Origin: Acidimicrobiia bacterium
GTDB lineage: Bacteria; Actinomycetota; Acidimicrobiia; Spongiisociales; UBA11373
Direction of reading: 5' to 3'
DNA length: 64,000 nucleotides
Assembly (NCBI GenBank): GCA_040902765.1
Contig: JBBDWO010000007.1
Location: 20,113-84,112, forward strand
Part shown: positions 1 through 64,000 of the stretch, piece after piece
Numbering within the stretch: the stretch's first letter is position 1
How the letters are laid out: each line of letters opens with the position of its first letter
Program-made: the position numbers and the translations under genes
The notes under the pieces: generated by a model
Databases searched by the model: none
What the model saw: the letters and a program-made list of their open reading frames with translations, nothing else
What the model was told of the DNA's origin: nothing

Positions 1-1
1 T

Positions 2-553
2 TTCCTCACCGCCTGGATCCCACAGTTGGAGCGAGTCCCGCGGGACATGACCCGAGGAGAGGAGGTGGTCGTCTTCGACATCGATGCTGCCGACGGTTCC
101 GGCCGCTTCGGCTCGGTGATCTCGTTCGAGGGATCGTTCGCCCGACATCTGCGCAGCGGGGTCACCGCCGGCGCCGAGTTGATGATCGTCCCCACCAACG
201 AGGCTTCGTTCGGGTACGGGGCGGCTTCGGATCAGCTGCTCGGCATGGTTCGCATGTCGGCGGCATCGCTCGGGATCGACGTGGTGGTGGCGGCGATCAC
301 CGGCAAGTCGGCGATCGTGCGCGCCGACGGATCCATCGAGGCGACGACCGCCCTCTTCGAGGAGGCGACGATCATCGCCACGGTGACGCTGCGTCAACAG
401 GGTCGCACGCTGTACGCACTCGTCGGGGACTGGCTGCAGTGGATGGCGATCCTCGCCCTCGTCGTCGTGGCCACCCGGGATAAGGTGATCGCCTGGTGGC
501 AACGCTCACCCGAGGTGGACGACGCGGTGATGCCCTATCGCTTGGGGGAGTAG
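2..553 (+). CDS. lnt: apolipoprotein N-acyltransferase, C-terminal part (5' end lies outside the window)
   Basis: The frame of ORF 26..553 stays open to the window edge. It shows a CN-hydrolase-type block (MIVPTNEASFGYGAASDQLL, VVVAAITGKS) followed by a terminal hydrophobic helix, as in Lnt C-termini. Confidence 0.7.
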   Translation, partial: FLTAWIPQLERVPRDMTRGEEVVVFDIDAADGSGRFGSVISFEGSFARHLRSGVTAGAELMIVPTNEASFGYGAASDQLLGMVRMSAASLGIDVVVAAITGKSAIVRADGSIEATTALFEEATIIATVTLRQQGRTLYALVGDWLQWMAILALVVVATRDKVIAWWQRSPEVDDAVMPYRLGE

Positions 554-574
554 GGAGGGGCGAGGGGCGATCGC
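554..574. repeat. heptamer array (GCGAGGG-type, 3 units)
   Basis: GGGAGGG GCGAGGG GCGATCG, directly after the lnt TAG stop. Confidence 0.6.
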
Positions 575-578
575 TACG

Positions 579-750
579 TGGGCCTCGCGACGCGTCTGGC
601 CTCCCCCTCCGTCATCGGCCTACGGCCTCTGCCACCTCCCCCTGCGGGGGAGGAGAGTCGGGGGGTGCGGTTCGCAACTCTCTCCCCCCGTAGGGGGGGT
701 ACCGCCGAAGGCGGGGAGGGGGGAGGGCGAACACTGCGTGGGCCTCGCCG
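579..750 (+). repeat. G/C-rich multi-hairpin MITE-like element, full copy (modules U1+U2)
   Basis: CCTCGCGACGCGTCTGGCCTCCCCCTCC terminus, hairpins CCTCCCCC-TGC-GGGGGAGG, CCCCCC-GTA-GGGGGG and CCGCC-GAA-GGCGG, then GGGGAGGGGGGAGGGCG. It is bounded by the direct repeat CGTGGGCCTCGC (577-588 and 737-748). Confidence 0.8.
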
Positions 751-760
751 AGGTCTGTCC

Positions 761-788
761 AAATACCAAATACCAAGTACCAGGTACC
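761..788. repeat. heptamer array (AAATACC, 4 units)
   Basis: AAATACC AAATACC AAGTACC AGGTACC. Confidence 0.8.
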
Positions 789-820
789 GCCTCTGGCCAG
801 CCAGAGCCACAAGCTCTGCC

Positions 821-1783
821 CTACGGGCCAACCCTTGTCCCCGCGGTCCCCGCGATGGCCCGATCAATCCCCTCCACACTGGTGATCAGCGCACCACGGC
901 CGGTGGCCGACACATACGCGATACACGCTTCGATCTTGGGGCCCATCGAACCCTCCGGGAACTCGCCGGCGTCGAGGTATTGGTGCGCCTCGTCGACGGT
1001 GAGGCTGAGCAGGGGGCGTTGCTCCGCGGTCCCGAAGCCGAGATAGGCGGCATCCACCTCGGTGAGGATCACGAAACCGCGAGCGTCGATGGAGGTAGCG
1101 ATGAGGGCGCCGGTGCGGTCCTTGTCGATGACGGCCTCTACGCCGTAGGTGGTGCCGTTGGGGCCGTGTGCCACCGGGATGCCACCGCCGCCTCCGGCGA
1201 TGACGATGGCCCCGCTGCGGGCGGCATCGAGGATCGCTCCGATCCCGATGACCTCGAGCGGCGGCGGTGACGGCACGACTCGTCGGACTCCCCTGCCGGG
1301 AACCTCGACCGTCTCCCAACCACGGGCGGCGGCCAGCGTTGCGGCCTTCTCAATCGGGTAGAAGGGTCCGACCGGCTTTGTGGGTCTGGTCATCGCCGGG
1401 TTCTCCGGGTCGACCACCACCTGGGTGACGATCGGTGCGACCGCCACTTCCCTGCCCGCGCCGCGCATCGCGTCCCCGATCGAGCGGGCGAGCAGGTACC
1501 CGATGCTGCCCTGTGTCTCCGCGACCAGCACGTCGAGCGGGTCTACCGGTACCTCGTGGTGGGCTGCTTCGGCACGCAGCAGCCCGCGACCCACCTGGGG
1601 CCCGTTGCCGTGCACCAGCACCACGCCCGTGTCTTCGGGGAGGAGAACGGTGAGGGCGGCGGCGAAGGCGGCGGCGTTGCGCTCGGCCCGGCCCGGGTCA
1701 CCGGCGTCCGGGAGTAGGGCGTTGCCGCCGAACGCCACCACAAGCGGCCCGCCGTGGGACGCCCACAGACGGCGGTCAGGCAT
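821..1783 (-). CDS. arcC: carbamate kinase
   Basis: 320-aa ORF with an ATG start. It has amino-acid-kinase-fold motifs typical of carbamate kinase: VVAFGGNALL, VLVHGNGPQVG, IAGGGGGIPV, VIDKD. Confidence 0.85.
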   Translation of the reverse strand: MPDRRLWASHGGPLVVAFGGNALLPDAGDPGRAERNAAAFAAALTVLLPEDTGVVLVHGNGPQVGRGLLRAEAAHHEVPVDPLDVLVAETQGSIGYLLARSIGDAMRGAGREVAVAPIVTQVVVDPENPAMTRPTKPVGPFYPIEKAATLAAARGWETVEVPGRGVRRVVPSPPPLEVIGIGAILDAARSGAIVIAGGGGGIPVAHGPNGTTYGVEAVIDKDRTGALIATSIDARGFVILTEVDAAYLGFGTAEQRPLLSLTVDEAHQYLDAGEFPEGSMGPKIEACIAYVSATGRGALITSVEGIDRAIAGTAGTRVGP

Positions 1784-1786
1784 CGA

Positions 1787-3064
1787 TCAGCGCGACTCGT
1801 AGGCGGTGAGGGCGGCGTCGATGGCGTCGATGCCCTGGTCTAGTTCCTCACCGGTCACGCACAGCGGCGGGATGAACCGGATGACGTTGGCGTTGGGCCC
1901 GCAGTCCAGGATGAGCAGTCGGCTCTCGTCGCGGCAGTGCTGGGCGAGGAACGGGAAGGCCTTGGGGTCGGGAGTGTTGCCCTCGGTCACCAGTTCGACG
2001 CCGATCATCAGGCCGGTGCCGCGCACGTCGCCGATGGTGGGATGCTGCGACTTCAGGTCGGCGAACCGGGCGAAGGCCTGCTCGGACAACGCCCCGGTAC
2101 CCGGGATCATGGTGCCGAGCACGTCGACCGTCGCCGCCGCGGCCGCACAGGACACCGCGTTCCCGCCGAAGGTGGTGCCGTGTGAGCCGGGAGTCCAGGC
2201 GTCGAGGATCTCGGCGCTGGCACCGACCGCCGACAGGGGGAGGCCGTTGGCGATCGCCTTGCCCATGAGAAGGACATCCGGGTCGACGTCATAGTGATCC
2301 GAGGCAAACCACTTCGCGGTGCGGCCGAACCCGGTCTGGATCTCGTCGAAGATGAGCAGGATGCCGTGTTCGTCGGCGAGGTTGCGCAACCGCTGCAGGA
2401 ACCGTGCTGGGGCTGGGTAGTAACCGCCCTCGCCCTGGATCGGTTCCACCAGGAAGGCTGCTACCTCACCTGGCGTCACTTCATGGGCGAACTTCATGTC
2501 GAGTTCGCGGATGGCGTAGTCGGTGGCCTCGTCCTCGCTCATGCCCCATCCGAACGGGTGCGGGAACGGGGTGACGAACACTGACGGGAGCAGCGGGTGA
2601 TAACCCTGGCGGTACTTCGCCTTTGACGTGGTGTAGGTGACCGAGCCCATGGTGCGTCCGTGGAAGGCGCCCCGGAACACCACGACGCCCTGGCGGCCGG
2701 TGGTCTTGCGGGCCAGCTTGATCGACGCCTCCACGGCCTCGGCGCCCGAGTTCATGAAGAAGAGCTTCTCGATCGGGTCGGGTGTCACCGACACCACCTT
2801 TTCGGCGGCGGTGACCAGCGAGTCGTAGCGGAAGACTCCGCCGGCGTGCCACAGGCGGTCCAGCTGGTCGCGAGCCGCGGCGAGGATGTCGGGGTGGTTG
2901 TGTCCGGCGTTGATCACCGAGATGCCGGTGGCGAAGTCCAGGTATCGCTCGCCTTCCACATCGGTAACCCAGGATCCCTGGCCGGAGACGATCTCGAGAT
3001 CCGAATCCCAGGTGATGACCGGTGCGTAGACCTTCTCGTGGCGCTCAACGATGGAGTTGCTCAT
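1787..3064 (-). CDS. class III PLP-dependent aminotransferase (GabT/ArgD-like)
   Basis: Motifs FMNSGAEAVE and FDEIQTGFGRTAK, with a length of about 425 aa. I prefer the ATG at 3064 to the upstream TTG at 3073 used by the ORF track. Confidence 0.85.
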   Translation of the reverse strand: MSNSIVERHEKVYAPVITWDSDLEIVSGQGSWVTDVEGERYLDFATGISVINAGHNHPDILAAARDQLDRLWHAGGVFRYDSLVTAAEKVVSVTPDPIEKLFFMNSGAEAVEASIKLARKTTGRQGVVVFRGAFHGRTMGSVTYTTSKAKYRQGYHPLLPSVFVTPFPHPFGWGMSEDEATDYAIRELDMKFAHEVTPGEVAAFLVEPIQGEGGYYPAPARFLQRLRNLADEHGILLIFDEIQTGFGRTAKWFASDHYDVDPDVLLMGKAIANGLPLSAVGASAEILDAWTPGSHGTTFGGNAVSCAAAAATVDVLGTMIPGTGALSEQAFARFADLKSQHPTIGDVRGTGLMIGVELVTEGNTPDPKAFPFLAQHCRDESRLLILDCGPNANVIRFIPPLCVTGEELDQGIDAIDAALTAYESR

Positions 3065-3075
3065 GGAGCGCAAGA

Positions 3076-3111
3076 GTAACGAGTAGGAAGTAGCGAGTAG
3101 CGAGTAGCGAG
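3076..3111. repeat. heptamer array (GTAGCGA, the inverse of GCTACTC; 5 units)
   Basis: GTAACGA GTAGGAA GTAGCGA GTAGCGA GTAGCGA. Confidence 0.85.
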
Positions 3112-3120
3112 ACCGAGGTG

Positions 3121-3310
3121 AGCCTCGCGACGCGTCTGGCCTCCCCCTCCGTCAGCGACCTCCGGTCGCTGCCACCTCCCCCTGCGGGGGAGGAGACCGC
3201 GCGATCAGGTCCTTTTGCGGTTCCTCCCCCCGAAGGGGGGAGTACCTGACGGCGTAGCCGTCAGGGGAGGGGGGAGGGCGATCGCTACGCAGGCATCGCT
3301 GCGCGTCTGG
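3121..3310 (+). repeat. MITE-like element, full copy (U1+U2)
   Basis: Same architecture as 579-750. Inner hairpins here are CAGCGACC-TCC-GGTCGCTG (3153-3171) and CCTGACGGC-GTA-GCCGTCAGG (3245-3265). Confidence 0.8.
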
Positions 3311-3345
3311 CCATGAGCCATGAGCTATCAGCTATTAGCTGAGTT
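3311..3345. repeat. heptamer array (CCATGAG grading to CTATTAG, 5 units)
   Basis: CCATGAG CCATGAG CTATCAG CTATTAG CTGAGTT. It contains the TAA stop (and a following TAG) of the thioesterase-like gene. Confidence 0.8.
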
Positions 3346-4027
3346 CAACCCATACCTGGCTGGACCAGGCGAGGAGCTCGCCGTCCGCTGTCGCCAGGGC
3401 GGTGCCGGCGAGGGCCTTGCGGCCTGAGCGGCTGACCGGCCAGCCGTAGGAGATCGTGGGCTCACCGATGGCGGGTGCCCGGGCCACATGGGCAGCCATC
3501 CGACCCAGCACGACCGGCTTGTCGGTCTCGGTGCGCATCGCCGTCCAGGCGCCCGGGCAGTCGATGGCGGCCCACACGATCGGGATGGTGACCGCTCCGT
3601 CCCGGTTCGGCAGCGAGGGGTCGGGGGTCCACGGTGCCGCGACGAGGTCGGTGCCGGGTATCGGACCACTGAAGATCCGCAGGTTGTCGGTGCGTCCCGG
3701 TCCGCAGGTGAAGCATCCCGGGAACTCGTGGTGGACGAGACCGAGGTAGCGCGTTGCCGCGTCCTCGGCCTGGGCTAGGGTCGGTGGCGTCGGCGGCTCC
3801 GGGGGCACTCCGGTCGGTGTCGCCTGAGCGATGAGGCGGTCGCCCTCCATGACGGCCCACCCATCGTCGGCCGGGACGATCTGTAACTCGGTGTCGAGGG
3901 ACGGGGGTTGGCGCAGGGTCACCTCGACCGGCTCGCCGATGGCCTCGGCGACGGCGCCGCACGAGTAGCCACCGTTGCCCGACCCGGGCGGTCCGAAGAA
4001 GCGAGCGGGGATCACGATCGTCGTCAT
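3335..4027 (-). CDS. hotdog-fold thioesterase-like protein
   Basis: 230-aa ORF with an ATG start. The N-terminal GSGNGGYSCGA and the overall pattern resemble PaaI-type or acyl-CoA thioesterase-like hotdog proteins. The family assignment is only approximate. Confidence 0.5.
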   Translation of the reverse strand: MTTIVIPARFFGPPGSGNGGYSCGAVAEAIGEPVEVTLRQPPSLDTELQIVPADDGWAVMEGDRLIAQATPTGVPPEPPTPPTLAQAEDAATRYLGLVHHEFPGCFTCGPGRTDNLRIFSGPIPGTDLVAAPWTPDPSLPNRDGAVTIPIVWAAIDCPGAWTAMRTETDKPVVLGRMAAHVARAPAIGEPTISYGWPVSRSGRKALAGTALATADGELLAWSSQVWVELS

Positions 4028-4114
4028 GTGCTCATTCTCGCCGATCAGGTCCGAGTCAGGGCTGAACCGACGCGGACGGATCGTTCTCGGGCGTGCGGTC
4101 TATGGCCGGAGGCT

Positions 4115-4852
4115 TCAGAGGATACGACGCAGGAAAGCCCGGGTGCGGTCGTGCGTCGGGTTGCTGAGCACCGTGGCGGGGTCGCCTTCCTCGAGGATCA
4201 CGCCTTCGTCGATGAACATGAGCCGGCTGGCGGCGTCGCGGGCGAAAGCCATCTCGTGGGTGACCACCACCATCGTCATCCCGTCGTCTGCGAGCTGGCG
4301 GATCACCGCCAGGACCTCACCGACCAGTTCCGGGTCCAGTGCCGAGGTCACTTCGTCGAAGAGCATCACGGCGGGACGCATGGCGAGCGCTCGGGCTATG
4401 GCAACTCGTTGCTGTTGCCCCCCGGAGAGCGCTGCCGGGAAGGCAGTGATCTTGTCGGCGAGTTCCACCCGGGCCAGCTGTTCGTGGGCGAGTTTGACCG
4501 CGTCGGGCTTGCTCATCTTGAGCACCTTGAGGGGGGCGAGGGCGACGTTCTCCGTGGCGGTCAGGTGGGGGAACAGGTTGAACGCCTGGAACACCATCCC
4601 CATGTGCGTCCGCACCTCGTTGAGGTTGGTGCGGATGTCGGTCAGGTCGGTGTTCCGGAAGAAGACCTGGCCCTCGGTGGGCTCTTCGAGCATGTTGATC
4701 GTTCGCAGCAGCGTCGACTTACCCGACCCGGATGGGCCGATGATGGCGACCACTTCGCCCTCGTGGATCTCGAGATCGATGTCCTTGAGGACGTGGAGTT
4801 GGTCGAACCACTTGTTGATCCCGACCAGCCGGACGAGGGGCGCACCGCTCAT
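4115..4852 (-). CDS. polar amino acid ABC transporter ATP-binding protein
   Basis: Walker [10 protein letters not shown], signature LSGGQQQRV, Walker [12 protein letters not shown]. The start is the ATG at 4852, which overlaps the permease stop (ATGA). The long upstream ORF extension lies over the permease gene and is rejected. Confidence 0.9.
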
Positions 4853-6162
4853 CCGGTCACGCTCGACAGTCCACTGCGCATCCGCTTCTCCACGATGGTG
4901 ACCACCCGGATCAGGGGAAGGGTGATGATCAGGTATCCGGCGGCGGCTCCGAGCCAGGCGGTGGCGTCGAAGCTCTGCGAGTAGAGGCTGCGACCCATGC
5001 CGAGCAGCTCGCGCTGCGCCACGGTCAGGCCGAGGATCGACACCAGGGCGGTGTCCTTGATGAGGATGACGAACTCGTTGAGCAGCGGCGGGATCACCCG
5101 GCGCACCGCCTGGGGCACCACCACGAACCGCATCGACTGGCCGTAGCTGAGGCCGAGGGATCGCGACGCCTCCATCTGGCCGCGTTCGAGCGACTGGATG
5201 CCCGACCGATACACCTCCGCTGAATAGGCGGCCAGGTTGAGGCCGAGGACCAGAATCGCCACCGTGTACATCGAGATCGGGAGACGCAGCGCCGGGACGA
5301 TGCCGATGCCGAAGAACGCGATCTGCCAGATGAGCGGCGTGCCGCGGAAGAAGTTGATGTAGACGCGTGCCGGGGCGCGGACCACCGATCGCTTGGACAG
5401 GGCGAACAGGGCCAGCACCAATCCCAGGGCGAAGCCGAGCCCGGCACCCGCCGCCGAGAGGAACAGCGTGTTCTGAGCGGCCAGCGCGAACGATCTGACT
5501 GCGGCGGTGCTCATCACCGCCCACATGGCGCCCAGGCCCCCGGCGATGAGCCCCGACCACAGCACCGTCTTTGGGTTTCCGTGCCTCAGCCGTACCCAGG
5601 CGTAAGCGGCGAGCGCCGCCGCGCCGCCCCACAGCGCGGCGAGGGTGAGGATGGACCCCAGATCGTCGGCGATCGCCGAGGCCGACAGGCCGATGTTGTC
5701 GCCGATGCGCCGGAGGTTGAGGAAGTTGCGGGCGAACAGCTGGAGGTCGGTACCCCGGAACCAGGCGAAGGCGAGTGCCAGTAGCAGGCCGAGCACACCG
5801 AGGACGCCGCCGGACACGACGGCCTCGCGGGCGGGTCGGTTGGGCATGCGGCGATAGGTGAGGACGCTGGCGGCCGCGATCAGCGCGCCAGCGATGCTGA
5901 CGATCCCGATGATCGACCCGATCTCACGCGATCCGAGGCCCCGTGCCAGCGGCTCCGATGGGGAGCACTGGGCAACCGGAATCCCCTCGGGGCAGGTCTG
6001 GGTCCACCCATAGGAGTCGATGACGACGACGCTGCCGATGAACAGCAGGGCGAGCACCGCGGCGCCGCTCACCAGGACCGTGGCCGACCACCGGGTCTGG
6101 GACCGAAGGAACCACCGGAACCCGCGGTCGGGGGGCGAAACAGCGGCAGGCGTCAGGGTCAT
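4849..6162 (-). CDS. amino acid ABC transporter permease with a long N-terminal membrane extension
   Basis: The C-terminal half is a His/Glu/Gln/Arg-type permease domain ([33 protein letters not shown]). The N-terminal 200 aa or so carry extra TM helices. Confidence 0.8.
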
Positions 6163-6207
6163 CTGGCGTCCGACTCTAGGTGGAGCGCCACGGCCGTCTC
6201 CCGCCGA

Positions 6208-7902
6208 TCAGGACTCCTTCTCGAGCGCCAATTCTCTCTGGAGTTCGTCGGGGTAGGCGAACCAGCGCAGCGTCTCGAACTCGTCACTCACCTCGGGACG
6301 CGGGCAGTCGTCATCGGCGGTGGCCTCGTCCATGATGCGTTCTGCTTCGGCCAGGTAGTCGCTGAGACGGCTGACAGGCTCGGTGGACCGCACATCCGGG
6401 TGGGCGAGCTCTCCGGAAGTGAAGGTGACGTCATCGAGGCTCAGGGTGTCCTCGGGCGGTACCGATGCATGGCGCCATATCCCGGTGACCGGGTCGAACC
6501 CGTACTGCGGGGCAATGCGCCAGCCGTAATCGGCGATGAGGTGCACTGCCCTGAGGATGAACTGGAACGTGTCCTCGTCGATGAAGTAGTTGAAATTGAC
6601 CCGCACCCACCCCGGCTTGATGCCCTCACACCCCAGGACGACCTCGCGTTCGATGGCGTCGGCGGTGGGCTCGTCGATCCGCAGGAGGCGGTGACCATAC
6701 GGTCCAGCGCATGAACAACCCCCCCGGCTCTGAATCCCGAACAGGTCGTTGAGCATGGCCACCACCAGGTTGTGGTGTAACGCCCGCTGGCCGTGCCGGA
6801 TCACGAACGACACGATCGACAGGCGATCGGCAGTCGGGTTGCCGAGGATCTCAATGTTCGGGTTGCGCGACCAGGATTCGACGGCACGCCCGATGAAGTC
6901 CTTCTCCAGTGCCCGGATCGTGTCGGCGCCGACTGCTTCCTTGAGGGCGAACACGAGGCCGGCGCGGATCGACTCGACGATCGCCGGTGTGCCCCCCTCC
7001 TCGCGGTGCTCGATGTCCTCGACGTACCGATGGCGGGAGGGGCCGACGTAGGTGACCGTCCCGCCTCCCGGGACGGTGGGAACCCGATTCGTGAACAGCT
7101 CACGGCGTGCCACGAGGAGCCCTGGCGTCCCCGGGCCACCGATCATCTTGTGGGTGCTGATGAAGATGGCGTCCTTGTAGGAGAGTGGGTCCGTCGGATC
7201 GACCGGGCCCATCGTGATGCCGACGTACGGCGCGGCTGCGGCCATGTCCCAGAAGGACAGCGCTCCATGACGGTGCAACAGCGACGACACCGCCGCGGTG
7301 TCGCTGGTGATGCCGGTGACATTGGAGGCGGCCGAAAACGAGCCGATGCGGACCGCCCGGTCGGCGTAGCGGACCAGCTCCTCTTCCAAGTGCGCCAGGT
7401 CGATGTGGCCGTCGGCGTCTTCCCCGATACGCACCACCTCGGCGATCGACTCGCGCCAGGGCAGCTCGTTGCTGTGGTGCTCGAACGGTCCGACGAAGAC
7501 CACCGGCCGCTCCTCAGGTGGGATGTGCTCGCTGAGCCGGTAGCGGTCCTCCAGTTGGTCGGGGATGCGCAGCCCCATGACCCGAACCAGCAGGTCGATC
7601 GCCCCGGTGGACCCGCTGCCGGCGAACACGACGGCATGGGAGTCGTTAGCGCCCACGCAGCGGCGGATGATCGCCCGGGCATCCTCGCGGAACCGGGTGG
7701 TCTGGCGCCCGGTTCGAGACGACTCGGTGTGGGTGTTGGCGTACAGAGGCAGCACCTGGTCGCGGATGAAGTCCTCGATGAAGGTGAGGGACCTCCCCGA
7801 TGCCGTGTAGTCGGCGTAAGTCACGCGACGGCGTCCGAAAGGCCCGTCGACCGTGTCACTGTCACCGATGACCGAGTCCCGAATCAACCCGAGGAGGGTC
7901 AT
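6208..7902 (-). CDS. class V aminotransferase / cysteine desulfurase-like PLP enzyme
   Basis: Motifs YADYTASG, NTHTESS, FSAASNVTG and STHKMIGGPG (PLP lysine). I place the start at the ATG at 7902. The ORF-track extension to 8058 only translates intergenic heptamer repeats and overlaps the rhomboid gene. Confidence 0.8.
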   Translation of the reverse strand: MTLLGLIRDSVIGDSDTVDGPFGRRRVTYADYTASGRSLTFIEDFIRDQVLPLYANTHTESSRTGRQTTRFREDARAIIRRCVGANDSHAVVFAGSGSTGAIDLLVRVMGLRIPDQLEDRYRLSEHIPPEERPVVFVGPFEHHSNELPWRESIAEVVRIGEDADGHIDLAHLEEELVRYADRAVRIGSFSAASNVTGITSDTAAVSSLLHRHGALSFWDMAAAAPYVGITMGPVDPTDPLSYKDAIFISTHKMIGGPGTPGLLVARRELFTNRVPTVPGGGTVTYVGPSRHRYVEDIEHREEGGTPAIVESIRAGLVFALKEAVGADTIRALEKDFIGRAVESWSRNPNIEILGNPTADRLSIVSFVIRHGQRALHHNLVVAMLNDLFGIQSRGGCSCAGPYGHRLLRIDEPTADAIEREVVLGCEGIKPGWVRVNFNYFIDEDTFQFILRAVHLIADYGWRIAPQYGFDPVTGIWRHASVPPEDTLSLDDVTFTSGELAHPDVRSTEPVSRLSDYLAEAERIMDEATADDDCPRPEVSDEFETLRWFAYPDELQRELALEKES

Positions 7903-7940
7903 AGAAAGATCGTACCGGCCGAAGGCCGGTCCGATCCGGC

Positions 7941-7970
7941 GCGATTCGCGGTTCGCGGTTCGCGATTCGC
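7941..7970. repeat. heptamer array (GCGRTTC, 4 units)
   Basis: GCGATTC GCGGTTC GCGGTTC GCGATTC GC. It is inverted relative to the 7984-8013 array. Confidence 0.85.
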
Positions 7971-7983
7971 CAGAACGCCTCTT

Positions 7984-8013
7984 GCGAATAGCGAATAGTG
8001 AATAGCGAATAGC
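7984..8013. repeat. heptamer array (GCGAATA, 4 units)
   Basis: GCGAATA GCGAATA GTGAATA GCGAATA GC. Confidence 0.85.
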
Positions 8014-8029
8014 GCCTAGGGTTTTCCCT

Positions 8030-8869
8030 GTGTCCGATCCCGGCTCCTCGTCCGCCATCCGCTCCTGTTACCGGCATCCCCACCGCGATACCCGGTTGTC
8101 GTGTTCTGAGTGCGGGCGGCCGATCTGCGTCGACTGCGCCATCGATGCCGCGGTGGGTCAGAAGTGCGCCGAGTGCTCGGCACCCGATGGTCGGCACCGG
8201 GTGATCGACCGGGCCCAAATCAAGGGCCATGTGCGCGGCGCCACGCCCTTCACCTACGCATTGATCGTGATCAACGTCGTGGTGTTTCTGGCCGGGCAGT
8301 CGAACCCCGACCTCGGGAGGCGGCTCATCCTCGACTTCGCCCACCACCCGGAGCTGGTCTCGGCGGGTGACTGGTACCGGCTGGTGACGGCGATGTTCCT
8401 CCACGGCAGCGTCATGCACCTGCTGTTCAACTCGTGGGCGCTCTGGCTGTTCGGTGCGGCGATCGAGCGGCGCTTCGGGTCGCCCTCCTTCCTGGCCCTC
8501 TACCTCGCCTCCGGGATCGCCGGGAGCACCGCGTATCAGCTGACCGGCTCGTCGTTCGCCGTGGGCGCCTCCGGCGCCATATTCGGGCTGTTTGGCGCCC
8601 TCCTCGCCGCCACCTACCGCCAGCGGCACAGCCCGGCGGGTCGTGCCGCCTTCGGCCAGTTGGCCATGCTGCTCGCCATCAACCTCGCTCTCCCGTTGCT
8701 CGTCCCGAACATCGCCTGGCAGGCCCACCTCGGGGGGCTGGTTGCCGGCATGGTCACCGCCGCCGGCTGGGACCGACTCCCTCTCACCGGCGGCGGCTCC
8801 GGCGGCAGACGCGTCGCTGTCGCCTTTGCCGTCCTGGTAGTCGCCGCCGCCATCGCCCTCCTGTTCTGA
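8030..8869 (+). CDS. rhomboid family intramembrane serine protease with an N-terminal zinc ribbon
   Basis: N-terminal CYRHP..CSECGRPICVDC, catalytic-Ser block VGASGAIFG, a His in QAHLGGL, and multiple TM helices. Confidence 0.85.
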   Translation: MSDPGSSSAIRSCYRHPHRDTRLSCSECGRPICVDCAIDAAVGQKCAECSAPDGRHRVIDRAQIKGHVRGATPFTYALIVINVVVFLAGQSNPDLGRRLILDFAHHPELVSAGDWYRLVTAMFLHGSVMHLLFNSWALWLFGAAIERRFGSPSFLALYLASGIAGSTAYQLTGSSFAVGASGAIFGLFGALLAATYRQRHSPAGRAAFGQLAMLLAINLALPLLVPNIAWQAHLGGLVAGMVTAAGWDRLPLTGGGSGGRRVAVAFAVLVVAAAIALLF

Positions 8870-8950
8870 GGGCCTCGCGACGCGTCAGCCCTCCCTCTCC
8901 GTCATCGGCCGGCGGCCGATGCCACTTCCCCCTTCAGGGGAGGGGACCGT
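8870..8950 (+). repeat. MITE-like element, U1 half copy
   Basis: GGCCTCGCGACGCGTCAGCCCTCCCTCTCC terminus, inner hairpin CATCGGCC-GGC-GGCCGATG (8903-8921), then CCACTTCCCCCTTCAGGGGAGGGG. Confidence 0.75.
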
Positions 8951-9005
8951 GAGTTGGCCCTGGCTGCTCGCTGGGCGCGTCCCCGCTGCGCCCTAACCTG
9001 CCCCC

Positions 9006-10220
9006 ATGGACTTCGCCTTCAGCGACGGTGCGCTCGACTGGCAGCGGCGGCTTCGTGAGTTTCTGGACGATCGGGTCTTTCCCGCCGAGGCCGAGTTCAA
9101 CCGGCAGGTCGCCGACAGCGGCACCCCCTACTTCGATCCACCGGTCCTCGACGAGCTGAAGGCCGAGGCCCGTTCCCTAGGGCTGTGGAACTTGTTCCTG
9201 CCCGACGAGGAATGGGGAGCCGGCCTGTCGGTCCTCGAGTACGCCCCGCTCGCCGAGATGACCGGCTGGCAGCCCCATTACGCCCCTGAGGCCATCAACT
9301 GCTCGGCACCCGACACCGGGAACATGGAGATCCTGGCCATGTTCGGCACGCAGGAGCAGCAGGAGCGGTGGTTGGTGCCGCTGCTCGAAGCCGAGATCCG
9401 TTCGTGTTTCGCCATGACCGAACCGGCGGTGGCGTCGTCCGATGCCACCAACATCGCCTGCCGAATCGACGACGATGGCGACGACTTCGTGATCACCGGC
9501 ACCAAGTGGTGGTCCAGCGGAGCCATGTCGCCACGCTGCAAGATCGCCATCGTCATGGGGGTCACCGACCCCGACGCCGACGTGTACCACCGGCAGAGCA
9601 TGGTGCTGGTGCCGATGGAGGCTCCGGGAGTCCAGGTGGTCCGCGACCTCACCGTGTTCGGCTACCACGAGCGCGGGGGTCACGCCGAGATCCGCTTCGA
9701 CGGGGTTCGGGTCCCCAAGAGCAACCTGCTGGGCGAGCGAGGCGGCGGCTTTGCCATCGCCCAGGCGCGCCTCGGTCCCGGCCGCATCCACCACTGCATG
9801 CGGCTCATCGGGATGGCCGAGCGGGCCTTCGACGTCATGTGCCGGCGCGCTCTGGAGCGCACCGCCTTCGGCAAGTCGATCGCCGAGCAGGGGGTGGTGC
9901 AGGACTGGATCGCCGAAGCGCGCATCCGCATCGAACAAGCCCGGCTCATGGTGCTCAAGGCGGCGTGGCTCATCGATACCGTTGGGGTCAAGGGGGCGCG
10001 TATCGAGGTGTCGGCGATCAAGGTGGCGGTGCCCGAGATGGCCACCTGGGTGATCGACCGTGGGATCCAGGTGCTCGGCGGCGCCGGGGTGAGCGATGAC
10101 TTCCCGCTCGCCTCCCTCTACGCCCACGCCCGGACCCTGCGCATCGCCGATGGGCCCGACGAGGTGCACAAGCGCTCGGTGGCGCGGCGCGAGCTGCGGC
10201 GGGTGCGGGACGAGTCGTGA
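9006..10220 (+). CDS. acyl-CoA dehydrogenase
   Basis: 404 aa with an ATG start. ACAD blocks CFAMTEP, TGTKWWSSGA and a C-terminal IADGPDEVH. Confidence 0.9.
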   Translation: MDFAFSDGALDWQRRLREFLDDRVFPAEAEFNRQVADSGTPYFDPPVLDELKAEARSLGLWNLFLPDEEWGAGLSVLEYAPLAEMTGWQPHYAPEAINCSAPDTGNMEILAMFGTQEQQERWLVPLLEAEIRSCFAMTEPAVASSDATNIACRIDDDGDDFVITGTKWWSSGAMSPRCKIAIVMGVTDPDADVYHRQSMVLVPMEAPGVQVVRDLTVFGYHERGGHAEIRFDGVRVPKSNLLGERGGGFAIAQARLGPGRIHHCMRLIGMAERAFDVMCRRALERTAFGKSIAEQGVVQDWIAEARIRIEQARLMVLKAAWLIDTVGVKGARIEVSAIKVAVPEMATWVIDRGIQVLGGAGVSDDFPLASLYAHARTLRIADGPDEVHKRSVARRELRRVRDES

Positions 10221-11005
10221 CCGGGGCGGTGTTCGAGCCGGTCGGGGATGCCTTTCAGCCGCAGCCGGTGTCGCGGTCCGGGTGGGGCGAGGAGGTGCTG
10301 CACGGCGGGCCGGTGGCGGCGCTGTTCGTTCACCAGATGGAGCGGGTGCCGGCCCCGGTGCCGATGCAGGTCGCACGGCTCACCGTCGACATGTTCCGTC
10401 CAGTGCCCACCAGCCCGCTGACCGTCACCACGCAGGTGAGCAGGGAGGGCCGCCGGATCCAGACGCTCGAGGCGTCCATGACCTCAGACGGGGTCGAGGT
10501 GGCAAGGGCCACGATGCTGCGGATCAGGTCCGACGATCTGGCGGTACCCGACCACCCGACCCGTGAACCACTTCCGGACCCCGACGGGCTTCCGGTCCAT
10601 CGGATGGTCCATCCGATGCCGGAGCACGATGAGGACGATTGGTTCCACACCCGTGGCGTCGAGATGCGCCTCGTGTCGGGAGACATCGTCGAGCCAGGAC
10701 CGGCCACGGTGTGGATGCGTCTCACCGTTCCCATCGTTTCCGGCGAGGAGCCATCACCGACCCAGCGTGCAGTCGCCGTCGCCGACTTCCCCAACGGCAT
10801 CAGCCGGGTGCTGCCACCGGGATGGCTGTACATCAACCCCGACCTCACCGTGCATTTCGCTCGACCACCCGACGGCGAGTGGATCGCCCTGGGCGCCCGC
10901 ACCGACATCACCGGCGGTGTCGGCCTGGCCCAGGCCGACCTCTTCGACACCGCGGGCGCGTTCGGGCACTGCCTGCAGTCGCTGTTGGTGGCGCAGGGGT
11001 ACTGA
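10217..11005 (+). CDS. thioesterase-like superfamily protein (double hotdog, TesB-like)
   Basis: 262 aa with a GTG start that overlaps the ACAD stop (GTGA). The HGGPVAALF-type motif is typical of acyl-CoA thioesterase-like proteins. Confidence 0.6.
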   Translation: MTGAVFEPVGDAFQPQPVSRSGWGEEVLHGGPVAALFVHQMERVPAPVPMQVARLTVDMFRPVPTSPLTVTTQVSREGRRIQTLEASMTSDGVEVARATMLRIRSDDLAVPDHPTREPLPDPDGLPVHRMVHPMPEHDEDDWFHTRGVEMRLVSGDIVEPGPATVWMRLTVPIVSGEEPSPTQRAVAVADFPNGISRVLPPGWLYINPDLTVHFARPPDGEWIALGARTDITGGVGLAQADLFDTAGAFGHCLQSLLVAQGY

Positions 11006-11100
11006 TTCCCCTCTCTCCCCCCGTAGGGGGGAGTACCCGACGGCGGAGCCGTCAGGGGAGGGGGGAGGGCGAACGCTACGCAGCCCCCGCGACGCGGCCG
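11006..11100 (+). repeat. MITE-like element, U2 half copy
   Basis: CTCTCCCCCC-GTA-GGGGGGAG hairpin, CCCGACGGC-GGA-GCCGTCAGG hairpin, GGGGAGGGGGGAGGGCG, and a CGCGACGCG end. Confidence 0.75.
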
Positions 11101-11128
11101 CTCTTGGTTCTTGGCTCTTGGTTCTCCG
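11101..11128. repeat. heptamer array (YTCTTGG, 4 units)
   Basis: CTCTTGG TTCTTGG CTCTTGG TTCTCCG. Confidence 0.75.
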
Positions 11129-11140
11129 TACCATTCCATC

Positions 11141-11824
11141 ATGACCAACCCGCTCACCCGACCCCGCTGGCTCGCCGGGCATGCGCTCGCACTGGTGACG
11201 GTGGTGGCGTTCGTCAGCCTCGGGTTCTGGCAGCTGCGGCGGCATGCCGAGGTGCAGGGACTCCAGGCGGCGGTGGCTGAGGCATCCGCCCTGTCTGCTG
11301 TCGATGTCGCCGAGGCCGAGGCCGAGTTCTATCACCGGGTGTACGCCGCCGGGGTGTTCGATCACGAACGGGAGGTCCGGGTGCTTCGGTCCGAGGGGGG
11401 TGAGTCCGGAGAGCGGGTCATCACCCCACTGGTTCTGTCCGACGGCACCGCCATTCTGATCGACCGAGGCTGGGTGCCCCGGGGGGGAGGTCGGACCCGT
11501 CCATCTGAGGCGACGCGTGTCGAGGGGTATCTGTGGCCGGCCGAGCGCGGATCGTGGGTTCCGGAGTCCCTGGGAACCCGCCAGTTGGTGCGTCGTATCG
11601 ACCCGGCGGTCGTCCAGCCCTTCGTCGACTACCAGATCCTTGACGGCTATCTGATCGAGGCGGGCCCGACCGCCGAACCACCATCGATCTCGTCGGGTCC
11701 GCATCTGTCCTATGCGGTGCAGTGGTTCCTGTTCACGGGCGTGGTGCTGGTGGGCTATCCGCTGCTGTTGCGACGGGCTCTGCGGCGGGAGCGACTCGCT
11801 GACGCCCCACCTGGCTGCCGATGA
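11141..11824 (+). CDS. SURF1 family cytochrome oxidase assembly protein
   Basis: N-terminal TM helix followed by GFWQLRRH, then ITPL..DG..ILIDRGWVP, and a C-terminal YAVQWF plus TM helix. The ATG at 11141 is preferred to 11111. Confidence 0.75.
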   Translation: MTNPLTRPRWLAGHALALVTVVAFVSLGFWQLRRHAEVQGLQAAVAEASALSAVDVAEAEAEFYHRVYAAGVFDHEREVRVLRSEGGESGERVITPLVLSDGTAILIDRGWVPRGGGRTRPSEATRVEGYLWPAERGSWVPESLGTRQLVRRIDPAVVQPFVDYQILDGYLIEAGPTAEPPSISSGPHLSYAVQWFLFTGVVLVGYPLLLRRALRRERLADAPPGCR

Positions 11825-11981
11825 CGCCGACGGTGACGGCCAGGGTGCCGACAGTCTGAGTGACGCTCGGGGTCTCTTCGAGGAACACCCAGGCCAGGGC
11901 GGCGATCTGCACCAACATCGTGTTGTTGATCACCGCAGAGTGACGACGAGCGCCAGGACGATGACCCGGCGGTGCGGGTGT

Positions 11982-13292
11982 TCACCAGCCCGGCTGTTCC
12001 TTGAGCCAGTCGGTGCTGATGGTCGCCAGATGATCGACCGATGACGAGGCCGCCGCCAGGGCGGCATCCAGCGAGAACACGCTCTCCAGCATGTGCTCCT
12101 CGAGGTGGTCGGTGAGTTCGTCGCGCAGGTGGCGACCGCTGTCGAGGGCGCGAGCCGACGCCTCCTGGACGACCCGGTAGGCGGCGTCGCGGTCCATGCC
12201 CGCACGGATCAGGGCGAGCAGGACGGGCTGGCTGAACACCAGGCCGTTGCTGGCATCCAGGTTGGCCCGCATGCGGGCGGTGTCGACGACGAGACCGTCG
12301 ATCAGCCTGGTGGCGCGGGCGAGGGCGAAGTCGAGCACCTGGCAGGCGTCGGGGAGGATCACCCGTTCCACCGACGAGTGGCTGATGTCGCGCTCGTGCC
12401 ACAGGGCGACGTTCTCGAGGGCGGCGGAGGCGTATCCGCGAAGGAGGCGGGCAATGCCCGTGATGTTCTCGGCGAGGATCGGGTTGTGCTTGTGGGGCAT
12501 GGCGGACGAGCCCTTCTGCTGCTCGTGGAACGGCTCGGCGACCTCGCTGACCTCCGAACGCTGGAGGTGACGGATCTCGGTGGCCAGGCGTTCCAGCGTG
12601 GCTCCGACACCGGCGAGGGCGCCGACGAAGGCGGCATGACGGTCGCGGGCAACCACCTGAGTCGCGGCAGGCTCTGCCATGAGTCCGAGTACCCCGAGGA
12701 CGTGGCTCTCCACGTCGATGGGGACGGTGGCATGGGTGCCGACGGCCCCCGAGACCTTCCCGTAGGCCACGCTGTGCGCGGCGAACTGCAGCCGACGGTG
12801 AGCCCTGACCATCTCGAAGGCGAACCCGGCCATCTTGTGACCGAAGGTCGTGGGCTCGGCCCACATGCCGTGAGTCCGTCCGATCATCGGCGTGTCGCGG
12901 TGCGCCAGGGAGAGGCGTTGCAGCGATTCGAACAGGGCGAGTGACTTGTCGAGCAGCAGAGCGGCGGCGTCCCGGAGCTGGATTCCGAGAGCGGTGTCGA
13001 GGACGTCCGAGGAGGTGAGCCCGTAGTGCACCCAGCGACCGTGATCACCGGTGGACGAGGCCATGACGTCCACGAAGGCGGCGACATCGTGACGGGTCTC
13101 CGCCTCGCGCGCCTTCCAGACGGCCTGGTCTACCGGAGGTACCGCCGCAATGGCGCGGGCTGCGTCCTCGGGGATGTGGCCGTTGATGGCCCACGCCTCG
13201 GCGGCGAGCACCTCTATCTGCTGCCACAGCTCCAGGCGCCGCTCCTCGGACCAGAGGGCCCGCATCTCCGGAAGCGAGTACCGCTCGATCAT
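11982..13292 (-). CDS. purB: adenylosuccinate lyase
   Basis: 436 aa. MIERYSLPEM start, fumarate-lyase signature GSSAMPHKHNP, and a 4-nt overlap with purA. Confidence 0.95.
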   Translation of the reverse strand: MIERYSLPEMRALWSEERRLELWQQIEVLAAEAWAINGHIPEDAARAIAAVPPVDQAVWKAREAETRHDVAAFVDVMASSTGDHGRWVHYGLTSSDVLDTALGIQLRDAAALLLDKSLALFESLQRLSLAHRDTPMIGRTHGMWAEPTTFGHKMAGFAFEMVRAHRRLQFAAHSVAYGKVSGAVGTHATVPIDVESHVLGVLGLMAEPAATQVVARDRHAAFVGALAGVGATLERLATEIRHLQRSEVSEVAEPFHEQQKGSSAMPHKHNPILAENITGIARLLRGYASAALENVALWHERDISHSSVERVILPDACQVLDFALARATRLIDGLVVDTARMRANLDASNGLVFSQPVLLALIRAGMDRDAAYRVVQEASARALDSGRHLRDELTDHLEEHMLESVFSLDAALAAASSSVDHLATISTDWLKEQPGW

Positions 13293-14563
13293 GGCTTCCC
13301 GAACGTAGCGGCGCGCTCGGGACCCACCGAGACGATGGTCACCGGCACCCCGGCCACCTCCTCGATGCGTTCCACGTACCGCTGGGCCGCGTCGGGGAGG
13401 TCGGAGAACGACCGGACCTCGGTGATGTCGGTGCGCCAGCCCTCATGATCCTCATAGACGGGCTCACAGTCGTAGAGGACCCGGTGTTGCCGGGGGAACT
13501 CGTCGTAGGTGGTGTCGTCGGAGCGGTAGGCGTTGGCGATGCGGATCGTGTCGAACTCGGACAGCACGTCGAGCTTCATCACCGCCAGCTCGGTGATGCC
13601 GCTGACCCGCACCGCGTAGCGGAGGGCCACGCCGTCGAGCCACCCACACCGGCGGCGGCGGCCGGTGACCGTCCCGTACTCGCCACCCACCTGCACCATC
13701 CGCTCGCCGATCTCGTCATCGAGCTCGGTTGGGAAGGGTCCGGTACCGACCCGGGACACGTAGGCCTTGGTGAGCCCGAGCACCCGGTCGATGTCCTTCG
13801 GGCCGACGCCGACTCCGGTCATCACGCCACCGGCCGTCGGACTCGACGAAGTGACGAACGGATAGGTGCCGTGGTCGATGTCGAGGAGCACGCCCTGGGC
13901 CCCCTCGAAGATGACGTTCTTGCCGTCGCGGATCGCCTTCCACACCAGCAAGGATGTGTCCTCGACGTGGTCGGCGAGCTGACGGGCGTAGGCCAGGTAC
14001 TCCTCGGCGATGTCGGAGGCGTCGAACGCCAGCTGGTTGTAGAGCTTGGTGAGCTGCTTGTTGGCCTCGCGGACCGCCGCTTCGAGCTTGTCGCGGAAGA
14101 TCTTCGGGTCGTACAGGTCCTGGACCCGGATGCCGATGCGGGCGTACTTGTCCAGGTAGGCCGGGCCGATGCCCCGCTTGGTGGTGCCGATCAGGTTCTT
14201 GCCGAGGAAGCGTTCCCGCACCGCATCGAGCTTGCGGTGGTACGGCATGATCAGGTGGGCGTTCGCCGAGATCTTGAGCCGCCCGGGATCGATGCCACGG
14301 CTTCGCAGCATCGCCATCTCCTCGAGGAGCACCTGGGGGTCGATGACGCAGCCGTTGCCGATCACCGGGGTCACGGTCGGGTAGATCACCCCGGAGGGGA
14401 TCAGGCTGAGGGCAAACTTCTCGTCACCGATGACGATGGTGTGGCCGGCGTTGTTGCCACCCTGGTAGCGGACGACCATGTCGGCGTCCTGGGCGAGGAG
14501 ATTGGCGATCTTCCCCTTCCCCTCGTCACCCCATTGGGCTCCGATGACGACGGTCGTGGGCAT
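13289..14563 (-). CDS. purA: adenylosuccinate synthetase
   Basis: 424 aa. GAQWGDEGKGK P-loop, GGNNAGHT and GTTKRGIGPAY. Confidence 0.95.
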   Translation of the reverse strand: MPTTVVIGAQWGDEGKGKIANLLAQDADMVVRYQGGNNAGHTIVIGDEKFALSLIPSGVIYPTVTPVIGNGCVIDPQVLLEEMAMLRSRGIDPGRLKISANAHLIMPYHRKLDAVRERFLGKNLIGTTKRGIGPAYLDKYARIGIRVQDLYDPKIFRDKLEAAVREANKQLTKLYNQLAFDASDIAEEYLAYARQLADHVEDTSLLVWKAIRDGKNVIFEGAQGVLLDIDHGTYPFVTSSSPTAGGVMTGVGVGPKDIDRVLGLTKAYVSRVGTGPFPTELDDEIGERMVQVGGEYGTVTGRRRRCGWLDGVALRYAVRVSGITELAVMKLDVLSEFDTIRIANAYRSDDTTYDEFPRQHRVLYDCEPVYEDHEGWRTDITEVRSFSDLPDAAQRYVERIEEVAGVPVTIVSVGPERAATFGKP

Positions 14564-14601
14564 GGTCGGCTGAGGACTCCTAGCTAGTTGCAGGGGGATG
14601 G

Positions 14602-14630
14602 TAACGGAAGCGCCGAAGGCGCTTCCGTTA
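14602..14630 (-). other. perfect 13-bp stem-loop in the purA upstream region
   Basis: TAACGGAAGCGCC-GAA-GGCGCTTCCGTTA. Its 3' arm runs into the GTTATTC heptamer array. It lies 39 nt upstream of the purA ATG. Confidence 0.4.
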
Positions 14631-14650
14631 TTCGTTATTCGTTATTCGCT
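14627..14650. repeat. heptamer array (GTTATTC, 3 units)
   Basis: GTTATTC x3 followed by GCT. It is inverted relative to the 14705-14734 array. Confidence 0.8.
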
Positions 14651-14704
14651 AGGTCTCGCATACAGCAGTACCTATCAGATCAACGCCTCAGCAGGAACCG
14701 CCTT

Positions 14705-14734
14705 GCGAATAGCGAATAGCGAATTGCGAATCGC
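14705..14734. repeat. heptamer array (GCGAATA-type, 4 units)
   Basis: GCGAATA GCGAATA GCGAATT GCGAATC GC. Confidence 0.85.
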
Positions 14735-14735
14735 C

Positions 14736-14760
14736 GGGATCTGACCGAAGGTCAGATCCC
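14736..14760 (-). terminator. stem-loop overlapping the yjbQ-like stop codon (possible terminator)
   Basis: GGGATCTGACC-GAA-GGTCAGATCCC, a perfect 11-bp stem. There is no clear U tract. Confidence 0.35.
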
Positions 14761-15345
14761 CTGCACATGCACCACGACGCGGCGCTCGCGGGGCTGGTCG
14801 AGCTCTCCGAAGAGGACCTTCTGCCACATGCCGAGCAGCATCTCGCCGTCGACCACCGGGATCGTCGCCGATGCGCTGCCGACGAGCATCTGGCGGCAGT
14901 GAGCGTGGCCGTTGACCAGCTCGTCCTCCTGGAGGTTCTCGGTACGGAGGTCGGGGTCGTCGTGCTCGTAGTAGCCCTCGCATGGGACGAGGGTGTCCAT
15001 CATCCGCCGGAAGTCGTTGAGAAAGCCCGTTTCCGACTCGTTGAGGACGATGGTCGTCGTGGTGTGTGGCGTGTGGACCGTCACCTGGCCATGGCGGATT
15101 CCCGAACGGGCCACCACCTCACGGGTGAAGTCGGTGAGGTCCCAAAACTCGGTCCCGTCGGTGGTCGAGAAGTGGAGGACTTCGGTACGGATGAGGGGGC
15201 TGTCCGAGGCTGCGAGGAGGGTGATGGAGCCTTCGGGGCTCCGGGTACCACGGCGGGTGATGGCGTGTTCGTCCACGAGTCGATGTCTCCGGGTCAGGTA
15301 CTGCGCTCGCACGATAGCGGGGGACACGCGCGTATCGGGTGTCAA
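14752..15345 (-). CDS. YjbQ/UPF0047 family (secondary thiamine-phosphate synthase-like) protein
   Basis: HTTTTIVLNE and NGHAHCRQMLVGS motifs. The ORF-track start is a TTG and the family is usually about 140 aa, so the true start is probably further downstream. Confidence 0.7.
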   Translation of the reverse strand: MTPDTRVSPAIVRAQYLTRRHRLVDEHAITRRGTRSPEGSITLLAASDSPLIRTEVLHFSTTDGTEFWDLTDFTREVVARSGIRHGQVTVHTPHTTTTIVLNESETGFLNDFRRMMDTLVPCEGYYEHDDPDLRTENLQEDELVNGHAHCRQMLVGSASATIPVVDGEMLLGMWQKVLFGELDQPRERRVVVHVQGI

Positions 15346-15390
15346 GGGGAGGCGCGATTAGGGCGCGCCGGATGCTTCTGATCGGCTCGG

Positions 15391-16602
15391 TCAAAACCCG
15401 CCGGCAACCAGCGACCCGCCCCTATACACCGCCGCGATCCTCTCCCGTAGCCCGTCCAGGTCGAGTGGATCACCGTCTATGACCACCAGGTCGGCTCGTT
15501 TGCCCGCTTCGACCGTGCCGCGGTCCTCGAGGAGCCCCATGCACTCTGCGGCGTTGCGGGTGGTCGCCACCAGCACATCGGACGCCGACATGCCCCCGTC
15601 ACGCATCAGGGCCAGCTCGTCGAGGTTCTGGCCGTGCGGCGTGACGCCGCTGTCGGTGCCCATGGCGACGGTGACCCCGGCGGCGACGGCCCGGCTGAAC
15701 GAATCCCGGTGGATCTCCACCACCTCCCGCGCCTTGCGCAGCGACTCGTCGGGAACGGACGCGCCGGCTTCGGCGGCCTTGATGACGCCGGTAGGCGCCA
15801 CCAAGGTGGGGACTAGGTAGGTGCCGTTCTTCAGCATCAGGCCGATGGCCTCGTCGTCGAGGAAGATCCCGTGCTCGATCGATCGGATGCCAGCCCGCAC
15901 CGCGTTCTTGATGCCGTCGTAGGCCTGGGCATGGGCCATCACCCAGCGACCGAGGGTGGCGGCCTCTCTGACTAGGACCTCCAGCTCGTCAGGCTGGAAG
16001 TGGGCGTGACGGGGGTCGTCGCGAGGCGACAGGACGCCTCCGGACGTCGCCACCTTGATGACGTCGGCACCCATGCGGATCAGCTCCCGGACTTTGCGGC
16101 GCATCTCCTCGGGCCCATCGACGATGGTGCTTGGTACGCCCGGGTGCTCGCCGAGGAAGCGGAGATACGCTCCCGACGGCATCCAGCCGTCGCCGTGGCC
16201 GCCAGTCTGGCTGAGCATCCCCAGCGAGATCTGCATGCTCGGACCGTTGATGTAGCCCTGCTCGATGGCGGTCTTGACACCCAGGTCGGCACCGCCGGCG
16301 TCCCGGACCGTGGTGATCCCGGCGGCCAGCGTGGCCCCGAGATTGCGGGCCGCCTCATAGAAACGCATCGAGAACGGGGTCTGCAGGTGGCGGAACATGT
16401 CGACGTGACTGATGACGACGTGCACATGGCAGTCGAACAGCCCCGGCAGCAGCGCCCGCCCCCCGAGGTCGACGGCATCGTCGCCGTCGAGGCCGGTGCC
16501 GACCTCGACGATCCGCCCATCCTCGACCACGACGTCGCCGTCGGCGATGGGTGAGCCGGTCCCGTCGAAGATGCGCCCCTTGGTGAACAGTGTGCGAGTC
16601 AT
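15391..16602 (-). CDS. metal-dependent amidohydrolase
   Basis: 403 aa with an ATG start. LPGLFDCHVHV metal motif, and an imidazolonepropionase/prolidase-like layout ending in ADLVVIDGDP. Confidence 0.85.
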   Translation of the reverse strand: MTRTLFTKGRIFDGTGSPIADGDVVVEDGRIVEVGTGLDGDDAVDLGGRALLPGLFDCHVHVVISHVDMFRHLQTPFSMRFYEAARNLGATLAAGITTVRDAGGADLGVKTAIEQGYINGPSMQISLGMLSQTGGHGDGWMPSGAYLRFLGEHPGVPSTIVDGPEEMRRKVRELIRMGADVIKVATSGGVLSPRDDPRHAHFQPDELEVLVREAATLGRWVMAHAQAYDGIKNAVRAGIRSIEHGIFLDDEAIGLMLKNGTYLVPTLVAPTGVIKAAEAGASVPDESLRKAREVVEIHRDSFSRAVAAGVTVAMGTDSGVTPHGQNLDELALMRDGGMSASDVLVATTRNAAECMGLLEDRGTVEAGKRADLVVIDGDPLDLDGLRERIAAVYRGGSLVAGGF

Positions 16603-16615
16603 GAGTCCGAGGTTA

Positions 16616-16643
16616 GAGAGGGGCGAGGGGCGAGGGGCGACTG
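16616..16643. repeat. heptamer array (GCGAGGG, 4 units)
   Basis: GAGAGGG GCGAGGG GCGAGGG GCGACTG. It fills most of the 45-nt gap between two genes. Confidence 0.75.
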
Positions 16644-16647
16644 CCCG

Positions 16648-17466
16648 TCAGGAGCGACCCGCCTCGACGTTGAGGTGGAACCCCCAGCGGCCGGGAGACC
16701 GATTCATACGCAGGATCGTAAATCCGGATTCGGTGAGAACCTCGGTCAGTTCCTCGGCGGTGAACTGGTAGATGTGTCGGTCCTCGGTGGTGACCGCCGG
16801 GTCTGCCGGTGGCATGTCTCGCCAGTCGCTGTAGGAGTCGGGCACCCGACCCCACGAGTCGGCGTCGGGAGTGGAGAGGAACAGTCGGCCGCCCGGTGTC
16901 ATCGCATCGTGGATGCGCCTCATGGTCGGGACGGGCGCGAAGTTGAAGTGCTCGATCACCTCGGTCATGACGACCCCGTCGTAAGGCGGGTTGGGGACAT
17001 CCGCTATCTCGACGTTGGCTTTGACGACTACCAGGGCATGCGATGCGGCCAGTGCGGTCGTGATGCGGCCGGGGTCGATGTCGACGCAGGTGATCGTCGC
17101 CGGAGTGGCCATGTCAGCGAACACGGCGAGGGCACCGTATCCGGAGCCGATGTCGATCATGCGTTGCGGAGCGGCTCGTTCGGACCATTCGAGGATCCAC
17201 GCCGGCAACCGGAGCCAATAGAGCGTCTCCTCCGCCCGGTACAGGTCCGTGTAGGCGTCGGGCGGAGCGTGCTCGGTGACGGCTCGCTGAGCGGCCACCA
17301 CCAACTGCCCGGCTGGGGTGAGGGGGAAGTCGACGAGCGTTGGGAGATCTGCGCGCACTTCCGTCAGGTCGTTCTCGAGGCTGGCGATTCGACGATGAAG
17401 CGCCCGGTACTCGGATCGGAGTCTGGTCAGCAGTCTCAGCCGCGAGGCGAGTCGGAGCGGGCTCAT
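16648..17466 (-). CDS. class I SAM-dependent methyltransferase
   Basis: 272 aa. Motif I IDIGSGYG, then an acidic residue (CVDID) and a VVMTEVIEH block. Confidence 0.75.
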   Translation of the reverse strand: MSPLRLASRLRLLTRLRSEYRALHRRIASLENDLTEVRADLPTLVDFPLTPAGQLVVAAQRAVTEHAPPDAYTDLYRAEETLYWLRLPAWILEWSERAAPQRMIDIGSGYGALAVFADMATPATITCVDIDPGRITTALAASHALVVVKANVEIADVPNPPYDGVVMTEVIEHFNFAPVPTMRRIHDAMTPGGRLFLSTPDADSWGRVPDSYSDWRDMPPADPAVTTEDRHIYQFTAEELTEVLTESGFTILRMNRSPGRWGFHLNVEAGRS

Positions 17467-17526
17467 GGAGTGCGGGATGGCAAGGCGGGCTTCATCGGAG
17501 GAGAGCCTAGGGACGGCGTGTCGTCC

Positions 17527-18681
17527 CTACCCCGGCTGTCTTGCCCCGCTGGCCCGTGGTACTAGGAGCACCGCGGCGGCGACGAGGACGGCGGCGAGTC
17601 GGTAGGGACTTGCCGTCGAGATGCCGAAGAGCACACCGCCGATCACCGGTCCCACGGCTCGGGCGAGTCCGCCCGCCGATGCGTGGGCACCGAGTGCCGC
17701 TCCCGACCCGTAGCTCCCGGCGGCGCCGGCGACGGCCGATGACACCACGGGCACCAGCAACCCCTGACCGAAGGCGAGGAGGGCCAGGCCCGAGGCCAGC
17801 ACGCCGGCGCTCGCCGCTTCGGAGAGGAGCAGGAACCCCACCACGTTGATCATCAGGCCCAGGCGGATGCTTCCGGTGTCGCCGAGGCGCGTGGCGAGGC
17901 CCCCGGCAAGGACCGCCTGCGTGAGGACCAGGATCACACCGACGCCGGCGAAGGCGAAGGCGACGGAAGACGGCGTCATCGCGAGGCGCTCCTGGCCCAG
18001 CAAGGCGAAGGTCGCTTCGAAGGCACTGAAGGCGACGACGCTGACGAAGGTGAGGGCCACCAGGCGGCGCACCCGTGCCGGGATCGACCGCGGTCCTTCT
18101 GTCGCTGGCCGGATCGCAGACGAGCGTGTCTCGGCGATGCGTGCCCAGCCGACGATGAGGTTGATCGTCGATAGCGCCGCCGCCACGAAGAACGGAAGGG
18201 AGCGCCCGCCGAGCGCCGCCAGCCCTCCGATCAGCGGTCCCACCACCAAGCCGACGCCGAAGGCGGCGCCGAGCAGTCCCATCAGCCGGGGGCGGTCGGC
18301 AGCATCGGAGGTGTCGGCGATCACGGCTCTCGCAACGGACACACTGGCTCCAGATGCCCCGTCGAGGACCCGGCCCACGAACAGCATCACCAACCCGCCC
18401 GCCAGTCCGAGGATCAGGCTGCCCACCGCCGATCCGGCGATGGTCAGCAGCAGGATCGGTCTGCGGCCGAACCGATCCGACAGCCGCCCCCAGACGGGCG
18501 CGAGGGCGAACTGGGCGAGCGAGTAGGCGGCGACGAGCAGGCCGATCGTCCCGGGCGTGGCGCCGAAGTCCTCGGCGTACAGGGGGAGGATCGGGATGAT
18601 GATGCCGAAACCGAGCAGGTCGATGGCCACCGCCGCCCAAACGGCCCAGAAGCCAGGGGGGTTTGGATGCCGCCGACTCAT
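17527..18681 (-). CDS. MFS transporter, last gene of the heme operon
   Basis: Multiple TM helices and the MFS loop GRLSDRFGRRP. The start is the ATG at 18681, which overlaps the hemY stop (ATGA). The ORF-track extension to 19128 overlaps hemY and is rejected. Confidence 0.8.
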   Translation of the reverse strand: MSRRHPNPPGFWAVWAAVAIDLLGFGIIIPILPLYAEDFGATPGTIGLLVAAYSLAQFALAPVWGRLSDRFGRRPILLLTIAGSAVGSLILGLAGGLVMLFVGRVLDGASGASVSVARAVIADTSDAADRPRLMGLLGAAFGVGLVVGPLIGGLAALGGRSLPFFVAAALSTINLIVGWARIAETRSSAIRPATEGPRSIPARVRRLVALTFVSVVAFSAFEATFALLGQERLAMTPSSVAFAFAGVGVILVLTQAVLAGGLATRLGDTGSIRLGLMINVVGFLLLSEAASAGVLASGLALLAFGQGLLVPVVSSAVAGAAGSYGSGAALGAHASAGGLARAVGPVIGGVLFGISTASPYRLAAVLVAAAVLLVPRASGARQPG

Positions 18682-19997
18682 GGCGCGGTGACGCGGTCCG
18701 CCACCGCGACGGCATCTGCGGCGAGGTGAGAGAGTCCGACGCCTCGGTACCCCCACCCTGCGAGATGGATTCCAGGCGGTGTCGCCGCCGCCACCGTCGC
18801 CACCCAGGATTGGTGCCCCACCTCGTACTGGGGGATCCCGTCGGCGTGTCGAACGACTCGTGTGAAGTCGGGGGCGAGGTCGCGACCGAGTATCCGTGAC
18901 GCCTCCGAGACGACCGCCTCGATGACACGGTCCGTGTCCCACGCAGCCACGTCGGGGTTGGTGGCTCCCCCCACGATGATCTTGGCGAGATTTTTCCCTT
19001 CGGGTGCCCTGCTCGGCGCGTAGGACGACTCGAACAGTATCCCGAGTAGCTTGGTGCCGGTGTCGGGACCGACGAGGGCCCCGAACCCATCCGGCAGTGG
19101 CACGGCGTCGTCGTTCCCTCCCAGCCACACCACCGTGACCGGGGCGGTGACGGACTCATTCAAACTCGCGGCCACGCCTCCTTGGAGGATTCGGGCGGCG
19201 ACGGAAGGGCTGGTCGCGATCACCACGTGCTGTGCTCGAACCCTCTCCAGCCCGTCGATCGTCACCGTGGAACCGCCTGCGGTGACGGCCGCAACCTCGA
19301 AGGACGTGCGCAGGCGGACTCCGAGCGCGGAGGCGAGCCCATCGGCTACTCCGGCCATATCGGGTACCGGGAGGTGGGGTTGGGGAGTCTCGTCCGTCCT
19401 GGTGGCTGTCCGCCTGCGCCGGAGGGCACTGCGAACGATCGATCCGGACTCCTTCTCGAGCGCGGCGAGCAGGGGGAACGACGAGCGGGCCGAGAGGCGT
19501 CGCGGGTCCCCGGCGAAGACCCCCGAGGCCGCCAGCCAGGAGACAAGGCGCCCCGTCTCGCGGCCGAAGCGCCGCTCGAGGAGGTCGGCGAGGCTTTCGT
19601 CGTCGGACCGCGGCCGCGATCGGACGACCGGCTCGAGAGCGGCGCGTGCCTTGGCCCTCCACCCCAGGATTGGTGCGAGTGCCATGCGTGGCGATCGACG
19701 CACGGCGACCAACCGTCCGCGGGCGTAGACGTAGCGATCGGACGCCACTGGCTCCGCCTTGGCGATCGCCACTCCCGCTTCCTCGAGGAGGGGACTGAGG
19801 TGGCGGTGCGGCAGGAGGAACGTCCCGGCCCCCGGCTCGAGCGTGTATCCCTCGGCGTGAATCGTGCGGGTTACCCCTCCGACGTGTCCGGCGGCTTCGA
19901 GTACCAGGATGTCATCGACGCCGCGGCGGCGCAGTTCGGTCGCAATGAGCAGACCCGAGAGGCCGCCGCCGACGATCGCAACGCGCACCTCCATCAC
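18678..19997 (-). CDS. hemY: protoporphyrinogen/coproporphyrinogen oxidase (HemY-type FAD enzyme)
   Basis: 439 aa. N-terminal VAIVGGGLSGL dinucleotide fold, a C-terminal AGWGYRGVGL block, and position within the hem operon. Confidence 0.85.
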   Translation of the reverse strand: MMEVRVAIVGGGLSGLLIATELRRRGVDDILVLEAAGHVGGVTRTIHAEGYTLEPGAGTFLLPHRHLSPLLEEAGVAIAKAEPVASDRYVYARGRLVAVRRSPRMALAPILGWRAKARAALEPVVRSRPRSDDESLADLLERRFGRETGRLVSWLAASGVFAGDPRRLSARSSFPLLAALEKESGSIVRSALRRRRTATRTDETPQPHLPVPDMAGVADGLASALGVRLRTSFEVAAVTAGGSTVTIDGLERVRAQHVVIATSPSVAARILQGGVAASLNESVTAPVTVVWLGGNDDAVPLPDGFGALVGPDTGTKLLGILFESSYAPSRAPEGKNLAKIIVGGATNPDVAAWDTDRVIEAVVSEASRILGRDLAPDFTRVVRHADGIPQYEVGHQSWVATVAAATPPGIHLAGWGYRGVGLSHLAADAVAVADRVTAP

Positions 19998-21376
19998 AGG
20001 GCTCGAGAGAACGTCGGGCGGTCCGTGGACCGACGAGCGGTGTGAGCGTCGAACACCTGAGCGAGACGCCGCACGAATGGGCGGCCCTGCTCGGTGAGTC
20101 GGATCTGAAGCCCATCGACCGTGGCCAGCTCCTCGTCGACGAGCCCGCCCGCTTCGGAGAGAGCGGTGAGCTCATTGGAGAAGTAGTTCGACGCCTCCAC
20201 TCCGTGTCGACGGGCGACCTCGCCGAGGTCGACACCCCAGCGGCACATGACCGCGGTGATCACCTCACGCCGCAGGAGGTCGTCGGCGGTGAGCCGGTGG
20301 CCACGCTCCACCGGGAGCTCCCCGGAGTCCACCGCCGCCAGGTACGAGGCGAGGCGTCGGTGGTTCTGTGCGTACGCGCCGTCGATGTCAGAGATCCCTG
20401 AGGTGCCGAGGGCAACCACCTCTGCCGATGCCGACGGCGTATAACCCATGAAAGTACGGCCGAGCGTGCCGGCTGCGTCGGCCACTGCGAGGTCGTCGTC
20501 GGGGAGGGCGAAGTGGTCCATGCCGATAGGTCGGTAGCCGGCGTCGACGAGGGTGTTCCTTGTCTGGGCGAATAGGCGCAACCGCGTCGACGTGTCCGGA
20601 ATGAGCGTCTCGTCGATCCGCCGCTGATGCGGTCTCATCCAGGGGACGAACGCAAAGGGGTAGACGGCCAGCCGGTCCGGCCTCATGGCGAGCACGGTGT
20701 CGAGAGTCTGCCTCATGGTGGTCTCTGTCTGGCCGGGCAAGCCGTGGATGAGATCGAGGTTGATCGAGCGAAACCCCGCTGAGCGCGCGGCCGCGTAGAG
20801 CGCCGTCGTCTGCTCGGGGGTCTGATTCCGTCCGATCAGCACCTGTACCTCAGGGTCGAGATCCTGGACGCCCATCGAGAGGCGGTTGAATCCCAGCCCG
20901 ACAAGCGTGTCGATGTGCTCGATCGTGGTGATCCTCGGATCCACCTCGACCGCGAGCTCGGCATCCGGAGCGATGTCGAAGCAGCGCTCGAGGGCACCGT
21001 GGAGCAGCTCCAACTCGCTCGGCTCGTAGGCCGTCGGCGTGCCGCCGCCCCAGTGCATTTGGTCGACCCGTCGCCGGCCACTGAGCCCGTTCGCAACGAG
21101 CGAGGCCTCGGCGATCACTCGATCCAGATATCCGGTGACGAGCCGTGGATTGCGGGCAACGACGACGTGGCACGCACAGAACGCGCAGCGGGCCTTGCAG
21201 AAGGGAAGATGAACGTAAAGCGACAGTGCCTCGTTCGGTCTGTCCCTCGCCGCGGCGCGTAACCGGTCTGCGTGCTCGTCGGGTCCGAAGGCGTCGGTGA
21301 AGTCGACGGCGGTCGGGTACGACGTATAGCGGGGGCCGGGGCGGTCGTGCTTCGCGAGGAGCTCGGCGGTGATCAC
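19994..21376 (-). CDS. hemN: oxygen-independent coproporphyrinogen III oxidase (radical SAM)
   Basis: 460 aa, which is full HemN length. YTSYPTA, the CxxxCxxC motif in HLPFCKARCAFCAC, and the C-terminal HemN domain. Confidence 0.88.
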   Translation of the reverse strand: MITAELLAKHDRPGPRYTSYPTAVDFTDAFGPDEHADRLRAAARDRPNEALSLYVHLPFCKARCAFCACHVVVARNPRLVTGYLDRVIAEASLVANGLSGRRRVDQMHWGGGTPTAYEPSELELLHGALERCFDIAPDAELAVEVDPRITTIEHIDTLVGLGFNRLSMGVQDLDPEVQVLIGRNQTPEQTTALYAAARSAGFRSINLDLIHGLPGQTETTMRQTLDTVLAMRPDRLAVYPFAFVPWMRPHQRRIDETLIPDTSTRLRLFAQTRNTLVDAGYRPIGMDHFALPDDDLAVADAAGTLGRTFMGYTPSASAEVVALGTSGISDIDGAYAQNHRRLASYLAAVDSGELPVERGHRLTADDLLRREVITAVMCRWGVDLGEVARRHGVEASNYFSNELTALSEAGGLVDEELATVDGLQIRLTEQGRPFVRRLAQVFDAHTARRSTDRPTFSRAL

Positions 21377-22371
21377 GCCCGGATTTCCTCGACGAGGGCT
21401 GCCACGTGCTCCGGCGGGGTGGTTCGATCGATGCCGTGGCCCAGGTTGAAGACATGGCCGGGCCGGTCACCGACCGCGTCGAGGACGCGCCGGGTCTCGG
21501 TGCGGATGGTGTCGGGATCGGTGAGCAGCACCGCAGGATCCAGGTTGCCCTGAATTGCCCGGTCCTCACCGATACGCCGCCAGGCCTCATCGATGGGCAG
21601 GCGCCAGTCGACTCCGTAGGCGTCCGCCTCGGCGGCTCGCTGGCGCTCCAGCGTGTGGCCGGCCCCCGGAGCGAAGTAAATGCGCGGAGCGTCTAGGCCG
21701 TGGATGCTCAGCCGGGCGGCGGGCACGGCGAGGGCGTCGTAGGTCTCCACGTCGAGCAGCCCCGCCCAGGTGTCGAACAACTGCACTGCGTCGGCTCCCG
21801 CCTCGACCTGGAGGCCGAGGTACGCCTGCATGGCCGTTCCCAGAGCGGTGAGCGCCTCGGTGGCAGCCGGGGGATCTGCCCGGATGGCTCCGCGAAGGCT
21901 CATGAAGTCCTTCGACCCACCGCCTTCGACGAGATAGGCGAGCAGGGTGAACGGCGCTCCGGCGAATCCGAGGACCGCGGTGGTCTCGGGAACCTGCTGT
22001 CGGACGAGCCGGATGGTCTCTGCCACGAATCCGACCCGCTCGGTGTCGAGCTGACCGAGACGAGCGATCTCAGCGAGGGTGTGCGGACGGAGCCTCGGGC
22101 CCGGATCGAAGGTCATCTCGACACCCATCGCCTCGAGTGGCGTCATGATGTCGGCGAAGATGACCGCGCCGTCCATGGCGAAGCGTCGGATGGGTTGGAG
22201 CGTGATCTCGGCGGCGACTTCGGGGGTCGACACCGCCTCCTGGAAGGCGTAGCGCTCCCGGAGTTCCCGGTACTCGGGAAGGTACCTCCCGGCCTGACGC
22301 ATCACCCACACGGGGGTCCGTTCGACGCCCCGGCCTTTCAGGGCCTCGACCAGAGGACGGACGAGTTTCAC
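21373..22371 (-). CDS. hemE: uroporphyrinogen decarboxylase
   Basis: 332 aa. PVWVMRQAGRYLPEY signature and 4-nt overlaps on both sides. Confidence 0.92.
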   Translation of the reverse strand: MKLVRPLVEALKGRGVERTPVWVMRQAGRYLPEYRELRERYAFQEAVSTPEVAAEITLQPIRRFAMDGAVIFADIMTPLEAMGVEMTFDPGPRLRPHTLAEIARLGQLDTERVGFVAETIRLVRQQVPETTAVLGFAGAPFTLLAYLVEGGGSKDFMSLRGAIRADPPAATEALTALGTAMQAYLGLQVEAGADAVQLFDTWAGLLDVETYDALAVPAARLSIHGLDAPRIYFAPGAGHTLERQRAAEADAYGVDWRLPIDEAWRRIGEDRAIQGNLDPAVLLTDPDTIRTETRRVLDAVGDRPGHVFNLGHGIDRTTPPEHVAALVEEIRA

Positions 22372-23651
22372 TTCACCTCGGCGAGCGCGTCGACGAGCGC
22401 CTCGATGGTCGAGTCCAGTGCGTCGCGGTGTGCCTCCATCACGAACAGGGCTTCGAACGGCGACGGGGGCAGCAGCACGCCGTTGCGCCGCGCCGCTCTG
22501 AAGAAGGCGCCGAACCGGTCGCGGTCCACGGTGGCGGCGTCATCCCACGAGCGCACCCGATCGGGTCCGAGGAACAGCGTGAGCATGCCGCCGACCCGCT
22601 GCACGCAGCCGGGGATGCTCAGGTCGACGAGCGCCCGGGCCAGGGCGTCATCGAGCGCCGCTCCGATCTCCTCGATCCGATCGTAGAGGTCGTCCCGAGC
22701 GACGATCTTGCGTAGGCAGGCGAGGCCCGCGGCGACCGCGATGGGATTCCCCGCCAGGGTGCCCGCCTGGTATACCGGCCCGCTCGGAGCCACCATGCCC
22801 ATGAGATCGGCTCGTCCCCCGTAGGCAGCCGCCGGCGTGCCTCCGGCCACGATCTTGCCCAGGGTGGTGAGGTCGGGCGTGACGCCGTAGCGCTCCTGTG
22901 CGCCGCCGCGAGCGACCCGGAAACCCGTCATGACCTCGTCGAAGACGAGCAGCGCCCCGTGTTCGTCGCACAGTCGACGCAGACCCGGCAGGAACTCGGG
23001 TTCGGGCGGCACCACTCCCATGTTCCCGGCAACCGGTTCGACGATCACCGCGGCGATGTCCTTTGCCGCGAAGTGCGACCGCACACTGTCCAGGTCGTTG
23101 AACCGCGCCACCCGGGTGTCGGCGACTGTGGCCGCTGGAACGCCGGGGCTGTCCGGCTCCCCGAGGGTCGCCGCCCCGCTCCCCGCCTTCACCAGGAAGG
23201 GGTCGGCGTGGCCGTGGTAGCAGCCCTCGAACTTGACGATCCCGGCCCGCCCGGTGGCGGCCCGAGCCACCCTGATCGCCGATGCCGTCGCCTCGGTACC
23301 CGAGTTGACCATCCGAACGACGTCCACGGCCGGAACCAGGGACACGATGAGTTCGGCGAGCTCTACCTCGAGGGTGGTCGGCACACCGAACGAGGTGCCC
23401 TTGCGAGCCGCATTTGTGATGGCGTCGACGATGTCGTCGTCGGCATGTCCGAAGATGAGCGCTCCCCACGAGGCGATGAAGTCGACGAGAATCTCACCGT
23501 CGATCGTGGTGATCGTGGCGCCCTTGGCGCTGGCGGCGAAGGCCGGGTGGTCGGCGACGGACTCGAAGGCACGGACTGGCGAGTTGACGCCGCCGGGGAT
23601 CACGGCGGTGGCGCGTCGCAGCCAGTCCTCGGCGGTGGGGTCTGCGGTCAT
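22368..23651 (-). CDS. hemL: glutamate-1-semialdehyde 2,1-aminomutase
   Basis: [22 protein letters not shown] and LGKIVAGG motifs. The start is the ATG at 23651, which overlaps the hemB stop. Confidence 0.92.
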
Positions 23652-24625
23652 GAGTTCTCCAGTGCGCGTGCGGCTTCGACGGCGAAGTAGGTGAGTATCA
23701 CGTCGGCCCCGGCGCGGGCGATGCCGGTGAGCGACTCGATCATGATCCGCTCCCCGTCGATCCATCCGCGCTCGGCGGCGGCCCGGATCATCGAGAATTC
23801 CCCGGACACCTGATAGGCGGCGACCGGTACGTCGACGCGGGCTCGCACGTCGGCGACCACGTCGAGGTACGGCCCCGCCGGTTTCACCATCACCATGTCG
23901 GCGCCCTCGGCGAGATCGCGTTCCACTTCGACCCGCGCTTCGCGCCGATTGGCGGGGTCCATCTGGTGGCTTCGCCGGTCGCCGAACGATGGTGCCGACT
24001 CGGCCGCTTCCCGAAACGGCCCGTAGTAGGCGCTGGCGTACTTGACCGCGTAGGAGCAGATGGCCAGCTCGGGATGCCCGGCGCCGTCGAGAGCGGACCG
24101 GATCGCCCCGACCCGTCCGTCCATCATGTCCGAGGGTGCGATGACGTCGGCCCCGGCGTCGGCGTAGGCGACGGCTGTCTGGGCGAGCAGCGGCAGGGTG
24201 GCGTCGTTGTCCACGGTGTCACCGGCGATCACCCCACAGTGGCCGTGGTCGGTGTACTCGCACAGGCAGACGTCGGCCCACACCACGAGGTCGGGAACGG
24301 CCTCTTTGAGCGCCCGGATGGCCGTGGGGACCGGGCCGTCGGGATCCCAGGCCCCGGATCCACGGGGGTCTTTGGCCGTGGGGATCCCGAACAGCATCAC
24401 CCCGCCTACTCGGGCGTCGCGGGCGTCGGTGGCCACCTCGACGAGTCGGTCGACGGAGAGTTGCGCGTGGCCGGGCATCGAGTCGATCGGCTTGCGGACG
24501 TCGGTGCCAGGCACGGCGAAGAGCGGCAGCACGAAGGACGCCGGATGGAGCCTCGTCTCGGCCACCATGCGCCGCAGCGCCGCCGAGCGCCTCAGCCGTC
24601 GCGACCGGCCGACCGGGTAGGTCAT
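23648..24625 (-). CDS. hemB: porphobilinogen synthase (delta-aminolevulinate dehydratase)
   Basis: [13 protein letters not shown] start region and the active-site lysine block VMVKPA. The start is the ATG at 24625, which overlaps the hemD stop. Confidence 0.92.
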
Positions 24626-25308
24626 CTGTCGACCCTTTCTGTGAGATGCGCGGCCATCAGCGTCGCCAGCCCCTGATGACTGGGAGGCTCGGCGATCAGG
24701 TCGGGAACCCCGCCGTACTCTGCCAGCGCCCGGGCCGTCGTGGGGCCGATGACACCGATCACCAGCCCTTCGAGCGGCTTCGCCATCGACCATCCCCGGA
24801 TGGACGACGGTGAGGCGAAGGCCACGGCGTCGACGTCAGCGTCCGGCGGCGCGACCGGCATCGTCTCGTACACCGCCCGCTCGAACAGGTTCCACCCTGC
24901 CGAGGTGATCGCATTGAAGACGCCGGGATCGGTACCGGCGGCGTGGGGGAACACCACCGTGCCGTCACCCTCACCGAGTCCGGCCGCCAGCTCGAAGGCG
25001 CCGACCGATCCGACGAGTCCCACCGTCCCGCCGGCGTCGGTGACTGCCCGGGCGGTTACCGACCCGACGGCGGCGACCGGGACTGACGGCATCGCCCCGT
25101 CGGGCCACACGATGGCGATGGCTCGTGGCGAGGTCGCCACCAGCCAGGTGGCTCCGGCTGCCTGGTGGCGGATGTCGGAGATCACGCTTTCCGCAGCGGG
25201 TGCGATGCGAACGCACGGCAGGAGGACGGGCTCGAGGCCATGAGCGCGGTAGGGGGCGGCAGCCGCTTCGGCGCGGTCCGGGGCGGTGGTGATGGCGACC
25301 CGGCTCAC
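24622..25308 (-). CDS. hemD: uroporphyrinogen-III synthase
   Basis: 228 aa with a GTG start that overlaps the hemC stop. The call rests on a position between hemC and hemB and HemD-like size and composition. Sequence motifs are weak, as is usual for HemD. Confidence 0.7.
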
Positions 25309-26162
25309 AGGCCGAGCCTTTCCTGTGCGAGTCGGCTCGCCTCGTCGGGGTCCGAGCCGGTGACGCGGGCTCGGCGGGTCCCGGCTTCGTCGTGGACGAA
25401 GGCGGTGAGGGTGATCCCACTGTCGTCAGTGGTGGCGAGGGCGCCCAGCGCGGCACGGCATCCCGCTCCCGTGCGCGCCAGCAGCGACCGTTCGGCCTCC
25501 ACGGCCCGCCGGGTGGTGGCATCGTCGATGGCGGCGGCGAGTTCGGAGGCGCTCGACCCCTCCCGTCCTTCGACGGCGATCGCTGCCTGGGCGGGGGCCG
25601 GGACCATCTCCTCGAGGCTGAACCGATGAGCGATCCGGTCCTCCATGCCGAGCCGGCGCAGTCCGGCTTCGGCGAGGACGATGGCGTCGAAGTCGCCGCG
25701 GTCGACCTGGTCGAGCCGGGTGCCGACGTTGCCCCTGATCTCCGCCATCTCGACATCCGGACGCAGCACGCCGAGCTGGGCGGCTCGTCGCGGGCTACCG
25801 GTTCCGACCCTCCCACCCCGCGGCAAGTCGTCGAGGGTGGTGCCGCACAGCACGTCCCACGGCGCAGCCCGCTTCGGGTAGAAGGCGACGAGGCCGTCGG
25901 GGCCGGCGGTGGGCAGGTCTTTGCAGGAGTGGACGGCGAGGTCGGCGGAGCCGTCGAGTACCGCTTGCTGCACCGCCCGGACGAAAGCCCCCATTTCGGT
26001 CAGTTCGGTCACCGGCGTCGTGCGGTCGCGATCGCCTTGTGTGGTGACTTCGAGGACGGTCACCGTCAGACCCCGGTGAGCCGCCTGGAGCGCCTCGGCG
26101 ACGAGACGGGTCTGGGCCAGCGCCAGGGCCGACCCGCGGGTTGCGAGCACCAGGTCACTCAT
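25305..26162 (-). CDS. hemC: hydroxymethylbilane synthase (porphobilinogen deaminase)
   Basis: 285 aa. LATRGSALAL, HSCKDLP and GTGSPRR motifs. Confidence 0.9.
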   Translation of the reverse strand: MSDLVLATRGSALALAQTRLVAEALQAAHRGLTVTVLEVTTQGDRDRTTPVTELTEMGAFVRAVQQAVLDGSADLAVHSCKDLPTAGPDGLVAFYPKRAAPWDVLCGTTLDDLPRGGRVGTGSPRRAAQLGVLRPDVEMAEIRGNVGTRLDQVDRGDFDAIVLAEAGLRRLGMEDRIAHRFSLEEMVPAPAQAAIAVEGREGSSASELAAAIDDATTRRAVEAERSLLARTGAGCRAALGALATTDDSGITLTAFVHDEAGTRRARVTGSDPDEASRLAQERLGL

Positions 26163-27306
26163 CGGCGACCCCGAACGCCTCGGCGAGGGCTTCGAGTGTT
26201 TCGTTGCTGTCCGCCCGCTTCACGTACTCGATGGGACCCGCCAGCAAGGTGCGCGACACGGTGTGGGCCGCCTGGCGCAGTACGGCGATCTCCTCCTCGG
26301 ACTGGAGCCGTCCGGCGAACCGCTGGACGACCCGCTCGACGATGTCGTCGGCCGAGGCGACCATGCCGCTGATGATCGGGGCGATCTCGTGGTGGTCGGC
26401 GAAGCGGTGGTGCGCCTCGGCGGCGGCATCGGCGACGAAGGCGTCGGCGTCCTCCCCCCGGGGCCGCCGATCGGCGACGCGAGCCAAGGCATCGATGTCG
26501 ACGTACTCGACCATGGATCCGTCGGGGGGCACAAAGTCGGGGGGCATCGCCATGTCGACCAGGACGAGCGGCGAGGTGCGCGCCGACAGCACGCCGCGCA
26601 GGCTGTCGTCGTCGATGGGCCGCTGCTTCGCCGAGGTGGCCGAGACCACGGCGGGGAAGTGCTCGAGTGCTTCGAGGACCCTCTCGAACGGCCACACCTC
26701 GACGCCGGTGATGGTGACCGCCGAGGGTCGGCGGGCCAGGAGGGTCACCCGCGGCGGCGCCGGGAGCGAGCGCAGGGCGGTCGCCACGGCGGTCGCCATC
26801 GTCCCCGATCCGAAGATGGCGACCTCGGTGGCGGCCCCGACGGCTTGGGCGGCGATCATCCCCATCGAGGCGTGTGCCGACCCGGGGATGAGATCTCGTC
26901 CGCGGCGTCCGATCGAAACCAGCGCCTCCATGAGCCTGGCGAAGATCCCACCGATGCGTCCCGCCTTCTCGGCCTCGTTCACCGCCTGCCTGAACTGGGA
27001 GAGGATCTCGACTTCGCCGAGGATCGGCGACTCCAGCCCGGCGGCGACGCGGGCGAGGTGTACCACGGCTGCTCGGTCGGAGCGTATCTGCCCAGGGATC
27101 TGCTCGGTGAGTTCTTCGCCGAGGATCGAGTGCAGTACCCGCCGGAGGTGCTTGGCATCTCCGCTGGTCACGATCTCCACCCGCAGGCACGTCGAGAGGA
27201 CCACGGTGTCGTCCGGGACTGGGCTCGTCAGGAGTCGGCGCGCGATCGTGGCGCGCGACTCGGTATCGAGGCGCGGGTAGGCGTAACTGGCAGAGGAAAT
27301 GCGCAT
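26155..27306 (-). CDS. hemA: glutamyl-tRNA reductase
   Basis: 383 aa. STCLRVEI (catalytic Cys), an NAD fold IFGSGTMA, and first position in the hemACDBL block. Confidence 0.85.
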   Translation of the reverse strand: MRISSASYAYPRLDTESRATIARRLLTSPVPDDTVVLSTCLRVEIVTSGDAKHLRRVLHSILGEELTEQIPGQIRSDRAAVVHLARVAAGLESPILGEVEILSQFRQAVNEAEKAGRIGGIFARLMEALVSIGRRGRDLIPGSAHASMGMIAAQAVGAATEVAIFGSGTMATAVATALRSLPAPPRVTLLARRPSAVTITGVEVWPFERVLEALEHFPAVVSATSAKQRPIDDDSLRGVLSARTSPLVLVDMAMPPDFVPPDGSMVEYVDIDALARVADRRPRGEDADAFVADAAAEAHHRFADHHEIAPIISGMVASADDIVERVVQRFAGRLQSEEEIAVLRQAAHTVSRTLLAGPIEYVKRADSNETLEALAEAFGVADE

Positions 27307-27398
27307 CGTGGGTCCGCGCGACGATACGGCCGCGTCATCCCGACACGGAGTCGTAATGCTCGGCGCTGGCGCCCCGGAGCGCTATGCCTCCCGGGTCA

Positions 27399-28286
27399 TC
27401 ACCAGTCGCGGGGCTCTCCCCGGACCATCTCCAGCAGTTCGGCCTCCGGTGAGCCGCGTTCCGGTTGGTGGTCGTACACCCAGCGGGCTCTCGGGGGGAG
27501 GGAAGCCAGGATCGATTCGGTGCGCCCGTCGGTCTCGATGCCGAACCTCGTCCCGCGGTCCCACACGAGGTTGAACTCGACGTAGCGGCCCCGCCGGACC
27601 TCGTGCCACTCGATCTGTTCCGCTCCATAGGGGGTGTCGATCCTGCGTTCGAGGATGGGGATGTAGGAGGCTGCCAGGTGGTCGCCCAGGTCCTGCTGGA
27701 AGGCCCACACCGCCGGGAGGTCGTCGGTCAGGTGGTCGAAAAAGATGCCACCGACCCCCCGGGCTTCCCCCCGATGCCGGAGATGGAAGTACGCGTCGCA
27801 GGCCGTTTTCCACGCCGGGTAGTCGGCCACGGGGTGGCGGCCGCAGGTCTCTTTGAGCACCCCGTGGAAGTGGCGGGCGTCCTCGTCGTAGAGGTAGTAC
27901 GGGGTCAGGTCGGAACCGCCCCCGAACCAGGCGGCGTCATCGGTTTCGAAGTAGCGGATGTTGGCGTGGAAGGTGGGGGCGTGGGGGTTGGAGGGGTGGA
28001 CGATCGTCGACAGCCCGCTGGCGAAGAACTCTTTGGCACCTGCCGCCATCCCGTCGGCGAGCTGTTGGGGAGGTGTCCCCCAGACCGCGGACACGTTGAC
28101 CGCCGCCTTCTCGATGGGGCCGTCTCCGGTGAGGATCCGGGTGGTGCCACCGCCGCCACCGGTGCGCTCCCAGGTGTCCGTCGTAAACCGGGACCCACCG
28201 TCGATCTCCTCGAGACTCCGGCACAGGACGTCCTGGAGGTCGCGGTACCGGGCCTCGACGCTGGTGCGGTCGATGGGGGTGCTCAC
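27399..28286 (-). CDS. hemF: oxygen-dependent coproporphyrinogen III oxidase
   Basis: Blocks VHPSNPHAPTFHANIRYFE, WFGGGSDLTPYY, RGEARGVGGIFFD and VEFNLVWDRGT. The GTG start at 28286 overlaps the hemH stop (GTGA). The longer ORF-track version overlaps hemH. Confidence 0.87.
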   Translation of the reverse strand: MSTPIDRTSVEARYRDLQDVLCRSLEEIDGGSRFTTDTWERTGGGGGTTRILTGDGPIEKAAVNVSAVWGTPPQQLADGMAAGAKEFFASGLSTIVHPSNPHAPTFHANIRYFETDDAAWFGGGSDLTPYYLYDEDARHFHGVLKETCGRHPVADYPAWKTACDAYFHLRHRGEARGVGGIFFDHLTDDLPAVWAFQQDLGDHLAASYIPILERRIDTPYGAEQIEWHEVRRGRYVEFNLVWDRGTRFGIETDGRTESILASLPPRARWVYDHQPERGSPEAELLEMVRGEPRDW

Positions 28287-29320
28287 GCCCGCATCCCGAC
28301 CGACTCGACCATCCCGGCGAGGCCGTCCACCCACAGGGGGTGCGTATTGACGCAGGGCACTAGGGCTAGCGACTCTCCGCCCAGGTCGGCCCACTGGTTG
28401 CGGAGCCGGATGCCGATCTCCTCCAGCGTCTCCAGGCAGTCGGTGGTGAACGAGGGCGTCAACACGGCGAGGCGCCGGATGCCGCGCTCGGCGAAGTCGA
28501 CGATCACCCGATCGGTGTACGGCTCGATCCACTTCTGGCCGGCCAATCTGGATTGGAACGCCGTCGAAAAGGACCCGGGCTGGAGTCCGAGGCGCTCGGC
28601 GATGACACGCGTCGTGACATGGCATTGGGCCCGGTAGCAGAAGCGGTTCTGGGTGGTCATCTCCGACGAGCACGTGGCCGATGCCAGGCACCAGCTGCCG
28701 GTCGTGTCCGAGGTGCGGATCTGCTTCTCGGGGAGCCCGTGGTACGAGAACAGCACGTGGTCGGGGCGGTGCTCCTCGATCATCGGTGCGGCCAGCGCCG
28801 CCTGGGCCTCTACAAAACCGGGATGGTCGTAGAACGCCGGCGCCACGGCGATCCCCGGGACATTGACCCGTTGGCCGATCTCGTCGAGCGCTCGTTGCAC
28901 CGCCGATCCGGTGGCGGCCGATGAGTACTGGGGGAACAGCGGGATCAGGACGAGTCGTTCGCACCCGGCGTCGAGCAGGTCGGTCACCGCCGCTGCAACG
29001 GGGGGGTTGCGGTACCGCATCCCCAGCGCCACCCGGTACGCCGGGCCGAGTCGCTGGGAGAGGGCGTCGACGAGGTCGTTGCTGAGGGCGAGCAGCGGCG
29101 ACCCGCGGTCGGTCCAGATCTGTCGGTAGGCGTGGGCGGAGCGGCGGGGCCGGAAGGGGAGGATCACCAGCTCGAGCAGCGCCCGTCGTGCCACCGCGGG
29201 CATGTCGAGTACCCGGGGGTCGGAGAGGAACTCCCGGAGATACCGGCGCACGTCCCGGGTCGAGGTCGAGTCGGGGGTGCCCAACTGGAGCAGCAGGACC
29301 CCGGTCGGGCGGGCGGTCAT
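28283..29320 (-). CDS. hemH: ferrochelatase
   Basis: 345 aa. LLLQLGTPDS, LFPQYSSATTGS-like LFPQYSSAATGS, and FSYHGLP. Confidence 0.9.
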   Translation of the reverse strand: MTARPTGVLLLQLGTPDSTSTRDVRRYLREFLSDPRVLDMPAVARRALLELVILPFRPRRSAHAYRQIWTDRGSPLLALSNDLVDALSQRLGPAYRVALGMRYRNPPVAAAVTDLLDAGCERLVLIPLFPQYSSAATGSAVQRALDEIGQRVNVPGIAVAPAFYDHPGFVEAQAALAAPMIEEHRPDHVLFSYHGLPEKQIRTSDTTGSWCLASATCSSEMTTQNRFCYRAQCHVTTRVIAERLGLQPGSFSTAFQSRLAGQKWIEPYTDRVIVDFAERGIRRLAVLTPSFTTDCLETLEEIGIRLRNQWADLGGESLALVPCVNTHPLWVDGLAGMVESVGMRA

Positions 29321-29326
29321 CGGGGG

Positions 29327-29941
29327 TCAGCGGTCGGCTGCGAGACCGTCGAAGACGAAGCGGACCAGGGTGTCGGCGACCTCATGGACGCGCTGCTTGG
29401 CATCACGGTCCCGCAGCAGGGCCTGTGAGGCGGACATCATGATGGTGAAGACGATGCGGCTGGCGTCTGCGGGGTCGAATGCCCGAAACTCGCCGTCGCT
29501 GATCCCGACGCGACAGAGCCGGGTCACCTCGTCTTCGAGCCTGCCGTGGGCCGCGCGCACCCGGGCCTGGGCCTCGGGACTCAGCTTGGGGAGCTCCCGC
29601 ATCAGCGTGCTGCCGAAGTCGGCGTCGCTGGAGACGAACTCGAGTCCTCGGATGATCAGCTCACCGAGTCGCTCGCGATGTGTGAGGCCGTCGGGGAGGC
29701 CGTCGACCATCTCGTCGACGGCCTCGGGCAGCGACCGCTCGACCAGGTGGACGAGTACGTCCTCCTTGTCGACGAAGTACTCGTACAGCGTGGTTCGCCC
29801 GATGCCGACGAACCCGGCGATGTCCGCGAGGGCGGTGTCGCCGTATCCCTGGGCGCGGAAAAGTGCCGCGGCCGCATCGAGGATCTCCTCGCGGGTCTGG
29901 CGCTTGTGTTCGGCGATCGTGGCCGCGCGAATTCGGGGCAT
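29327..29941 (-). CDS. TetR family transcriptional regulator, first gene of the hem cluster strand
   Basis: N-terminal HTH (REEILDAAAALFRAQGYGDTALADIAGFVGIGRTTLYEYF). The ATG at 29941 is preferred to the TTG at 29962. There are only 6 nt between its stop and the hemH start. Confidence 0.85.
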   Translation of the reverse strand: MPRIRAATIAEHKRQTREEILDAAAALFRAQGYGDTALADIAGFVGIGRTTLYEYFVDKEDVLVHLVERSLPEAVDEMVDGLPDGLTHRERLGELIIRGLEFVSSDADFGSTLMRELPKLSPEAQARVRAAHGRLEDEVTRLCRVGISDGEFRAFDPADASRIVFTIMMSASQALLRDRDAKQRVHEVADTLVRFVFDGLAADR

Positions 29942-29991
29942 GACCCCCTGAATGTAACTCAATCGGGCGTGGATCGTCCTCGACGGCGCGT

Positions 29992-30027
29992 CGGAACATG
30001 CGGCCGCGGCCGGTGCGCTATGTTCCG
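29992..30027. promoter_or_regulatory. candidate TetR operator / divergent-promoter inverted repeat
   Basis: CGGAACAT (29992-29999), 20 nt, then ATGTTCCG (30020-30027), in the gap between the tetR start and the divergent small ORF. Confidence 0.3.
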
Positions 30028-30309
30028 CAGGTGACCGACATCGGCATCGAGACCCTCGACGAGTGGTCGTTCCGGGTCGACCTCAGCGATGGTTCCAGTT
30101 CGAGTTCCCACACGGTGACGATCGACCCTGACTGGTACGAAGACCACTTGGCCGACGCCCCCAAGGAGGCGGTGGTGCGGGCGTCGTTCCGCTTCCTCCT
30201 CGATCGCGAGTCGCGGACCTCGATCCTCCCCAAGTTCGACCTGGGGTCGATCTCCTGGTACTTCGACGACTACCCCGCCGAGTTGGGCCGATACCTCGAC
30301 GATGAGTGA
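29998..30309 (+). CDS. hypothetical protein
   Basis: 103-aa ORF divergent from the tetR gene. I recognise no family. The start is uncertain (ATG 29998 or in-frame GTG 30031). It overlaps the next ORF by 8 nt. Confidence 0.4.
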   Translation: MRPRPVRYVPQVTDIGIETLDEWSFRVDLSDGSSSSSHTVTIDPDWYEDHLADAPKEAVVRASFRFLLDRESRTSILPKFDLGSISWYFDDYPAELGRYLDDE

Positions 30310-30562
30310 GGTGCCCGTCGATTTCGCCGCCGAGGGGCTGGAGTCCTATCGGTGGTCGAACGGTCCGGGCCACCGGTACGCCGCCCACAGCCACCCGTAT
30401 CACAAGGTGCTGATCTGCGACTCGGGGTCGATCACCTTCCACACCGCCGACGGTGACATCGTGCTGCGCGCCGGCGATCGCATGGACCTCCCCGCGGGCA
30501 CCGAGCACTCGGCGTCGGTCGGCGAATCCGGCGTGGTGTGCTGGGAGGCAGCCCGGTACTGA
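30302..30562 (+). CDS. cupin domain protein
   Basis: 86 aa. The two-His cupin motif region HSHPYHKVLICDSG and the second motif GDRMDLPAGTEHSA. Confidence 0.65.
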   Translation: MSEVPVDFAAEGLESYRWSNGPGHRYAAHSHPYHKVLICDSGSITFHTADGDIVLRAGDRMDLPAGTEHSASVGESGVVCWEAARY

Positions 30563-30563
30563 C

Positions 30564-31733
30564 TCAGGCGTTCGGCTGCTGGAGGTCGCCCCAGCGTTCG
30601 TCGACGGCCAGGTCGATCACCGTCCATGCCATTGACAGGGCCGCATCGCGCAGCGCCTTCTCACCGTCCGGGGTGATCGTGTGGGCGGCGAACTCGGGCT
30701 GGTGGTTGACCGCACCGTCGGTGGCCATGCCGACGTAGGGGTGGATGCTGGGCACCACGTTGCTCACGTTGCCCATGTCGGTGCTCCCGGCGCTCAGCTT
30801 GTCGGCGTCGCTCTGTCGGCGCAGCGGGCGGCCCAGGGCCTCGGAGTTGGCGGCATACAGCTCGACCATGGTCGGCTCGTGGGTGAGGTGCTGGAACTCG
30901 TTGCTGATCCGGGTGAAGGTGACCTGGCACGCCGTGGACGCCGCTGCGGCCTCTGCCATGGTGCGGAAGCGCTCCACCAGTTCATCGAGGCGTGCCTTCG
31001 TGGCCGCCCGCACGTACCACTTGGAGGCGGTGTACGACGGGATGATGTTGGGGGCGTCGCCGCCCTTGGTGACGATGCCGTGCATCTTGTCGCTGGGACG
31101 CATCTGCTGACGGAACGTCGACACGTTGACGTACAGCTGGACGAAGGCGTCGAGGGCGTTGCGGCCCTCCCAGGGCGAGGCGGAGGCGTGGGCGTCCTTG
31201 CCCCGGAACTCGACCATCAGGTCGATGATCGCCAGCGCACTCGGATCGACCACTTCTTCTGGGGTTGGCACAGGGTGCACCATCATCGACGCGGCGGCAC
31301 CTTCGAAGGCGCCGGCGTTGATCAGGTCCACCTTGCCGCCACCGGCCTCCTCGGCGGGCGTTCCCAGCACGGTCACGCGGATCCCGAGCTCATCCGCCAT
31401 TCCGGCGAGGGCGATGCCGGCGCCGGCGCTGGAGGTGGCGATGATGTTGTGTCCGCAGGCGTGACCCACCCCGGGGAGTGCATCCAACTCGGCGCAGATG
31501 ACCACCTCGGGGCCGCCCGATCCCGCTCGGGCGGCGAATGCCGTCTCGAGCCCGAATGCCGGGTATTCGACCTCGAAGCCATGACCGGCGAGCAGCTCGA
31601 CTAGGCGACGCGACGCCTCGCGCTCCTCATAGGCGATCTCCGGGTTCTCATACATCCACCGGCTCAGATCGCGGAGATCCTGCTCCACGGCATCGAAGGC
31701 CTCACGAGCCCGCTGCTTGAGGTCGGTCGCCAT
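30564..31733 (-). CDS. M20 family amidohydrolase/peptidase (AbgB/HipO-like)
   Basis: 389 aa. AELDALPGVGHACGHN metal motif and an M20D-like layout. Confidence 0.85.
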   Translation of the reverse strand: MATDLKQRAREAFDAVEQDLRDLSRWMYENPEIAYEEREASRRLVELLAGHGFEVEYPAFGLETAFAARAGSGGPEVVICAELDALPGVGHACGHNIIATSSAGAGIALAGMADELGIRVTVLGTPAEEAGGGKVDLINAGAFEGAAASMMVHPVPTPEEVVDPSALAIIDLMVEFRGKDAHASASPWEGRNALDAFVQLYVNVSTFRQQMRPSDKMHGIVTKGGDAPNIIPSYTASKWYVRAATKARLDELVERFRTMAEAAAASTACQVTFTRISNEFQHLTHEPTMVELYAANSEALGRPLRRQSDADKLSAGSTDMGNVSNVVPSIHPYVGMATDGAVNHQPEFAAHTITPDGEKALRDAALSMAWTVIDLAVDERWGDLQQPNA

Positions 31734-31769
31734 CGGGTTGCATGCTCCTTGGTGGACTCAGCAGGAGGA

Positions 31770-31797
31770 GGCTACCTGCTGCCGGCTACCGGCTACC
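31770..31797. repeat. heptamer array (GGCTACC, 4 units)
   Basis: GGCTACC TGCTGCC GGCTACC GGCTACC. Confidence 0.75.
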
Positions 31798-31837
31798 GCC
31801 GAAGGCGGGGAGGGGGGAGGGCTTACGCGTCGCGAGC
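31795..31837 (+). repeat. MITE-like element, 3'-terminal fragment of U2
   Basis: ACCGCCGAAGGCGGGGAGGGGGGAGGGCTTACGCGTCGCGAGC, which is identical in its core to 701-727. Confidence 0.7.
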
Positions 31838-31842
31838 AAGCG

Positions 31843-31894
31843 GCTACGACTCGCTACTCGGTAACCGCTACTCGCTACTCGCTACTCGCTACTT
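31843..31894. repeat. heptamer array (GCTACTC, about 7 units)
   Basis: GCTACGA ctc GCTACTC GGTAACC GCTACTC GCTACTC GCTACTC GCTACTT. It overlaps the lgt 3' end and stop codon. Confidence 0.85.
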
Positions 31895-32693
31895 CGTCCC
31901 TCGGCCCTCTCTTCTCCCGCCACACCAGGAAGGCCACCGCGCCGAGGGTCACCAACAGTGACACCCACCCGTTGCGGCTGAGGCCAAACAGTCGGAAGCT
32001 GGTGTCGGTGCGCAGCAGCTCGAGGCCGAAGCGGATGGTGCCGTACGAGATGAGGTAGCACAGAAACAGGCTGCCGCGGCGTAGGGTGAAGCGCTTCTCT
32101 ACCCACAGCAGGGCGAAAATGGTGGCGACGCTCCACAGCGACTCGTACAGGAACGTCGGGTGGAAGGTGGCGAATTCGGCGAACTGGGGAGGCCGTCGAT
32201 GCGGGGCGATCTCCAACGCCCACGGCAGGGTGGATGGCGTGCCGAATAGCTCCTGGTTGAAGTAGTTGCCCCAGCGCCCGATCGCCTGGGCCGCGGGTAG
32301 TCCGAGCGCCACCGCGTCCAAGAACGCCGGAAAGTCGCCCTTGTGACGCCGGATGGCCCACACCGCCCCGAGGATGCCGCCGGTGAGGCCACCGAACATG
32401 GCGATGCCGCCCTCCCAGATGCGGAACACGCCGAGCCAGTCACCCTCGAAGCGGTCCAACCGGTTGATCACATAGGCGAAGCGGGCGCCGGCGAAGCCGA
32501 TGACGATCGCCCACATGGCCGTCTTACCCGCCACCTCCGGGTCCCCGCCGAATCGCTCGTAGCGCCGCACGGTGATCGTGTAGGCGGTGGCGACGGCGAT
32601 CCCCATGAGGATGCCGTAGATGTGGATGGTCAGCGGGCCGAGGTCGATCGTGTTGAACGGCGGCGACGGGATCGATGCGAGCAGCGTGGTCAC
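31875..32693 (-). CDS. lgt: prolipoprotein diacylglyceryl transferase
   Basis: 272 aa. IHIYGILMGIAV, GARFAYV and the Lgt signature GRWGNYFNQELFG. The last three codons and the TAG stop lie inside a GCTACTC heptamer array. Confidence 0.9.
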   Translation of the reverse strand: MTTLLASIPSPPFNTIDLGPLTIHIYGILMGIAVATAYTITVRRYERFGGDPEVAGKTAMWAIVIGFAGARFAYVINRLDRFEGDWLGVFRIWEGGIAMFGGLTGGILGAVWAIRRHKGDFPAFLDAVALGLPAAQAIGRWGNYFNQELFGTPSTLPWALEIAPHRRPPQFAEFATFHPTFLYESLWSVATIFALLWVEKRFTLRRGSLFLCYLISYGTIRFGLELLRTDTSFRLFGLSRNGWVSLLVTLGAVAFLVWREKRGPRDEVASSE

Positions 32694-33040
32694 GACTCGT
32701 CCGCCCGGAACTCCTGATACGCCTCCCAGGCCCGGGGACCGTAAGTGGCTGCCGGCCCGCCGCCCATCGACAAAGCCACCGCCAGGCCCTCAGCCACCTC
32801 TTCGGGCGTGGCGCCAGCCCGTGCTGCCTTCTTGGCATGGGAGGCTATGCACCCGTCACACTGCTCGGACACGGCGATGGCGAGCGCCATCACCTCCTTG
32901 AGCCGGGCGGGGATCACCCCATCCTCGGTGGCAGCGGAACTCATCGCGACGAACCCAGACCACGTCTCACCCATCGCCTCGCGCAGTTCCAACGCCGGTC
33001 CCCGCAGATCGGCGAGCACATCGTGCCAGTGGGTGGTCAT
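32690..33040 (-). CDS. carboxymuconolactone decarboxylase family (AhpD-like) protein
   Basis: 116 aa. AhpD-type CxxC in SEQCDGCIASH. 4-nt overlap with lgt. Confidence 0.8.
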   Translation of the reverse strand: MTTHWHDVLADLRGPALELREAMGETWSGFVAMSSAATEDGVIPARLKEVMALAIAVSEQCDGCIASHAKKAARAGATPEEVAEGLAVALSMGGGPAATYGPRAWEAYQEFRADES

Positions 33041-33086
33041 GAGCGGGGATGGTAGAGGTCAAAGAGTGGCCAGTGGTCCAGCCACC

Positions 33087-33110
33087 GGCTACCCGCTACC
33101 GGCTACCGGC
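33087..33110. repeat. heptamer array (SGCTACC, 3 units)
   Basis: GGCTACC CGCTACC GGCTACC GGC. It contains the TAG stop of the four-helix-bundle gene. Confidence 0.8.
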
Positions 33111-33465
33111 GACGGGGTGTGAGGCGCTGACCGAGAGCACCCAGCATCGACCGAACGAGTCGTACATTCTCGCGCAGGTCGGCGTGGGTGGCGGGGTCGA
33201 CATACCCCAGGTCCGCAGCCAAACGGAGCTGGTACTCGACCTCGTTCGCCGATCCGACTGAGTAGCGAACAAAGCGAGCAAAGTCCCTATCAGAGCCGCG
33301 GCCTGCGCCCTCCGAGATGTTCGACGCGATCGAGGCGGCCGCCCGACGAGTCTGCTGAGTCAGGCTGAATCGCTCGGCCTTCGGATACTTCTGAGTGACG
33401 GCATACACCCGCAGTGCAACCCGATGCGCTTCTTGCCAGACCCTGAGCTTCTCGTAATCGGCCAC
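33103..33465 (-). CDS. four-helix-bundle protein (23S rRNA intervening-sequence protein / Avd-like family)
   Basis: 120 aa. Characteristic pattern L.VWQ.A....VY..T..YPK.ERF.L..Q.RRAA.SI..NI.EG, then GSANEVEYQL. The GTG start and the TAG stop both lie next to or inside heptamer arrays. Confidence 0.8.
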   Translation of the reverse strand: MADYEKLRVWQEAHRVALRVYAVTQKYPKAERFSLTQQTRRAAASIASNISEGAGRGSDRDFARFVRYSVGSANEVEYQLRLAADLGYVDPATHADLRENVRLVRSMLGALGQRLTPRRR

Positions 33466-33507
33466 GCCCGCTTCGTCGCATACCGATCGACCAAAGTCAA
33501 GATGCTC

Positions 33508-33557
33508 GGTGCTGGTAGCTGGTAGCTGGTAGCTGGTAGCTGGTAGCTGGCAGCTGC
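33508..33557. repeat. heptamer array (GGTAGCT, 7 units)
   Basis: GGTGCT GGTAGCT x5 GGCAGCT. It is the inverse complement of the 33087-33110 array (AGCTACC vs SGCTACC). Confidence 0.9.
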
Positions 33558-34490
33558 CTACTTCTTCTTGCCCCCGTCGTCCTCGAACACGCCCTTGATG
33601 GCTCCCAGGCTGCTCAGGATGCCGCTGGCTTCGTAGGGGAAGAACAGCTTGGTTGCCTGACCGTCGGCGATCTTGGGTAGCGCGTCCAAGTAGCGAATAG
33701 CGATGAGGTCGGGCGACGGGTCACCGGCGTGGATGGCGGCGAACACTCGCTCGATCGCTTGCGCCTCACCGTCGGCCACGGTGTGCAATTGGAACTTCTC
33801 CGCCTCGGCGACTTCCTTGATCGCCTGCGCCTGGCCCTGCGCCTCCAGGATGCGGGCCTCCTTGATGCCTTCGGCGCGAAGGATGGCGGCACGCTTCTCA
33901 CCTTCGGCCTCGGTGACGGTGGCACGACGATCACGCTCCGCCTTCATCTGACGGTGCATGGCCTCGGTGATGTCCGGTGGCGGGTCGATCCGCTGGATTT
34001 CGACGCGGACCACCCGGGTGCCCCACACGTCGGTGGCCTCGTCGAGGACGCTGCGTAGCTGGGCGTTGATCATGTCGCGAGAGGTGAGCGCCTCGTCCAA
34101 CTGGAGTTCGCCGACGATATTCCTCAGGTTCGTCTGGGCCAGCTTGGTGGCGGCGAGGATGAAGTTCGCCACGTTGTACTTGAGCTTCACCGGGTCGGTC
34201 GCCTGGTAGTAGACGACGGCGTCGACGGTGACCACCACGTTGTCCTTGGTGATGACCTCCTGGGGTGGAACGTCGACCACCTGTTCGCGCATGTCGATGC
34301 GGCGGATGCGCTCGATGAACGGGATGATGAAACGCAGTCCCGGGTCGACCATCCGGTCGAACCGGCCGAACCGCTCCACCAGTCCCTTTTCGAACTGGGT
34401 GACGATCTTGAGGGCCTTTGCTGCATAAATCAGCACCGCCAGGCCGATGACGATCAGTACCAGGAGTACCGGGTCTATGTCGAAGTTCAT
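33558..34490 (-). CDS. SPFH/band 7 (stomatin-like) protein
   Basis: 310 aa. N-terminal TM helix, then the SPFH core ([29 protein letters not shown]) and a coiled-coil A/E-rich tail. Confidence 0.9.
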
Positions 34491-34526
34491 CTCACCTCTC
34501 CTCGAGGGCCGGTGGTGTCGGCCCGA

Positions 34527-34961
34527 TCAATCGACTTTCTCGACGACAAGGCGGGTTCCCCGGATACCGGTGACCCGCACGGCGGCGCCCACCTCGAGGT
34601 CGTCCCCGTCGGTGGTGGCCCGCCAATCCTCGGTTTCGACGCGCACCCGTCCGGTGCCGGACTGTGGGTCGATGATCTCGGTGACCTTGCCTCTCTGCCC
34701 GAGCATGCGGTTGGAACCCATGAGGGGCGTGTCCTTGTCGATCTTCTTGACGAACCGCTGCAGCACGAAGAGTGCGATGAGGGAAACGGTGAGGAAGGTG
34801 AGCAACTGAACCAACGGCGCGACGCCAACCCAGGCGAGAACGGTGGCGACGAGGGCCCCGACGGCGAACGGAAGCATGAAGAACCCGGCGGTGACGATCT
34901 CACCGAATCCGAGGACCAGGGTCGCGATGACCCACACCCAGCGCCAGGTCTCATTGTCCAT
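34527..34961 (-). CDS. NfeD family membrane protein
   Basis: 144 aa. Two or three TM helices followed by an OB-fold tail (GRVRVETEDWRATTDGDDLEVGAAVRVTGIRGTRLVVEKV). This is the classic partner located upstream of an SPFH gene. Confidence 0.8.
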   Translation of the reverse strand: MDNETWRWVWVIATLVLGFGEIVTAGFFMLPFAVGALVATVLAWVGVAPLVQLLTFLTVSLIALFVLQRFVKKIDKDTPLMGSNRMLGQRGKVTEIIDPQSGTGRVRVETEDWRATTDGDDLEVGAAVRVTGIRGTRLVVEKVD

Positions 34962-35000
34962 GCGGTGCTCCTTATGTCCCTGCGCAAAGGGTAGCCAAGC

Positions 35001-35091
35001 GGGAAGGGGCGAGGGCCAGGAGGAACGATGGGCGAGGGACGAGGGGCCAGGGGCGAGGGGCCAGGATGGCGATGAGCGAGAACGAAGGCAG
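35001..35091. repeat. heptamer array (GGGGCGA/GGGGCCA-type, about 13 partly decayed units)
   Basis: GGGAAGG GGCGAGG GCCAGGA GGAACGA TGGGCGA GGGACGA GGGGCCA GGGGCGA GGGGCCA GGATGGC GATGAGC GAGAACG AAGGCAG. Confidence 0.7.
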
Positions 35092-35299
35092 GGCCTCGCG
35101 ATGGGTCAACCCTCCCCCTCCGTCTCGGCCCTTCGGGCCGATCCACCTCCCCCTTCGGGGGAGGGAACCGCGTTGGGAGGTCCCGCTTTGCGGTTCCTCG
35201 CCCTGAAGGGGTTGGGAGGTCCCGCTTTGCGGTTCCTCCCCCTGAAGGGGGGAGTACCGCCGAAGGCGGGGAGGGGGGAGGGCTGGCGCGTCGCGAGCG
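35091..35299 (+). repeat. MITE-like element, full copy with an internal 39-nt tandem duplication
   Basis: The termini GGGCCTCGCGATGGGTCAACCCTCCCCCTCC and GGGGAGGGGGGAGGGCTGGCGCGTCGCGAGC are mutually inverted. The inner hairpin is TCGGCCC-TTC-GGGCCGA (35125-35141). The duplicated unit GTTGGGAGGTCCCGCTTTGCGGTTCCTC.CCCTGAAGGG occurs at 35172-35210 and at 35211-35250. Confidence 0.8.
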
Positions 35300-35309
35300 G
35301 GGGGTTGCG

Positions 35310-35337
35310 CCCTCGCTACTCGACCCTCGCCCCCTAA
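35310..35337. repeat. heptamer array (CCCTCGC/TACTCGA, 4 units)
   Basis: CCCTCGC TACTCGA CCCTCGC CCCCTAA. It is inverted relative to 35001-35091 and contains the TAG stop of the 35334..36017 gene. Confidence 0.65.
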
Positions 35338-36017
35338 GACGCGATGTCGATGACTATCCGCAGGGGGTCCTGCAGGATCTGCACCCGGAAGCCCTTCTGG
35401 CCGGTGAGGCCGATGATCCAGGTCATTTGGGCTTCGAAGTCGCCGGTATTGATCACCTCGACAATCGGGTCCAGGCCCGGGTACAGCTCGCGATCGCCTG
35501 TGTACACCAGCTCGAACTCCTCCGACTCGGTGTCGTAGGACGACACGGGGCTCATGGTCACCACGAGGAAGGCACTGCCGTTGATTTCGACTTCGGCTCC
35601 CTCACCGTCGGTGTAGAAGGGCGGGTCCTCGTAGCGCACGTGATACATCGGTGTGCCGCTGCCGGTGAGGTCGAACACGATGCGGGCGTAGCCCGGGTGA
35701 GCGCCGAATCGGATATCCGTCAGGCTGGGGCCGGGGTTGCCGGTGATCTCCGTATTGAGTACCTCGTCGAAGTCGTCGGCGAAGTCGACGTCGGCTGCGG
35801 TCGTGGTCGTCTCTGCGGTGGTGGTGGTCGCCGGCTCCGTCGTGGTGGTCGTCTCCGGTGCCGCCGTCGTGGTGGTGTCGGCGAGGGCGGTCGTCGTGGT
35901 CGCATTGGGGTCGTGCGGACCGGTGAGGGTGACGATCAGCAGCATGACACCGAGGGCAAAGGCAACGCCAAGGGCGACCGGGACCACGATGTTCCACGGA
36001 CTCTGGAGACGCTCCAT
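35334..36017 (-). CDS. membrane-anchored hypothetical protein with a Thr-rich linker and an AMIN-like beta domain
   Basis: 227 aa. One N-terminal TM helix, a T/A/E/P low-complexity linker, then a domain with ARIVFDL and RIVIDI strands. The family assignment is tentative. Confidence 0.55.
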   Translation of the reverse strand: MERLQSPWNIVVPVALGVAFALGVMLLIVTLTGPHDPNATTTTALADTTTTAAPETTTTTEPATTTTAETTTTAADVDFADDFDEVLNTEITGNPGPSLTDIRFGAHPGYARIVFDLTGSGTPMYHVRYEDPPFYTDGEGAEVEINGSAFLVVTMSPVSSYDTESEEFELVYTGDRELYPGLDPIVEVINTGDFEAQMTWIIGLTGQKGFRVQILQDPLRIVIDIAS

Positions 36018-36084
36018 CGGATGATTCCTCCCTCGGTGTGCTACCGGAATCTAGCGATGGAGCGTGAATATTCTCGCGATCCGG

Positions 36085-36247
36085 ACCTCAGTGAATCACC
36101 AGCTCCCCCCGGCCGCGTCGACGGTGATCACGAGTACGGGCGGCGGCAGACCGCTTCGGTCAGCTGCCCGCCTCTGAGCCGATGTCGACCTGCCGGCGAC
36201 GCCGCTCCAACTCGTCGATCTCCCCGGGTACCGAGTCGATCTCGGAC
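36085..36247 (-). pseudogene. clpB-like relic: three collinear fragments of a ClpB paralog fused together
   Basis: My hand alignment to the resident clpB gives three matches. 36181-36244 vs 39373-39436 has about 56/64 identical and encodes [21 protein letters not shown]. 36131-36172 vs 38620-38661 has about 39/42 identical and encodes [14 protein letters not shown]. 36085-36125 vs 38071-38112 is the C-terminal end including the stop, with a 1-nt deletion. Confidence 0.6.
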
Positions 36248-37786
36248 TCAGGGACTTATGTCCCCCACCACTTGGAACGTCCTGATGATCTCGTCGAGTG
36301 CAGCCACGTCGGCGTCGGTCGCCACCGACACCTGCAGGTAGACCAGGAAGCTGAAGTCCGGCGGCTCGGCGGCGATGACGTAGAACAGACTGCCCTCGGG
36401 GCCGCAGTTCTCGTACGAATCGAAGACGCCGACGTACAGTCCGTCGTCATACTCGAACCGCCCCAGATAGTCGCATTGGTCGTCGAAACGCCCAGCGTCG
36501 AGGACTTCGTCGGGACTCATGCCGAGCAGCTGGGATGCGCCGAAGAACAGCCCGGGGATGCCCCAAGATTCTGCCCACATGGCGAGGTCCGGAGAGGCGC
36601 TCAGGAAGCGTCCCGCCTCGAACCCGTTGTAGTTCCAGATGCCCGACGCCACGTCGAACCACTGATCGGGCACGCTCACCTGGAGCGAACCGGAGTCGTC
36701 GGTGATGATTGAGTAGGTGTACGCGTCCGTCCCTGGGGGTTGTGGGTCTTCGTTGCCGGTGCCCTGGCCGGGGAGGTTGACCTCCTCCAGTTCCCGCCCG
36801 TTGATCTGGCCGCGCAGCACCTGGTCGGTCGCTGGCCGGTACACGTCTATGGCGAGCACGTCGTCCACCAAGCGGGTGCGCAGCACGTCGCAGTAGTCGC
36901 CCATGGTCCCGTCCTCGCCGAGCCGCAGGCCCTCCAGGGAGGTGACCAGATCACCGCCCTGGACCCCGGCCACGTCGGCGGGAGAGCCCGACTTCACCGA
37001 GAACACCCAGATGCCGGAGAACCCCTCGACGATGAACGCCTCGCCGTTGATCCCAAGGCTCTCGACGTCGGTCCCCTCGCTGAGTTGGTCGATCACCGGC
37101 CGGGCGATGTCCCGGGCGAGAGCGAACCGCTGGCCCACGTTGTTGTTGGCGTAGTGGACCGCCACCACCCGGCCGTCTTCGCTGACCACCGGCCCGCCCG
37201 AGTTTCCCCCATGGGTGGCAGCGGTGTGTTCGATGACGGCGTCGTTGGAAGACCACGGGGTGTTCCCGTCGACCCGGTCCTTGGAAACGATGCCTTCGAG
37301 GAGGGTGTACTCCGGGTCGCCCAGGGGGTATCCGGCGGCGTAGACCCTCAGGCCGGTGGTGATCGGCCCGTCGTACCACTCCAGGTAGGGGAACCCGTCT
37401 CCGGCGATGTCGATGACCGCCAGGTCGTTGCACTCTGAGACCCCAACGATCCGGGCGTTGAGCGGCTGGTCGTGACCCTGGACGTACACGTCGAGGGTGG
37501 CGGCTCCGGTGACCACGTGGTTGTTGGTCACTGCCAACCCGCTGGGGTCGATGATGAAGCCCGAGCCGGCGCCGGGGACGTTGATCTGGGTCCCCTCGAA
37601 TGGGTCGACGAAGGTGCCTCGGGCGACGATCTGTACGGTCGCCGACCGCACGCCTTGCAGGCTGGTGACCGCCCCTCCCGAATCCGGCGTGGTCGTCGGG
37701 GCGGTGGACGTGGTGGTGGTTGCGCCGTCGTCGCCACAGGCGGCGACGACCAGCAGCATCGCCATCATCAGAGCAAAGCGTCTCAC
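36248..37786 (-). CDS. trypsin-like serine protease (S1C/HtrA-like) lipoprotein with a PDZ domain and an extra C-terminal domain
   Basis: Catalytic blocks TNNHVV, DLAVIDI and GNSGGPVV, and a PDZ-like GSPADVAGVQGGDLV. I prefer the GTG at 37786, which is preceded by GGGAGC and gives the lipobox signal MMAMLLVVAAC. The ORF track starts at 37870. Confidence 0.8.
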   Translation of the reverse strand: MRRFALMMAMLLVVAACGDDGATTTTSTAPTTTPDSGGAVTSLQGVRSATVQIVARGTFVDPFEGTQINVPGAGSGFIIDPSGLAVTNNHVVTGAATLDVYVQGHDQPLNARIVGVSECNDLAVIDIAGDGFPYLEWYDGPITTGLRVYAAGYPLGDPEYTLLEGIVSKDRVDGNTPWSSNDAVIEHTAATHGGNSGGPVVSEDGRVVAVHYANNNVGQRFALARDIARPVIDQLSEGTDVESLGINGEAFIVEGFSGIWVFSVKSGSPADVAGVQGGDLVTSLEGLRLGEDGTMGDYCDVLRTRLVDDVLAIDVYRPATDQVLRGQINGRELEEVNLPGQGTGNEDPQPPGTDAYTYSIITDDSGSLQVSVPDQWFDVASGIWNYNGFEAGRFLSASPDLAMWAESWGIPGLFFGASQLLGMSPDEVLDAGRFDDQCDYLGRFEYDDGLYVGVFDSYENCGPEGSLFYVIAAEPPDFSFLVYLQVSVATDADVAALDEIIRTFQVVGDISP

Positions 37787-38007
37787 TTGGTTGCTCCCAT
37801 CGGTGTCGCGAGGCGACTGTTCGAGCGTCCCCCGGCTCTTGTTCCGCCGACTGTACACCGCGGCCCCCATCCCTGGCGTGCGTTCACTGAGCGGCCGATG
37901 GGGGCTTGGCGGCGCCCCACGACCCGAACGGATGTCGCGCTCCGATCGCGTCGGTTTTGGCAGGTGTCAGGCATGTAGCGAGCAGGTGGTTGGAGGTCTG
38001 CCGAGGG

Positions 38008-38059
38008 TTAGCCCTCCTCCGTCCGAACCCTTCGGGCCGATCCCCCCTCTTCGGGAGTC
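38008..38059 (+). repeat. MITE-like element, decayed U1 copy
   Basis: TTAGCCCTCCTCCGTCCGAACCCTTCGGGCCGATCCCCCCTCTTCGGGAG resembles 35107-35165 with several changes. It lies just downstream of the clpB stop. Confidence 0.5.
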
Positions 38060-38073
38060 AGCCGCCCCCGACC

Positions 38074-40641
38074 TCAGCGAATCGCCAACTCCTCACCATC
38101 CACGTCGATGGTCACTGTCGACTCAGCAGTCACCCGGCCCTCTAGCAACTCGAGCGCGAGCCGGTCCTCGATGGCGGTGCGGATGAGTCGTTTTAGCGGC
38201 CTCGCCCCGTAGTCCGGGTCGTAGCCGTGCTCGGCCAGCCAGGTCATCGCGTCTTCGGTGACTTCGAGACTGATTTCCCGCCCGGCGAGGCGGCGGCGCA
38301 GGCCCTCCATCTGGATGGCGACGATCTGGCGCAGATTCTCCTGGGTGAGGCGACGGAACACGATGGTGTCGTCGAGCCGGTTCAAGAACTCGGGTCGGAA
38401 GTGCTGCCGCACCACCGCCATCACCCGCTCGGTGATCTCCTCGTCGTCGATCCCGTGGGTGATCAACTCGGACCCGAGGTTGGATGTCATGATCAGGATG
38501 GCGTTGGAGAAGTCGACCGTGCGGCCCTGCCCGTCGGTGAGTCGCCCGTCGTCGAGCAGCTGGAGCAGTGTGTTGAACGCATCGGGGTGTGCTTTCTCCA
38601 CCTCGTCGAGCAGGACCACCGAGTACGGGCGGCGGCGTACCGCTTCGGTCAGCTGGCCGCCCTCCTCGTAGCCGATGTAGCCGGGCGGGGCGCCGATGAG
38701 GCGGCTGACGGCGTGGCGCTCCATGTACTCGGACATGTCGATGCGGACCATGGCTCGCTCATCGTCGAACAGGAACTCGGCCAGGGCTCGGGCCAGCTCC
38801 GTCTTGCCGACGCCGGTGGGGCCGAGGAACAGGAACGACCCGATGGGGCGGCCCCGCTCAGCGAGCCCGGCGCGGGAGCGTCGGATGGCGTTGGCGACGG
38901 CGGCGACGGCGGGGTCCTGGCCCACGACACGCTCGTGGAGTTGCTTCTCCAGGTGGATGAGCCGCTCGACCTCGCCCTCCAGGAGCCGCGACACCGGGAC
39001 CCCGGTCCAGCGGCTCACCACCTGGGCGACGTCCTCCTCGTCGACCTCCTCCTTGAGCATCGTCATCTCCGCCTGGAGGTCGGCGAGAGCTTGGTGCTGC
39101 TCGTCGAGGGAGGCCTCGAGGTTGGGGATGGTCCCGTAGCGCAATTCGGCGGCGCGCTGTAGGTCGCCGGACCGTTCGGCCCGCTCCGACTCGGTACGGG
39201 CGCTCTCAACCCGCTCCTTGGTATCACGCAAAGCGGCGATCGCCTCCTTCTCGGCGCTCCAGTGCTCCATGAGGCGGTCCATCTCGGTGGAGAGTCCTTC
39301 GTACTCCTCGGCGAGCGCTTCCAGGCGCTTGGCCGAGGCGGTGTCGCTCTCCTTGGCGAGGGCGGCGCGCTCGATGTCGATCTGGCGGCGGCGTCGCTCC
39401 AGCTCGTCGATCTCCTCGGGCATCGAGTCGATCTCGATGCGCAGGCGGCTGGCGGACTCGTCGATCAGATCGATGGCCTTGTCGGGGAGGTGGCGGCCGG
39501 TGATGTAGCGGTCGGAGAGCACAGCGGCGGCGACCAGGGCGGCATCGGTGATGCGCACGCCGTGGTGGACCTCGTAGCGGTCCTTGAGACCGCGCAGAAT
39601 CCCGATCGCCTCTTCGACGCTGGGCGGCTCGACGAGCACCGGCTGGAAGCGGCGCTCCAGGGCGGCGTCCTTCTCGATGTGCTTGCGGAACTCGTCGAGG
39701 GTGGTGGCGCCGATCATGCGCAGCTCACCGCGGGCCAGCATCGGCTTGAGCATGTTGGAAGCGTCCATGGCACCTTCGGCGGCGCCGGCACCGACGACGG
39801 TGTGCATCTCGTCGAGGAAGGTGATGATCTCGCCGGCGGCGGCGCGGATCTCATCGAGTACCGCCTTGAGGCGCTCCTCGAATTCCCCGCGGTACTTGGC
39901 GCCGGCCACCATGGCGCCTAGGTCGAGGGCGATGACCCGCTTGCCCTTGAGCCCCTCTGGCACGTCGCCGTCGACGATGCGAGCGGCGAGCCCCTCGACG
40001 ATGGCGGTCTTGCCGACGCCGGGCTCGCCGATGAGGACCGGGTTGTTCTTGGTGCGGCGCGTGAGCACTTGGATGACCCGGCGGATCTCGTCGTCACGAC
40101 CGATGACCGGGTCGAGCCGACCGCGGCGTGCCTGTTCCACCAGATCGCGGCCGTATTGCTCCAGGGCGTTCATCGGCGCCTCGGGGTCGGCGCTGGTGAC
40201 GCGATGCGGTCCGCGCTGCTCGGCGATGGCGGCGAGCATGGCGTCACGGTTGCCACCCAGCGTCTGCAGGGCTTCGGCGCTGGGGGTCTTCGAGGCGGCG
40301 AGAGCGAGCAACAGGTGCTCTACCGAGACGAAGTCGTCCTTCATCTTGGTGCGTTCCCGGTCGGCGTCCTCGAGCACGGCAACCGATGCCTTGTCGAGCG
40401 CGGCCTCGGCTCCGCCGTGCACGCGGGGGAGGGCGTCGAGGGAGTCGGTCACCCGATTGCGCAGCGACAGGGGGTCGACCCCGACCCTCTCGAGGATCGG
40501 GTGGACGAGACCGTCCGACTCGCCAAGCAGGCCGAGGAGCAGATGCTGCGGCGTGATCGCCTGGTGAGCACGGCGGGTCGCCTCGTCCCTGGCGATGACG
40601 AGCGCCTGGCGCGCCTTGGTGGTGAGCGTGTTCAGGTCCAT
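38074..40641 (-). CDS. clpB: ATP-dependent chaperone ClpB
   Basis: 855 aa. Two AAA+ modules ([16 protein letters not shown]), a long middle coiled coil, and the canonical MDLNTLT start. Confidence 0.96.
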
Positions 40642-40674
40642 GGGAGTGTCAACACATATCTTATTCGTGGTGTT

Positions 40675-40693
40675 CCACTAAATATGAGTGGAG
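40675..40693. promoter_or_regulatory. inverted repeat upstream of clpB
   Basis: TCCACT-AAATATG-AGTGGA, with 6-nt arms and a 7-nt spacer. It shares the core TGAGTGG/CCACTCA with two sites upstream of dnaK (54765-54771 and 54795-54801). Confidence 0.3.
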
Positions 40694-40705
40694 AGGGCGC
40701 AATGC

Positions 40706-40726
40706 GCGTTTCACGATTCGCGGTTC
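40706..40726. repeat. short heptamer array (GCGNTTC, 3 units) upstream of clpB
   Basis: GCGTTTC ACGATTC GCGGTTC. Confidence 0.5.
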
Positions 40727-40787
40727 GCCTGAGTTCTCGGAATGCTCGGGTCCCCGGGCCGGTTGGCCCTGAGAAAGAGGAGTCCCA

Positions 40788-41072
40788 TTGGCCAAGGCAT
40801 ATTGGAACGACACGCTGATCGCTGAGAGTGATGACACCGTCGTCGTCGAGGGCAACCACTACTTTCCCCGAGCCGCCATCGACGACACCTACTTTCGGGA
40901 GACCGACCATCACACGGTGTGCTCGTGGAAGGGCGTCGCCTCGTACTTCGATGTGACCATCGACGGCGAGATCAATTGCAATGCCGCCTGGTACTACCCG
41001 GAGCCGTCTCCGGCGGCCGAGCACATCCGCGGCCGGGTCGCCTTCTGGAAGGGCGTCAGGGTCGAGCAGTGA
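40788..41072 (+). CDS. DUF427 domain protein
   Basis: 94 aa. TTG start behind AAGAGGAG. Hallmarks VVEGNHYFP, TVCSWKG.ASYF, AAWYY and RVAFWKGV. Confidence 0.8.
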   Translation: MAKAYWNDTLIAESDDTVVVEGNHYFPRAAIDDTYFRETDHHTVCSWKGVASYFDVTIDGEINCNAAWYYPEPSPAAEHIRGRVAFWKGVRVEQ

Positions 41073-41096
41073 CCGGCGCAGGCAGAACGCCGGGGA

Positions 41097-41333
41097 ATGT
41101 CGAGTTCGAGAACTAACCGGCCGACCTCACGACGCGACCGTCCCCCTCCGTTCTTGGTGGAAAACGACCAGCACAGTGTGTGTCCCTGGAAGGGCACGGC
41201 CGCGTACTTCGACATAGTGGTCGACGGCCAGACCAACCGTGGGGCTGCCTGGTACTACGCCGATCCCAAGCCAGCCGCCGAGGAGATCCGAGATCGGGTC
41301 GCCTTCTGGAAGGGCGTGGCAGTCGAAGCCTGA
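41097..41333 (+). CDS. truncated DUF427 paralog (C-terminal half only; possible pseudogene)
   Basis: 78-aa ORF. Residues from FLVENDQHSVCPWKGTAAYFD onward align to the neighbouring DUF427. The N-terminal beta strands are missing, and the 5' part is replaced by a sequence resembling the repeat-element terminus. Confidence 0.5.
   Translation: MSSSRTNRPTSRRDRPPPFLVENDQHSVCPWKGTAAYFDIVVDGQTNRGAAWYYADPKPAAEEIRDRVAFWKGVAVEA
41125..41151 (+). repeat. terminus-like fragment of the MITE-like element at the 5' end of the truncated DUF427 copy
   Basis: CCTCACGACGCGACCGTCCCCCTCCGT compared with the element terminus CCTCGCGACGCGTCTGGCCTCCCCCTCCGT. Confidence 0.45.
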
Positions 41334-41383
41334 ACGAGGGTGCTGGCGAAGCCGCTCGCACCGGAATAGTCGGGGGAGTGTTG

Positions 41384-42142
41384 CTAGCCGTGGTCTCCAG
41401 CCACGACCCGGGCCAGCGCGGCCGAATCGTCGACACGGATCACGCGGTATGCGGTCGACACCGCTCCCATGTCCCGCAGGGAGGCGAGTGCTTCGTTGAC
41501 GCTCTGCCGGCTGGTGCCCAGCAGGGACGCGATCTCAGCCTGCGACATGCGGACCTCACCGTGGATCGCGGCCTCTTCAAGGATGAGGTCGGCGACCTGA
41601 GCTACCACCGTGCCATGCATTAGACGAATGATCCGCCGATGTGCGGACTCGAGTTGCCGTAGACCGGCGACAAGCCACCGCAGGCACAGTGCGGGTTGCC
41701 GAGCAAGTTCGGGTACGAGACGATCCCGATCGAAACGCAGCGCCCGCACCTGCGTAACCGCCCGAGCCCCGGACAGGTAGAGCCCCTCGCCGAACATGGC
41801 GATATCGCCGAGCACCGCGCCCGGTCCGACCCTGGCCACGACCCGGCGGCGTCCCGCATGATCGCGGTACAGGTGCACGGTGCCGTCGCGGATCAGGTAG
41901 GCGGCGCTCGCCGGCTCCCCTTGACGGAACAGGTGCGATCCGACGAACCGAGAGATTGGCTCGGCGACCGCCTCGAGAACCTCTAGATCTGCCGGCCCAA
42001 GAGGCAGGTAGTCAGGGTGCCCGAACGATCGTGCCATCCACGCCAGGTGCTGGTCATCTGAGAGGGTCACGGCATCCTCGGGTGGCTGGCTGTCCTGCTC
42101 GTCAACCATAGACTCGAACCGGGTTGGGTGATCTCGGTTCAT
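41384..42142 (-). CDS. Crp/Fnr family transcriptional regulator
   Basis: 252 aa. A cNMP-binding-like beta barrel (LFRQGEPASAAYLIRDGTV) and a C-terminal HTH (SQAEIASLLGTSRQSVNEAL). 4-nt overlap with ccdA. Confidence 0.85.
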   Translation of the reverse strand: MNRDHPTRFESMVDEQDSQPPEDAVTLSDDQHLAWMARSFGHPDYLPLGPADLEVLEAVAEPISRFVGSHLFRQGEPASAAYLIRDGTVHLYRDHAGRRRVVARVGPGAVLGDIAMFGEGLYLSGARAVTQVRALRFDRDRLVPELARQPALCLRWLVAGLRQLESAHRRIIRLMHGTVVAQVADLILEEAAIHGEVRMSQAEIASLLGTSRQSVNEALASLRDMGAVSTAYRVIRVDDSAALARVVAGDHG

Positions 42143-42999
42143 TCCTTGTGACTCTTGCGTTGTGAGGGATTGTGAGGGAGGGGCGGGGCGCCGTTATCCG
42201 CTGCCAGCCCGACGCCGAGTGCGACGATGGCGATGGCGACCAGTCCCGCGACCATCGGCTGCGCGGCAACGATGCCTGCGACCGATGCTGCGGTGCGTTC
42301 GATCCACCGGACCAGTGGGCTACCGGTGAGCGCGACCGCACCCGACGAGAGGACCGTTGCCCAGTGCCAGGCGATCAGCCCACCGGCGCCGATCAGCGTC
42401 ACCCCGGCGATGATGTGCAGTCGCGCTGCCAGAGGCCGAATGCGCTCCACGATCCGGTCGCGACCGAGCCCGATCGCAACGGTGATCACCGTGACGGACA
42501 GCGCCATACCCAATCCGTAGGCAGCAAACGTGATCAGTCCTTCACCGACCGAACCGCCGGCGATCGCACCGGCGGTCAGGCTGAGGAAGATGGGCAGGGT
42601 GCACGCCAGCGAAGCCACTCCATAGGACGCCCCGAAGGTGAACATGCCGGCGAAGGTGCGGTCCTTGGTGCCGCGACCACCCGGCCTGAGTGCAGGCAGC
42701 AGATCTCGCCCGGCGACCATGGCAATCCCAAGGACCACGAATCCGATGCCGATCACGAGTGCGATCCACGGGATCCACGTGATGATGGCGCGTACGCCGA
42801 GGGTCACGAAGGCGCCAGCGACGACAAACACGACGACAAAGCCAGCAGATACGGCTCCGGCGACGGCAAGCACCGGCCGGCGCAGATCCGGCCCGTCGCC
42901 GATGAACAGACCCAGATATGCGGGGAGCATGGCGAACCCGCACGGGTTGACGGTCGACACCATGCCGGCGGCGAATGCCGCCGCCAAGACCGCGCTCAC
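42139..42999 (-). CDS. ccdA: cytochrome c biogenesis protein CcdA (DsbD-type transmembrane thiol electron transporter)
   Basis: 286 aa. Conserved Cys in TM1 (VNPCGFAMLP) and in TM4 (VASLACTLPIF). GTG start overlapping the tlpA stop. Confidence 0.85.
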   Translation of the reverse strand: MSAVLAAAFAAGMVSTVNPCGFAMLPAYLGLFIGDGPDLRRPVLAVAGAVSAGFVVVFVVAGAFVTLGVRAIITWIPWIALVIGIGFVVLGIAMVAGRDLLPALRPGGRGTKDRTFAGMFTFGASYGVASLACTLPIFLSLTAGAIAGGSVGEGLITFAAYGLGMALSVTVITVAIGLGRDRIVERIRPLAARLHIIAGVTLIGAGGLIAWHWATVLSSGAVALTGSPLVRWIERTAASVAGIVAAQPMVAGLVAIAIVALGVGLAADNGAPPLPHNPSQRKSHKE

Positions 43000-43508
43000 G
43001 ACAGCAGCTCACTCTCGATGATGCGTCGGAGATCGTCCGCAAAGAGCACACCGTTGTGCACGCGCACCACGAGCCCATCGCTGTCGATGAACACCGTGGC
43101 TGGCATCGCGATCGCCCCAAACTCTCGATAGAGAGCTCCGTCGCGATCGTGGACCAGCCGGTAATCCACGCCGGTCTCCTCTATGAGATGCATGGCACCA
43201 TCGAGGCTGATCTCCTGCACGTTGAATCCGAGGAACACGACGTCGCCGGCCGTTTCCCGGGAGACCTCGGCAAAGTCGGGTAACTCGGCGATGCAGGCTG
43301 GGCACCACGACGCCCAGAAGTTGATAACCACCGGCGTGCCAGCGAAGTCCGCCAGGTCGCCGGTCGCGCCGTCGAAAAACTCGATCGGGGCACGTACCGG
43401 GTCACCCCGGACATCGTGGCGCGACGCGGTCCAGTTAGAGACCACGGCTGCTGCAATGACGGCGGTGGCGGCGACGGCGAAGGCGAGGCGCCTGTTGACT
43501 CGGCTCAT
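42996..43508 (-). CDS. TlpA/ResA-like membrane-anchored thioredoxin
   Basis: 170 aa counted from the ATG at 43508. Signal anchor, then VINFWASWCPACIAE (WCPAC active site). Confidence 0.85.
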   Translation of the reverse strand: MSRVNRRLAFAVAATAVIAAAVVSNWTASRHDVRGDPVRAPIEFFDGATGDLADFAGTPVVINFWASWCPACIAELPDFAEVSRETAGDVVFLGFNVQEISLDGAMHLIEETGVDYRLVHDRDGALYREFGAIAMPATVFIDSDGLVVRVHNGVLFADDLRRIIESELLS

Positions 43509-43668
43509 GGTGTGTTCTCCGGTGGGGGTGTCGTGGTGGAGCTTTCGCCTGGTTGGCCAGGGTGTTGGTTGTCGTTGAGGACAACCGCCCCGAATGCGAG
43601 TCCCGTCCCTGACTGTCCGGTACCCGACATTCGGGGCATACGGTGTGGATGCCGGGGTTTGTCCTGAT

Positions 43669-44865
43669 ATGTCAGCACGCCCATCCCCACTGCTCGGTCT
43701 CGCCGCGTTGGTATCGCTCGTCGGTACGGCTTGCACCACGAGCGAGACACAGCCTTCGGCACCCAACGGCACGACGGTCGAGGAGATTGCCAGCCCGGTC
43801 GGCACGCTTCCCGATGGCCCGTCGGCTCTCCAGAACATGTTCGACCCGGAGTTCCCCGAGCCCCTCGTCGACCCCGAGCAGATCATCTCGGGAGGTCCTC
43901 CCCCTGACGGGATCCCCCCGATCGATGATCCCCACTTCGTACCGGTCGCCGACGTCGACTGGCTTCGGGATCAGGAGGGTGTGATTGCCGTGGAGATCGA
44001 TGGCGACGCTCGCGCTTACCCGGCGCAAATCCTCATCTGGCACGAGATCGTGAACGACACCGTCGGGGGTGTCCCGGTCTCGGTGACCTACTGCCCCCTG
44101 TGCAACAGCGCGGTGACGTTCGTCCGATCGGTAGAGGGCGTCGAGACGACCTTCGGCACATCGGGTCGGCTGTTCGCCTCCGCGCTGGTGATGTACGACC
44201 GCGCCACCGAGTCTCTGTGGACCCACTTCGACGGGCGTGCGGTGGTCGGCGTACTCGCCGGACAGCGTTTGCAGCCCATTCCATCGCCGTTGCTCTCGTG
44301 GGGCGAGTTCCGCGCTGCCTACCCGGATGGGTTGGTCCTCAACAAGTTCCGAACGGGACACTCCCGCCAGTACGGGTCCAACCCTTACGTGGGATATGAC
44401 GATCCGGACGGCCATCCCTTCTTGTTCAACGGGATCGTCGACGATCGCGCCCGCGCCATGCAGCGAGTCGTCGGGATCGAGCTCGATGGGACGGCGCGAG
44501 CGTGGTCCCTCGACGCGATCTCTGATGGTGAGGCGTCAGTGACGCACGACCAGATCGCAGGCCGCTCGTTGGTCATCTTCTGGCGCGACGGGCAGGCCAG
44601 CGCACTCCACCAGTTCCTGACCGACATCGGGCGAGTGGTGGGCACGGTGGGTGTCTTTTCCCCGCTACTCGAAGGCCAGGAGCTCACCTTTCAGGCGCGA
44701 GAGGACGAGTTTGTCGACGACCAGACCGGTTCTACCTGGGACATCACCGGACGAGCCGTTGCAGGTCCCCTGACCGGAGCGACCCTCGAGCGCCTCCACC
44801 ACCTTGACACGTTCTGGTTCGCCTGGTCGACCTACCAGCCCGATACGTCGCTAATCGAGCCGTGA
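43669..44865 (+). CDS. DUF3179 domain lipoprotein
   Basis: The ATG at 43669 gives a lipobox signal (LAALVSLVGTAC). The DUF3179 core is PPPDGIPPIDDP, WHEIVND and VTYCPLCNS (a CxxC motif). Confidence 0.8.
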   Translation: MSARPSPLLGLAALVSLVGTACTTSETQPSAPNGTTVEEIASPVGTLPDGPSALQNMFDPEFPEPLVDPEQIISGGPPPDGIPPIDDPHFVPVADVDWLRDQEGVIAVEIDGDARAYPAQILIWHEIVNDTVGGVPVSVTYCPLCNSAVTFVRSVEGVETTFGTSGRLFASALVMYDRATESLWTHFDGRAVVGVLAGQRLQPIPSPLLSWGEFRAAYPDGLVLNKFRTGHSRQYGSNPYVGYDDPDGHPFLFNGIVDDRARAMQRVVGIELDGTARAWSLDAISDGEASVTHDQIAGRSLVIFWRDGQASALHQFLTDIGRVVGTVGVFSPLLEGQELTFQAREDEFVDDQTGSTWDITGRAVAGPLTGATLERLHHLDTFWFAWSTYQPDTSLIEP

Positions 44866-44903
44866 CCGCTGCCAGTAGCCCTCGACAAGGAGATTTAGCG
44901 CCC

Positions 44904-46325
44904 ATGTTGGAATATGACGTCGTCGTGATCGGCGCCGGTCCGGTTGGCGAGAACGCCGCCGCGGCTGCGGCACGAGAAGGTCTGAGAACCGTCATCGTCG
45001 AGCGTGACCTCGTCGGCGGGGAGTGCTCGTACTGGGCGTGCATGCCGTCCAAGGCACTGTTGCGCCCCGGCGAGGCGGTTGCCGCGGCGCGGCGGGTTCC
45101 CGGGGCCGCGGAGGCGGTCGCCGGATCCATCGATGTCGACGCTGCCCTTTCAAGGCGCGACTCCCTGGCGTCGGATTGGGACGATTCGGGGCAGGTTCGG
45201 TGGCTGGAGGGCGAGGGTATCGATCTCGTGCGCGGCCACGGGCGAATCGCCGGGGAGCGGGCCGTCGAAGTGGAGCACACAGACGGGTCGTCGACCTCGT
45301 TGCGGGCAGGACGAGCCGTGGTGGTCGCCACCGGCACCGGCGCTTCGTTCCCGCCGATCCCCGGCCTGGATCAGATCAGCACATGGGACAACCGCGATGC
45401 CACCACGGCCAAGGACGTGCCCCGACGCCTCGCCATCCTCGGCGGGGGTGCCGTAGGAGTGGAACTCGGACAGGCATGGCGGGCGCTCGGTGCCGAGGAG
45501 GTCACCATCATCGAACTCTTCGACCATCTCCTCAGCCGTGAAGAACCGTTCGCTGGCAAGGAACTCGCCGAGTCATTGCGAGGCATGGGCATTCGTGTGC
45601 TGGTGGGCGCCAAGACGTCACGGGTCGATCGTCAGGGCGGCGACGGTCCGGTCGTACTAACCGTCGAGGTGGATGGCGAGGTCGAAACGATCACCGCCGA
45701 CGAACTCCTGGTGGCTACCGGCCGTCGCGCGTTGACCGAGGACCTTGGACTGGAGACGATCGGGCTCGATCCCGGCGGCTTCTTGGAAGTAGCCGACGAC
45801 TTGCGGGTCAAGGCGGTGCCAGACGGTTGGCTGTACGCCGTCGGCGACGTAAACGGCCGGAGCCTGCTCACTCATACCGGCAAGTATCAGGGGAGGCTCG
45901 TCGGTCAAGTGATCGCTGGCCATCAGGTGACGGCCTGGGCGGATACGGCGACACAGCCACGGGTCGTCTTCACCGATCCCCAGGTGGCCGCGGTCGGACT
46001 CCTCGAACAGCAGGCGCGAGACCAAGGACTCGATGTCCGGGTGGTCCGCTACGACATCGGCAAGACTGCCGGGGCCGGTGTACTGGGGCGCGGATACCAC
46101 GGCACGTGCCAGTTGCTGATCGACGCAGCCCGCGACCTGATCGTGGGAGCCACCTTCGTGGGTCCGCACGTGGGGGAGATGATCCATGCCGCGACCGTCG
46201 CCATCGTCGGTGAGGTGCCGTTGTCTCGGCTATGGCATGCCGTGCCATCCTTCCCTACGCTCAGCGAGGTCTGGCTCAGACTGTTGGAGACCTATCGGGA
46301 CGAGTATGGAGAGGAGTACCGCTGA
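44904..46325 (+). CDS. FAD-dependent pyridine nucleotide-disulfide oxidoreductase (class I, lipoamide dehydrogenase/mycothione reductase-like)
   Basis: The ATG at 44904 follows AAGGAG. VVVIGAGPVGE FAD fold, redox disulfide GGECSYWACMPSK, and a second Rossmann fold LGGGAVGVE. There is no C-terminal Cys pair, so it is not MerA. Confidence 0.85.
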   Translation: MLEYDVVVIGAGPVGENAAAAAAREGLRTVIVERDLVGGECSYWACMPSKALLRPGEAVAAARRVPGAAEAVAGSIDVDAALSRRDSLASDWDDSGQVRWLEGEGIDLVRGHGRIAGERAVEVEHTDGSSTSLRAGRAVVVATGTGASFPPIPGLDQISTWDNRDATTAKDVPRRLAILGGGAVGVELGQAWRALGAEEVTIIELFDHLLSREEPFAGKELAESLRGMGIRVLVGAKTSRVDRQGGDGPVVLTVEVDGEVETITADELLVATGRRALTEDLGLETIGLDPGGFLEVADDLRVKAVPDGWLYAVGDVNGRSLLTHTGKYQGRLVGQVIAGHQVTAWADTATQPRVVFTDPQVAAVGLLEQQARDQGLDVRVVRYDIGKTAGAGVLGRGYHGTCQLLIDAARDLIVGATFVGPHVGEMIHAATVAIVGEVPLSRLWHAVPSFPTLSEVWLRLLETYRDEYGEEYR

Positions 46326-46452
46326 CGCTGATGCACCCCGCTGAGGTTGCACTGGCGCGCTAGGTGCGGTCGGCGCTCATGCGGCACGTGCTTCCCTACG
46401 ACATGGCTGCCGCGGCGGTAGCGCTGGCGTTCCTCTTTGCCGGCGCGCGTCG

Positions 46453-47244
46453 TCAAGCCACCGTACAGCCGAGCGCCCAGTCGTAGGGAAGGAACTCGAC
46501 GCGGGGACGCGTAGCGACGACCCAGGCGGCAACCTCGGCTTCCAGCCATGGGATCAGGGCCAGGGCCACCGCCCTGGGGCGGGCGGGAAGCATCGTGGGC
46601 ATCTTCGACGGTCGTGTGAAGTCGCCACCGAACCAACGGAAGATGCGTGACAGGCGGAGCACACCGGAATCGGGATCGGCGCTGGCGCCGCCCTCACGGA
46701 GAAAGCGCTGCATCTGGTCGTCGAGTTGATGGTTGAGTGCTGGCCCCGCATAGGGTTCGGAGCGCAGCGTCGGACATGACACCGCGCCGCACATGAGCGC
46801 AGCATGGACGCGGGGGTCACTGAATCGACGAATCTTGGCGTGCTCGATCGCGTCGAGGGACAGCGTCTCGTCGGAGATGGTGAGGACGGGGCGCTGAAAC
46901 CCACCGGGGACCCGTAACACCGAGGTCGTATCGCTTCGACCCGCTTCGACCGCAAGACCGATGGCGGCCGCGTTGTAGAGGTTGATCCAAAAGGCGAGGG
47001 CGCCGTCTTTGCCGAGTCGGTCTGGCTCGACCTCGGTGGCGTGCTGAATGAAGGCGGCGACGGACCCTGGATCCACGGCCCGGATCCCGCGTTCGGCGAT
47101 CGTGGCGAGGATCGGTCCTAGCGCTGCTTGATCGACGTGCCCTGACCCGGAAGGTCGGGGAGCACGGACGCTGCGAAGTGACTGGCCGATCGACCAGAGG
47201 ACCGCGAGGGGGTTGGGCGATGGCGATTGGGTCACCCCATGCAC
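46453..47244 (-). CDS. DUF547 domain protein
   Basis: 263 aa. DUF547 hallmark AFWINLYNAA, then HAALMCGAVSCP. Confidence 0.75.
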   Translation of the reverse strand: MHGVTQSPSPNPLAVLWSIGQSLRSVRAPRPSGSGHVDQAALGPILATIAERGIRAVDPGSVAAFIQHATEVEPDRLGKDGALAFWINLYNAAAIGLAVEAGRSDTTSVLRVPGGFQRPVLTISDETLSLDAIEHAKIRRFSDPRVHAALMCGAVSCPTLRSEPYAGPALNHQLDDQMQRFLREGGASADPDSGVLRLSRIFRWFGGDFTRPSKMPTMLPARPRAVALALIPWLEAEVAAWVVATRPRVEFLPYDWALGCTVA

Positions 47245-47284
47245 AACCGCCGGGCGGTGTCGGCTGTTCCCGTTGTGTGAACCG

Positions 47285-48042
47285 TCAGGCTGGAGCGGGC
47301 CGGATACGCACGGACACGATCGGGCCCGGACCGAATGGATCGGATACCTCTAGGCCCACGGATCGGTAGGCCGAAGCTGGCACCGAGATGTCGGCCAAGT
47401 AGATGTCCCCGGTAATGGCCGCTGGCGCAGCCATCAGCCCGGTCTTCGGGAGTCCAAGCGTCACCGTCACCTCGGCGTGGATGCACGGACTCCTTGCTTC
47501 GCCGGTCGTAGCGTCAGGCCGCTGGGGATGTCGACCGAGATGATCGGACTGGCGGCGCTGTTGGCCCACTCGATGAGATCGGCTGCTCGTTGGCGGGGGT
47601 CGCCCGATAGGGAGTATCCGATGATCCCATCGATGATCACGTCGCCCGGTGTCGGTGCGTCCTCAATGGGTATGCCGAGCCGGTTTGCGATCGTCAACTG
47701 CAAGGTGGGGACGGGTCCCATTCGATCTGCGGAGGTTGCCGTCACGGCAACGCCAACTCCCCTGTTGACCAGGTGTCGCGCCGCCACCAGTGCGCCACCG
47801 CCGTTGCCCCCGGTTCCCGCCAGGACGGTGACTCGTTGGGGGTTCCACAGCGTCATGGCGAGGCGTGCGACGGCAGCACCGGCATGCTCCATCATCATCG
47901 GCAACGCGACGCCGAGGTCCTCGATCATCCGCCGGTCGATGTCGGCCATCTGGGCAGCGGTCACCGCGGGGAGGCCGGCCGAGGCGGGTGGAGGCAGCAT
48001 CGACATCGTCCGTAAGTGTCGCATGGATGGGACGACCCTCAT
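47285..48042 (-). pseudogene. nnrE: NAD(P)H-hydrate epimerase (YjeF N-terminal domain), interrupted by a -1 frameshift
   Basis: ORF 47467..48387 carries LAGTGGNGGGALVAARHL and VDIPSGL and then stops. The expected continuation, DATTGE...VTVTLGLPKTGL, is in ORF 47285..47569. One G appears to be missing in GGCCTG(G)ACGCT near 47514-47518. Confidence 0.65.
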
Positions 48043-48044
48043 GC

Positions 48045-48075
48045 TTGACCTTCGAGTGACTCGAAGGTGTACGGT
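48045..48075 (+). promoter_or_regulatory. MerR-type promoter/operator with a 19-bp spacer
   Basis: TTGACC (48045-48050), a 19-nt spacer, then TACGGT (48070-48075). The spacer holds the perfect inverted repeat ACCTTCGAG-TGA-CTCGAAGGT (48048-48068). The merR-like ATG lies 7 nt downstream of the -10, so the transcript would be leaderless or nearly so. Confidence 0.65.
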
Positions 48076-48081
48076 CCGCTG

Positions 48082-48477
48082 ATGCGGATAGGAGCGTTGG
48101 CCCGCGTTACCGGTCTCGATCGGTCGACGATGAGGTTCTATGAGCAAGTCGGTGTATTCCCGTCGCCGCCGCGTCTCGACAACGGCTATCGCGACTATGA
48201 CGAGCGCCTGGTGGAACTCGGACGATTCGTACGGGCGGCCCGCTCGCTGGGATTCACGCTCCACGACATCCGGGAAGTCGTACGGCTGCGGGAGTCGGGT
48301 ACCGCGCCGTGCGCGCAAGTGCGCCGGGTCATCGACGCCCGCATCGCCGGTGTCGGGCAGCAGATCGCGGACCTGCTGCGAGCCCATGAGGAGCTCATAG
48401 CGCTACGCGACGAAGCGGCGTCGTTGGACGATCGGTGGGAGGAGGCATCGTGCGTTTGCCATCTGGTGACCGGGTGA
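48082..48477 (+). CDS. MerR family metal-responsive transcriptional regulator
   Basis: 131 aa from the ATG at 48082. N-terminal HTH (MRIGALARVTGLDRSTMRFYEQ). Cys77 plus a C-terminal CVC (Cys124/126) give the three-Cys pattern of heavy-metal MerR/ZntR/CadR-type sensors. Confidence 0.8.
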   Translation: MRIGALARVTGLDRSTMRFYEQVGVFPSPPRLDNGYRDYDERLVELGRFVRAARSLGFTLHDIREVVRLRESGTAPCAQVRRVIDARIAGVGQQIADLLRAHEELIALRDEAASLDDRWEEASCVCHLVTG

Positions 48478-48767
48478 CCATTGAGGTCCGGTACTTCGAT
48501 TCGTGCCCCAACTGGAAGCGGACGCGCCGCCTGATCGAGGGGATCACTGGTGAAGCACCTCGGCTGCTTCTGGTGGAGACACTCCAGCAAGCCGAGGAGC
48601 TCGACTTTGCCGGATCCCCGACCGTGTTGGTCAACGGGGTCGATCCGTGGTCGGACCAAGCGGCTGCTGCTTCGATGTCGTGTCGCATCTATCGAACGCC
48701 TGACGGTTCGCTCGTCGGCGGACCCACCGAGGCGATGCTCCGCGATGCCCTGAAACCCGACGCCTGA
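48435..48767 (+). CDS. small thioredoxin-fold protein (single-Cys SCPNW motif)
   Basis: 110-aa ORF overlapping the merR-like 3' end. YFDSCPNW and GSPTVLVNG resemble glutaredoxin/thioredoxin-like proteins found in actinobacterial metal-resistance loci. The start is uncertain (48435 or GTG 48450). Confidence 0.5.
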   Translation: MGGGIVRLPSGDRVTIEVRYFDSCPNWKRTRRLIEGITGEAPRLLLVETLQQAEELDFAGSPTVLVNGVDPWSDQAAAASMSCRIYRTPDGSLVGGPTEAMLRDALKPDA

Positions 48768-48788
48768 CGGTCGCGTATCCTCGGACCC

Positions 48789-49469
48789 GTGATCGAGCCG
48801 CAGTTCATTCCGTACCGCCCGACGCGGCCGCCGATCGAGGAGGTTGCGGCTCGAGCGCACGACCTGTACCAGGCTCTAGATACGCGCCGCAGCGTTCGCA
48901 TGTTCTCCCCGGACCCGGTGCCGCGGGCGATCATCGAAGATGTCGTTCGCGCCGCGTCCACGGCTCCGTCGGGGGCACATCGCCAGCCATGGCGGTTCGT
49001 GATCGTCGGTGATCCTGGTACCAAGCGTAAGATCCGCGCCGCCGCTGAGGCCGAGGAGGCCGAGAACTATGGCGGAAGGCTGCCCGAGGATTGGCTGGAG
49101 GCGCTGGCCCCACTCGGTACCGACGAACACAAGCCGTATCTGGAGATCGCACCGTGGATCGTCGTTCTGTTCGAGGAGCGCTACGGCATCAACCCTGATG
49201 GCTCTCACCGAAAGAACTTCTACGTGAAGGAGAGCGTTGGGATCGCCGCCGGGATGTTCGTGGCAGCCGTTCACCTGTCGGGCCTGGCGACCCTACCTCA
49301 CACCCCGAGTCCGATGGCGTTCCTGTCGAAGACGCTGGAGCGGCCCGAGAACGAGCGACCATTTGCGCTCTTTCCCGTCGGGTATCCGGCCGACGATTGT
49401 GTGGTACCCGACCTCGTTCGTAAACCTCTCGCAGAGGTGGCGGTCGAGTTCCCGCCTCCTGTGGGGTAG
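48789..49469 (+). CDS. nitroreductase family protein (iodotyrosine deiodinase/BluB-like subgroup)
   Basis: 226 aa with a GTG start. RRSVRMF, APSGAHRQPWRF and the C-terminal LPHTPSP block. Confidence 0.85.
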   Translation: MIEPQFIPYRPTRPPIEEVAARAHDLYQALDTRRSVRMFSPDPVPRAIIEDVVRAASTAPSGAHRQPWRFVIVGDPGTKRKIRAAAEAEEAENYGGRLPEDWLEALAPLGTDEHKPYLEIAPWIVVLFEERYGINPDGSHRKNFYVKESVGIAAGMFVAAVHLSGLATLPHTPSPMAFLSKTLERPENERPFALFPVGYPADDCVVPDLVRKPLAEVAVEFPPPVG

Positions 49470-49571
49470 GGCGTCACCGCGCGAGAGAGTGTCGGCCGCA
49501 CGACATTGCGTCGCCCGCCGATGGGTCCAGGGCGTTGAGATGGGTATGACTACACCAGCGAGGAGAAACCG

Positions 49572-49988
49572 ATGTCGTACCTGATACCGATCAGCGAACA
49601 GCCCGGCTCTGTCGACGCCATGTCGCATGCCCGGCGCTTCGATAGGCTGTTTAGGGTGGCCGCGGTCGCCAACGCCATGCTCGAGGAGGTGCGCGACGCC
49701 CCGTGTGACCCACCGGGCTGCGGGCGCCTGCGCGACTCCTATCTGCGCACCGTGGACGAACTGCGCGATGTGCTCGGCGGAGACCTCAGGGATGAGCTGG
49801 GCCGCCGGGTTGTCGCATTCGGACGAGGGGCCCCCACCCCCTCTGAGCTGCGAGTAGCGCACGCCGAGCTTGTGGGGTGGCTGGACGGCCTCCTCGGGGG
49901 TCTTGCCGCCGCTGTCGACACCATTGAGGCACCGTCGGTGCGGGACGAAGAGGACCGCGCCGACATCATGCCAGGGCAATACCTGTGA
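49572..49988 (+). CDS. bpa: bacterial proteasome activator Bpa/PafE
   Basis: 138 aa. It aligns by eye to M. tuberculosis Rv3780 (LEEVR.AP.D, RLRD, ELR.A.A.LVGWL.GL) and ends with the proteasome-docking GQYL motif. Confidence 0.85.
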   Translation: MSYLIPISEQPGSVDAMSHARRFDRLFRVAAVANAMLEEVRDAPCDPPGCGRLRDSYLRTVDELRDVLGGDLRDELGRRVVAFGRGAPTPSELRVAHAELVGWLDGLLGGLAAAVDTIEAPSVRDEEDRADIMPGQYL

Positions 49989-50051
49989 ACACCATCGAAT
50001 ACCGGGTCGGCCCGTCGAGACCGACCGGCCAGTCCTGGGCCGAGGACTGAC

Positions 50052-50672
50052 ATGGACATAGCCGTGAACCTCGTGGAGTCCTATCTCCGGCTCAATGGCT
50101 ATCTGACGCTGACCGAGGTCGAGGTTCAGCATCCTGGAGCGAGCGGCCTTTACGAGTCGATCACCGACATCGACGTGGTGGCAATCAGGTTCCCCGGGGA
50201 CATGTTCGCTGCCGACCTGCATGGTGAGGCGGACAGTCGGATGCTTCTCATCGAGGACGATGGACTGTATCTCGGACCAGAGATGGTCGACGTGATCATC
50301 GGCGAGGTCAAGGAGGGACCCGCTCGGCTCAACGCTGCGGTTCGGCGGCACGAGGTTCTTCATATGGTTCTTCGCCGCTTGGATTGGATCTACGAGTCGG
50401 GGGTTGATCCAGTCCTCGCCGATCTCCAGCGCCGCGGGTTGTCCGAGGCTATGGGGAGGTCGGGAGCGGTCATCCGTACCCGACTGGTTGCCTTCGGTGC
50501 CGACCCCGGCGAACCCACGCTCCATCTGGTGCCGCTGTCACATGTCTTGGAGCGAATGGTCGAATTCATGGAACGTTTCGACGACGTACTGCGTCCCACC
50601 CAGTTCAAAGAGCCCGCCCCCGCACTACTGCGGCTCCTCGTGAAATGCGGTTTTCGTCTCACGAATCGATAG
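50052..50672 (+). CDS. hypothetical protein with a PD-(D/E)XK nuclease-like motif
   Basis: 206 aa with an ATG start. VESYLRLNGY, then D-I-D-VVAI, then VIIGEVKEG. This is a D...ExK arrangement typical of restriction-endonuclease-fold proteins. Confidence 0.55.
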   Translation: MDIAVNLVESYLRLNGYLTLTEVEVQHPGASGLYESITDIDVVAIRFPGDMFAADLHGEADSRMLLIEDDGLYLGPEMVDVIIGEVKEGPARLNAAVRRHEVLHMVLRRLDWIYESGVDPVLADLQRRGLSEAMGRSGAVIRTRLVAFGADPGEPTLHLVPLSHVLERMVEFMERFDDVLRPTQFKEPAPALLRLLVKCGFRLTNR

Positions 50673-50780
50673 AGAGGGCGCTACGAGGTGCCGCGATCGT
50701 CTACCCGACTGTCGGCGTGCTGACAGATCGGGAGTCGGGGGGAGTGGGGTGTTTCACGGGTGACACTAGAGGAGGTCCCT

Positions 50781-50930
50781 ATGGCCGTTCAGGCCATGCC
50801 CGCACTCGCCGGACTCATTCCTACTGTTGTGATGTCGACGATGATGGCCGTCGCTCGTCGTATCGGTTCCGCCTACTCGAGGTTGAGCGGACAGGCTGGC
50901 GTCTCGACTCGGCCTATGGCGGGCGTGTGA
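50781..50930 (+). CDS. candidate small membrane protein (49 aa), not in the ORF track
   Basis: The ATG is preceded by AGGAGG at a 6-nt spacing. Translation: MAVQAMPALAGLIPTVVMSTMMAVARRIGSAYSRLSGQAGVSTRPMAGV. It has one hydrophobic helix followed by a basic stretch. No homology was recognised. Confidence 0.3.
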   Translation: MAVQAMPALAGLIPTVVMSTMMAVARRIGSAYSRLSGQAGVSTRPMAGV

Positions 50931-51013
50931 ACAGTCTCCCTGACCGCACCGGTGGGCGTACCGGCGTGGAGGCTGCCGTGAGCACTGGACAGGACGCGGC
51001 ATATGAGCCAAGT

Positions 51014-51048
51014 CTTGCTGCTGGCTACTTGCCGCTTCCTACTTCCGC
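51014..51048. repeat. decayed heptamer array (CTTSCYR, 5 units) at the hspR 3' end
   Basis: CTTGCTG CTGGCTA CTTGCCG CTTCCTA CTTCCGC. It has a 7-nt periodicity of CTT and contains the hspR TAG stop. Confidence 0.5.
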
Positions 51049-51407
51049 CTCACATCCGGCAGGTTGCCGCTGGTCGGTGGCACCTCTCCTCGGATCCTCG
51101 CCTCGGCCTCGCCCAGGAGGCGTCTCAAGCGCGTCACCTGATGCTGCAGGCGGTCGGCATCATCGCGGAGTTCGAGGATCATCCGCACACCCTCGAGGTT
51201 GACGCCGGCGGCGGTGAGCTCCTGGATGAGCTGGAGGCGCTCCACGTCCTCCTGTGAGTAGCGACGGGTCCCGCCGGGGGTGCGGTACGGACTGAGGAGG
51301 CCGCGCCGCTCGTAGATCCTGAGGGTCTGTGGGTGCATGCCGACGATCTCTGCAGCCACCGAGATGATGTAGACGGCGTCTCGTTGTCGGTCGGTCATCG
51401 CGCTCAC
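51039..51407 (-). CDS. hspR: heat-shock transcriptional repressor HspR (MerR family)
   Basis: 122 aa. ISVAAEIVGMHPQTLRIYERRGLL.P.R..GG.RRYS signature. It is the last gene of the dnaK operon. The TAG stop sits in a decayed heptamer array. Confidence 0.87.
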   Translation of the reverse strand: MSAMTDRQRDAVYIISVAAEIVGMHPQTLRIYERRGLLSPYRTPGGTRRYSQEDVERLQLIQELTAAGVNLEGVRMILELRDDADRLQHQVTRLRRLLGEAEARIRGEVPPTSGNLPDVRRK

Positions 51408-52303
51408 ACTCCCAGGTGCTGCCGGGGGTCGTCGTCGTCGAGTTCGGCGAGCTTGGCGATCAGATCTCGTTGTTCGTCGGTTGACTTCTCGGGGACGCGC
51501 ACGGTCACCGTCACCAGCAGGTCCCCGGTCGCCGACGGCGTCTTGACGCCCTTGCCAGACACCCTGAACGTGCGACCTGTTTGAGTTCCCGGCGGGATCC
51601 GGAGCGTCACCTTCCCGTCGAGCGTCGGAACGGCGATGTCGGCGCCGAGGGCTGCCTCGGCAAAGGTGATGGGGGCCTCGAGGGTGAGTTGCTTCCCCTT
51701 TCGGCCGAAGATCGGATGCGACCCGACCCGAACGCGCACGAAGAGGTCTCCGGGCTGCCCGCCGCGGGCGCCGGGGTGGCCCTTGCCGCGGACGCGAATC
51801 CGGGCACCGTCATCGACCCCCGCCGGCATTTTCACCTTGACCGTCTTTCCGGCGATGTTGAGCGTCTTGGTGGTGCCGGCGATCGCCTCGTGGAAGGTGA
51901 GATCGATCGCGGCCTCGAGGTCTGCGCCGCCCTGGGGTCCTCGTCGTCCGAACATGTCCCCGAACCCACCGAAGCCTCCGAGCAGATCGCCGAGGTCGCC
52001 GAGGTCCTCCACCCGGATGTACTCGGTGCCACCACCCGGTCCGCCGGCGTAGGCGCCCCGGGCGAATGCCTCCCGGGCCTGGTCGTACTCGGCGCGCACC
52101 TTCGGGTCCGTGAGGACGCCGTAGGCCTCGGTGACATCACGGAAACGCTGCTCGGCCGCCTCATCATCCGGGTTGTTGTCGGGGTGGTACTGCTGGGCGA
52201 GCTTGCGGTACGCCTTCTTGATGTCCCGCTCGGTGGTGGAGCGGTCGACGCCGAGGACCTGGTAGTAGTCCTTCTCGAGCCACTCCCGGCGGATGGCGTT
52301 CAT
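51404..52303 (-). CDS. dnaJ: J-domain co-chaperone DnaJ (short form without the zinc-finger domain)
   Basis: 299 aa. J domain DYYQVLGV..AYRKLAQQYHPD, a G-rich linker and C-terminal beta domains. No CxxCxGxG repeats. Confidence 0.85.
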   Translation of the reverse strand: MNAIRREWLEKDYYQVLGVDRSTTERDIKKAYRKLAQQYHPDNNPDDEAAEQRFRDVTEAYGVLTDPKVRAEYDQAREAFARGAYAGGPGGGTEYIRVEDLGDLGDLLGGFGGFGDMFGRRGPQGGADLEAAIDLTFHEAIAGTTKTLNIAGKTVKVKMPAGVDDGARIRVRGKGHPGARGGQPGDLFVRVRVGSHPIFGRKGKQLTLEAPITFAEAALGADIAVPTLDGKVTLRIPPGTQTGRTFRVSGKGVKTPSATGDLLVTVTVRVPEKSTDEQRDLIAKLAELDDDDPRQHLGV

Positions 52304-52853
52304 GACCCGGTGCCCAAGTCCTCCGACGCCACACCGACCATCGCCGGCCTGAGCAGGCGGTCACCGACGCGGTAGCCGCGACGCATCACCGAGGTGACGA
52401 TCAGACGACCGTCGCCGCCGCCACTGACCGCTTCGTGGATGGCCGGGTCGAAGTCGTCACCGTCGGAGACGTCGATCGGATGGACGCCCTCGGAGGCGAG
52501 CATGCTGATCAGTTGCTCTTTCGTCGATGTGAGGCCCGAGCGGAACCGTTCCTCACCGGAAGTCTCCGGGTGGCTGGCGGCGGCGGCATCCAGCGAGTCG
52601 AGGACGGGCAGCAGCGCCTCGGAGACGCGTCGTGCCGCCGAGGCGACCACTCCCTCGCGGGCCCGCTCCGAGCGTTTGCGGTAGTTCTCGTAGTCGGCGG
52701 CGACTCGCTGCAGATCCACCAGGTGGGAGGCCGCCTCGCTGCGTGCCTCGAGCAGGTGCTCGGCGAGGACCTCCAACGCCTCCGCCGGGTCGTCGGGCAG
52801 GTCCAGGTCGAGCGCGTCGAGCGCCCGGTCCTCGGTCACGTCGGGGAGGTCGG

Positions 52854-52857
<4 letters not shown>
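52300..52857 (-). CDS. grpE: nucleotide exchange factor GrpE
   Basis: 185 aa. [12 protein letters not shown] signature, FDP..HEA, and a position between dnaK and dnaJ. Confidence 0.9.
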
Positions 52858-54686
<1,829 letters not shown>

Positions 54687-54753
54687 GAATGCGCTCCTTC
54701 TCGTCGGGAGGCGATCTGAGGATCCTCCGCGATCAAGTTCTTAGTCAGTACGG

Positions 54754-54783
54754 AGAGTAGAACCTGAGTGGGGCTATATCAAT
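54754..54783 (-). promoter_or_regulatory. candidate dnaK promoter overlapped by a degenerate HAIR-like (HspR operator) repeat
   Basis: On the minus strand: TTGATA (54782-54777), 17 nt, then TACTCT (54759-54754). On the plus strand, 54763-54783 reads CCTGAGT-N7-TATCAAT, which matches the HAIR consensus CTTGAGT-N7-ACTCAAG at 10/14 positions. Confidence 0.35.
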
Positions 54784-54793
54784 TCCCAAGAGT

Positions 54794-55252
54794 GTGAGTG
54801 GCACGCTGTTCTCGGGGGGAGGCACTGGCGATCGGCTCAGGCCTGGTCGGATACGATGCGCCACCTTGGGCGAGATCACCGACCGATCAGTGAGTGACCA
54901 CGGCGCCGGGTGGCCACAAGCCGTTCTCGTGGTCCTGCTGCTGTATCTGTTCCTGATCGGCGTGAAGGCATTGGAGTCGGGGATCAACGGGCTCGGATCG
55001 GGGTTCACCGATGCACTCTTCGAGGGCGTCAGTCATCCGCTCGCCGGCCTGTCCGTGGGCATCCTCGGCACGGTGCTGGTGCAGTCGTCGTCGGTGAGCA
55101 CGGCGACCATCGTTGGTCTGGTCGGTGCCGGGACGCTCGGATTCGAGGCGGCGATCCGGGTGATCGCCCACCTGATGAACATTCTGACGTCGCTGGTGAT
55201 GCCGATCGACCGGCTGGACTACTACGACGAGAAGAAGGCCGATCGCGAGTAG
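54794..55252 (+). pseudogene. Na/Pi cotransporter family protein, N-terminal remnant
   Basis: LFLIGVKALESG, LAGLSVGILGTVLVQSSSVSTATIVGLVGAG and FEAAI match the first Na_Pi_cotrans repeat. The usual GANIGT block is degenerate (AHLMNILT). The ORF ends after about 150 aa, whereas the family is usually over 500 aa. Confidence 0.45.
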
Positions 55253-55277
55253 CGCACCACGGCGGCGGCCTAGCCTC

Positions 55278-56312
55278 GTGACGATGAGCCATCCCTTCGA
55301 GCCGCCGATCACTCCGATGGAGGCGAAGGTCCGTGTCGAGCTCCCGAAGGGCGACTGGGCCTACGAACCCAAGTGGGATGGCTTCAGGGCCGTGGCGTGG
55401 AGCGAGCCGATCCGGCTCGACAGTCGCAACCACAAGCCGCTGCTGCGGTACTTCCCCGAGTTGGCGCCGTCGCTGACATCCATCCCCGCCAGCACGGTCA
55501 TCGACGGCGAGGTGGTGGTGGTCAACGAGCACGATCGGCTCGACTTCGACCTGCTCCAGAACCGAATTCACCCGGCCGCCTCCCGGGTGGACCGCCTGGC
55601 GGAGGAGACCCCGGCATCGCTCGTGGTGTTCGATCTGCTCGCCGACGACGGCGACGACCTGCGCCCTTCACCGTTCTCGGAGCGTCGCCGCCGCCTGGAG
55701 GCCCTGTTCCCGAAGCTCGACGGTCGCTGGCACCTGACCCCGTCGACCACCGACCGCACGGTCGGTGAGCGCTGGTTCCACGAGTTCGAGGCGGCCGGCT
55801 GCGACGGCATCGTCGCCAAGGCCCTCGACGGTGCGTACGCCGAAGGCAAGCGCGAGATGATCAAGGTCAAGCACCGCCGCACCGTGGACTGTGTGGTCGG
55901 CGGATACCGGGTCCACAAGGACGGCAAGGGGGTCGGCTCGATCCTGCTCGGCCTCTACGACGGCGACGCCCTCCATTTCATCGGCCACTGCTCCGGGTTC
56001 GCCGATCATGACCGGGTCGCCATCCTCCGACTGCTCGAGGAGATTCGCTCAGACGACTCGTTCGGCTCGGCCGATCAGGTGCGCCGCCCCGGTGCCGAGA
56101 GCCGCTGGAGTGGTGACAAGGACCTGTCCTGGGAGCCCGTCGAGCCAGGCATCGTCGCCGAGGTCTCCTACGACCAGCTCACCGCCAACCGATTCCGCCA
56201 CGCCACCCGCTTCGAGCGCTGGCGCCCCGACAAGGACCCGCAGCAATGCACCATGGACCAGTTGAAACGCCCCGAGGGGACTGGGTTTGGTGGGGTGGTT
56301 GGGAGCGGGTAG
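55278..56312 (+). CDS. ligC: ATP-dependent DNA ligase (LigC-type, ligase domain only)
   Basis: 344 aa. Adenylation motif I EPKWDGFR, motif DGEVVV, GIVAK and KVKH. The start is GTG 55278 or ATG 55284. Confidence 0.85.
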   Translation: MTMSHPFEPPITPMEAKVRVELPKGDWAYEPKWDGFRAVAWSEPIRLDSRNHKPLLRYFPELAPSLTSIPASTVIDGEVVVVNEHDRLDFDLLQNRIHPAASRVDRLAEETPASLVVFDLLADDGDDLRPSPFSERRRRLEALFPKLDGRWHLTPSTTDRTVGERWFHEFEAAGCDGIVAKALDGAYAEGKREMIKVKHRRTVDCVVGGYRVHKDGKGVGSILLGLYDGDALHFIGHCSGFADHDRVAILRLLEEIRSDDSFGSADQVRRPGAESRWSGDKDLSWEPVEPGIVAEVSYDQLTANRFRHATRFERWRPDKDPQQCTMDQLKRPEGTGFGGVVGSG

Positions 56313-56313
56313 C

Positions 56314-56341
56314 AGCCAGTGGCGAGGGGCGAGTGGCCAGG
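56314..56341. repeat. heptamer array (GGCGAGK, about 4 units)
   Basis: AGCCAGT GGCGAGG GGCGAGT GGCCAGG, directly after the ligC TAG stop. Confidence 0.7.
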
Positions 56342-56342
56342 G

Positions 56343-56550
56343 TCGCGTCATGGGGTCCACGTAGGGTTTGCCCTCCCCCCTCCCCGCCGCTCGCTTCGCT
56401 CCCGGCGGTACTCCCCCCTTCGGGGGGAGGGACCGCAAGAGAGAGGTGATGACCGGGAGTGCCGCCTCTGTTTGCGGTCCCCTCCCCTGAAGGGGGAGGT
56501 GGCAGCGGCCTCTGGCCGCTGACGGAGGGGGAGGGCTGACGCGTCGCGGG
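56343..56550 (-). repeat. MITE-like element, full copy in inverted orientation (left of DUF559)
   Basis: The reverse complement of the U2+U1 architecture. GCCCTCCCCCCTCCCC, CTCCCCCC-TTC-GGGGGGAG, linking stem GGGACCGCA...TGCGGTCCC, CCTCCCC-TGAA-GGGGGAGG, CAGCGGCC-TCT-GGCCGCTG (56503-56521), and a GGAGGGGGAGGGCTGACGCGTCGCG end. Confidence 0.8.
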
Positions 56551-56589
56551 GGGCTGGCAACTCGTTGTCAGACGAGACATTCTCTACGG

Positions 56590-56958
56590 ATGGCAAGGCC
56601 CCCTCGTGATCCGCTCGCCGCTGAGCGTGCCCGAACACTGCGGCGTAGGCAGACCAATGTCGAGGCTCGTCTCTGGGTCCGTCTTAGGGGCGGTCAGTTG
56701 GGCGTCCGATTCCGACGGCAGGTGCCGATGGGTCAGTGGATCGTTGACTTCGCCTGTTTCGCCCCCAAGCTCGTCATCGAAGTGGACGACGGGTCTCACG
56801 ATGGCCGGGACGAGTCGGAACGCACTCGGTACCTGGAGTCCTTGGGTTTTGCAGTGGCTCGTTTCGACAACAGGGACATCTTCGAGATCGACGTGGCGGT
56901 CCACGCCCTCGAAGTGGCGATAGCGGCACTGCGGAAGGGTGAACCGCTCCCTTGGTGA
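56590..56958 (+). CDS. DUF559 endonuclease domain protein (Vsr-like PD-(D/E)XK)
   Basis: 122 aa. LRRRQT..E..LW..LR, FRRQ..., YIVDF-like WIVDFAC, LVIEVDG-like LVIEVDDGSH, and G..V.RF.N. Confidence 0.85.
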   Translation: MARPPRDPLAAERARTLRRRQTNVEARLWVRLRGGQLGVRFRRQVPMGQWIVDFACFAPKLVIEVDDGSHDGRDESERTRYLESLGFAVARFDNRDIFEIDVAVHALEVAIAALRKGEPLPW

Positions 56959-56965
56959 TCGGTCC

Positions 56966-57333
56966 CTCTCGCGGGCCGACGCGTCGCGGGGTCTCCGTAG
57001 TGTTTGCCCTCCCCCCTCCCCGCCGCTCGCTTCGCTCGCGGCGGTACTCCCCCCTTCGGGGGGAGGGACCGCAGGAGAGAGGTGATGACCGGAAGTCCTG
57101 CCTCTGTTTGCGGTCCCCTCCCCTGAAGGGGGAGGTGGCAGCGGCCTCTGGCCGCTGACGGAGGGGGAGGGCTTCCTGCGGTCCCCTCCCCTGAAGGGGG
57201 AGGTGGCAGCGGCCTTGCCGCTGACGGAGGGGGAGGGCTTCCTGCAGTCCTTTCTGCGGTTCCCTCCCCTGAAGGGGGAGGTGGCAGCGGCCTCTGGCCG
57301 CTGACGGAGGGGGAGGGCTGACGCGTCGCGAGG
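56966..57333 (-). repeat. MITE-like element, inverted orientation, with the U1 module triplicated (right of DUF559)
   Basis: 56998-57172 is a near-direct repeat of 56361-56535. The U1 module recurs at 57111-57172, 57179-57238 and 57257-57318, separated by 6 nt and 18 nt. Confidence 0.8.
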
Positions 57334-57342
57334 CCCAATGAC

Positions 57343-57384
57343 TCCTGGTCCCTCGCTACTCGCTACTCGCTACTCGCTACTTCC
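57343..57384. repeat. heptamer array (TACTCGC, 6 units)
   Basis: TCCTGGT CCCTCGC TACTCGC TACTCGC TACTCGC TACTTCC. It is the inverse of the 56314-56341 array (AGCGAGT vs GGCGAGT) and contains the primase-polymerase TAG stop. Confidence 0.85.
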
Positions 57385-58363
57385 TCTTCTTGCTGGGCTG
57401 GACCCGACGCGGCTCTCCGGGTTGCTTTCGGTAGTGGGGGGGCCAGGGGGCGTCGCCCAAGCCGCGTTCTTCGTCGGCGGCCACCATGTCGAGGAGCGGG
57501 GTCAGGTCGCCCGGGTCGTCGTCGATGCCATCGGTGAGGTCCCCGACCTCGGCGAACCGGTCCTTGAAGCCCATCAGGTCGAGTGCCTGAGGGTCGATGC
57601 TGTCGAGTTCGTCCCAGGTGAAGGGGACCGAGACCAGTCCTGTCTGGCGAATGCTGTACGCCGAGGCGATCGTCTTGTCGCGGGCGTTCTGGTTGTAGTC
57701 GACGAACACGCCGCTCCGCTCCTCCTTCCACCATTCGGTGGTGGCGAGGTCCTCGGTGCGGCGTTCCAGTTCCCGACCGACCGTCAGAACAGCCCGACGC
57801 GCCTGGAAGTAGTCCCAGTCGGGCCGGATGCGCGCGTAGATGTGGATGCCGCGTGACCCGGACGTCTTCGGCCAGCCGACCAGGCCCTTCTCATCGAGGA
57901 GCGCCCGCGTGGCCCTGGCGACCTCCCGGCAATGGTCGAAGCCGAAGCCCTCGGTGGGGTCGAGATCGAAGCGCAGTTCGTCCGGATGGTCCAGGTCGTC
58001 GACTCGGGCCGTCCACGGGTTGAGGTCGATGACACCGAGTTGGACCTGCTCGACGATGTCGGCGACATCCTCGACATACGGCATCACTCCGGGCTGCGCC
58101 GACGGGAACTCGACCGGCGCCGAGTGAGTGATCGTCGACGGAGCCCGCTTGTTGAAGAAGAAGTCACCGCCGACACCATCCGGCCAGCGCTTCAGGGAGG
58201 TGGGCCGCCGGTCCACGCCTCGTACCGCGCCGTCGGCGCACATCAGGTAGTGCTCGGCCACGTCGAGTTTCGTCCAGCCGTGGTCGGGGAAGAGCACCTT
58301 GTCGGGACTGCTGACCCGCACGGCCCGCCCAGCCGCCTCCACCGTCGTTTCACTCTTGGCCAC
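57377..58363 (-). CDS. LigD-like primase-polymerase domain protein (Prim-PolC-like)
   Basis: 328 aa with a GTG start. SSPDKVLFP, LKRWPDGV.G..FF.KR, KTSGSRGIHIY and DYNQNARDKT motifs of NHEJ/BER archaeo-eukaryotic primase-type polymerases. The TAG stop lies in a heptamer array. Confidence 0.85.
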   Translation of the reverse strand: MAKSETTVEAAGRAVRVSSPDKVLFPDHGWTKLDVAEHYLMCADGAVRGVDRRPTSLKRWPDGVGGDFFFNKRAPSTITHSAPVEFPSAQPGVMPYVEDVADIVEQVQLGVIDLNPWTARVDDLDHPDELRFDLDPTEGFGFDHCREVARATRALLDEKGLVGWPKTSGSRGIHIYARIRPDWDYFQARRAVLTVGRELERRTEDLATTEWWKEERSGVFVDYNQNARDKTIASAYSIRQTGLVSVPFTWDELDSIDPQALDLMGFKDRFAEVGDLTDGIDDDPGDLTPLLDMVAADEERGLGDAPWPPHYRKQPGEPRRVQPSKKRK

Positions 58364-58371
58364 GCTCTGAG

Positions 58372-58419
58372 GCTATCGCTACTCGCTACTCGCTACTCGC
58401 TACTCGTTACTTGCTACGG
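58372..58419. repeat. heptamer array (GCTACTC, 7 units) filling a divergent intergenic region
   Basis: GCTATC GCTACTC x4 GTTACTT GCTACGG. It occupies 48 of the 64 nt between the primase-polymerase start and the hdeD-like start. Confidence 0.9.
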
Positions 58420-58427
58420 TCCCCGCC

Positions 58428-59144
58428 GTGGTGCTGTCGAGATTCCGGCGTGCTTCGACGCGCATGTGGCTCATCGCCTATCTCTTGCTGCGCGCCGTGG
58501 TCATCACGACGCTCGGCATCCTCCTGCTGATCCGGCCTCACGAGACCGTGCACCGGGTGGCAGCCTTCGTCGGCTGGGTGCTCATCGTGCTCGCCGTCAT
58601 CGACGTTCTCGCCGCGGCCTACGGGCCCGATCGCGTCACTCGTCGGCTGCTGTGGGTTCGCGCCGCCTTTACCGCGATCGTGGGCCTGGTGTTGGCGCTA
58701 CTCACCACGGTGAGTGTCACCGCCGTCGCCGTTCTCATTGCCATGTACCTGGTGGTGACCGGTGGGGTCAGCGTGATTCTCGGTATCCACCTGCGGTCCG
58801 AGATCAAGGCGTGGATCGGCATGGCAGTGCGGGGCGGTCTGGCATTGGTCGCCGGCATCCTGGCATTGGTGTGGCCGAGGCTGACCATCGTCGTCGTCGC
58901 CGTGATCCTCGGTGTGCACTGGCTGGTCGGCGGTCTCGTGTCCTTGTCCACCGCGGTCGGAGTGTGGCTGGAGTCGCGTGGTGCTGGCGGCAAGTCCGCG
59001 CCGTCGCAGCCGGAGCCTTCTGCGCCGGCTGGAGATCCCGCCGTGACTTCCCCGTCAGAAGGGGATTCGGACAAAGCGCCCCAGGGCGGCGGGGTCGAGA
59101 CGAGCAGCGATCAGCGGCAGGACGTCTCGCTGGAGGATCGGTAG
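58428..59144 (+). CDS. HdeD/DUF308 family membrane protein
   Basis: 238 aa. Repeated DUF308-type TM pairs (GILLLIRP, GILALVWP) and a low-complexity acidic/Pro tail. The last 90 nt overlap the convergent cutinase ORF. Confidence 0.65.
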   Translation: MVLSRFRRASTRMWLIAYLLLRAVVITTLGILLLIRPHETVHRVAAFVGWVLIVLAVIDVLAAAYGPDRVTRRLLWVRAAFTAIVGLVLALLTTVSVTAVAVLIAMYLVVTGGVSVILGIHLRSEIKAWIGMAVRGGLALVAGILALVWPRLTIVVVAVILGVHWLVGGLVSLSTAVGVWLESRGAGGKSAPSQPEPSAPAGDPAVTSPSEGDSDKAPQGGGVETSSDQRQDVSLEDR

Positions 59145-59900
59145 CACGTCGCCGATCCCGTACGAGCGGTGCACGTCGATGGCGCCGTTCCAATCGAGCA
59201 GCGCCAACGGGAGCGGGCCCCGATACATCTGACACACGATGTCGCCTGCGTTGCAGAGTGAGAAGGTCCGCTCGGCGATGCCGGTCGGGGTGACCAGGCT
59301 CAGCGTGGAGCGACGCACGCCGGTACGGCTCGACGAGTAGGTGCCGCGCAGGTTGACACCGGAACGGGCGTCGGCGGCATTGAAGCCGGGGTCGGACACG
59401 AGCACGACGGCGGCGATGTCGTTGTCGGCGACAACCACGCGGCGCGACAGGGCCAGGCGGATGACTTCCGCCCCCTGCGAGTAACCGACCAGGACGATCA
59501 CGGCTCCGGGACATCGGCTTCGCACCTCGGTGACCAGGTGGCCGAGGTCGGTGACACCGGCGTCCACCGAATCGTCGTAGCCCTTCGGCTCGAACGAGAA
59601 CACGCTGCGGGCCGCATCGTCGACACCGATCGCCGGGTAGTCCACCGACGCAGCGGCGAGTCGGATGCCTCTCGACAGCAGCATCTGGGCGGCGGCGTCC
59701 AACAGGGCAACCGCTCTTGGGCCGAATCCGCGCTCGGCGTCGTCGACCCGGCGATCCTCTCCGCTCCCGCGGACCCCGATGACGAACACGTCGGCGCAGG
59801 CGACGCGCTCGTCCCAGTGGGGTGGACGCTCGGCAGCCGCGGGAAGGGCGGTCATGGCCACCAATGCGACCGCGATGCTCGTCGCGGTGGTTCGTCTCAT
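59055..59900 (-). CDS. secreted cutinase family hydrolase
   Basis: 281 aa. Signal peptide, VIGVRGSGE, nucleophile motif GYSQGA, and a DIVC....H.SY catalytic Asp/His region. Confidence 0.8.
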   Translation of the reverse strand: MRRTTATSIAVALVAMTALPAAAERPPHWDERVACADVFVIGVRGSGEDRRVDDAERGFGPRAVALLDAAAQMLLSRGIRLAAASVDYPAIGVDDAARSVFSFEPKGYDDSVDAGVTDLGHLVTEVRSRCPGAVIVLVGYSQGAEVIRLALSRRVVVADNDIAAVVLVSDPGFNAADARSGVNLRGTYSSSRTGVRRSTLSLVTPTGIAERTFSLCNAGDIVCQMYRGPLPLALLDWNGAIDVHRSYGIGDVLPILQRDVLPLIAARLDPAALGRFVRIPF

Positions 59901-59927
59901 GGGTGACAGTGTCGTCGTCAGCGACGC

Positions 59928-60905
59928 CTACGCCGCCGCCACCAGGGCGTCGAGGCGGTCGAAGGACGCTTCGATGGTGTCCGCCTGCTCAGCCCGGTGC
60001 CTGACCAGCAGGCTGGCGTGGCCGGCATTGATCCAGTTCATCTGCGACCCCGGCCAGTGGCGATGGATGGCGAGGGTGGCCGAGGTGGGTACGAAACCGT
60101 CCCGGCTCCCCGCCAGGATCGCCGCTGCCCGCATGTGCGGCGGCGGGGGATGGTTGAGGATCGACCCGGCGGTGAGGACTCGCTGCAGACGGTCCACCGT
60201 CGCCCCGTTGTCGCCGCCGAGGGCATCCCAGGCGATGGTGTGACGCAGCACCCCGTCGAGGAAGACGGGTCCGGCGGCGTAGGCCGCGGCGATGGGTGCG
60301 ATGGCCACGGGGACGTCGACGAGGCTGGCGACGAAACCGGCGATGTTGCCACCCATGCTGTACCCGGCCACCCCCATTTGGTAGCCGCGCCGGTCCAGTT
60401 CGGTGACCAGCGACCGGCCCTCGAGGACGGCAGCCCGGCCCATCAGACAGAAGTCCGAGACCCTCGGGACCGGGTAGTCGACGCCGGTCGTTCGCCGCCG
60501 GTCGCCGTACAGGGGGTGCTGGATCATGATGCTGGCGATGCCGCGATCGAGGAGGTCCCGGGCGATGCGGCCGCGGGTGGAGTAGTCCTCGTCGTTCCAG
60601 ACGGGATGGAGCACGACGAGCCGCTCCGGCTCGGGATCGGTAGTGAGCCACCGGGCCCGGACGACACGGGACTCCTTCGGCAGTAGGTCGAACGGGCTCT
60701 CGAACTCGATGTCGCGCATCACCAGGTCGCCATTGCGGCGTGCGGGTCGTCGGATCAGCTCGATGTCGGCCACCGGTGGGGCAGTGGCGGCGTTGTCGAT
60801 GTACCAGTCGACGACGTCCCGATCACCCCACCCGAGGTGGAACGGACGCCGCCCCGTCGGGGTGCGGGCGATGGTGAGCGTGGTGGCGCGATCGAGCCAA
60901 TGCAT
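59928..60905 (-). CDS. alpha/beta hydrolase
   Basis: 325 aa with an ATG start. Nucleophile elbow GYSMGG. The fold is assigned by pattern only. Confidence 0.7.
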   Translation of the reverse strand: MHWLDRATTLTIARTPTGRRPFHLGWGDRDVVDWYIDNAATAPPVADIELIRRPARRNGDLVMRDIEFESPFDLLPKESRVVRARWLTTDPEPERLVVLHPVWNDEDYSTRGRIARDLLDRGIASIMIQHPLYGDRRRTTGVDYPVPRVSDFCLMGRAAVLEGRSLVTELDRRGYQMGVAGYSMGGNIAGFVASLVDVPVAIAPIAAAYAAGPVFLDGVLRHTIAWDALGGDNGATVDRLQRVLTAGSILNHPPPPHMRAAAILAGSRDGFVPTSATLAIHRHWPGSQMNWINAGHASLLVRHRAEQADTIEASFDRLDALVAAA

Positions 60906-60971
60906 CCCTGACGACGATACCGGGGGGTTGGTCGCTATCAGTGGCGATCGGCGCCAGACAGCGGCGACCGA

Positions 60972-62558
60972 CTATTCGGGTTGACGGCACCGAGGGTTGG
61001 GGGCGGTGGGCAGACCGTGGAGGTCGCCGTCGGCGTCCGCACAGCGCCACGGCGAACGCTCGAGTGCGGTCAGCTCGTACCACACACCCGGATGGTGGGT
61101 CGATTGCCCGCCCCGGTACATCACGGTGGCACCGTCGGGCCCGGTTACGAAGATGTCGGGGTGACCGTCGCCGTCGAGGTCGGTGACGAAGAACGCATCG
61201 TCGGCAGCGAGCCGGATCTCAGTGTCGGTGACCGTCGTGCTCGTGAAGTCGGGTCCGTGGTGGACGACGAGACGCCCGCTGCCGTCGATGGCGAAGAGGT
61301 CACGATGGCCGTCGAGATCACGGTCTCCCGTTGCGAAGTGGTGACCGGCGCCACTCACCGCTAGGGGGATCGGCCCGACGGAGTCGCCGAAGTCGGGGCC
61401 GTGCCATACGACCAGCCAACCCGGGTCGCCGGACTCGATCACGAGCACGTCGGTGGCGCCGTCGAGGTTCACGTCGTCGAGGAGCACCACCTCGCTCCCC
61501 GCGTAGGGGATGGTCGTCTCGATCGTCGATGGCTCCAGCCGGTACCCCTGGACGAGTTGGAAGACCCTAAGGACGAGGGTTTCGTCTCCGGCACGGTCCA
61601 GGAGCACCAGGTCGGGTCGAGCATCTGCGGTGACGTCGACGAGGAGTCGGGGCGCCAGGTGGTCGACCAGCGGGGTGTCGGTGAAGGCGAGGAGACGCCC
61701 ACCGGTGTGCCCATGACGCGCCCGAGCGACGAGGAGCGACATCCCCATCGGCTGCCTCGGCTGGATCCGCACGATGTCGACAGCCCCGTCGCGGTCCACG
61801 TCGGCCATGTGGTGGCTGGCCATGGTCACGGCGGGGACCCCGAAGTCGATGCCGAGGTCGTAGCGGTCGTCGTACGGGGCGGGGTCGACGAGGGCAGGCT
61901 GCGGAGGAGGCATTTCGTAGCCCGGCGTGTGGATCGGTCCCATCCATGAGAAGTGCATGGTGTCCTTGATCCTCAGCCAGTCTCCTCCCCAGCACCATCC
62001 GGCCGAACGCCAGGCGTCTACGTACCACTCGGGCATGTCGGTGATCAGCTCGTTGTCCGACCGGTACGGGTTGGCGTGTGAGTTGATGTCGATGGCGGCG
62101 CCGATGGCATGGAAGGACATGCGGCGGTGTGGCGGGATCGTCGCCGGCGAGAACGACCCGGCGGCGTTGGTTCGGTAGACGTGCTCGGGGTCCTCCCCGG
62201 CGGCACGGGCCAGGTTGTCGAGGACGAGCTCGATTGCCGGGACCACCCGCTCGTGGATGACCACTGTTCGGTACTGGCCGGGAATGCCGGGAAGGCGCAC
62301 GCTGACGAGCTGGTCCCGTACGTCGCCCACCGTCCGCCCGAAGAAGTCGCCCCAAGGCCCGTAGATCGGGGTCGAGTCCGGCAGGTGACCCGGCACGGCC
62401 GCGTGGGGACCGCGGACCCCACTGAGGGCGCCGCAGCCCGAAGATTCGTTGAACGAAGGTACCGGGGCGGCGTCGCTCGGTCCCGCGACTAGGAGTAGCG
62501 CGACGAGGGTGGCGCCGATGACGACCCCGATCGAACCCACGGATCGGGCTGAGTCCAC
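60972..62558 (-). CDS. secreted M15-type peptidoglycan peptidase fused to FG-GAP/VCBS-like repeats
   Basis: M15 metal motifs SFHAIGAAID and DTMHFSW, followed by five or more D.D.DG..D repeats (DVDRDGAVDIV, DVNLDGATDVLV, DRDLDGHRDLF, DLDGDGHPDIF). The GTG at 62558 is the proposed start because an M20 gene starts at 62613 on the other strand. Confidence 0.72.
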   Translation of the reverse strand: MDSARSVGSIGVVIGATLVALLLVAGPSDAAPVPSFNESSGCGALSGVRGPHAAVPGHLPDSTPIYGPWGDFFGRTVGDVRDQLVSVRLPGIPGQYRTVVIHERVVPAIELVLDNLARAAGEDPEHVYRTNAAGSFSPATIPPHRRMSFHAIGAAIDINSHANPYRSDNELITDMPEWYVDAWRSAGWCWGGDWLRIKDTMHFSWMGPIHTPGYEMPPPQPALVDPAPYDDRYDLGIDFGVPAVTMASHHMADVDRDGAVDIVRIQPRQPMGMSLLVARARHGHTGGRLLAFTDTPLVDHLAPRLLVDVTADARPDLVLLDRAGDETLVLRVFQLVQGYRLEPSTIETTIPYAGSEVVLLDDVNLDGATDVLVIESGDPGWLVVWHGPDFGDSVGPIPLAVSGAGHHFATGDRDLDGHRDLFAIDGSGRLVVHHGPDFTSTTVTDTEIRLAADDAFFVTDLDGDGHPDIFVTGPDGATVMYRGGQSTHHPGVWYELTALERSPWRCADADGDLHGLPTAPNPRCRQPE

Positions 62559-62612
62559 GCACGCAGCGTACCGATGGGGTCGCTTTCCGGACCGTCGCGT
62601 ACCATCGGGTGC

Positions 62613-64000
62613 ATGTCGAAGCGCAGGACCGCTGGGATCGTCGCCGGTGCCGGGTTGGGTGTCGCAGCCGCGGCTGCCCTGCGCCGGTTCTGGTCGAGGG
62701 GTGACCCGGGTCCCGACGACACGGGCGATGCTCCGGTTGGGTCCGCTGGCGCCGCGTTCCTCGAGCACCTCGCCGAGGCCGTTCGGATCTCTACCGTCTC
62801 CTACGAGGACCGATCGCTCATCGACCAGGCTGCCTTCGTCGAGTTCGGCCGGTTCCTCGAACGCACCTACCCGCTCGTGCACGCGCACCTCGAGCGGGAG
62901 GCGGTCGCCGAGCACTCGCTGCTCTACGCCTGGCACGGGTCGGATCCGGCCGCCCAACCGTTCCTGCTCCTCGCCCATCAAGATGTGGTTCCGGTGGAAC
63001 CTGGGACCGAGGACGCCTGGCCATACGCTGCCTTCTCAGGCGATGTCGCCGACGGGTTTCTGTGGGGCCGGGGCGCTATCGACGACAAGGGTTCGCTCAT
63101 CGGAATCCTCGAAGCCGTCGAGTCGCTGCTCACCGGGGGCTTCCAACCGTCCTGCACCGTCTACCTCGCCTTCGGGCACGACGAGGAGATCGGTGGCTCC
63201 GCCGGGGCCGCGGCGATCGCCCAGACCCTGGCAGACCGCGGCGTGGCCCTGTCGTTCGTCCTCGACGAGGGCGGCGCCGTCGCCAGCGAGTTCTTCCCCG
63301 GCCTAGACGTCCCCGTCGCCCTGCTCGGGATCGCTGAGAAGGGCTACCTCAACGTGCGTCTCAGCGCCACCGGTACCGGCGGGCACTCGTCGGTGCCCCC
63401 ACCTTCGACGGCGATCGGCAAGGTTGCCGCGGCGATCGCCCGCTTGGAGGCGAACCCGCTGCCGCCGCGGCTGGAGGCGCAGGGTCCCTTTTTCGCCGCT
63501 CTGGGTGCCGCCATGGGCGGGGTGAAAGGGCGACTGCTCTCCAACGCCGATCGTTTCCGCTGGCTGATCACCAGGCGGATGCTGGCCTCGCCCCAGACGG
63601 CGGCGCTCGTCCGCACCACGGCGGCGGTCACCATGGTGTCTGGAGGGGTGAAGCCCAATTTGCTGCCTCAGGATGCGTCGGCCGTGGTCAACTTCCGCAT
63701 CCTGCCCGGCGAGACAGCGGATCTGGTGCTGGAGCACGTTCGGTCCGTCGCCGGCCCCGAGGTGTCGGTGTCGGTTCTCGATGGTGGGTTCACATCGGAG
63801 CCGTCGCCGATGTCGTCGACCGAGTCGCCGGCGTTCGGCGACATCACGGCGACGATCACCGAGGTGTTCCCAGGCGTAGCCACGGTGCCCTGGGTGCTGA
63901 TGGGCGCCACCGACTCGCGTTACTTCGCCGGCGTGGCCGACAACGTGTATCGGTTCGCCCCCTTCACCGTCACTGCCGACGACATGAGCCGGATCCATGG
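62613..64000 (+). CDS. M20/M25/M40 family metallopeptidase (3' end lies outside the window)
   Basis: This frame is open from ATG 62613 to the window end and is not listed in the ORF track. MSKRRTAGIVAGAGLGV anchor, then LLAHQDVVP, GRGAIDDKG, FGHDEEIGG and GGHSS motifs. Confidence 0.8.
   Translation, partial: MSKRRTAGIVAGAGLGVAAAAALRRFWSRGDPGPDDTGDAPVGSAGAAFLEHLAEAVRISTVSYEDRSLIDQAAFVEFGRFLERTYPLVHAHLEREAVAEHSLLYAWHGSDPAAQPFLLLAHQDVVPVEPGTEDAWPYAAFSGDVADGFLWGRGAIDDKGSLIGILEAVESLLTGGFQPSCTVYLAFGHDEEIGGSAGAAAIAQTLADRGVALSFVLDEGGAVASEFFPGLDVPVALLGIAEKGYLNVRLSATGTGGHSSVPPPSTAIGKVAAAIARLEANPLPPRLEAQGPFFAALGAAMGGVKGRLLSNADRFRWLITRRMLASPQTAALVRTTAAVTMVSGGVKPNLLPQDASAVVNFRILPGETADLVLEHVRSVAGPEVSVSVLDGGFTSEPSPMSSTESPAFGDITATITEVFPGVATVPWVLMGATDSRYFAGVADNVYRFAPFTVTADDMSRIH

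Follow-up and report, generated by a model that had tools for sequence, protein, structure and literature searches.

The intergenic spacers of this Acidimicrobiia genome carry genuine tandem arrays of 7-nt units, far in excess of chance, across the window, by which we mean the whole 64,000-nt stretch of DNA analysed. These arrays are best read as a lineage-specific, fast-turning-over intergenic repeat, akin in kind to the STRR sequences of cyanobacteria and the GGGAATC repeats of Xanthomonas, and on balance we favor the view that they chiefly form the arms of foldback (stem-loop) insertions resembling intervening sequences (IVSs). The architecture of these insertions is, in our best reading, that of a classical rRNA intervening sequence set between protein genes rather than in 23S rRNA. 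Heptamer arrays are known from several phyla; the interest of the present case lies in the IVS protein family, through which such repeats are tied to a selfish stem-loop element that is already known.

Period-7 arrays fill intergenic spacers

Arrays were called over the window with Tandem Repeats Finder and a lag-7 scan of our own, which together gave 17 period-7 arrays of at least three head-to-tail copies, together with 2-3 that are short or degenerate. Copy number reaches 6.7 in the clean arrays and 8.4 in the degenerate array at 35005-35065; an earlier note made from the sequence had counted at least 21 arrays of 3-13 units, and while the arrays are real, both the count and the upper length were too high. 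Its placing of all arrays between genes needs the small amendment that some overlap gene ends, by 19 nt at most. The units it listed were all recovered (GCTACTC, GCTATTC, GCTACCG, GCTACCA, GTTATTC and GCGATTC, with GAGGGGC for its second group), and CCAAATA and TCTTGGT were found in addition. The arrays and the features that they border are as follows, with strand given where a feature has one.

555-570: heptamer array GAGGGGC x2.3, beginning 1 nt past the upstream gene's stop; left edge of a GC-rich hairpin composite
566-753: MITE-like composite of GC-rich hairpin modules CCTCCCCCTGCGGGGGAGG, CCGCCGAAGGCGG and GGGGAGGGGGGAGGGC (repeat families D2, D7, D9), between two heptamer arrays
759-788: heptamer array CCAAATA/CCAAGTA x4.3, right edge of the 566-753 composite
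3074-3111: heptamer array GAGTAGC x5.4, with TAG in all three plus-strand frames; 9 nt from the start codon of an aminotransferase gene (1787-3064, minus)
3112-3309: MITE-like hairpin composite, 85% identical to that at 546-656 (families D2, D10)
3310-3340: heptamer array GCCATGA/GCTATCA x4.4, in opposite orientation to 3074-3111; overlaps the stop of a gene at 3335-4027 (minus)
7940-8014: ORF-less foldback, (GCGATTC/GCGGTTC)x4.4 at 7940-7970 and inverted (GCGAATA)x4.4 at 7984-8014, 13 nt between
11006-11125: half hairpin module (family D10), then array TCTTGGT x3.4 at 11102-11125, 15 nt upstream of a SURF1 gene
14626-14731: ORF-less foldback, (CGTTATT)x3.3 at 14626-14648 and inverted (GCGAATA)x3.9 at 14705-14731, 56-nt loop
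16618-16640: heptamer array GAGGGGC x3.3, filling a 45-nt spacer
31770-31893: array GGCTACC x4.1 (31770-31798), half hairpin module (31794-31848; families D3, D7) and array ACTCGCT x6.4 (31849-31893); 9 to 11 or more copies here in 99% strains
33084-33110: IVP cassette, downstream arm, with (CGGTAGC)n as gene-strand reading
33103-33465, minus: IVP gene, encoding a four-helix bundle of 120 aa from the 23S rRNA intervening-sequence family (S23p, Avd-like)
33511-33556: IVP cassette, upstream arm, with (TACCAGC)n as gene-strand reading; 1 nt separates its end from the SPFH gene stop
35005-35333: degenerate array AGGGGCG x8.4 (35005-35065), MITE-like composite in which 39 nt are tandemly duplicated (35172-35250), and inverted degenerate array (35300-35333)
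56321-56342: heptamer array GGCGAGG x3.1, 8 nt past a stop codon; left edge of a composite
56344-57340: two 194-nt MITE-like copies (95% identical) and 68-nt tandem units (families D1, D4), flanking a DUF559 gene (56590-56958, plus)
57352-57381: heptamer array CTCGCTA x4.3, at the end of a LigD-type primase-polymerase gene (57377-58363, minus)
58372-58417: heptamer array GCTACTC x6.7, filling the spacer of a divergent gene pair, with 8 and 10 nt left to the two starts

The neighbors of the arrays are housekeeping genes, and the arrays lie outside their ORFs or at ORF 3' ends. Several begin directly at a start or stop codon or up to 15 nt away, and three stop codons fall within arrays, those of lgt (gene end 31875, in the second array of its spacer), the primase-polymerase gene (57377) and the IVP gene (33103), in keeping with the gene-boundary position described earlier. 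Twelve of the 13 arrays called by a stringent scan fall within the intergenic 12.9% of the window; the same scan returned zero arrays with periods of 8-15, and no period other than 7 was enriched in the window. The intergenic segments hold 14 period-7 arrays against a mean of 0.02 and a maximum of 1 in 200 dinucleotide-preserving shuffles, so that, over the window, the proposal survives the comparison with composition-matched sequence by which it was to be judged.

Inverted pairs form predicted foldbacks, one of which encloses an IVS-protein gene

Eight pairs of arrays in the window share a spacer, and six of these are inverted, one direct and one unrelated. The inverted pairs can fold to long stems with a mismatch at every seventh base, and what lies between them is a short loop, a set of MITE-like GC-rich hairpin modules or the 120-aa four-helix-bundle gene. 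The two ORF-less pairs give z-scores of -4.4 to -6.6, with 6-bp helices split by single mismatches: the foldback at 7940-8014 folds with -46.7 kcal/mol (z = -5.6), and that at 14626-14731 (z = -6.3 to -6.6), which lies between a yjbQ-like gene and purA, is missing from the corresponding spacer of an 88% relative. The RNA of the IVP cassette (485 nt; 33078-33562, minus) is closed in the MFE structure, and likewise in the centroid structure, by a stem of some 33 bp that consists of the two arrays; arms always differ at one position per unit, and the stem is thus weakened. Neither the inverted pairing nor the pair around the IVS-protein gene had been remarked on in the earlier note. Of some ten array pairs or edges in the window, a single one surrounds an IVP gene, most flanking hairpin modules or nothing, and some arrays are single or directly oriented (31770/31849; 57352 and 58372 around the primase-polymerase gene).

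The enclosed gene encodes a protein that matches Pfam PF05635 (E = 5.8e-36) and TIGR02436 (E = 7e-34) and is homologous to PDB 2GSC, the XCC0516 protein (E = 1e-20). Its GC3 of 0.72 compares with about 0.85-0.9 in host genes, and the cassette sits between the SPFH gene and a CMD-family gene. It shares with S23p-type IVSs an ORF of the 23S_rRNA_IVP/four-helix-bundle family and, as predicted by both folding models, complementary termini that close the element as a stem, here the two arrays; the window holds no rRNA, and the insertion is not in a 23S rRNA helix. A family-library search of about 30 of the roughly 65 window ORFs found no transposase or reverse transcriptase near the arrays, and no RAYT or Y1 (IS200/IS605-like) transposase.

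The same bracket recurs in other bacteria

Inverted heptamer arrays of fixed polarity bracket the IVP-family gene in roughly half of the 131 loci examined from other bacteria, with counterparts in Nostoc, in Xanthomonas (XCC0516) and in the rRNA IVS of Coxiella. The density of period-7 arrays across 80 metagenome loci is 2.70/kb up to 150 bp from the IVP gene and 0.21/kb beyond, periods of 5, 6 and 8-10 showing no enrichment near the gene, and 51 IMG/VR loci replicate this result (2.69/kb against 0.17/kb). The motif TCAG lies upstream in a ratio of 16:2 and CTGA downstream in a ratio of 26:0 (p = 4e-10); together with the arrays found more than 150 bp away, this gives the arrangement of REP/REPIN-RAYT systems, a gene flanked by inverted copies of a repeat that is dispersed in the same genome. 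Array-to-array distance around the gene was 358-514 nt in the loci examined. Cassettes elsewhere separate sdhA from sdhB, or two ABC permease genes from each other; locus L184 has seven arrays of one unit, a single pair of which surrounds the IVP gene, and L215 likewise has one unit throughout. On plasmid pNPUN01 of Nostoc punctiforme, a member of the group in which STRRs were defined, a four-helix-bundle gene of the same family is bracketed by (TCAGGAG/TCAGAAT)x8 and an inverse array, which bears out the STRR-like nature claimed for the window arrays; the array flanks of the gene family in Calothrix are weak.

Around IVP genes, 43/103 gene-adjacent spacers carry arrays compared with 7/32 other spacers of the same loci (p = 0.058), a modest excess that makes the arrays there a genome-wide feature of spacers and not something that belongs to the cassette alone. 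In 25/34 cases a downstream array closes every gene-strand frame, where 33% would be expected. The identity of IVP proteins correlates with the similarity of their units (Mantel p = 5e-4), a correlation confounded by host relatedness. The unit has the anatomy T-CAGC-NN, and within an array the core positions vary by 0.3-4.5% and the two filler positions by 21-38%, which suggests that the core is selected or recognized; judged from sequence, such units would suit the 7-bp-phased binding arrays that had been suggested.

Turnover between strains and competing explanations

The best named relatives of the window's SPFH protein are Acidimicrobiia, at 86-88% identity, which confirms the presumed actinobacterial origin. 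Strains with 95-99% identical proteins have different units, inserts or copy numbers at matching spacers: 99% strains carry (GCGATTC)...(GCGAATA) or (GTGAAGC)4 in place of the window's GGGGCGA-type arrays and hairpin composite, and other units occupy the whole of spacer 35005-35333. The IVP cassette is absent in the 99% strains compared. The occurrence of unrelated units at one spacer despite 99%-identical SPFH proteins indicates that whole segments are replaced and do not drift; it sits poorly with the earlier idea of homogenization from one ancestral unit, and the coming and going of inserts in these hypervariable spacers supports its other idea, that of insertion or recombination hot spots.

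It is unlikely that neutral slippage, in which replication favors 7-nt units and functionless arrays build up wherever selection is weak, without any link to a gene, accounts for the arrays as a whole. This hypothesis is already cited in PMC4692102 for the general heptameric excess in prokaryotes, and it agrees with the restriction of arrays to non-coding DNA, with their lack of sequence conservation between close strains and with their copy-number polymorphism, a property that the earlier note had asked about (for (GAGTAGC), 4-6 copies in the window compare with 11, or no fewer than 9, in 99% strains). It does not lead one to expect an uneven variation of core and filler within the same array, or inverted pairing with fixed polarity around one gene family; moreover, an 88% relative of equal GC content has zero arrays in 21 kb of syntenic DNA, and control loci have ten-fold fewer (0.021/kb in 1.37 Mb from 80 loci of diverse bacteria at the same threshold, against 0.234/kb in the window).

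Equally improbable, to our mind, is a role in cis-regulation, with the arrays as regulator binding sites, copy-number contingency loci or REP-like hairpins that terminate transcription or stabilize mRNA. Three arrays (3074-3111, 11102-11125 and 58372-58417) end 8-15 nt before a start codon, the hairpins are predicted to be strong, the Xanthomonas repeats are transcribed (PMC4692102), and variable copy number would suit a contingency locus. Arrays at 3' ends or with stop codons are nevertheless at least as numerous, no U-tract follows the hairpins, and units vary from locus to locus; the finding of unrelated or no units at the same spacer in 99% strains is difficult to square with a regulatory role that is conserved.

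That the arrays are footprints of transposition, 7-bp target duplications of MITE-like elements stacked by repeated insertion and excision, is a poor prospect. Arrays do abut hairpin composites at 555/759, 3074/3310, 31770/31849, 35005/35300 and 56321/57352, and the pair 31770/31849 is directly oriented, but the two sides usually carry different, inverted units and not direct duplicates, arrays occur without a MITE at 7940-8014, 14626-14731, 16618-16640 and 58372-58417, and IVP genes are bracketed by the same arrays in many phyla that lack these MITEs. An artefact of metagenome assembly is highly improbable: contigs of related strains tend to stop within arrays (L172) and short repeats can mislead assemblers, but the (GAGTAGC)n array is again found after lgt in 99%-identical strains whose ENA and JGI assemblies are independent (L170, L172), as the earlier note had required, unique sequence lies on either side of arrays within one contig, and comparable arrays occur in finished genomes and plasmids.

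A model for IVS-like foldback insertions

Two arrays of related units in opposite orientation enclose a loop, hairpin modules or an IVP gene, and we propose that this insert would be co-transcribed with its neighbors, the arms pairing into a long stem with a mismatch at each seventh position. By analogy with the rRNA IVSs of other phyla, RNase III may cut this stem, so that the insert would be tolerated within operons and against coding sequence. Most units contain TAG or TGA, and three copies would thus shut all three frames out of the insert. Array length probably changes by slippage, while whole spacers may be swapped through recombination or re-insertion.

Comparison with known systems

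The earlier note knew arrays of this kind from heterocyst-forming cyanobacteria; they have been described in several phyla, including Chloroflexus (PMC6749651), Xanthomonas and Nostoc (PMC4692102), and PMC4692102 cites a 2007 report of heptamers being over-represented in general, but we found no description from Actinomycetota, in line with what the note had said. The STRRs of Calothrix and Nostoc/Anabaena share with the window tandem 7-nt units in several families per genome, dispersed over many non-coding sites; the window differs in belonging to Acidimicrobiia and not to a heterocystous cyanobacterium, in having GC-rich (G)TAGC-core units (GCTACTC-like and GAGGGGC-like) in place of canonical STRR units, and in arranging its arrays mostly as inverted pairs around inserts.

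The GGGAATC repeats of Xanthomonas campestris and X. axonopodis form about 186 intergenic arrays of about four units each, 70-75 of them as convergent (inverted) pairs, and differ in length and sequence between close species (Rehm et al. 2015, PMC4692102). Like the window arrays they are intergenic in a high-GC genome, but one dominant unit with G-quadruplex potential takes the place of the many variants seen here. Repeat #15 sits between bccP and XCC0516 (PMC4692102), the gene for the homologue of the window's IVP whose structure has been solved (2GSC); the authors did not link their repeats to XCC0516 or to IVS elements. The TAACTGA direct repeats form intergenic heptamer arrays in Beggiatoaceae, Cyanobacteria and Bacteroidetes (MacGregor 2015, PMC4679880), and resemble the window and IVP arrays in often lying a few nucleotides from start codons, in placing stops in three frames and in a CTGA core shared with the arrays downstream of IVP genes. 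They differ in being described as direct, with a proposed role in translational regulation and no reported link to an IVS protein or to inverted pairs (PMC4679880).

REP/REPIN sequences are likewise short hairpin-forming repeats scattered over the intergenic DNA of one lineage, and IVP loci recall the REP/REPIN-RAYT association in having a gene flanked by inverted copies in a genome-specific sequence "dialect" (as at L184). The bracketed gene here encodes a small four-helix bundle without known catalytic activity and not a Y1 transposase, and the repeat is a tandem heptamer where REP is a single palindrome. GTAG, the conserved 5' motif of REP, is present in many window units, which is no more than a lead.

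The 23S IVS of Coxiella burnetii and Leptospira has in common with the window cassette the S23p family, complementary ends that form a stem and a length of about 430-490 nt. In Coxiella, 2-3 GACAGAT repeats of strain-variable copy number precede the S23p ORF, RNase III cuts at the first of them, and the S23p protein is apparently not made (PMC4990558). Excision by RNase III is known from experiment only for the rRNA IVSs of Coxiella (PMC4990558), Leptospira and Salmonella. The classical IVS is RNase III-excised from helix 45 of 23S rRNA, whereas the window element lies between protein genes.

Heptamer arrays in the intergenic DNA

The tandem heptamers that the earlier note described are real and stand far above chance, in DNA whose G+C content is 65-72% across the whole window. 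Tandem Repeats Finder returned 25 period-7 rows, seven of which are not arrays: they report the doublet GGGGAGG GGGGAGG, or the complementary sequence, within a hairpin element rich in GC. Among the remaining rows are 17 arrays with at least three copies; the longest clean ones hold 6.4-6.7 copies (31849-31893, 33511-33556 and 58372-58417), and a degenerate array of 8.4 copies lies at 35005-35065. Minor extras are a 2.3-copy array (555-570), a degenerate array (35300-35333) and a remnant near 40720. The phenomenon stands as claimed, while the figures attached to it, at least 21 arrays of 3-13 units, were somewhat high. In a lag-p self-match scan, with intergenic DNA defined by a codon-usage gene map, 12 of 13 stringent period-7 arrays fell in the non-coding 12.9% of the window; periods 8-15 gave no arrays in the window, and periods 5 and 6 gave two each, in coding DNA. 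The proposed excess over shuffled intergenic DNA was borne out, with 14 period-7 arrays observed in 43 intergenic segments against a mean of 0.02 (maximum 1) in 200 dinucleotide-preserving shuffles. At the same threshold, array density is 0.234 per kb in the window and 0.021 per kb in an outside control of 80 loci (1.37 Mb) from diverse bacteria, fetched with ClpB.

Start or stop codons lie 0-15 nt away from the ends of many arrays. Three genes have their stop codon inside an array: lgt, a LigD-type primase-polymerase gene and a PF05635 gene, here called the IVP gene (33103-33465). The primase-polymerase gene (57377-58363, minus strand) has direct GAGTAGC arrays on both sides (57352-58417), one of which supplies its stop codon.

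The description of the genome as apparently actinobacterial is correct: the best matches of ClpB in a species-level genome collection are Acidimicrobiia MAGs, at only 67% identity, and the SPFH protein (33558-34490) is 86-88% identical to MAGs named Acidimicrobiia or Actinobacteria, with metagenome relatives at 99, 98, 96 and 95%. Identical copies of the window's ClpB and IVP proteins were sought, and none was on record. At ~46000-51200 the codon-usage signal is weak, GC is slightly reduced (0.65) and the gene map has long unassigned gaps; this stretch may be an island that came from elsewhere, or may contain decayed genes.

Paired arms and what they enclose

Across all spacers of the window, arrays are seldom single. 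Eight spacers hold two arrays, forming six inverted pairs of related units, one direct pair and one unrelated pair.

Array pairs in the window and inserts between their arms
3074/3310, inverted pair
7940/7984, inverted pair; 13-nt insert at 7971-7983
14626/14705, inverted pair; 56-nt insert at 14649-14704
33084/33511, inverted pair; 120-aa ORF at 33103-33465, minus strand (IVP gene)
35005/35300, inverted pair
56321/57352, inverted pair
31770/31849, direct pair
555/759, unrelated pair
Further inserts: GC-rich hairpin composites, whose modules recur nine times in the window

In every unit, one position differs between the two arms. When folded as RNA, the pairs lacking an ORF give regular stems of 6-bp helices split by single mismatches (z = -4.4 to -6.6), and the 485-nt IVP cassette is closed by a predicted stem of ~33 bp in which its arrays pair with each other; the minimum-energy and centroid structures agree on this. 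The ORF of this cassette matches Pfam PF05635 (23S rRNA-intervening sequence protein, E = 5.8e-36), the NCBIfam entry TIGR02436 'four helix bundle protein' and the pentameric XCC0516 of Xanthomonas campestris (2GSC, E = 1e-20). The diversity-generating retroelement (DGR) accessory protein Avd was matched weakly, and no reverse transcriptase is present among the identified neighbours of the gene.

Hairpin elements and other small repeats

The GC-rich hairpin modules take the forms CCTCCCCCTGCGGGGGAGG, CCGCCGAAGGCGG and GGGGAGGGGGGAGGGC, with ends like CTCGCGACGCGTC; the family also includes ends like GGCCTCGCGACGCGTC and the stems CCTCCCCCT-loop-GGGGGAGG and CCGCC-GAA-GGCGG. There are ~9 occurrences per 64 kb.

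Sites of the hairpin element
566-753
3112-3309
8870-8950
11006-11101
31794-31848
35095-35299
38000-38060
56344-56560
56980-57340
Outside the window: 2790-2938 of L170, a contig of a 99% strain

Rfam and tRNA scans of the window gave no matches, and the modules are therefore not a curated RNA family; they resemble an element of the MITE/REP type, nested between heptamer arrays. Two direct 194-nt copies of the element, 95% identical (56344-56537 and 56980-57173), flank a 122-aa gene for a DUF559 (Vsr-like endonuclease) domain (56590-56958, plus strand). After the gene come 2.9 tandem 68-nt units (57109-57320), and heptamer arrays mark the outer edges; the gene may represent another type of small cassette gene. 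The octamer GCGATCGC, which is the HIP1 palindrome of cyanobacteria, was counted at 15 sites (for example 567, 3278 and 35490) against 2.5 expected from base composition alone, two of the 15 copies lying within hairpin elements. A 168-nt direct repeat of 73% identity (40898-41065 and 41159-41326) covers the adjacent small ORFs 40788-41072 and 41157-41333, which are probably tandem paralogues. Finally, in the spacer that precedes a protease gene, 65 nt (36180-36244) are 88% identical to 39372-39436 inside clpB and may be a gene fragment left there.

Turnover between close strains

Contigs L170-L173 (SPFH 99%) and L168 and L169 (SPFH 95%) are syntenic with the window, and two spacers were compared among them.

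Contents of two spacers in the window and in close strains
AMIN-domain gene/nfeD, window: GGGGCGA-type arrays around a hairpin composite
AMIN-domain gene/nfeD, L171: (GCGATTC)4, 90 nt, (GCGAATA)3, the unit pair found at 7940-8014 of the window
AMIN-domain gene/nfeD, L170: (GTGAAGC)4
AMIN-domain gene/nfeD, L168: GGGAGCC-like units
SPFH/CMD, window: IVP cassette
SPFH/CMD, L170 and L172: 13 nt and a truncated CMD gene
SPFH/CMD, L171: another sequence
SPFH/CMD, L168 and L169: methyltransferase gene

Conservation of the AMIN-domain gene/nfeD spacer is limited to the last ~35 nt before the nfeD start. After lgt, the unit GAGTAGC is found in all strains compared, in 4-6 copies in the window, 11 in L170 and at least nine in L172, whose contig ends inside the array, so that copy number is polymorphic between strains. 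The idea that the methyltransferase of L168 is the window's own, moved between spacers, was dropped, as the two are only 53% paralogues. No arrays were found across 21 kb of syntenic DNA in CP129495.1, a complete Acidimicrobiia genome (SPFH 88%), which also misses the hairpin of the yjbQ-purA spacer. From this comparison it follows that the repeats are recent and restricted to a sub-lineage, and that both replacement and copy-number change contribute to their turnover. An assembly artefact is ruled out by independent assemblies, and the view of these spacers as hypervariable insertion sites is justified by the other units, inserts or copy numbers seen in 95-99% strains. Such spacers break assemblies and differ between 99% strains; they therefore serve as strain markers and also cause gene ends to be mis-annotated.

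The IVP gene and its arrays in other bacteria

In one organism an IVP homologue lies between sdhA and sdhB with inverted arrays on either side (CAGCGAT... / GCTGATC...), and in another between two ABC permease genes, again with inverted arrays (AAGCNNG... / CTCGCTT...). A profile of the family retrieved 80 metagenome loci, in which the density of period-7 arrays is 2.70 per kb up to 150 bp from the gene and 0.21 per kb beyond; periods 5, 6, 8, 9 and 10 show no excess near the gene, and 44 of the 80 have at least one adjoining array. The corresponding densities in an independent IMG/VR set of 51 loci were 2.69 and 0.17 per kb, with an adjoining array at 26. The polarity of the arrays is fixed, TCAG prevailing over CTGA upstream (16 to 2) and CTGA downstream (26 to 0; Fisher p = 4e-10). 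Two thirds of IVP-locus arrays share the unit T-CAGC-NN, in which the five core positions vary by 0.3-4.5% within an array and the two filler positions by 21-38%; three core positions were set by anchoring, which does not set the within-array variability. Of 34 downstream arrays, 25 close every reading frame of the gene strand with a stop codon (33% expected), and 20 of 31 upstream arrays do the same for the opposite strand. Protein similarity tracks the similarity of the flanking units (Spearman -0.32, Mantel p = 5e-4), a correlation confounded by host relatedness. The duplex energy between 130-nt flanks (median z = -2.2; below -3 at 28 of 69 loci) is a weak indicator only, because it is inflated even for shuffled sequence.

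Arrays are ~10 times denser in IVP-bearing genomes than in control loci. They occupy 43 of 103 gene-adjacent spacers at IVP loci and 7 of 32 other spacers, a 2.6-fold difference (p = 0.058), and are thus a general spacer feature of IVP-bearing genomes and not private to the cassette. A second cassette family was not found, the ORFs between other array pairs being mostly ordinary host or phage genes. At locus L142 an array of TCAACGC/TCACCAC (3014-3059) lies between two ORFs that jointly resemble one UDP-GlcNAc 2-epimerase-like gene, and may split or bridge a coding sequence. Paired arrays with no PF05635 gene within 20 kb were seen at three control loci, from Omnitrophota (L021, 13065-13128; inverted, fold z = -6.5), Anaerolineae (L024, 224-497; direct) and Cyanobacteriota (L077, 81-173; inverted).

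Arrays as proposed arms of foldback insertions

The pairing potential, protein family, fixed polarity, conserved core and turnover that we observe are best fitted by a model in which the arrays are the arms of small foldback insertions of the intervening-sequence (IVS) type. Array stems would form in transcripts and could serve as RNase III substrates, as in rRNA IVSs; such cutting, together with the three-frame stops, would let inserts be tolerated within operons and flush against coding sequence. Three other explanations are weaker. Pure slippage leaves the core and filler pattern, the pairing and the polarity unexplained. A cis-regulatory role for the units is hard to square with the unrelated units that occupy the same spacer in 99% strains. 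Footprints of 7-bp target duplications would explain neither the inverted, non-identical arms nor the arrays without MITEs.

The window presents the repeats in an interpretable setting, with inserts enclosed by inverted pairs, the IVP gene in one of these inserts, and replacement between near-identical strains. The recurrence of the bracket around this gene family yields testable hypotheses, namely that S23p, the 23S rRNA IVS protein, binds the repeat core, and that RNase III-cut stems make operon insertions harmless.

Comparison with known repeats and selfish elements

Tandem heptamers have been known in cyanobacteria since 1990, and later from Xanthomonas, Beggiatoaceae, Bacteroidetes and Chloroflexus; to our knowledge they have no agreed function or origin. 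The label 'STRR-like', after the cyanobacterial heptanucleotide repeats, is justified. Repeats of this type have already been reported from several phyla, and the Actinomycetota example is the first found in our literature search. Published cases include TAACTGA arrays in Beggiatoaceae, Cyanobacteria and Bacteroidetes (MacGregor 2015, PMC4679880) and (GATAGRA)n in Chloroflexus (Subirana and Messeguer 2019, PMC6749651). X. campestris has 186 GGGAATC arrays, including 70 convergent pairs, with extensive variation among close species (Rehm et al. 2015, PMC4692102); its repeat #15 lies between bccP (XCC0517) and XCC0516, overlapping the XCC0516 start (PMC4692102, supplementary table). XCC0516 is the structural homologue of the window's IVP protein, a connection that PMC4692102 does not make. 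The 23S rRNA IVS of Coxiella is a selfish element of 428-444 nt with a 28-bp closing stem, in which two or three tandem GACAGAT units, their number strain-dependent, precede the S23p ORF and RNase III excises the element, cutting at the first repeat (Warrier et al. 2016, PMC4990558). This was the only published link between the IVP family and heptamer repeats that we found in a literature search that was not exhaustive.

All nine PLSDB plasmids with a recognisable IVP homologue are cyanobacterial. On Nostoc punctiforme pNPUN01, (TCAGGAG/TCAGAAT)x8 precedes the homologue and the inverse array follows it. On Pseudanabaena galeata pPg_01 (45868-47021) a four-helix-bundle gene between cas6 and cas4 has 17 AAAAGCT copies before it and AAAAGCC copies after it, in direct and not inverted orientation. 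The bracket is present at roughly half of the 131 unrelated loci, as well as in Nostoc, Xanthomonas and Coxiella, which makes the STRR label testable; by tying STRR-type repeats to a described selfish element, it is the main value added here.

The arrangement also resembles that of RAYT transposases, in which a gene flanked by REPs is accompanied by REPINs dispersed in the same genome, and this resemblance suggests that recognition of the repeat core could fall to the four-helix-bundle protein as its partner. We raise tentatively, as a possibility that we consider rather unlikely, that S23p-family four-helix-bundle proteins and heptamer arrays form one two-part system across many phyla, like RAYTs and REPINs. 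In such a system, the pentameric protein, which is Avd-like, would recognise a core of 4-5 nt at 7-nt phase in DNA or RNA, its own gene would travel between an array pair, and gene-less array pairs would spread through the spacers of the same genome. If so, STRRs, the Xanthomonas GGGAATC and TAACTGA repeats and rRNA IVSs would be different manifestations of a single element.

Follow-up and report, generated by a model that had tools for sequence, protein, structure and literature searches.

Repeats in a 64-kb stretch of DNA from an Acidimicrobiia-type actinobacterium (the window, meaning all of the DNA analysed) are probably selfish, non-autonomous mosaic DNA repeats with a predicted triplex layout that are partnered with the DUF559 nuclease family, much as REP/REPIN sequences are partnered with RAYT. 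Units of these repeats are physically associated with DUF559 genes, and this association extends across phyla. The BoxC or "intrastrand triplex" kind of repeat, to which the units are compared below, is old and unexplained, and the DUF559 pairing may name the enzyme that belongs to this repeat class.

The Repeat Family

A sequence-only reading of the window had described a dispersed, non-coding REP/MITE-like family that follows stop codons in both orientations, and this description is supported. The element is present at all ten places proposed, as five full or composite and five partial copies (Table 1), and gene calls place every copy between genes, 1-71 nt from a stop codon. The G-box, GGAGGGGGGAGGGC, has 7 exact occurrences in the window versus 0.17 expected (0 of 100 shuffles reach 7), and CTCGCGACGCGTC with at most one mismatch occurs 8 times versus 1.1 expected. 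The fixed hairpins CCTCCCCC/GGGGGAGG and CTCCCCCC/GGGGGGAG were found where the reading had put them. The copy at 3121-3310 has a predicted RNA fold of -119.3 kcal/mol (z -5.2 versus shuffles) and predicted DNA folds of -67.3 on the + strand (z -6.5) and -63.6 on the - strand (z -5.9). A search of Rfam gave no family match to the repeats, and neither a target-site duplication nor a parent IS with matching ends was found for them.

Table 1. Repeat copies and the DUF559 gene in the 64-kb window
Feature	Positions	Strand	Components
Composite copy 1	569-753	+	A module 569-599; C-box 600-610; U1 611-634; centre 654-681; b-type unit 682-728; decayed direct A module 729-753
Copy 1, a-type unit	603-653	read on -	
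Composite copy 2	3120-3310	+	A module 3120-3139; centre hairpin 3194-3223; direct A module 3280-3310
Copy 2, a-type unit	3143-3193	-	8/8 triads
Copy 2, b-type unit	3224-3279	+	8/8 triads; U2 = CCTGACGGC GTA GCCGTCAGG
Half copy	8870-8950	+	A-module core and decayed a-type unit, mismatched fixed hairpin; C-box GCCCTCCCTCTCC; U1 CATCGGCC GGC GGCCGATG
Half copy	11006-11100	+	b-type unit 11015-11070 (8/8 triads) and direct A module
b-type remnant	31795-31837	+	U2 (CCGCC GAA GGCGG), G-box, short inverted A core
Composite copy 3	35091-35299	+	a-type unit 35114-35164, - strand, 8/8 triads; b-type unit 35236-35283, 8/8 triads; short inverted A core 35284-35298
Decayed a-type unit	38008-38059	+	C-box GCCCTCCTCC; U1 still paired; fixed hairpin eroded
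Small remnant	41125-41151	+	A core CCTCACGACGCGAC and C-box CCCCCTCC
Composite copy 4	56343-56551	-	b-type unit 56375-56429, - strand, 8/8, long U2 CCGCCGGGAGCGAAGCGAGCGGCGG; centre hairpin; a-type unit 56481-56531, + strand, 8/8 triads
DUF559 gene	56590-56958	+	122 aa, full length; PF04480, Vsr-like PD-(D/E)XK nuclease fold
Composite copy 5	56966-57333	-	A module; b-type unit 57011-57065, - strand, 8/8; centre; inverted A core 57320-57333
Copy 5, three tandem a-type units	57117-57167, 57185-57233, 57263-57313	+	all 8/8

The termini are not simply inverted relative to each other. Their core, CGCGACGCGTCGCG, is palindromic on its own. Both ends of 4 of the 5 full copies carry, as a direct repeat, an "A module" of 25-31 nt (GATCGCTACGTGGGCCTCGCGACGCGTCTGG and variants), and a short inverted A form is found only in 35091-35299 and the fragment 31795-31837. 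Most ends thus repeat, in direct orientation, a module that contains a palindrome, unlike classical terminal inverted repeats.

The true bounds of copy 1 are 569 and 753; its U1 stem has decayed with two mismatches, and the purine arm of its CTCCCCCC/GGGGGGAG hairpin (HP3) has lost its A. The half copy at 8870 abuts the stop codon of a rhomboid gene (8030-8869), and the one at 11006, whose U2 stem has one C:A mismatch, begins 1 nt past the stop codon of the gene at 10217-11005. The decayed unit at 38008 and the clpB stop codon (gene at 38074-40641) are 15 nt apart, and the remnant at 41125 sits between two tandem DUF427 genes.

Units and the Mirror Rule

Each composite consists of an inverted pair of ~50-nt units, one a-type and one b-type, around a central hairpin and is bounded by the A module. 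In each unit the fixed C-arm/G-arm hairpin is followed by a variable one (U1 or U2) and then by the G-box. The two types are sister kinds of unit: the a-type reads CCTCCCCC-GNA-GGGGGAGG, TGG, U1 hairpin, AC, GGAGGGGG, and the b-type reads CTCCCCCC-GNA-GGGGGGAG, TA, U2 hairpin, G-GAGGGGGG.

The G-box mirrors the purine arm of the fixed hairpin, giving 8 of 8 possible triads in 12 units of the window with a second loop of 16-28 nt. It is kept in 113 of 118 genome matches to a search pattern that was built without the G-box. It is also retained in 20 of 20 units whose surrounding 200 nt lack a C-box, and long-range Watson-Crick pairing is therefore not its explanation. The box covaries with the arm as a mirror image: G5AG2 occurs with G2AG5, G5AG3 with G3[AT]G5, G3AG5 with G5[AT]G3, GGGGGAAGG with GGAAGGGGG, GGGGGAGA with AGAGGGGG, and GGGAAAGG with GGATAGGG, and at least 12 arm types obey the rule. 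The hairpin loops are mostly C-GNA-G (83 of 133 for HP3 and 47 of 67 for U2).

The inner hairpins U1 and U2 vary in sequence between copies and stay self-complementary through compensatory change, as the sequence-only reading had noticed. A set of 49 different 43-nt units drawn from many genomes shows changes on both sides of 3 of the 5 U2 pairs (21 cells); the covariation score was reached by 0 of 500 shuffles, and slid controls collapse. G:T is not in excess over A:C (15 versus 16). The compensatory substitutions are explained by a second loop that has expanded into a hairpin. Of the proposal that a DNA cruciform or an RNA is selected, selection on structure stands, while RNA is disfavoured and the layout has a more particular order than a mere series of hairpins; the triplex-type geometry, the C-GNA-G loops, and the missing G:T excess suggest that the folded molecule is single-stranded DNA and not RNA.

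Relation to Known Repeats

Judged by sequence, each half of a composite has a predicted class II purine-motif intrastrand-triplex layout and belongs with the BoxC/PIT/TM_ECO repeats of E. coli and other Proteobacteria (Bachellier et al.; Hoyne and Maher 2000/2002; Holder et al. 2015, PMC4666352). Common to both are the order of pyrimidine arm, loop, complementary purine arm, loop, and mirror purine (or T) box, a G/C-rich composition, multiple copies per genome, and a function that is not known. Both are intergenic, frequently at gene 3' ends and frequently in inverted pairs, and both show local instability with partial deletions that retain a hairpin. The arms in the window are CTCCCCCC and CCTCCCCC whereas the BoxC arm is CCCTCNCCC, and loop 2 is a linker plus hairpin of 16-28 nt whereas it is N3 in BoxC, which places the window units outside the 1-6 nt loops allowed by the ITxF search of Holder et al. 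The window units are also embedded in a ~190-nt mosaic with the A module and central hairpin, and their host is an actinobacterium. Holder et al. (2015, PMC4666352) reported the BoxC/PIT/TM_ECO consensus and triplex formation in vitro. The TM_ECO triplex was observed only on isolated single strands and was absent in duplex DNA and by in vivo DMS footprinting; the loci were unusually unstable, and no mobility genes were found near them (Holder et al. 2015, PMC4666352).

In a unit of the window, the pyrimidine arm would pair with the purine arm, and the mirror purine box would fold back antiparallel onto the purine arm to form G*G-C and A*A-T triads. The 3-nt second loop of BoxC would be replaced by the U1 or U2 hairpin, which need only stay compact, so that its sequence would drift by compensatory changes. 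DNA that is transiently single-stranded, and not RNA, would be expected to take up this fold. If units do adopt the triplex or hairpin fold in living cells, DUF559 may recognise and nick the folded unit, and subsequent repair or copying would spread or reshuffle units.

The repeats share with REP, BIME, and REPIN sequences short palindromic units that occur singly or as inverted doublets after stop codons, although the window units have no GTAG head and carry a third (mirror) segment. Like MITEs, they are small (170-370 bp), non-coding, structured, and dispersed, and copies far outnumber any coding partner. They differ from MITEs in the missing target-site duplication and parent IS, in their mostly direct terminal modules, and in sub-units that also occur alone and in arrays.

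The DUF559 Gene

A DUF559 gene that was overlooked in the sequence-only reading lies between the last two copies. Its product matches PF04480 (E 8.5e-29) and PDB 3HRL, a Neisseria gonorrhoeae endonuclease-like protein (E 1.5e-20). Units bracket the gene: a G-box lies 53 nt before its ATG, and a C-box follows its stop codon at a distance of 47 nt; the G-box of copy 4 and TGACGCGTCGCGGGG face the gene start, and GACGCGTCGCGGGG is a direct repeat that flanks the gene on both sides. A 57%-identical DUF559 gene in an Acidobacteriota MAG is bracketed likewise.

Among 80 DUF559 loci from many bacterial phyla, chosen by protein similarity alone, 68 have units within ~250 nt compared with a background of 6 units in 157 kb, and many of the 68 are not independent events since several Acidobacteriota MAGs carry the cassette at one conserved locus. 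The MAGs with the closest DUF559 homologues, from Acidobacteriota, Acidimicrobiia, and Gammaproteobacteria, also carry the same unit types. In E. coli, the 3' end of the DUF559 gene ycjD falls inside a BoxC. In the literature searched, no paper links BoxC-type repeats with DUF559, and the ycjD link has not been reported for BoxC.

The arrangement resembles REP and RAYT in combining many copies with a single nuclease gene per genome that is inherited vertically and flanked by units, and in a unit type that matches the enzyme clade. The bracketed gene here encodes a PD-(D/E)XK Vsr-like protein, whereas RAYT is a Y1 HUH tyrosine transposase, and DUF559 is a candidate mover of DNA. The fold is that of the Vsr and Vsr-like homing endonuclease group, whose members include an enzyme that nicks at mismatches as well as the homing endonuclease of a group I intron. 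Unlike Vsr, the window DUF559 has no methyltransferase partner nearby and its gene is repeat-bracketed. One DUF559 protein with published functional data was found, from Caulobacter, where it was read as a T:G mismatch repair nuclease.

Alternative Explanations

The association could stem from a homing-type or hitch-hiking gene that targets pre-existing repeats. The copies would then be ordinary MITE/REP elements that owe their movement to a RAYT or DDE transposase encoded elsewhere, and DUF559, without a role in spreading, would have inserted into or been retained between units, splitting a G-box/C-box junction. The gene does sit exactly between G-box and C-box, as a homing gene would inside its own target, direct repeats of composite sequence flank it in the window and in one further locus (L122), its fold group includes a homing endonuclease, and BoxC-like copies are still present in E. 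coli genomes without ycjD. This explanation is nevertheless unlikely. The RAYT/IS200-like or other transposase partner that had been suggested is absent among the 61 window ORFs scanned against Pfam, and the gene that is bracketed is DUF559; with 64 kb of the source genome viewed, the rest of it may encode a RAYT or another transposase. None has been reported near TM_ECO sites either. A gene that was actively homing would be expected at numerous unit junctions, dozens of which are available, but in E. coli ycjD seems to be single copy, at a fixed and conserved locus, and the Acidobacteriota cassette occupies one conserved locus, with a second DUF559 locus (L129) in one MAG. DUF559 clades and unit arm types also travel together across phyla.

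It is very unlikely that the copies act in RNA, as intrinsic-type terminators or 3'-end mRNA stabilisers whose compensatory changes keep RNA hairpins. Proximity to stop codons and the very stable predicted RNA fold agree with this role, and similar Enterobacter repeats are presumed terminators in the literature. No U tract follows the hairpins, however, the copies point either way with respect to the upstream gene, and G:T excess and Rfam matches are lacking. The conserved mirror G-box serves no purpose in an RNA hairpin, and RNA is reported not to form triplexes of the purine motif. PIT elements have neither terminator nor promoter activity according to a second-hand citation, and in Brevundimonas/Caulobacteraceae a b-type unit lies in frame in glyS and E2 acyltransferase genes (in E2 linkers), where a terminator would harm.

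DUF559 as a host "guardian" repair nuclease, which would clear replication-blocking triplexes or hairpins and be kept there by selection rather than by spreading units, is very improbable. The Vsr-like fold, the Caulobacter protein, and the instability of TM_ECO loci are consistent with repair, but a trans-acting enzyme needs neither fixed-orientation bracketing by its substrates nor a 3' end that overlaps a unit. BoxC-like places are more numerous, not fewer, in E. coli genomes with the ycjD locus (median 19 versus 10.5 without), a comparison confounded by phylogeny.

A regulatory G-quadruplex/i-motif/hairpin switch of the G-rich and C-rich strands, the reading given to E. coli copies with G-quadruplex and hairpin CD signals in Kaplan et al. 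2016, has in its favour at least four G tracts per unit (G6, G2-4 in the U2 stem, G4, G6) but is most improbable, as it predicts neither the interrupting A (or T) at the mirror position in at least 12 arm types nor the perfectly complementary pyrimidine arm, and leaves the DUF559 link unexplained.

Dynamics of the Units

Insertion, expansion, and deletion of units are all observed. A ligD gene pair is separated by 25-144 nt in relatives and by 1065 nt here. Tandem triplication of units, as in copy 5 with a period of 68 nt, is a sign of expansion, and the centre of copy 3 contains an internal 39-nt tandem duplication (35172-35250). Copy 2 is present at the orthologous site of a relative (L004) with 87% identity, and 38 nt are deleted from the orthologous copy in a relative. 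The in-frame units of Brevundimonas/Caulobacteraceae recall Rickettsia palindromic elements (RPE), with which there is no sequence relation and from which the window copies differ in being all intergenic; the 45-nt b-type unit encodes SPPxGGSTREAGEGG.

Repeat copies and their anatomy

The repeat element that the sequence-only reading had placed at ten positions is present at all of them: the same modules were read at each place, and a motif scan gave matches nowhere else in the window. The G-box has 7 exact occurrences in the window against 0.17 expected from dinucleotide shuffles, and the core of the terminal module has 8 against 1.1 expected. The copy at 3121-3310 folds far more stably than shuffles, with z scores of -5.2 to -6.5, both as RNA and as DNA on both strands. 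The position of the copies downstream of stop codons is also borne out, as all copies are intergenic in a gene call based on GC3, with a stop codon 1-71 nt away. The window has a G+C content of 65-72% and carries housekeeping genes (a haem biosynthesis operon, purA/purB, dnaK-grpE-dnaJ-hspR, clpB, and ligD).

The anatomy of the composite copy is described in the orientation that has the G-box at the 3' side. Its two halves are sisters in inverted orientation, so that the composite consists of two ~50-nt units, an a-type unit with the U1 hairpin and a b-type unit with the U2 hairpin, placed head to head. The window features 7 intact and 2 decayed a-type units, as well as 5 intact, 1 damaged, and 1 truncated b-type units. 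The copy at 35091-35299 contains an internal 39-nt duplication and the copy at 56966-57333 contains three a-type units in tandem. The termini had been described as mutually inverted, which is not generally the case: the long A module is a direct repeat in 4 of the 5 full copies, and the ends appear inverted because the module contains the palindrome CGCGACGCGTCGCG. An Acidimicrobiia MAG has a contig (locus L004) with 87% identity to a 3.6-kb stretch of the window, from which the source is taken to be an Acidimicrobiia-type actinobacterium. The orthologous copy in L004 is missing 38 nt that correspond to the U1 3' arm and the CCTCCCCC/GGGGGAGG hairpin.

Features of the repeat elements and associated loci. 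Single positions refer to the window; composite parts are listed with the G-box 3'; L-numbers denote loci from other genomes.
Feature	Location	Description
Full (composite) copies	569-753, 3120-3310, 35091-35299, 56343-56551, 56966-57333	
Half or decayed copies	8870-8950, 11006-11100, 31795-31837, 38008-38059, 41125-41151	
DUF559 gene	56590-56958	122 aa, intact; between the last two composites
Composite part 1		A module GATCGCTACGTGGGCCTCGCGACGCGTCTGG
Composite part 2		C-box CCTCCCCCTCC
Composite part 3		U1 hairpin
Composite part 4		CCA + CCTCCCCC-nnn-GGGGGAGG
Composite part 5		Central hairpin GACCGC...GCGGTC
Composite part 6		CTCCCCCC-nnn-GGGGGGAG
Composite part 7		TA + U2 hairpin
Composite part 8		G-box GGAGGGGGGAGGGC
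Composite part 9		Second A module
Mirror pairs by arm type beside DUF559 genes		GGGGGAAGG/GGAAGGGGG; GGGAGGGGG/GGGGGAGGG; GGGGGAGA/AGAGGGGG; GGGAAAGG/GGATAGGG
E. coli locus	L202	E. coli 042 sapF-ycjD-fabI locus
In-frame units	L048 2664-2706, 3078-3120; L078 5238-5280	
In-frame units, further loci	L007, L016, L037, L044, L053, L071, L073, L074, L090, L101	
Heptamer arrays	555-570, 759-788, 3074-3111, 3310-3325, 7940-8014, 11102-11125, 14626-14731, 16618-16640, 31770-31798, 31849-31893, 33084-33110, 33511-33556, 35005-35065, 56321-56342, 57352-57381, 58372-58417	

Mirror symmetry and the hairpin in the second loop

The 12 units examined in the window feature a pyrimidine arm, a short loop, and a purine complement, with 8-nt arms, 3-nt loops, and 0-1 mismatch. 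A third segment located 3' of the purine arm is its mirror image, with G opposite G and A or T opposite A, in 8 of 8 triads in these 12 units. The G-box is this segment, and it is the mirror image, not the complement, of the purine arm of the fixed hairpin (GGGGGGAG then GAGGGGGG; GGGGGAGG then GGAGGGGG). The mirror rule is valid in every other arm type found beside DUF559 genes, and 12 or more arm types from other genomes obey it; T is frequently opposite A in the mirror segment of these arm types. As far as sequence goes, the layout of the unit is that required for a class II purine-motif intrastrand triplex composed of G*G-C, A*A-T, and T*A-T triads, and the validity of the mirror rule in at least 12 arm types provides covariation evidence for triplex geometry.

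The second loop of the window units is 16-28 nt long and consists of a 2-3 nt linker and the U1 or U2 hairpin. A hairpin within a loop need only stay closed, which explains why U1 and U2 are free in sequence and constrained in pairing. Across genomes, the length of loop 2 in the flanks of DUF559 genes is bimodal, at 2-4 nt or 12-29 nt.

Knowledge of BoxC/PIT/triplex-motif repeats goes back to the 1990s; they number in the thousands in bacterial genomes and have been variously read as palindromes, triplexes, quadruplex switches, and terminators; we know of no function or cognate enzyme for them. The E. coli representatives (BoxC, PIT, or TM_ECO) have the pyrimidine arm, purine arm, and mirror segment in common with the window units, and they differ in the second loop, which is N3 in TM_ECO. 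The TM_ECO consensus, CCCTCNCCC N3-6 GGGNGAGGG N3 GGGNGAGGG (PMC4666352), is not matched by the window arms, which are CTCCCCCC and CCTCCCCC. The published search with ITxF limited loops to 1-6 nt (Holder et al. 2015, PMC4666352), and therefore a hairpin-in-loop variant would escape detection; the second loop of the window units conforms neither to this short-loop range nor to the N3 of TM_ECO. Using CD and NMR on oligonucleotides, Holder et al. (2015, PMC4666352) determined that the isolated TM_ECO strand forms a triplex in vitro, and they detected the triplex neither in vivo nor in duplex DNA. The window elements are read as a hairpin-in-loop mosaic variant of the BoxC/PIT/triplex-motif repeats, which is new for the host phylum.

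Distribution in other genomes and covariation of U2

A DNA-pattern scan with CTCCCCCCNNNGGGGGGAGTACC, using one genome per species, matched at least 120 stretches. Among the matches listed, a 'CC-variable hairpin-GG' followed by GGAGGGGGG was found in 113 of 118, neither being part of the search pattern, and the hosts include Acidimicrobiia, Acidobacteriota, a Gammaproteobacteria MAG, Kiloniellales, Fimbriimonadaceae, and Brevundimonas/Caulobacteraceae. Units are arranged singly, as inverted pairs in both orders, and in arrays. An earlier, stricter scan with the G-box, NNN, and CGCGTCGCG gave two matches in one MAG, and a raw-sequence literature search with GGGGGGAGTACC gave a single match, an unrelated primer.

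The mirror segment is thereby kept in 113 of 118 of the matches listed. Pairing with the C-box of a partner unit does not explain the G-box, as all 20 units that lack a C-box in the surrounding 200 nt keep it.

The compensatory changes that had been noticed in the inner hairpins were confirmed for U2, which has at least 67 distinct sequences among the matches listed. A test that pairs U2 from the outside in gave a Watson-Crick fraction of 0.78 compared with 0.69 for the null, a test that is blurred by indels, and for this reason the formal covariation count used a fixed-length class of 43 nt. For the 49 distinct 43-nt units among the matches listed, both sides vary in 3 of 5 pairs; the covariation score was reached by 0 of 500 shuffles and was low in slid controls.

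The DUF559 gene and its bracketing units

The protein encoded between the last two composites matches PF04480 with an E value of 8.5e-29 (100.1 bits compared with a cut-off of 20.6; model positions 4-99 of 109), and its closest solved structure is PDB 3HRL (E 1.5e-20). Against the YcjD equivalog model it falls short of the cut-off (66 compared with 218). The DUF559 fold group has been classed in published work with Vsr and with a homing endonuclease, and DUF559 is not among the listed defence components of PADLOC. The G-box of a unit faces the start of the window gene and the C-box of a unit comes after its stop; a gene that is 57% identical in an Acidobacteriota MAG is bracketed likewise. The nearest homologues, with 49-63% identity, are found in Acidobacteriota, Acidimicrobiia, and Gammaproteobacteria MAGs, which also matched the DNA-pattern scan and feature the same a-type and b-type arms.

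A class II unit is located within ~250 nt in 68 of 80 DUF559 loci retrieved by protein patterns only, with the caveat that the query alignment contained two proteins from unit-bearing loci. Upstream of the gene, 52 loci feature a forward unit, and downstream of it 31 feature a reverse unit; the background, taken from flanks at distances above 400 nt, is 6 units in 157 kb. The 3' end of the DUF559 ORF frequently extends into the reverse unit in the retrieved loci. The association of DUF559 with the units is strongly supported, and as far as the literature was searched it is unreported: no link of DUF559 or ycjD to BoxC or triplex repeats was found, and Holder et al. (2015, PMC4666352) state that mobility genes were never found beside TM_ECO sites.

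In E. coli, the DUF559 gene ycjD ends within a reverse BoxC and further copies are located before fabI. Of the 5426 complete E. coli genomes, 3378 have the gene as a single copy, and Salmonella has been reported as lacking TM_ECO. In a spread sample of E. coli, the median number of BoxC-like places is 19 in genomes with the ycjD-fabI BoxC locus and 10.5 in those without it; phylogeny confounds this comparison, and the difference is therefore no more than suggestive. In APEC O2-211 (locus L283), sapF is followed by an efflux gene cluster and not by ycjD.

Several observations are signs of mobility and instability of the elements, among them the 38-nt deletion in L004, the tandem triplication of units, and the in-frame units of Brevundimonas/Caulobacteraceae. 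Another is the distance between the convergent genes for the ligD ligase and the primase-polymerase, which is 25-144 nt in relatives compared with 1065 nt in the window, where the gap is filled by the DUF559 gene and two composites. A clean empty site for the cassette was not found among these relatives, which share at most 59% identity in the LigD primase-polymerase protein, and the comparison is one of spacer lengths only. Contigs of short-read MAGs frequently end within elements, as expected for high-copy repeats.

A unit-DUF559-unit cassette occurs at one place in several Acidobacteriota MAGs and in one bin labelled Actinomycetota (loci L125, L127, which is the same as L039, L128, L134, and also L124). 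This site is directly 3' of a gene ending in ...RFNV* and precedes a stretch of conserved non-coding DNA, …GGAGAGCCCC…CGCCGAAGGGGCAAC…, which by its appearance may be a riboswitch leader. The cassette appears to be vertically inherited there, and in this it resembles RAYT genes, which have a vertical, single-copy habit.

Relation to other element classes

The window units occur as inverted doublets and clusters in intergenic DNA 3' of stop codons, as REP/REPIN elements of the REP/REPIN-RAYT class do. A cognate RAYT/IS200-like or other transposase, for which a search had been suggested, was found in none of the 61 window ORFs scanned against Pfam; a unit-flanked RAYT (Y1_Tnp, HUH) is absent among these ORFs and the flanked gene is DUF559. 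Additionally, the GTAG-type head located 5' of an imperfect palindrome is absent, and the units begin with tTT-CTCCCCCC. The definition of a MITE is not matched: direct A modules end 4 of the 5 full copies, the flanks feature no target-site duplication, and there is no parent IS within the window. CRISPR, integron attC sites, group II intron targets, and IS200/IS605 ends were rejected, as hairpins are the only defining feature in common.

[quoted passage not shown]

The combined evidence on loops, mismatches, flanks, and reported behaviour points to elements that act at the DNA rather than the RNA level. On the forward strand of the unit, C-GNA-G loops are found in 83 of 133 HP3 hairpins (the fixed hairpin of the b-type unit) and in 47 of 67 U2 hairpins among the matches listed, a loop that gives DNA mini-hairpins of very high stability. 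The wobble signature of a transcribed strand was not found among the matches listed, which contain 15 G:T and 16 A:C mismatches. The unit is tolerated in frame within genes of Brevundimonas/Caulobacteraceae. Purine-motif triplexes have been reported as not forming in RNA (PMC4666352). A role as an intrinsic terminator is not supported, as no T/U run is located 3' of any window copy, full or partial, and PIT elements had neither terminator nor promoter activity, as cited in PMC4666352.

Rfam gave 0 matches in the whole window at gathering thresholds. With one copy as the query and E values up to 10, the matches were sub-threshold chance matches to microRNA precursors, CRISPR-DR58, and whalefall-1, the best having 23.7 bits compared with a threshold of 62.

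Interpretation

The elements are best read as selfish, DNA-level, non-autonomous repeats, and this overall reading is considered reasonably probable. DUF559 may act on the units, with mobilisation, homing into units, or repair as possible activities. A more tentative proposal is that DUF559, as a Vsr-like PD-(D/E)XK protein, is the functional cognate partner of BoxC/PIT/intrastrand-triplex repeats throughout bacteria, of which the window would hold the Acidimicrobiia hairpin-in-loop variant. In the proposed mechanism, DUF559 would recognise the folded hairpin-plus-mirror-strand (purine-motif triplex) structure on single-stranded DNA and would drive the spread and reshuffling of units, and the DUF559/triplex-repeat system would constitute a second, mechanistically different counterpart of REP-RAYT.

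The window extends the BoxC/PIT class to Actinomycetota, provides examples of a second loop formed by a hairpin of free sequence, and places a candidate enzyme (DUF559; ycjD in E. coli) beside the repeats in many phyla. If the partnership is functional, DUF559 would gain a role, and the system would offer a rare example in which a non-B DNA fold serves as a recognition element.

Other observations

In Brevundimonas/Caulobacteraceae, a 45-nt b-type unit is found in frame within coding regions, twice in the linker of the 2-oxoacid dehydrogenase E2 acyltransferase and once in the glycyl-tRNA synthetase beta gene (glyS). The three copies are translated as S-P-P-x-G-G-S-T-R-E-A-G-E-G-G. The behaviour of these units resembles that of Rickettsia palindromic elements, and a literature search on in-frame palindromic elements in Brevundimonas returned nothing relevant.

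Tandem arrays of 2-8 heptamers fill intergenic regions of the window; many flank elements and several stand alone. The heptamers are diverse (GAGGGGC, CCAAATA, GAGTAGC, GCGAATA, TCTTGGT, GCTGGTA, and others), and arrays are likewise found at other Acidimicrobiia MAG loci. The arrays that flank the orthologous copy in L004 differ in unit sequence from those of the window, and thus the heptamer arrays turn over fast. Cyanobacteria have STRR repeats, which are heptameric like the window arrays.

The gene at 33103-33465 (minus strand) encodes a 120-aa four-helix-bundle protein of the 23S rRNA intervening-sequence protein family (PF05635/TIGR02436) with distant similarity to Avd. It has a GC3 of 0.72, which is under that of its neighbours, and is located between heptamer arrays at 33084-33110 and 33511-33556, which gives it the appearance of an inserted small gene. 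The approximately nine genes at ~41384-50525 have a third-position G+C of 0.72-0.79 compared with 0.81-0.92 in the rest of the window and include a Crp-type regulator, a DsbD-like protein, a redoxin, DUF3179, a pyridine-nucleotide disulphide oxidoreductase, DUF547, and YjeF_N. This stretch contains no element copies and may be a horizontally acquired block. Two DUF427 (PF04248) frames lie in tandem at 40788-41072 and 41097-41333, the second being truncated with ~73% DNA identity to the first, and the element remnant at 41125-41151 is located at their junction.

Follow-up and report, generated by a model that had tools for sequence, protein, structure and literature searches.

An IVP gene enclosed by inverted heptamer arrays in an Acidimicrobiia operon: a probable counterpart of the ORF-bearing 23S rRNA intervening sequences

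The proteins of the PF05635/TIGR02436 family (IVP) are very numerous and were discovered in rRNA intervening sequences (IVS) in the early 1990s, and we know of no function that has been assigned to them since. One gene of this family is found in the 64,000-nt stretch of Acidimicrobiia DNA analysed here (hereafter the window), where it follows a gene encoding an SPFH/band-7 protein and is bordered on both sides by tandem heptamer arrays. This layout raises the question of what the gene and its arrays are together: a mobile cassette with terminal inverted repeats, as was proposed in an earlier note on this DNA, a chance neighbourhood, or a hairpin of the kind described in 23S rRNA. As argued below, the last reading is the one that we prefer, with a probability of about 0.6: the cassette would be an IVS-type hairpin, an insert of ~480 bp after the SPFH stop codon, and the operon counterpart of the ORF-bearing 23S rRNA IVS.

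Anatomy of the cassette and its predicted fold

The features of the cassette and of its surroundings are listed in Table 1. The left array (33084-33110) reads, in + strand letters, ACC GGCTACC CGCTACC GGCTACC GGC, and is called by TRF with a period of 7, 3.9 copies and 90% matches; the right array (33508-33556) is made of five perfect GGTAGCT units with one degenerate unit at either end (TRF: 6.6 copies, 97% matches, score 85), with 1 nt between it and the TAG that ends the SPFH gene (33558-33560). Once reverse-complemented, the right unit becomes AGCTACC and is identical to the left one, SGCTACC, at 6/7 positions. Local alignment of the upstream flank of the gene with its reverse-complemented downstream flank gives a score of 41 (z = 11.5), whereas 60 control windows averaged 16.9 +/- 2.1 and none exceeded 22. 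The TAG stop of the IVP gene (33103-33105) falls inside the third unit of the left array, and the 3' arm codes for the final three arginines of the protein as well as for the stop. Direct reading, TRF and alignment are therefore in agreement with the earlier claims that the gene stands between inverted heptamer arrays, that these match at six of the seven positions per unit, and that the first of them provides the stop codon.

Table 1. Features of the cassette, of its host operon and of the related arrays in the window.
Feature	Position	Strand	Description and basis
IVP gene	33103..33465	-	120 aa, GTG start, intact, 363 nt; PF05635 + TIGR02436; family motif RRAAASIASNISEG
5' arm (as seen from the IVP gene)	33508..33556	-	sense strand (CAGCTAC)n, 5 perfect + 2 degenerate units; tandem-repeat calls
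3' arm	33078..33110	-	sense strand (GGTAGCS)n, ~4 units + 1 degenerate; extent from flank alignment
Leader, 5' arm to GTG start	33466..33507	-	42 nt, without strong Shine-Dalgarno; sequence reading
SPFH/band-7 gene	33558-34490	-	Pfam; synteny in 80 Acidimicrobiia relatives
nfeD	34527-34961	-	Pfam; synteny in 80 Acidimicrobiia relatives
CMD/AhpD-like gene	32690-33040	-	Pfam
lgt	31875-32693	-	Pfam
Far junction of the inverted AhpD-lgt block	31770..31893		(GCTACCG)3, GC-rich module, (CGCTACT)5 overlapping the lgt stop
Gene-less inverted pair	7940..8014		(CGCGRTT)4, 11-nt loop, (GCGAATA)4
Gene-less inverted pair	14624..14731		(CGTTATT)3, 54-nt loop, (GCGAATA)4; between the UPF0047 gene and purA
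Direct (non-inverted) pair	57352..58417		(CTCGCTA)n arrays on both sides of an ordinary ligD primase-polymerase gene

The IVP protein scores above the cutoffs of both family models, PF05635 (E 5.8e-36, 123.4 bits for a cutoff of 33.8, residues 5-109 of 120) and TIGR02436 (116.2 bits for a cutoff of 24), and it matches the structure PDB 2gsc (XCC0516, 5 chains; E 1e-20). The similarity to 2gsc, together with the description quoted in PMC4990558, suggests that it would fold as a four-helix bundle and form a homopentameric ring. The conserved motif of the family is GxxRxxxSxxxNxxE (PMC3936711); in QQTRRAAASIASNISEG of the window protein, R, S, N and E can be read directly at the motif spacing, with Q, not G, at the leading position. 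In a search of 5.8 billion proteins the closest homologue is only 59% identical, so that one cassette in two contexts could not be demonstrated, and exact-sequence look-ups of the protein gave no second contig. PADLOC defence-system models gave no match. The GC3 of the gene is 0.72, versus 0.80-0.90 for the neighbour genes, and is counted here as a sign of foreignness, in favour of a cassette.

In the minimum free energy (MFE) folds of 33075-33570, computed for both strands (-229.6 and -228 kcal/mol; z -4.3 and -4.4), the two arms pair as the closing stem of the predicted structure. Complementary termini enclosing an IVP-family ORF, by which an ORF-bearing IVS is recognised, are thus present both in the flank alignment and in the fold of each strand. 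The stem of the sense (minus) strand contains an A.C mismatch each 7 nt, at positions where the antisense counterpart has G.U pairs. Across 91 loci, G.U-compatible mismatches number 95 in the sense versus 131 in the antisense strand, that is, with no sense enrichment; nothing in these counts indicates that the sense RNA is under selection to pair, and this candidate explanation was rejected as unsupported. RNA duplex energies of the 150-nt flanks were discarded, being noisy in GC-rich DNA (window z -0.5), and local alignment was used instead. Rfam families, including those of rRNA, gave no match in the window nor in 20 other IVP loci.

With regard to the host operon, Pfam agrees with the names given earlier to the neighbouring genes (NfeD, SPFH, CMD/AhpD-like and Lgt), and the cassette has the same orientation as nfeD-SPFH. 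The description of the surroundings as a housekeeping operon holds for the identity of the neighbours but not for their arrangement: gene-order comparison shows the AhpD-lgt block reversed with respect to 10/10 relatives for which an AhpD gene could be located. Arrays lie at each of its two junctions, and those at the far one are built of units of the same family as the arms of the cassette (family D3/D7). A scan of 32600-34700 gave 0 sigma-70-like promoter sites, and the terminator scan around the cassette gave a single terminator-like match, inside the right array itself.

Orthologous sites, homologous loci and other arrays in the window

Orthologous sites are found in several states: with other alleles, with arrays alone, empty, decayed, or with other cargo. 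Downstream of SPFH, one relative (L082) carries an IVP gene of 45% identity between (CCGGGTG)n and (CACCCGG)n, and another (L083) a reversed IVP gene between (GCCAGAT)6 and (GCATCTG)5; arrays without the gene are present in L087, an empty array pair in L137, and a solo (GAGCTAC)5.5 array without IVP in L157, and elsewhere in Acidimicrobiia the site also holds other sequence. The spacer between accB and accC is usually about 10-20 nt long (the empty state), and in Xanthomonas and Pseudoxanthomonas it is filled by (GGGAATN)4 - IVP - (NATTCCC)4; the XCC0516 orthologue itself is located between accB and accC, within a GGGAATC-type array pair. At this second site a Xanthomonas-type cassette with a frameshifted IVP gene (L250), paired arrays from which the gene is absent (L252 and L255) and, in some relatives, a PDDEXK_3 gene as alternative cargo are also found. 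Of the "mobile or selfish" lifestyle put forward earlier, what stands is that gene and arrays are present or absent as a unit at orthologous sites; mobility is what we infer from this pattern.

The same anatomy was surveyed in homologues from many phyla, drawn as two independent samples (81 + 77 = 158 loci). Inverted flanks, defined by a score above all 60 within-locus controls and z > 4, are present in 45/81 loci of the first sample and in 44/77 from the independent query (89/158 in total), and 80 of these 89 loci have a best arm period of 7 (65 loci) or 8 (15 loci). A strict array detector was positive in 32/80 upstream and 26/80 downstream flanks, versus a background of 0.034 per equivalent window elsewhere in those loci, which makes arrays ~10-fold denser next to IVP. 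The array-gene-array anatomy is therefore typical of the IVP family across phyla. The two outcomes named earlier as contrary to the idea, a gene without arrays at orthologous loci and other copies of the family in this genome unlinked to period-7 arrays, were not what these comparisons gave. For a family-wide link between IVP and heptamer arrays, the published record yielded only a single-species note on Coxiella (subscription-only papers were outside the search).

In 111 loci the IVP gene points the same way as both of its neighbours, and in 10 both are antisense to it. The G-rich arm is the 5' one in 78/90 loci, and the window cassette, with its C-rich 5' arm, belongs to the minority. A role of the 5' arm as a "three-frame stop" was considered and rejected; the feature is enriched (35/91 versus 11.6 +/- 2.9 in shuffles) but not universal, and is absent in the 5' arm of the window cassette. 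An AGCT core is shared by the closest relatives of the window IVP to a degree that is only modest (4/18 versus 2/72, p 0.014).

Within the window there are 19 runs with a period of 7 that reach at least 18 nt. In 50 dinucleotide-preserving shuffles the average was 3.8 and the highest count 10, so that the cassette arrays are far beyond chance, yet not unique. Arrays of the GCTAYYN type occupy about 14 sites in the window, versus one IVP gene, and members of this family occur also solo, in direct pairs and around GC-rich repeat modules. The gene-less inverted pair at 7940 (fold of -50.1 kcal/mol on the + strand, z -5.4, and -39.8 on the - strand) is an "empty" hairpin whose repeats are of the same class as those of the cassette, and the pair at 14624 folds on the + strand with -49.0 kcal/mol (z -5.0); together with L137, L252 and L255, these two are the empty paired-array sites whose existence had been predicted. 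In the direct pair, the (CTCGCTA)n array provides the TAG stop of the ligD-pol gene, and, because an ordinary gene is enclosed there, the arrays are not cassette-specific. The term "terminal inverted repeats" is appropriate as far as the inversion and the 6/7 match are concerned, but GCTAYYN units, being spread over the whole window, are not private transposon ends.

Known systems and competing readings

In Coxiella burnetii the IVS is closed by a terminal stem of 28 bp, and GACAGAT heptamers are repeated in tandem ahead of the S23p ORF; the heptamer copy number differs among strains, RNase III cleaves at the first repeat, and the protein is seemingly not produced (PMC4990558). The window element shares with the ORF-bearing 23S rRNA IVS (C. 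burnetii IVS/S23p, Leptospira) an IVP-family protein in the loop, complementary termini, the absence of a mobility gene and a sporadic distribution (PMC4990558), and with the Coxiella one also the tandem heptamers upstream of the ORF, here (CAGCTAC) x ~7 on the sense strand. Unlike the 23S rRNA IVS, it is placed in a protein-coding operon spacer and not in helix 45, 25 or 9, and the arrays that make up its arms are longer (about 4 + 7 units). The array-gene-array layout described earlier as a mobile cassette is real, but its precedent had already been named, in the 23S rRNA IVS with its heptamer stem.

By analogy with the Coxiella rRNA element, the cassette would be transcribed by readthrough from the nfeD-SPFH promoter and its arms would pair into a long, imperfect stem of double-stranded RNA, to be cleaved by RNase III. 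The cut would free the IVP message and leave the cistrons on either side of it separated but unharmed; such tolerance may be why inserts persist between the genes of essential operons. As DNA, the arrays would be prone to recombination and slippage, which would explain the turnover of units, the change in copy number, the loss of the gene leaving empty hairpins, and the AhpD-lgt inversion. Several observations stand against an IVS-type cassette. Arrays of the same family occur without a gene or in direct orientation, so that the presence of the arms may have nothing to do with the IVP gene; the C-rich 5' arm is of the minority polarity; neither insertion machinery nor a target-site duplication was found; the Coxiella protein is apparently not made; and the A.C mismatches of the sense stem are not accompanied by an enrichment of sense G.U pairs.

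Among proteins with a homologous fold, Avd of the diversity-generating retroelements (DGR) is a nucleic-acid-binding pentamer. The matches of the IVP protein to the Avd models are weak and below the cutoffs (PF22296, 25.6 bits for a cutoff of 40; NF033474, 30.4 bits for a cutoff of 80), and the domain scan of ORFs between 25.3 and 40.7 kb found housekeeping genes, with neither a reverse transcriptase nor a transposase, as had been stated earlier; of the proposed link with Avd and DGR only the homology is retained, and membership as a DGR accessory Avd was rejected. MITEs and integron gene cassettes are, like the window element, small promoter-less or non-autonomous intergenic units with inverted or hairpin ends and empty derivatives. 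Unlike them, the cassette has no target-site duplication, transposase, integrase or attC-like single site, and its ends are tandem arrays whose unit varies from cassette to cassette. A transposon or MITE with terminal inverted repeats was likewise rejected, since inspection outside the arms found no target-site duplication and the scanned neighbours contain no transposase domain.

Intergenic heptamer arrays have been described as GGGAATC in Xanthomonas and GGGGAYT in Nostoc (PMC4692102), as TAACTGA in Beggiatoaceae, cyanobacteria and Bacteroidetes (PMC4679880), and as heptanucleotide sites in Geobacter metallireducens (PMC2700814). Xanthomonas has ~186 arrays, with 70 convergent inverted pairs in X. 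campestris, and its paired arrays, of the same polarity, lie genome-wide between co-oriented genes (PMC4692102). Like the cassette arms, the published arrays consist of tandem 7-nt spacer units near stop codons, often as convergent inverted pairs; they are transcribed, differ between close relatives, and have been treated as G-quadruplex or regulatory motifs, with no enclosed gene family in those papers. Unlike them, the window unit is GCTAYYN and the 5' arm of the cassette is C-rich, not G-rich.

A further model is the REPIN-RAYT partnership, in which a hairpin-forming intergenic repeat is dispersed and a gene is placed between inverted copies of it, the RAYT genes being located between the REPs that they are thought to move (PMC3116915). 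Transferred to the present case, the IVP pentamer would bind the heptamer hairpins and help to spread or maintain them, the self-flanked gene being the master copy and the gene-less pairs its non-autonomous derivatives. A gene between inverted copies of a dispersed repeat is indeed found here: to the dispersed GCTAYYN sites of the window can be added that a unit flanking an IVP gene is found again within ~3 kb in 10/59 loci, versus 1% for unrelated loci. In addition, the type of repeat follows the cargo (period 7-8 for IVP, mostly 9-10 for PDDEXK_3 cassettes, in many arms of which a CAC(A/G)GA core recurs), the units of two adjacent cassettes in the L267 genome differ, and the homologous Avd offers a nucleic-acid-binding precedent. 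The identity of IVP proteins correlates with the similarity of their units (Mantel r 0.19, reached by 0/2000 permutations; 0.18 with GC content partialled out), but the correlation is weak, was computed without correction for host phylogeny, and has a counter-example in L039 and L233, which have a common unit despite 37% protein identity. Moreover, RAYT is a Y1/HUH transposase, with plausible catalysis, whereas the 120-aa bundle has no nuclease or recombinase motif and matches only PF05635 and, weakly, bAvd; REPs are single palindromes and not tandem arrays; the single IVP gene of the window is accompanied by several variants of the unit; and the number of arrays in Xanthomonas also speaks against such a partnership. 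On balance, we regard it as unlikely.

It is more doubtful still that the gene is only a tenant, i.e., that the arrays are ordinary intergenic hairpins or simple repeats (terminators, mRNA stabilisers, REP/BIME-like) between two of which IVP landed or survived with no functional tie. The solo arrays, the empty pairs, the arrays around ligD-pol and the GC-rich modules would all be expected in this case, as would the solo array after SPFH in L157 and the paired arrays of Xanthomonas between co-oriented genes. Such a coincidence is made less likely by the frequency of inverted flanks among IVP genes and the density of arrays beside them, by the joint appearance of gene and arrays where the ancestral spacer is ~10 nt, by the variation of the array period with the cargo family, and by neighbouring cassettes within one genome that carry different units. 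An invertible or slippage switch, by which the arrays would flip the gene or adjacent blocks, or change in repeat number, and so vary expression within the population, is the least probable reading: the reversed gene of L083, the AhpD-lgt inversion with arrays at both junctions and the copy-number differences among Coxiella strains (PMC4990558) are opposed by the 111 versus 10 orientation bias, a sign that flipped states are uncommon or do not last, and by the lack of a recombinase gene among the ORFs scanned.

Implications for the IVP family and for heptamer arrays

The IVS-type hairpin remains the preferred reading of the cassette, and the comparisons above suggest that the function of IVP and the repeatedly reported, unexplained intergenic heptamer arrays are one puzzle. 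The usual habitat of IVP would be the loop of a hairpin of inverted 7-8-nt arrays, just after stop codons and in operon spacers, including that of the essential accB-accC, and the rRNA location behind the family name would be the exception; PDDEXK_3 appears to be a second small-protein family with the same layout and its own repeat type. The arrays may also explain the "CRISPR-associated" signals reported for the IVP family and, in practical terms, such repeats break metagenomic assemblies, most IVP homologues being found on 1-2 kb contigs. Old questions on IVP and on the arrays become testable in culturable bacteria, for example Xanthomonas.

A broader proposal, which we put forward tentatively and hold to be improbable, is that array-bounded hairpin cassettes are a widespread, unnamed class of bacterial elements, in which each cargo (IVP with 7-8-nt units, PDDEXK_3/GxxExxY mostly with 9-10-nt units) would recognise its own repeats, the IVP pentamer would act as the repeat-binding protein that maintains or spreads them, and decay would leave arrays of the STRR, GGGAATC and TAACTGA types. 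If true, this would provide a first function for one of the largest uncharacterised protein families, together with an origin for the arrays.

The IVP cassette of the window and its arrays

The gene that the earlier note had placed in the four-helix-bundle (23S-IVS) family is indeed one of the 23S rRNA intervening-sequence proteins (IVPs), as its ORF matches both PF05635 (E 5.8e-36) and TIGR02436, "four helix bundle protein" (116 bits), far over cutoff; the Avd models score under their cutoffs. The nearest solved structure is Xanthomonas XCC0516 (2gsc, E 1e-20, five chains), described as a toroidal homopentamer (PMC4990558), and the top homologue among 5.8 billion proteins is at most 59% identical. 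The gene, the only IVP gene of the window, is bracketed by two arrays whose heptamer units, one read as the reverse complement of the other, agree at 6 of 7 positions, and its flanks align with a score of 41 against 16.9 ± 2.1 (maximum 22) in 60 control windows. These results bear out the inverted bracketing described earlier, and also the array-supplied stop codon, the TAG of the gene falling inside the third left unit; the TAG stop of SPFH is 1 nt from the end of the right array. Within the cassette neither a promoter-like site nor an Rfam match was found. The adjoining genes encode NfeD, SPFH, a CMD/AhpD-like protein and Lgt, followed farther out by haem-synthesis genes, a TetR regulator, an M20 peptidase, an AMIN-domain protein, an HtrA-like protease and ClpB. 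In agreement with the earlier note, the domain scan of ORFs between 25.3 and 40.7 kb revealed no reverse transcriptase or transposase.

Heptamer arrays are not private to the IVP gene. The window has 19 runs of period 7 that are 18 nt or longer (dinucleotide shuffles: 3.8, maximum 10), nearly all intergenic, and most arrays are variants of GCTAYYN (GCTACTC, GCTACCG, GCTACCA, GCTATTC, GCGATTC, GTTATTC), which also border composite GC-rich repeat modules. An array also supplies the TAG stop of the ligD primase-polymerase gene and of lgt. In all three inverted pairs of the window (7930-8025, 14618-14740, 33075-33570) pairing is stronger on the + strand, owing to G.U in place of A.C or other mismatches, although the genes beside them are mostly on the – strand.

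Other repeats were observed in the same spacers. A second array type, (GAGGGGC)n, often adjoins the GC-rich modules, which contain hairpins such as CCCTCCCCTGAAGGGGGAGG, GGGGAGGGGGGAGGGC and CGCGACGCGTC, are often sandwiched by heptamer arrays and are found in the relative L084 as well. To this module family belongs a 39-nt unit in the NfeD-AMIN spacer, and a DUF559 ORF (Vsr-like endonuclease fold, PF04480, E 1e-28), another small gene in a repeat-laden spacer, is flanked by two direct module copies of 194 nt (95% identical). A 168-nt direct repeat (73% identity), spanning two adjacent + strand small ORFs (40773-41072 and 41073-41333), is probably a tandem gene duplication.

Table. Coordinates of features in the window, and arrangements at homologous loci (L-numbers, fetched from relatives or other bacteria; percentages beside SPFH give SPFH identity)
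Location	Setting	Feature
33103-33465	minus strand	IVP ORF, 363 nt, GTG start, 120 codons
33084-33110	read on + strand; precedes gene on + strand	left array, ACC GGCTACC CGCTACC GGCTACC GGC
33508-33556	read on + strand	right array, five perfect GGTAGCT and two degenerate units
7940-8014; 14624-14731		gene-less inverted pairs, short loop, each folding into a strong hairpin
57352-58417	flanks ordinary ligD primase-polymerase gene	direct pair of (CTCGCTA)n
553-570; 16616-16640; 35005-35065; 56321-56342	gene ends	(GAGGGGC)n arrays
546-760; 3086-3305; 8836-8946; 11015-11096; 31794-31848; 35057-35310; 38013-38046; 56344-56551; 56980-57333	intergenic	GC-rich modules
35172-35250	NfeD-AMIN spacer	39-nt unit, two exact-register copies, 97% identical
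~56560-56960	region 56344-57173	DUF559 ORF
40898-41326		168-nt direct repeat
L082	after SPFH (86%)	(CCGGGTG)~14, IVP gene 45% identical to the window's, (CACCCGG)n
L083	after SPFH (85%)	(GCCAGAT)6, (GACGGCG)5, IVP gene in opposite orientation, (GCATCTG)5
L087	after SPFH (83%)	arrays of three kinds, no gene
L137	after SPFH (69%)	empty pair: (TTGCTAG)3, 27-nt loop, (CTAGCAA)5
L157	after SPFH (72%)	solo (GAGCTAC)5.5 array, the window's own unit
L081	after SPFH (86%)	short 14-nt tandem repeat followed by an apparent VapBC-type toxin-antitoxin pair
L084	after SPFH (85%)	GC-rich repeat modules
L241, L243 (Xanthomonas, Pseudoxanthomonas)	accB-accC	IVP cassette, 446-449 nt
L250 (MAG), 1170-1600	accB-accC	same cassette, frameshifted IVP gene, degenerate GGGAATG/CATTCCC arms
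L252 (Rhodanobacter)	accB-accC	(GGGGAAC)4, 43-nt loop, (GTTCCCC)4, no gene
L255 (Arenimonas)	accB-accC	(GGTGAGC)n, 30-nt loop, (GCTCACC)n, no gene
L267, 1088-1600	accB-accC	(CCACGAAA)3, PDDEXK_3/GxxExxY gene, (TTTCGTGG)3; period 8

Occupied and empty sites in other genomes

Acidimicrobiia metagenome-assembled genomes encode proteins 81-87% identical to the SPFH protein of the window, and the sequence directly 3' of the SPFH stop differs between relatives (Table). A relative carrying the gene without arrays, which the earlier note had named as evidence against a cassette, was not found at this site, both IVP-bearing loci (L082, L083) having arrays; the empty paired arrays that it had proposed to look for occur twice in the window and also in L137, L252 and L255. 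The relatives have the gene order nfeD> SPFH> <lgt <AhpD M20> (e.g. L096, L089, L092, L093, L094, L160), whereas the window reads SPFH> IVP> AhpD> lgt> M20>, with the AhpD-lgt block flipped with respect to all 10 Acidimicrobiia relatives whose AhpD could be located (L086-L160 compared). SPFH> <lgt <AhpD M20> being the ancestral order, the block is inverted in the window, and both junctions (33078-33556 and 31770-31893) bear arrays of one unit family, GCTACYN heptamers.

The accB-accC spacer is usually 10-20 nt long (78 gammaproteobacterial junctions). In Xanthomonas vasicola and Pseudoxanthomonas it contains XCC0516 orthologues within (GGGAATN)4 ... (NATTCCC)4; the cassette of L250 looks like one decaying in place. 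These exceptions indicate that arrays and gene appear jointly when compared with an empty site, that cassettes decay in place and that gene-less pairs exist. In L267 the cargo gene matches PF13366 (E 1e-36), so that PDDEXK_3 is a second cargo family with the cassette layout; in the next spacer of L267, downstream of accC, lies an IVP cassette built on another unit, (GGGRCTA)5 ... (TAGYCCC)10. Significant inverted flanks were found in 23 of 58 metagenomic PDDEXK_3 loci, the period being 9-10 in 20 of them and 8 in 3, and a CAC(A/G)GA core is common to many of these arms across metagenomic lineages (L321-L400); the type of repeat thus follows the cargo family.

Flanks across the IVP family

Two samples were surveyed, both being top matches to a query rather than a census: 80 loci that encode homologues of the window protein at 31-54% identity (Planctomycetota, Chloroflexota, Acidobacteriota, Bacteroidota, Desulfobacterota, Gemmatimonadota, Gammaproteobacteria, Clostridia and others) and an independent 80 loci with XCC0516 as query. 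Each gene's upstream 200 nt were aligned with its reverse-complemented downstream 200 nt, and for every locus 60 windows of that locus, rather than other genes, served as controls. Inverted flanks exceeded all controls at z > 4 in 45/81 and 44/77 cases, respectively, some clear cases being missed because gene ends in the fetched loci were placed approximately. The matched arms of these 89 loci had a best period of 7 in 65 and of 8 in 15. A strict tandem-repeat detector reported an array in 32/80 upstream and 26/80 downstream flanks, against 0.034 per equivalent window elsewhere in these loci. The unit varies widely by lineage (e.g. TTAGCGG, GGGACTTA, GTAGGCA, AGGGAGCA, GGTGAATN). IVP homologues lie mostly on contigs of 0.5-3 kb, which suggests that their flanking repeats break assemblies.

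In 78 of 90 loci the 5' arm (upstream of the gene, sense strand) is rich in G and poor in C (p 5e-13), a polarity that holds for both strands because the arms are inverted; the window cassette, with its C-rich 5' arm, is in the minority. Stop codons in all three frames occur in the 5' arm of 35/91 loci, versus 11.6 ± 2.9 expected by composition, and are not a rule. Both neighbours point the same way as the gene in 111 loci and both the opposite way in 10, a bias that fits a promoter-less operon passenger.

A proposed read-through hairpin cassette and its alternatives

The anatomy of the window cassette is that of an rRNA intervening sequence, but the cassette sits in an mRNA operon. The Coxiella intervening sequence, a "selfish" element of 428 nt, lies in helix 45 of 23S rRNA; it has an S23p ORF, a 28-bp terminal stem and tandem GACAGAT heptamers whose copy number depends on the strain, and the first repeat is the site of RNase III cleavage (PMC4990558). 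IVP genes are also on record from cas operons and, in candidate-phyla-radiation (CPR) bacteria, from insertions in rRNA. In Xanthomonas, Rehm et al. described about 186 GGGAATC arrays, 70 as convergent pairs, between co-oriented genes, near stop codons and transcribed, and read them as G-quadruplex motifs, XCC0516 and accB being unmentioned (PMC4692102). Heptamer arrays of Beggiatoaceae, cyanobacteria and Bacteroidetes (PMC4679880) and of Geobacter metallireducens (PMC2700814) were likewise reported without a link to the IVP family, whose general bracketing by inverted heptamer arrays is stated in no searchable paper.

Most likely, on this analogy, the cassette would be a hairpin that is read through and processed by RNase III. 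The arrays form the closing stem in the predicted folds of both strands. Transcription would enter from nfeD-SPFH, the arms would form a long imperfect stem in the RNA, and RNase III would free the IVP message while the flanking cistrons stay usable, which would account for tolerance in spacers of essential operons. A weak point of the RNA-stem model is the A.C mismatch that each unit of the window stem has on the sense strand, with G.U at those positions on the antisense strand. Across 91 loci G.U-compatible mismatches number 131 on the antisense and 95 on the sense strand, with no sense-strand enrichment; pairing may therefore matter in DNA or in either transcript.

The main rival is a partnership of the RAYT-REPIN kind, in which the IVP would bind and propagate its repeats. 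Cargo-specific repeat types speak for it, as do the same-unit arrays found elsewhere within loci (10/59 vs 1%) and a modest correlation of unit similarity with the identity of the proteins (r 0.19); that correlation is, however, weak and uncorrected for phylogeny, and the IVP has no catalytic motif. An inversion or slippage switch at the inverted arrays is possible, but the orientation bias speaks against frequent flipping. Coincidental tenancy of an IVP gene between pre-existing arrays is contradicted by the array enrichment beside IVP genes, the empty-site comparisons and the cargo-specific periods.

For the read-through hairpin cassette, the arrays are probably prone to recombination and slippage at the DNA level, which would explain the turnover of units, the loss of genes to leave empty hairpins, the differences in orientation and the AhpD-lgt inversion.
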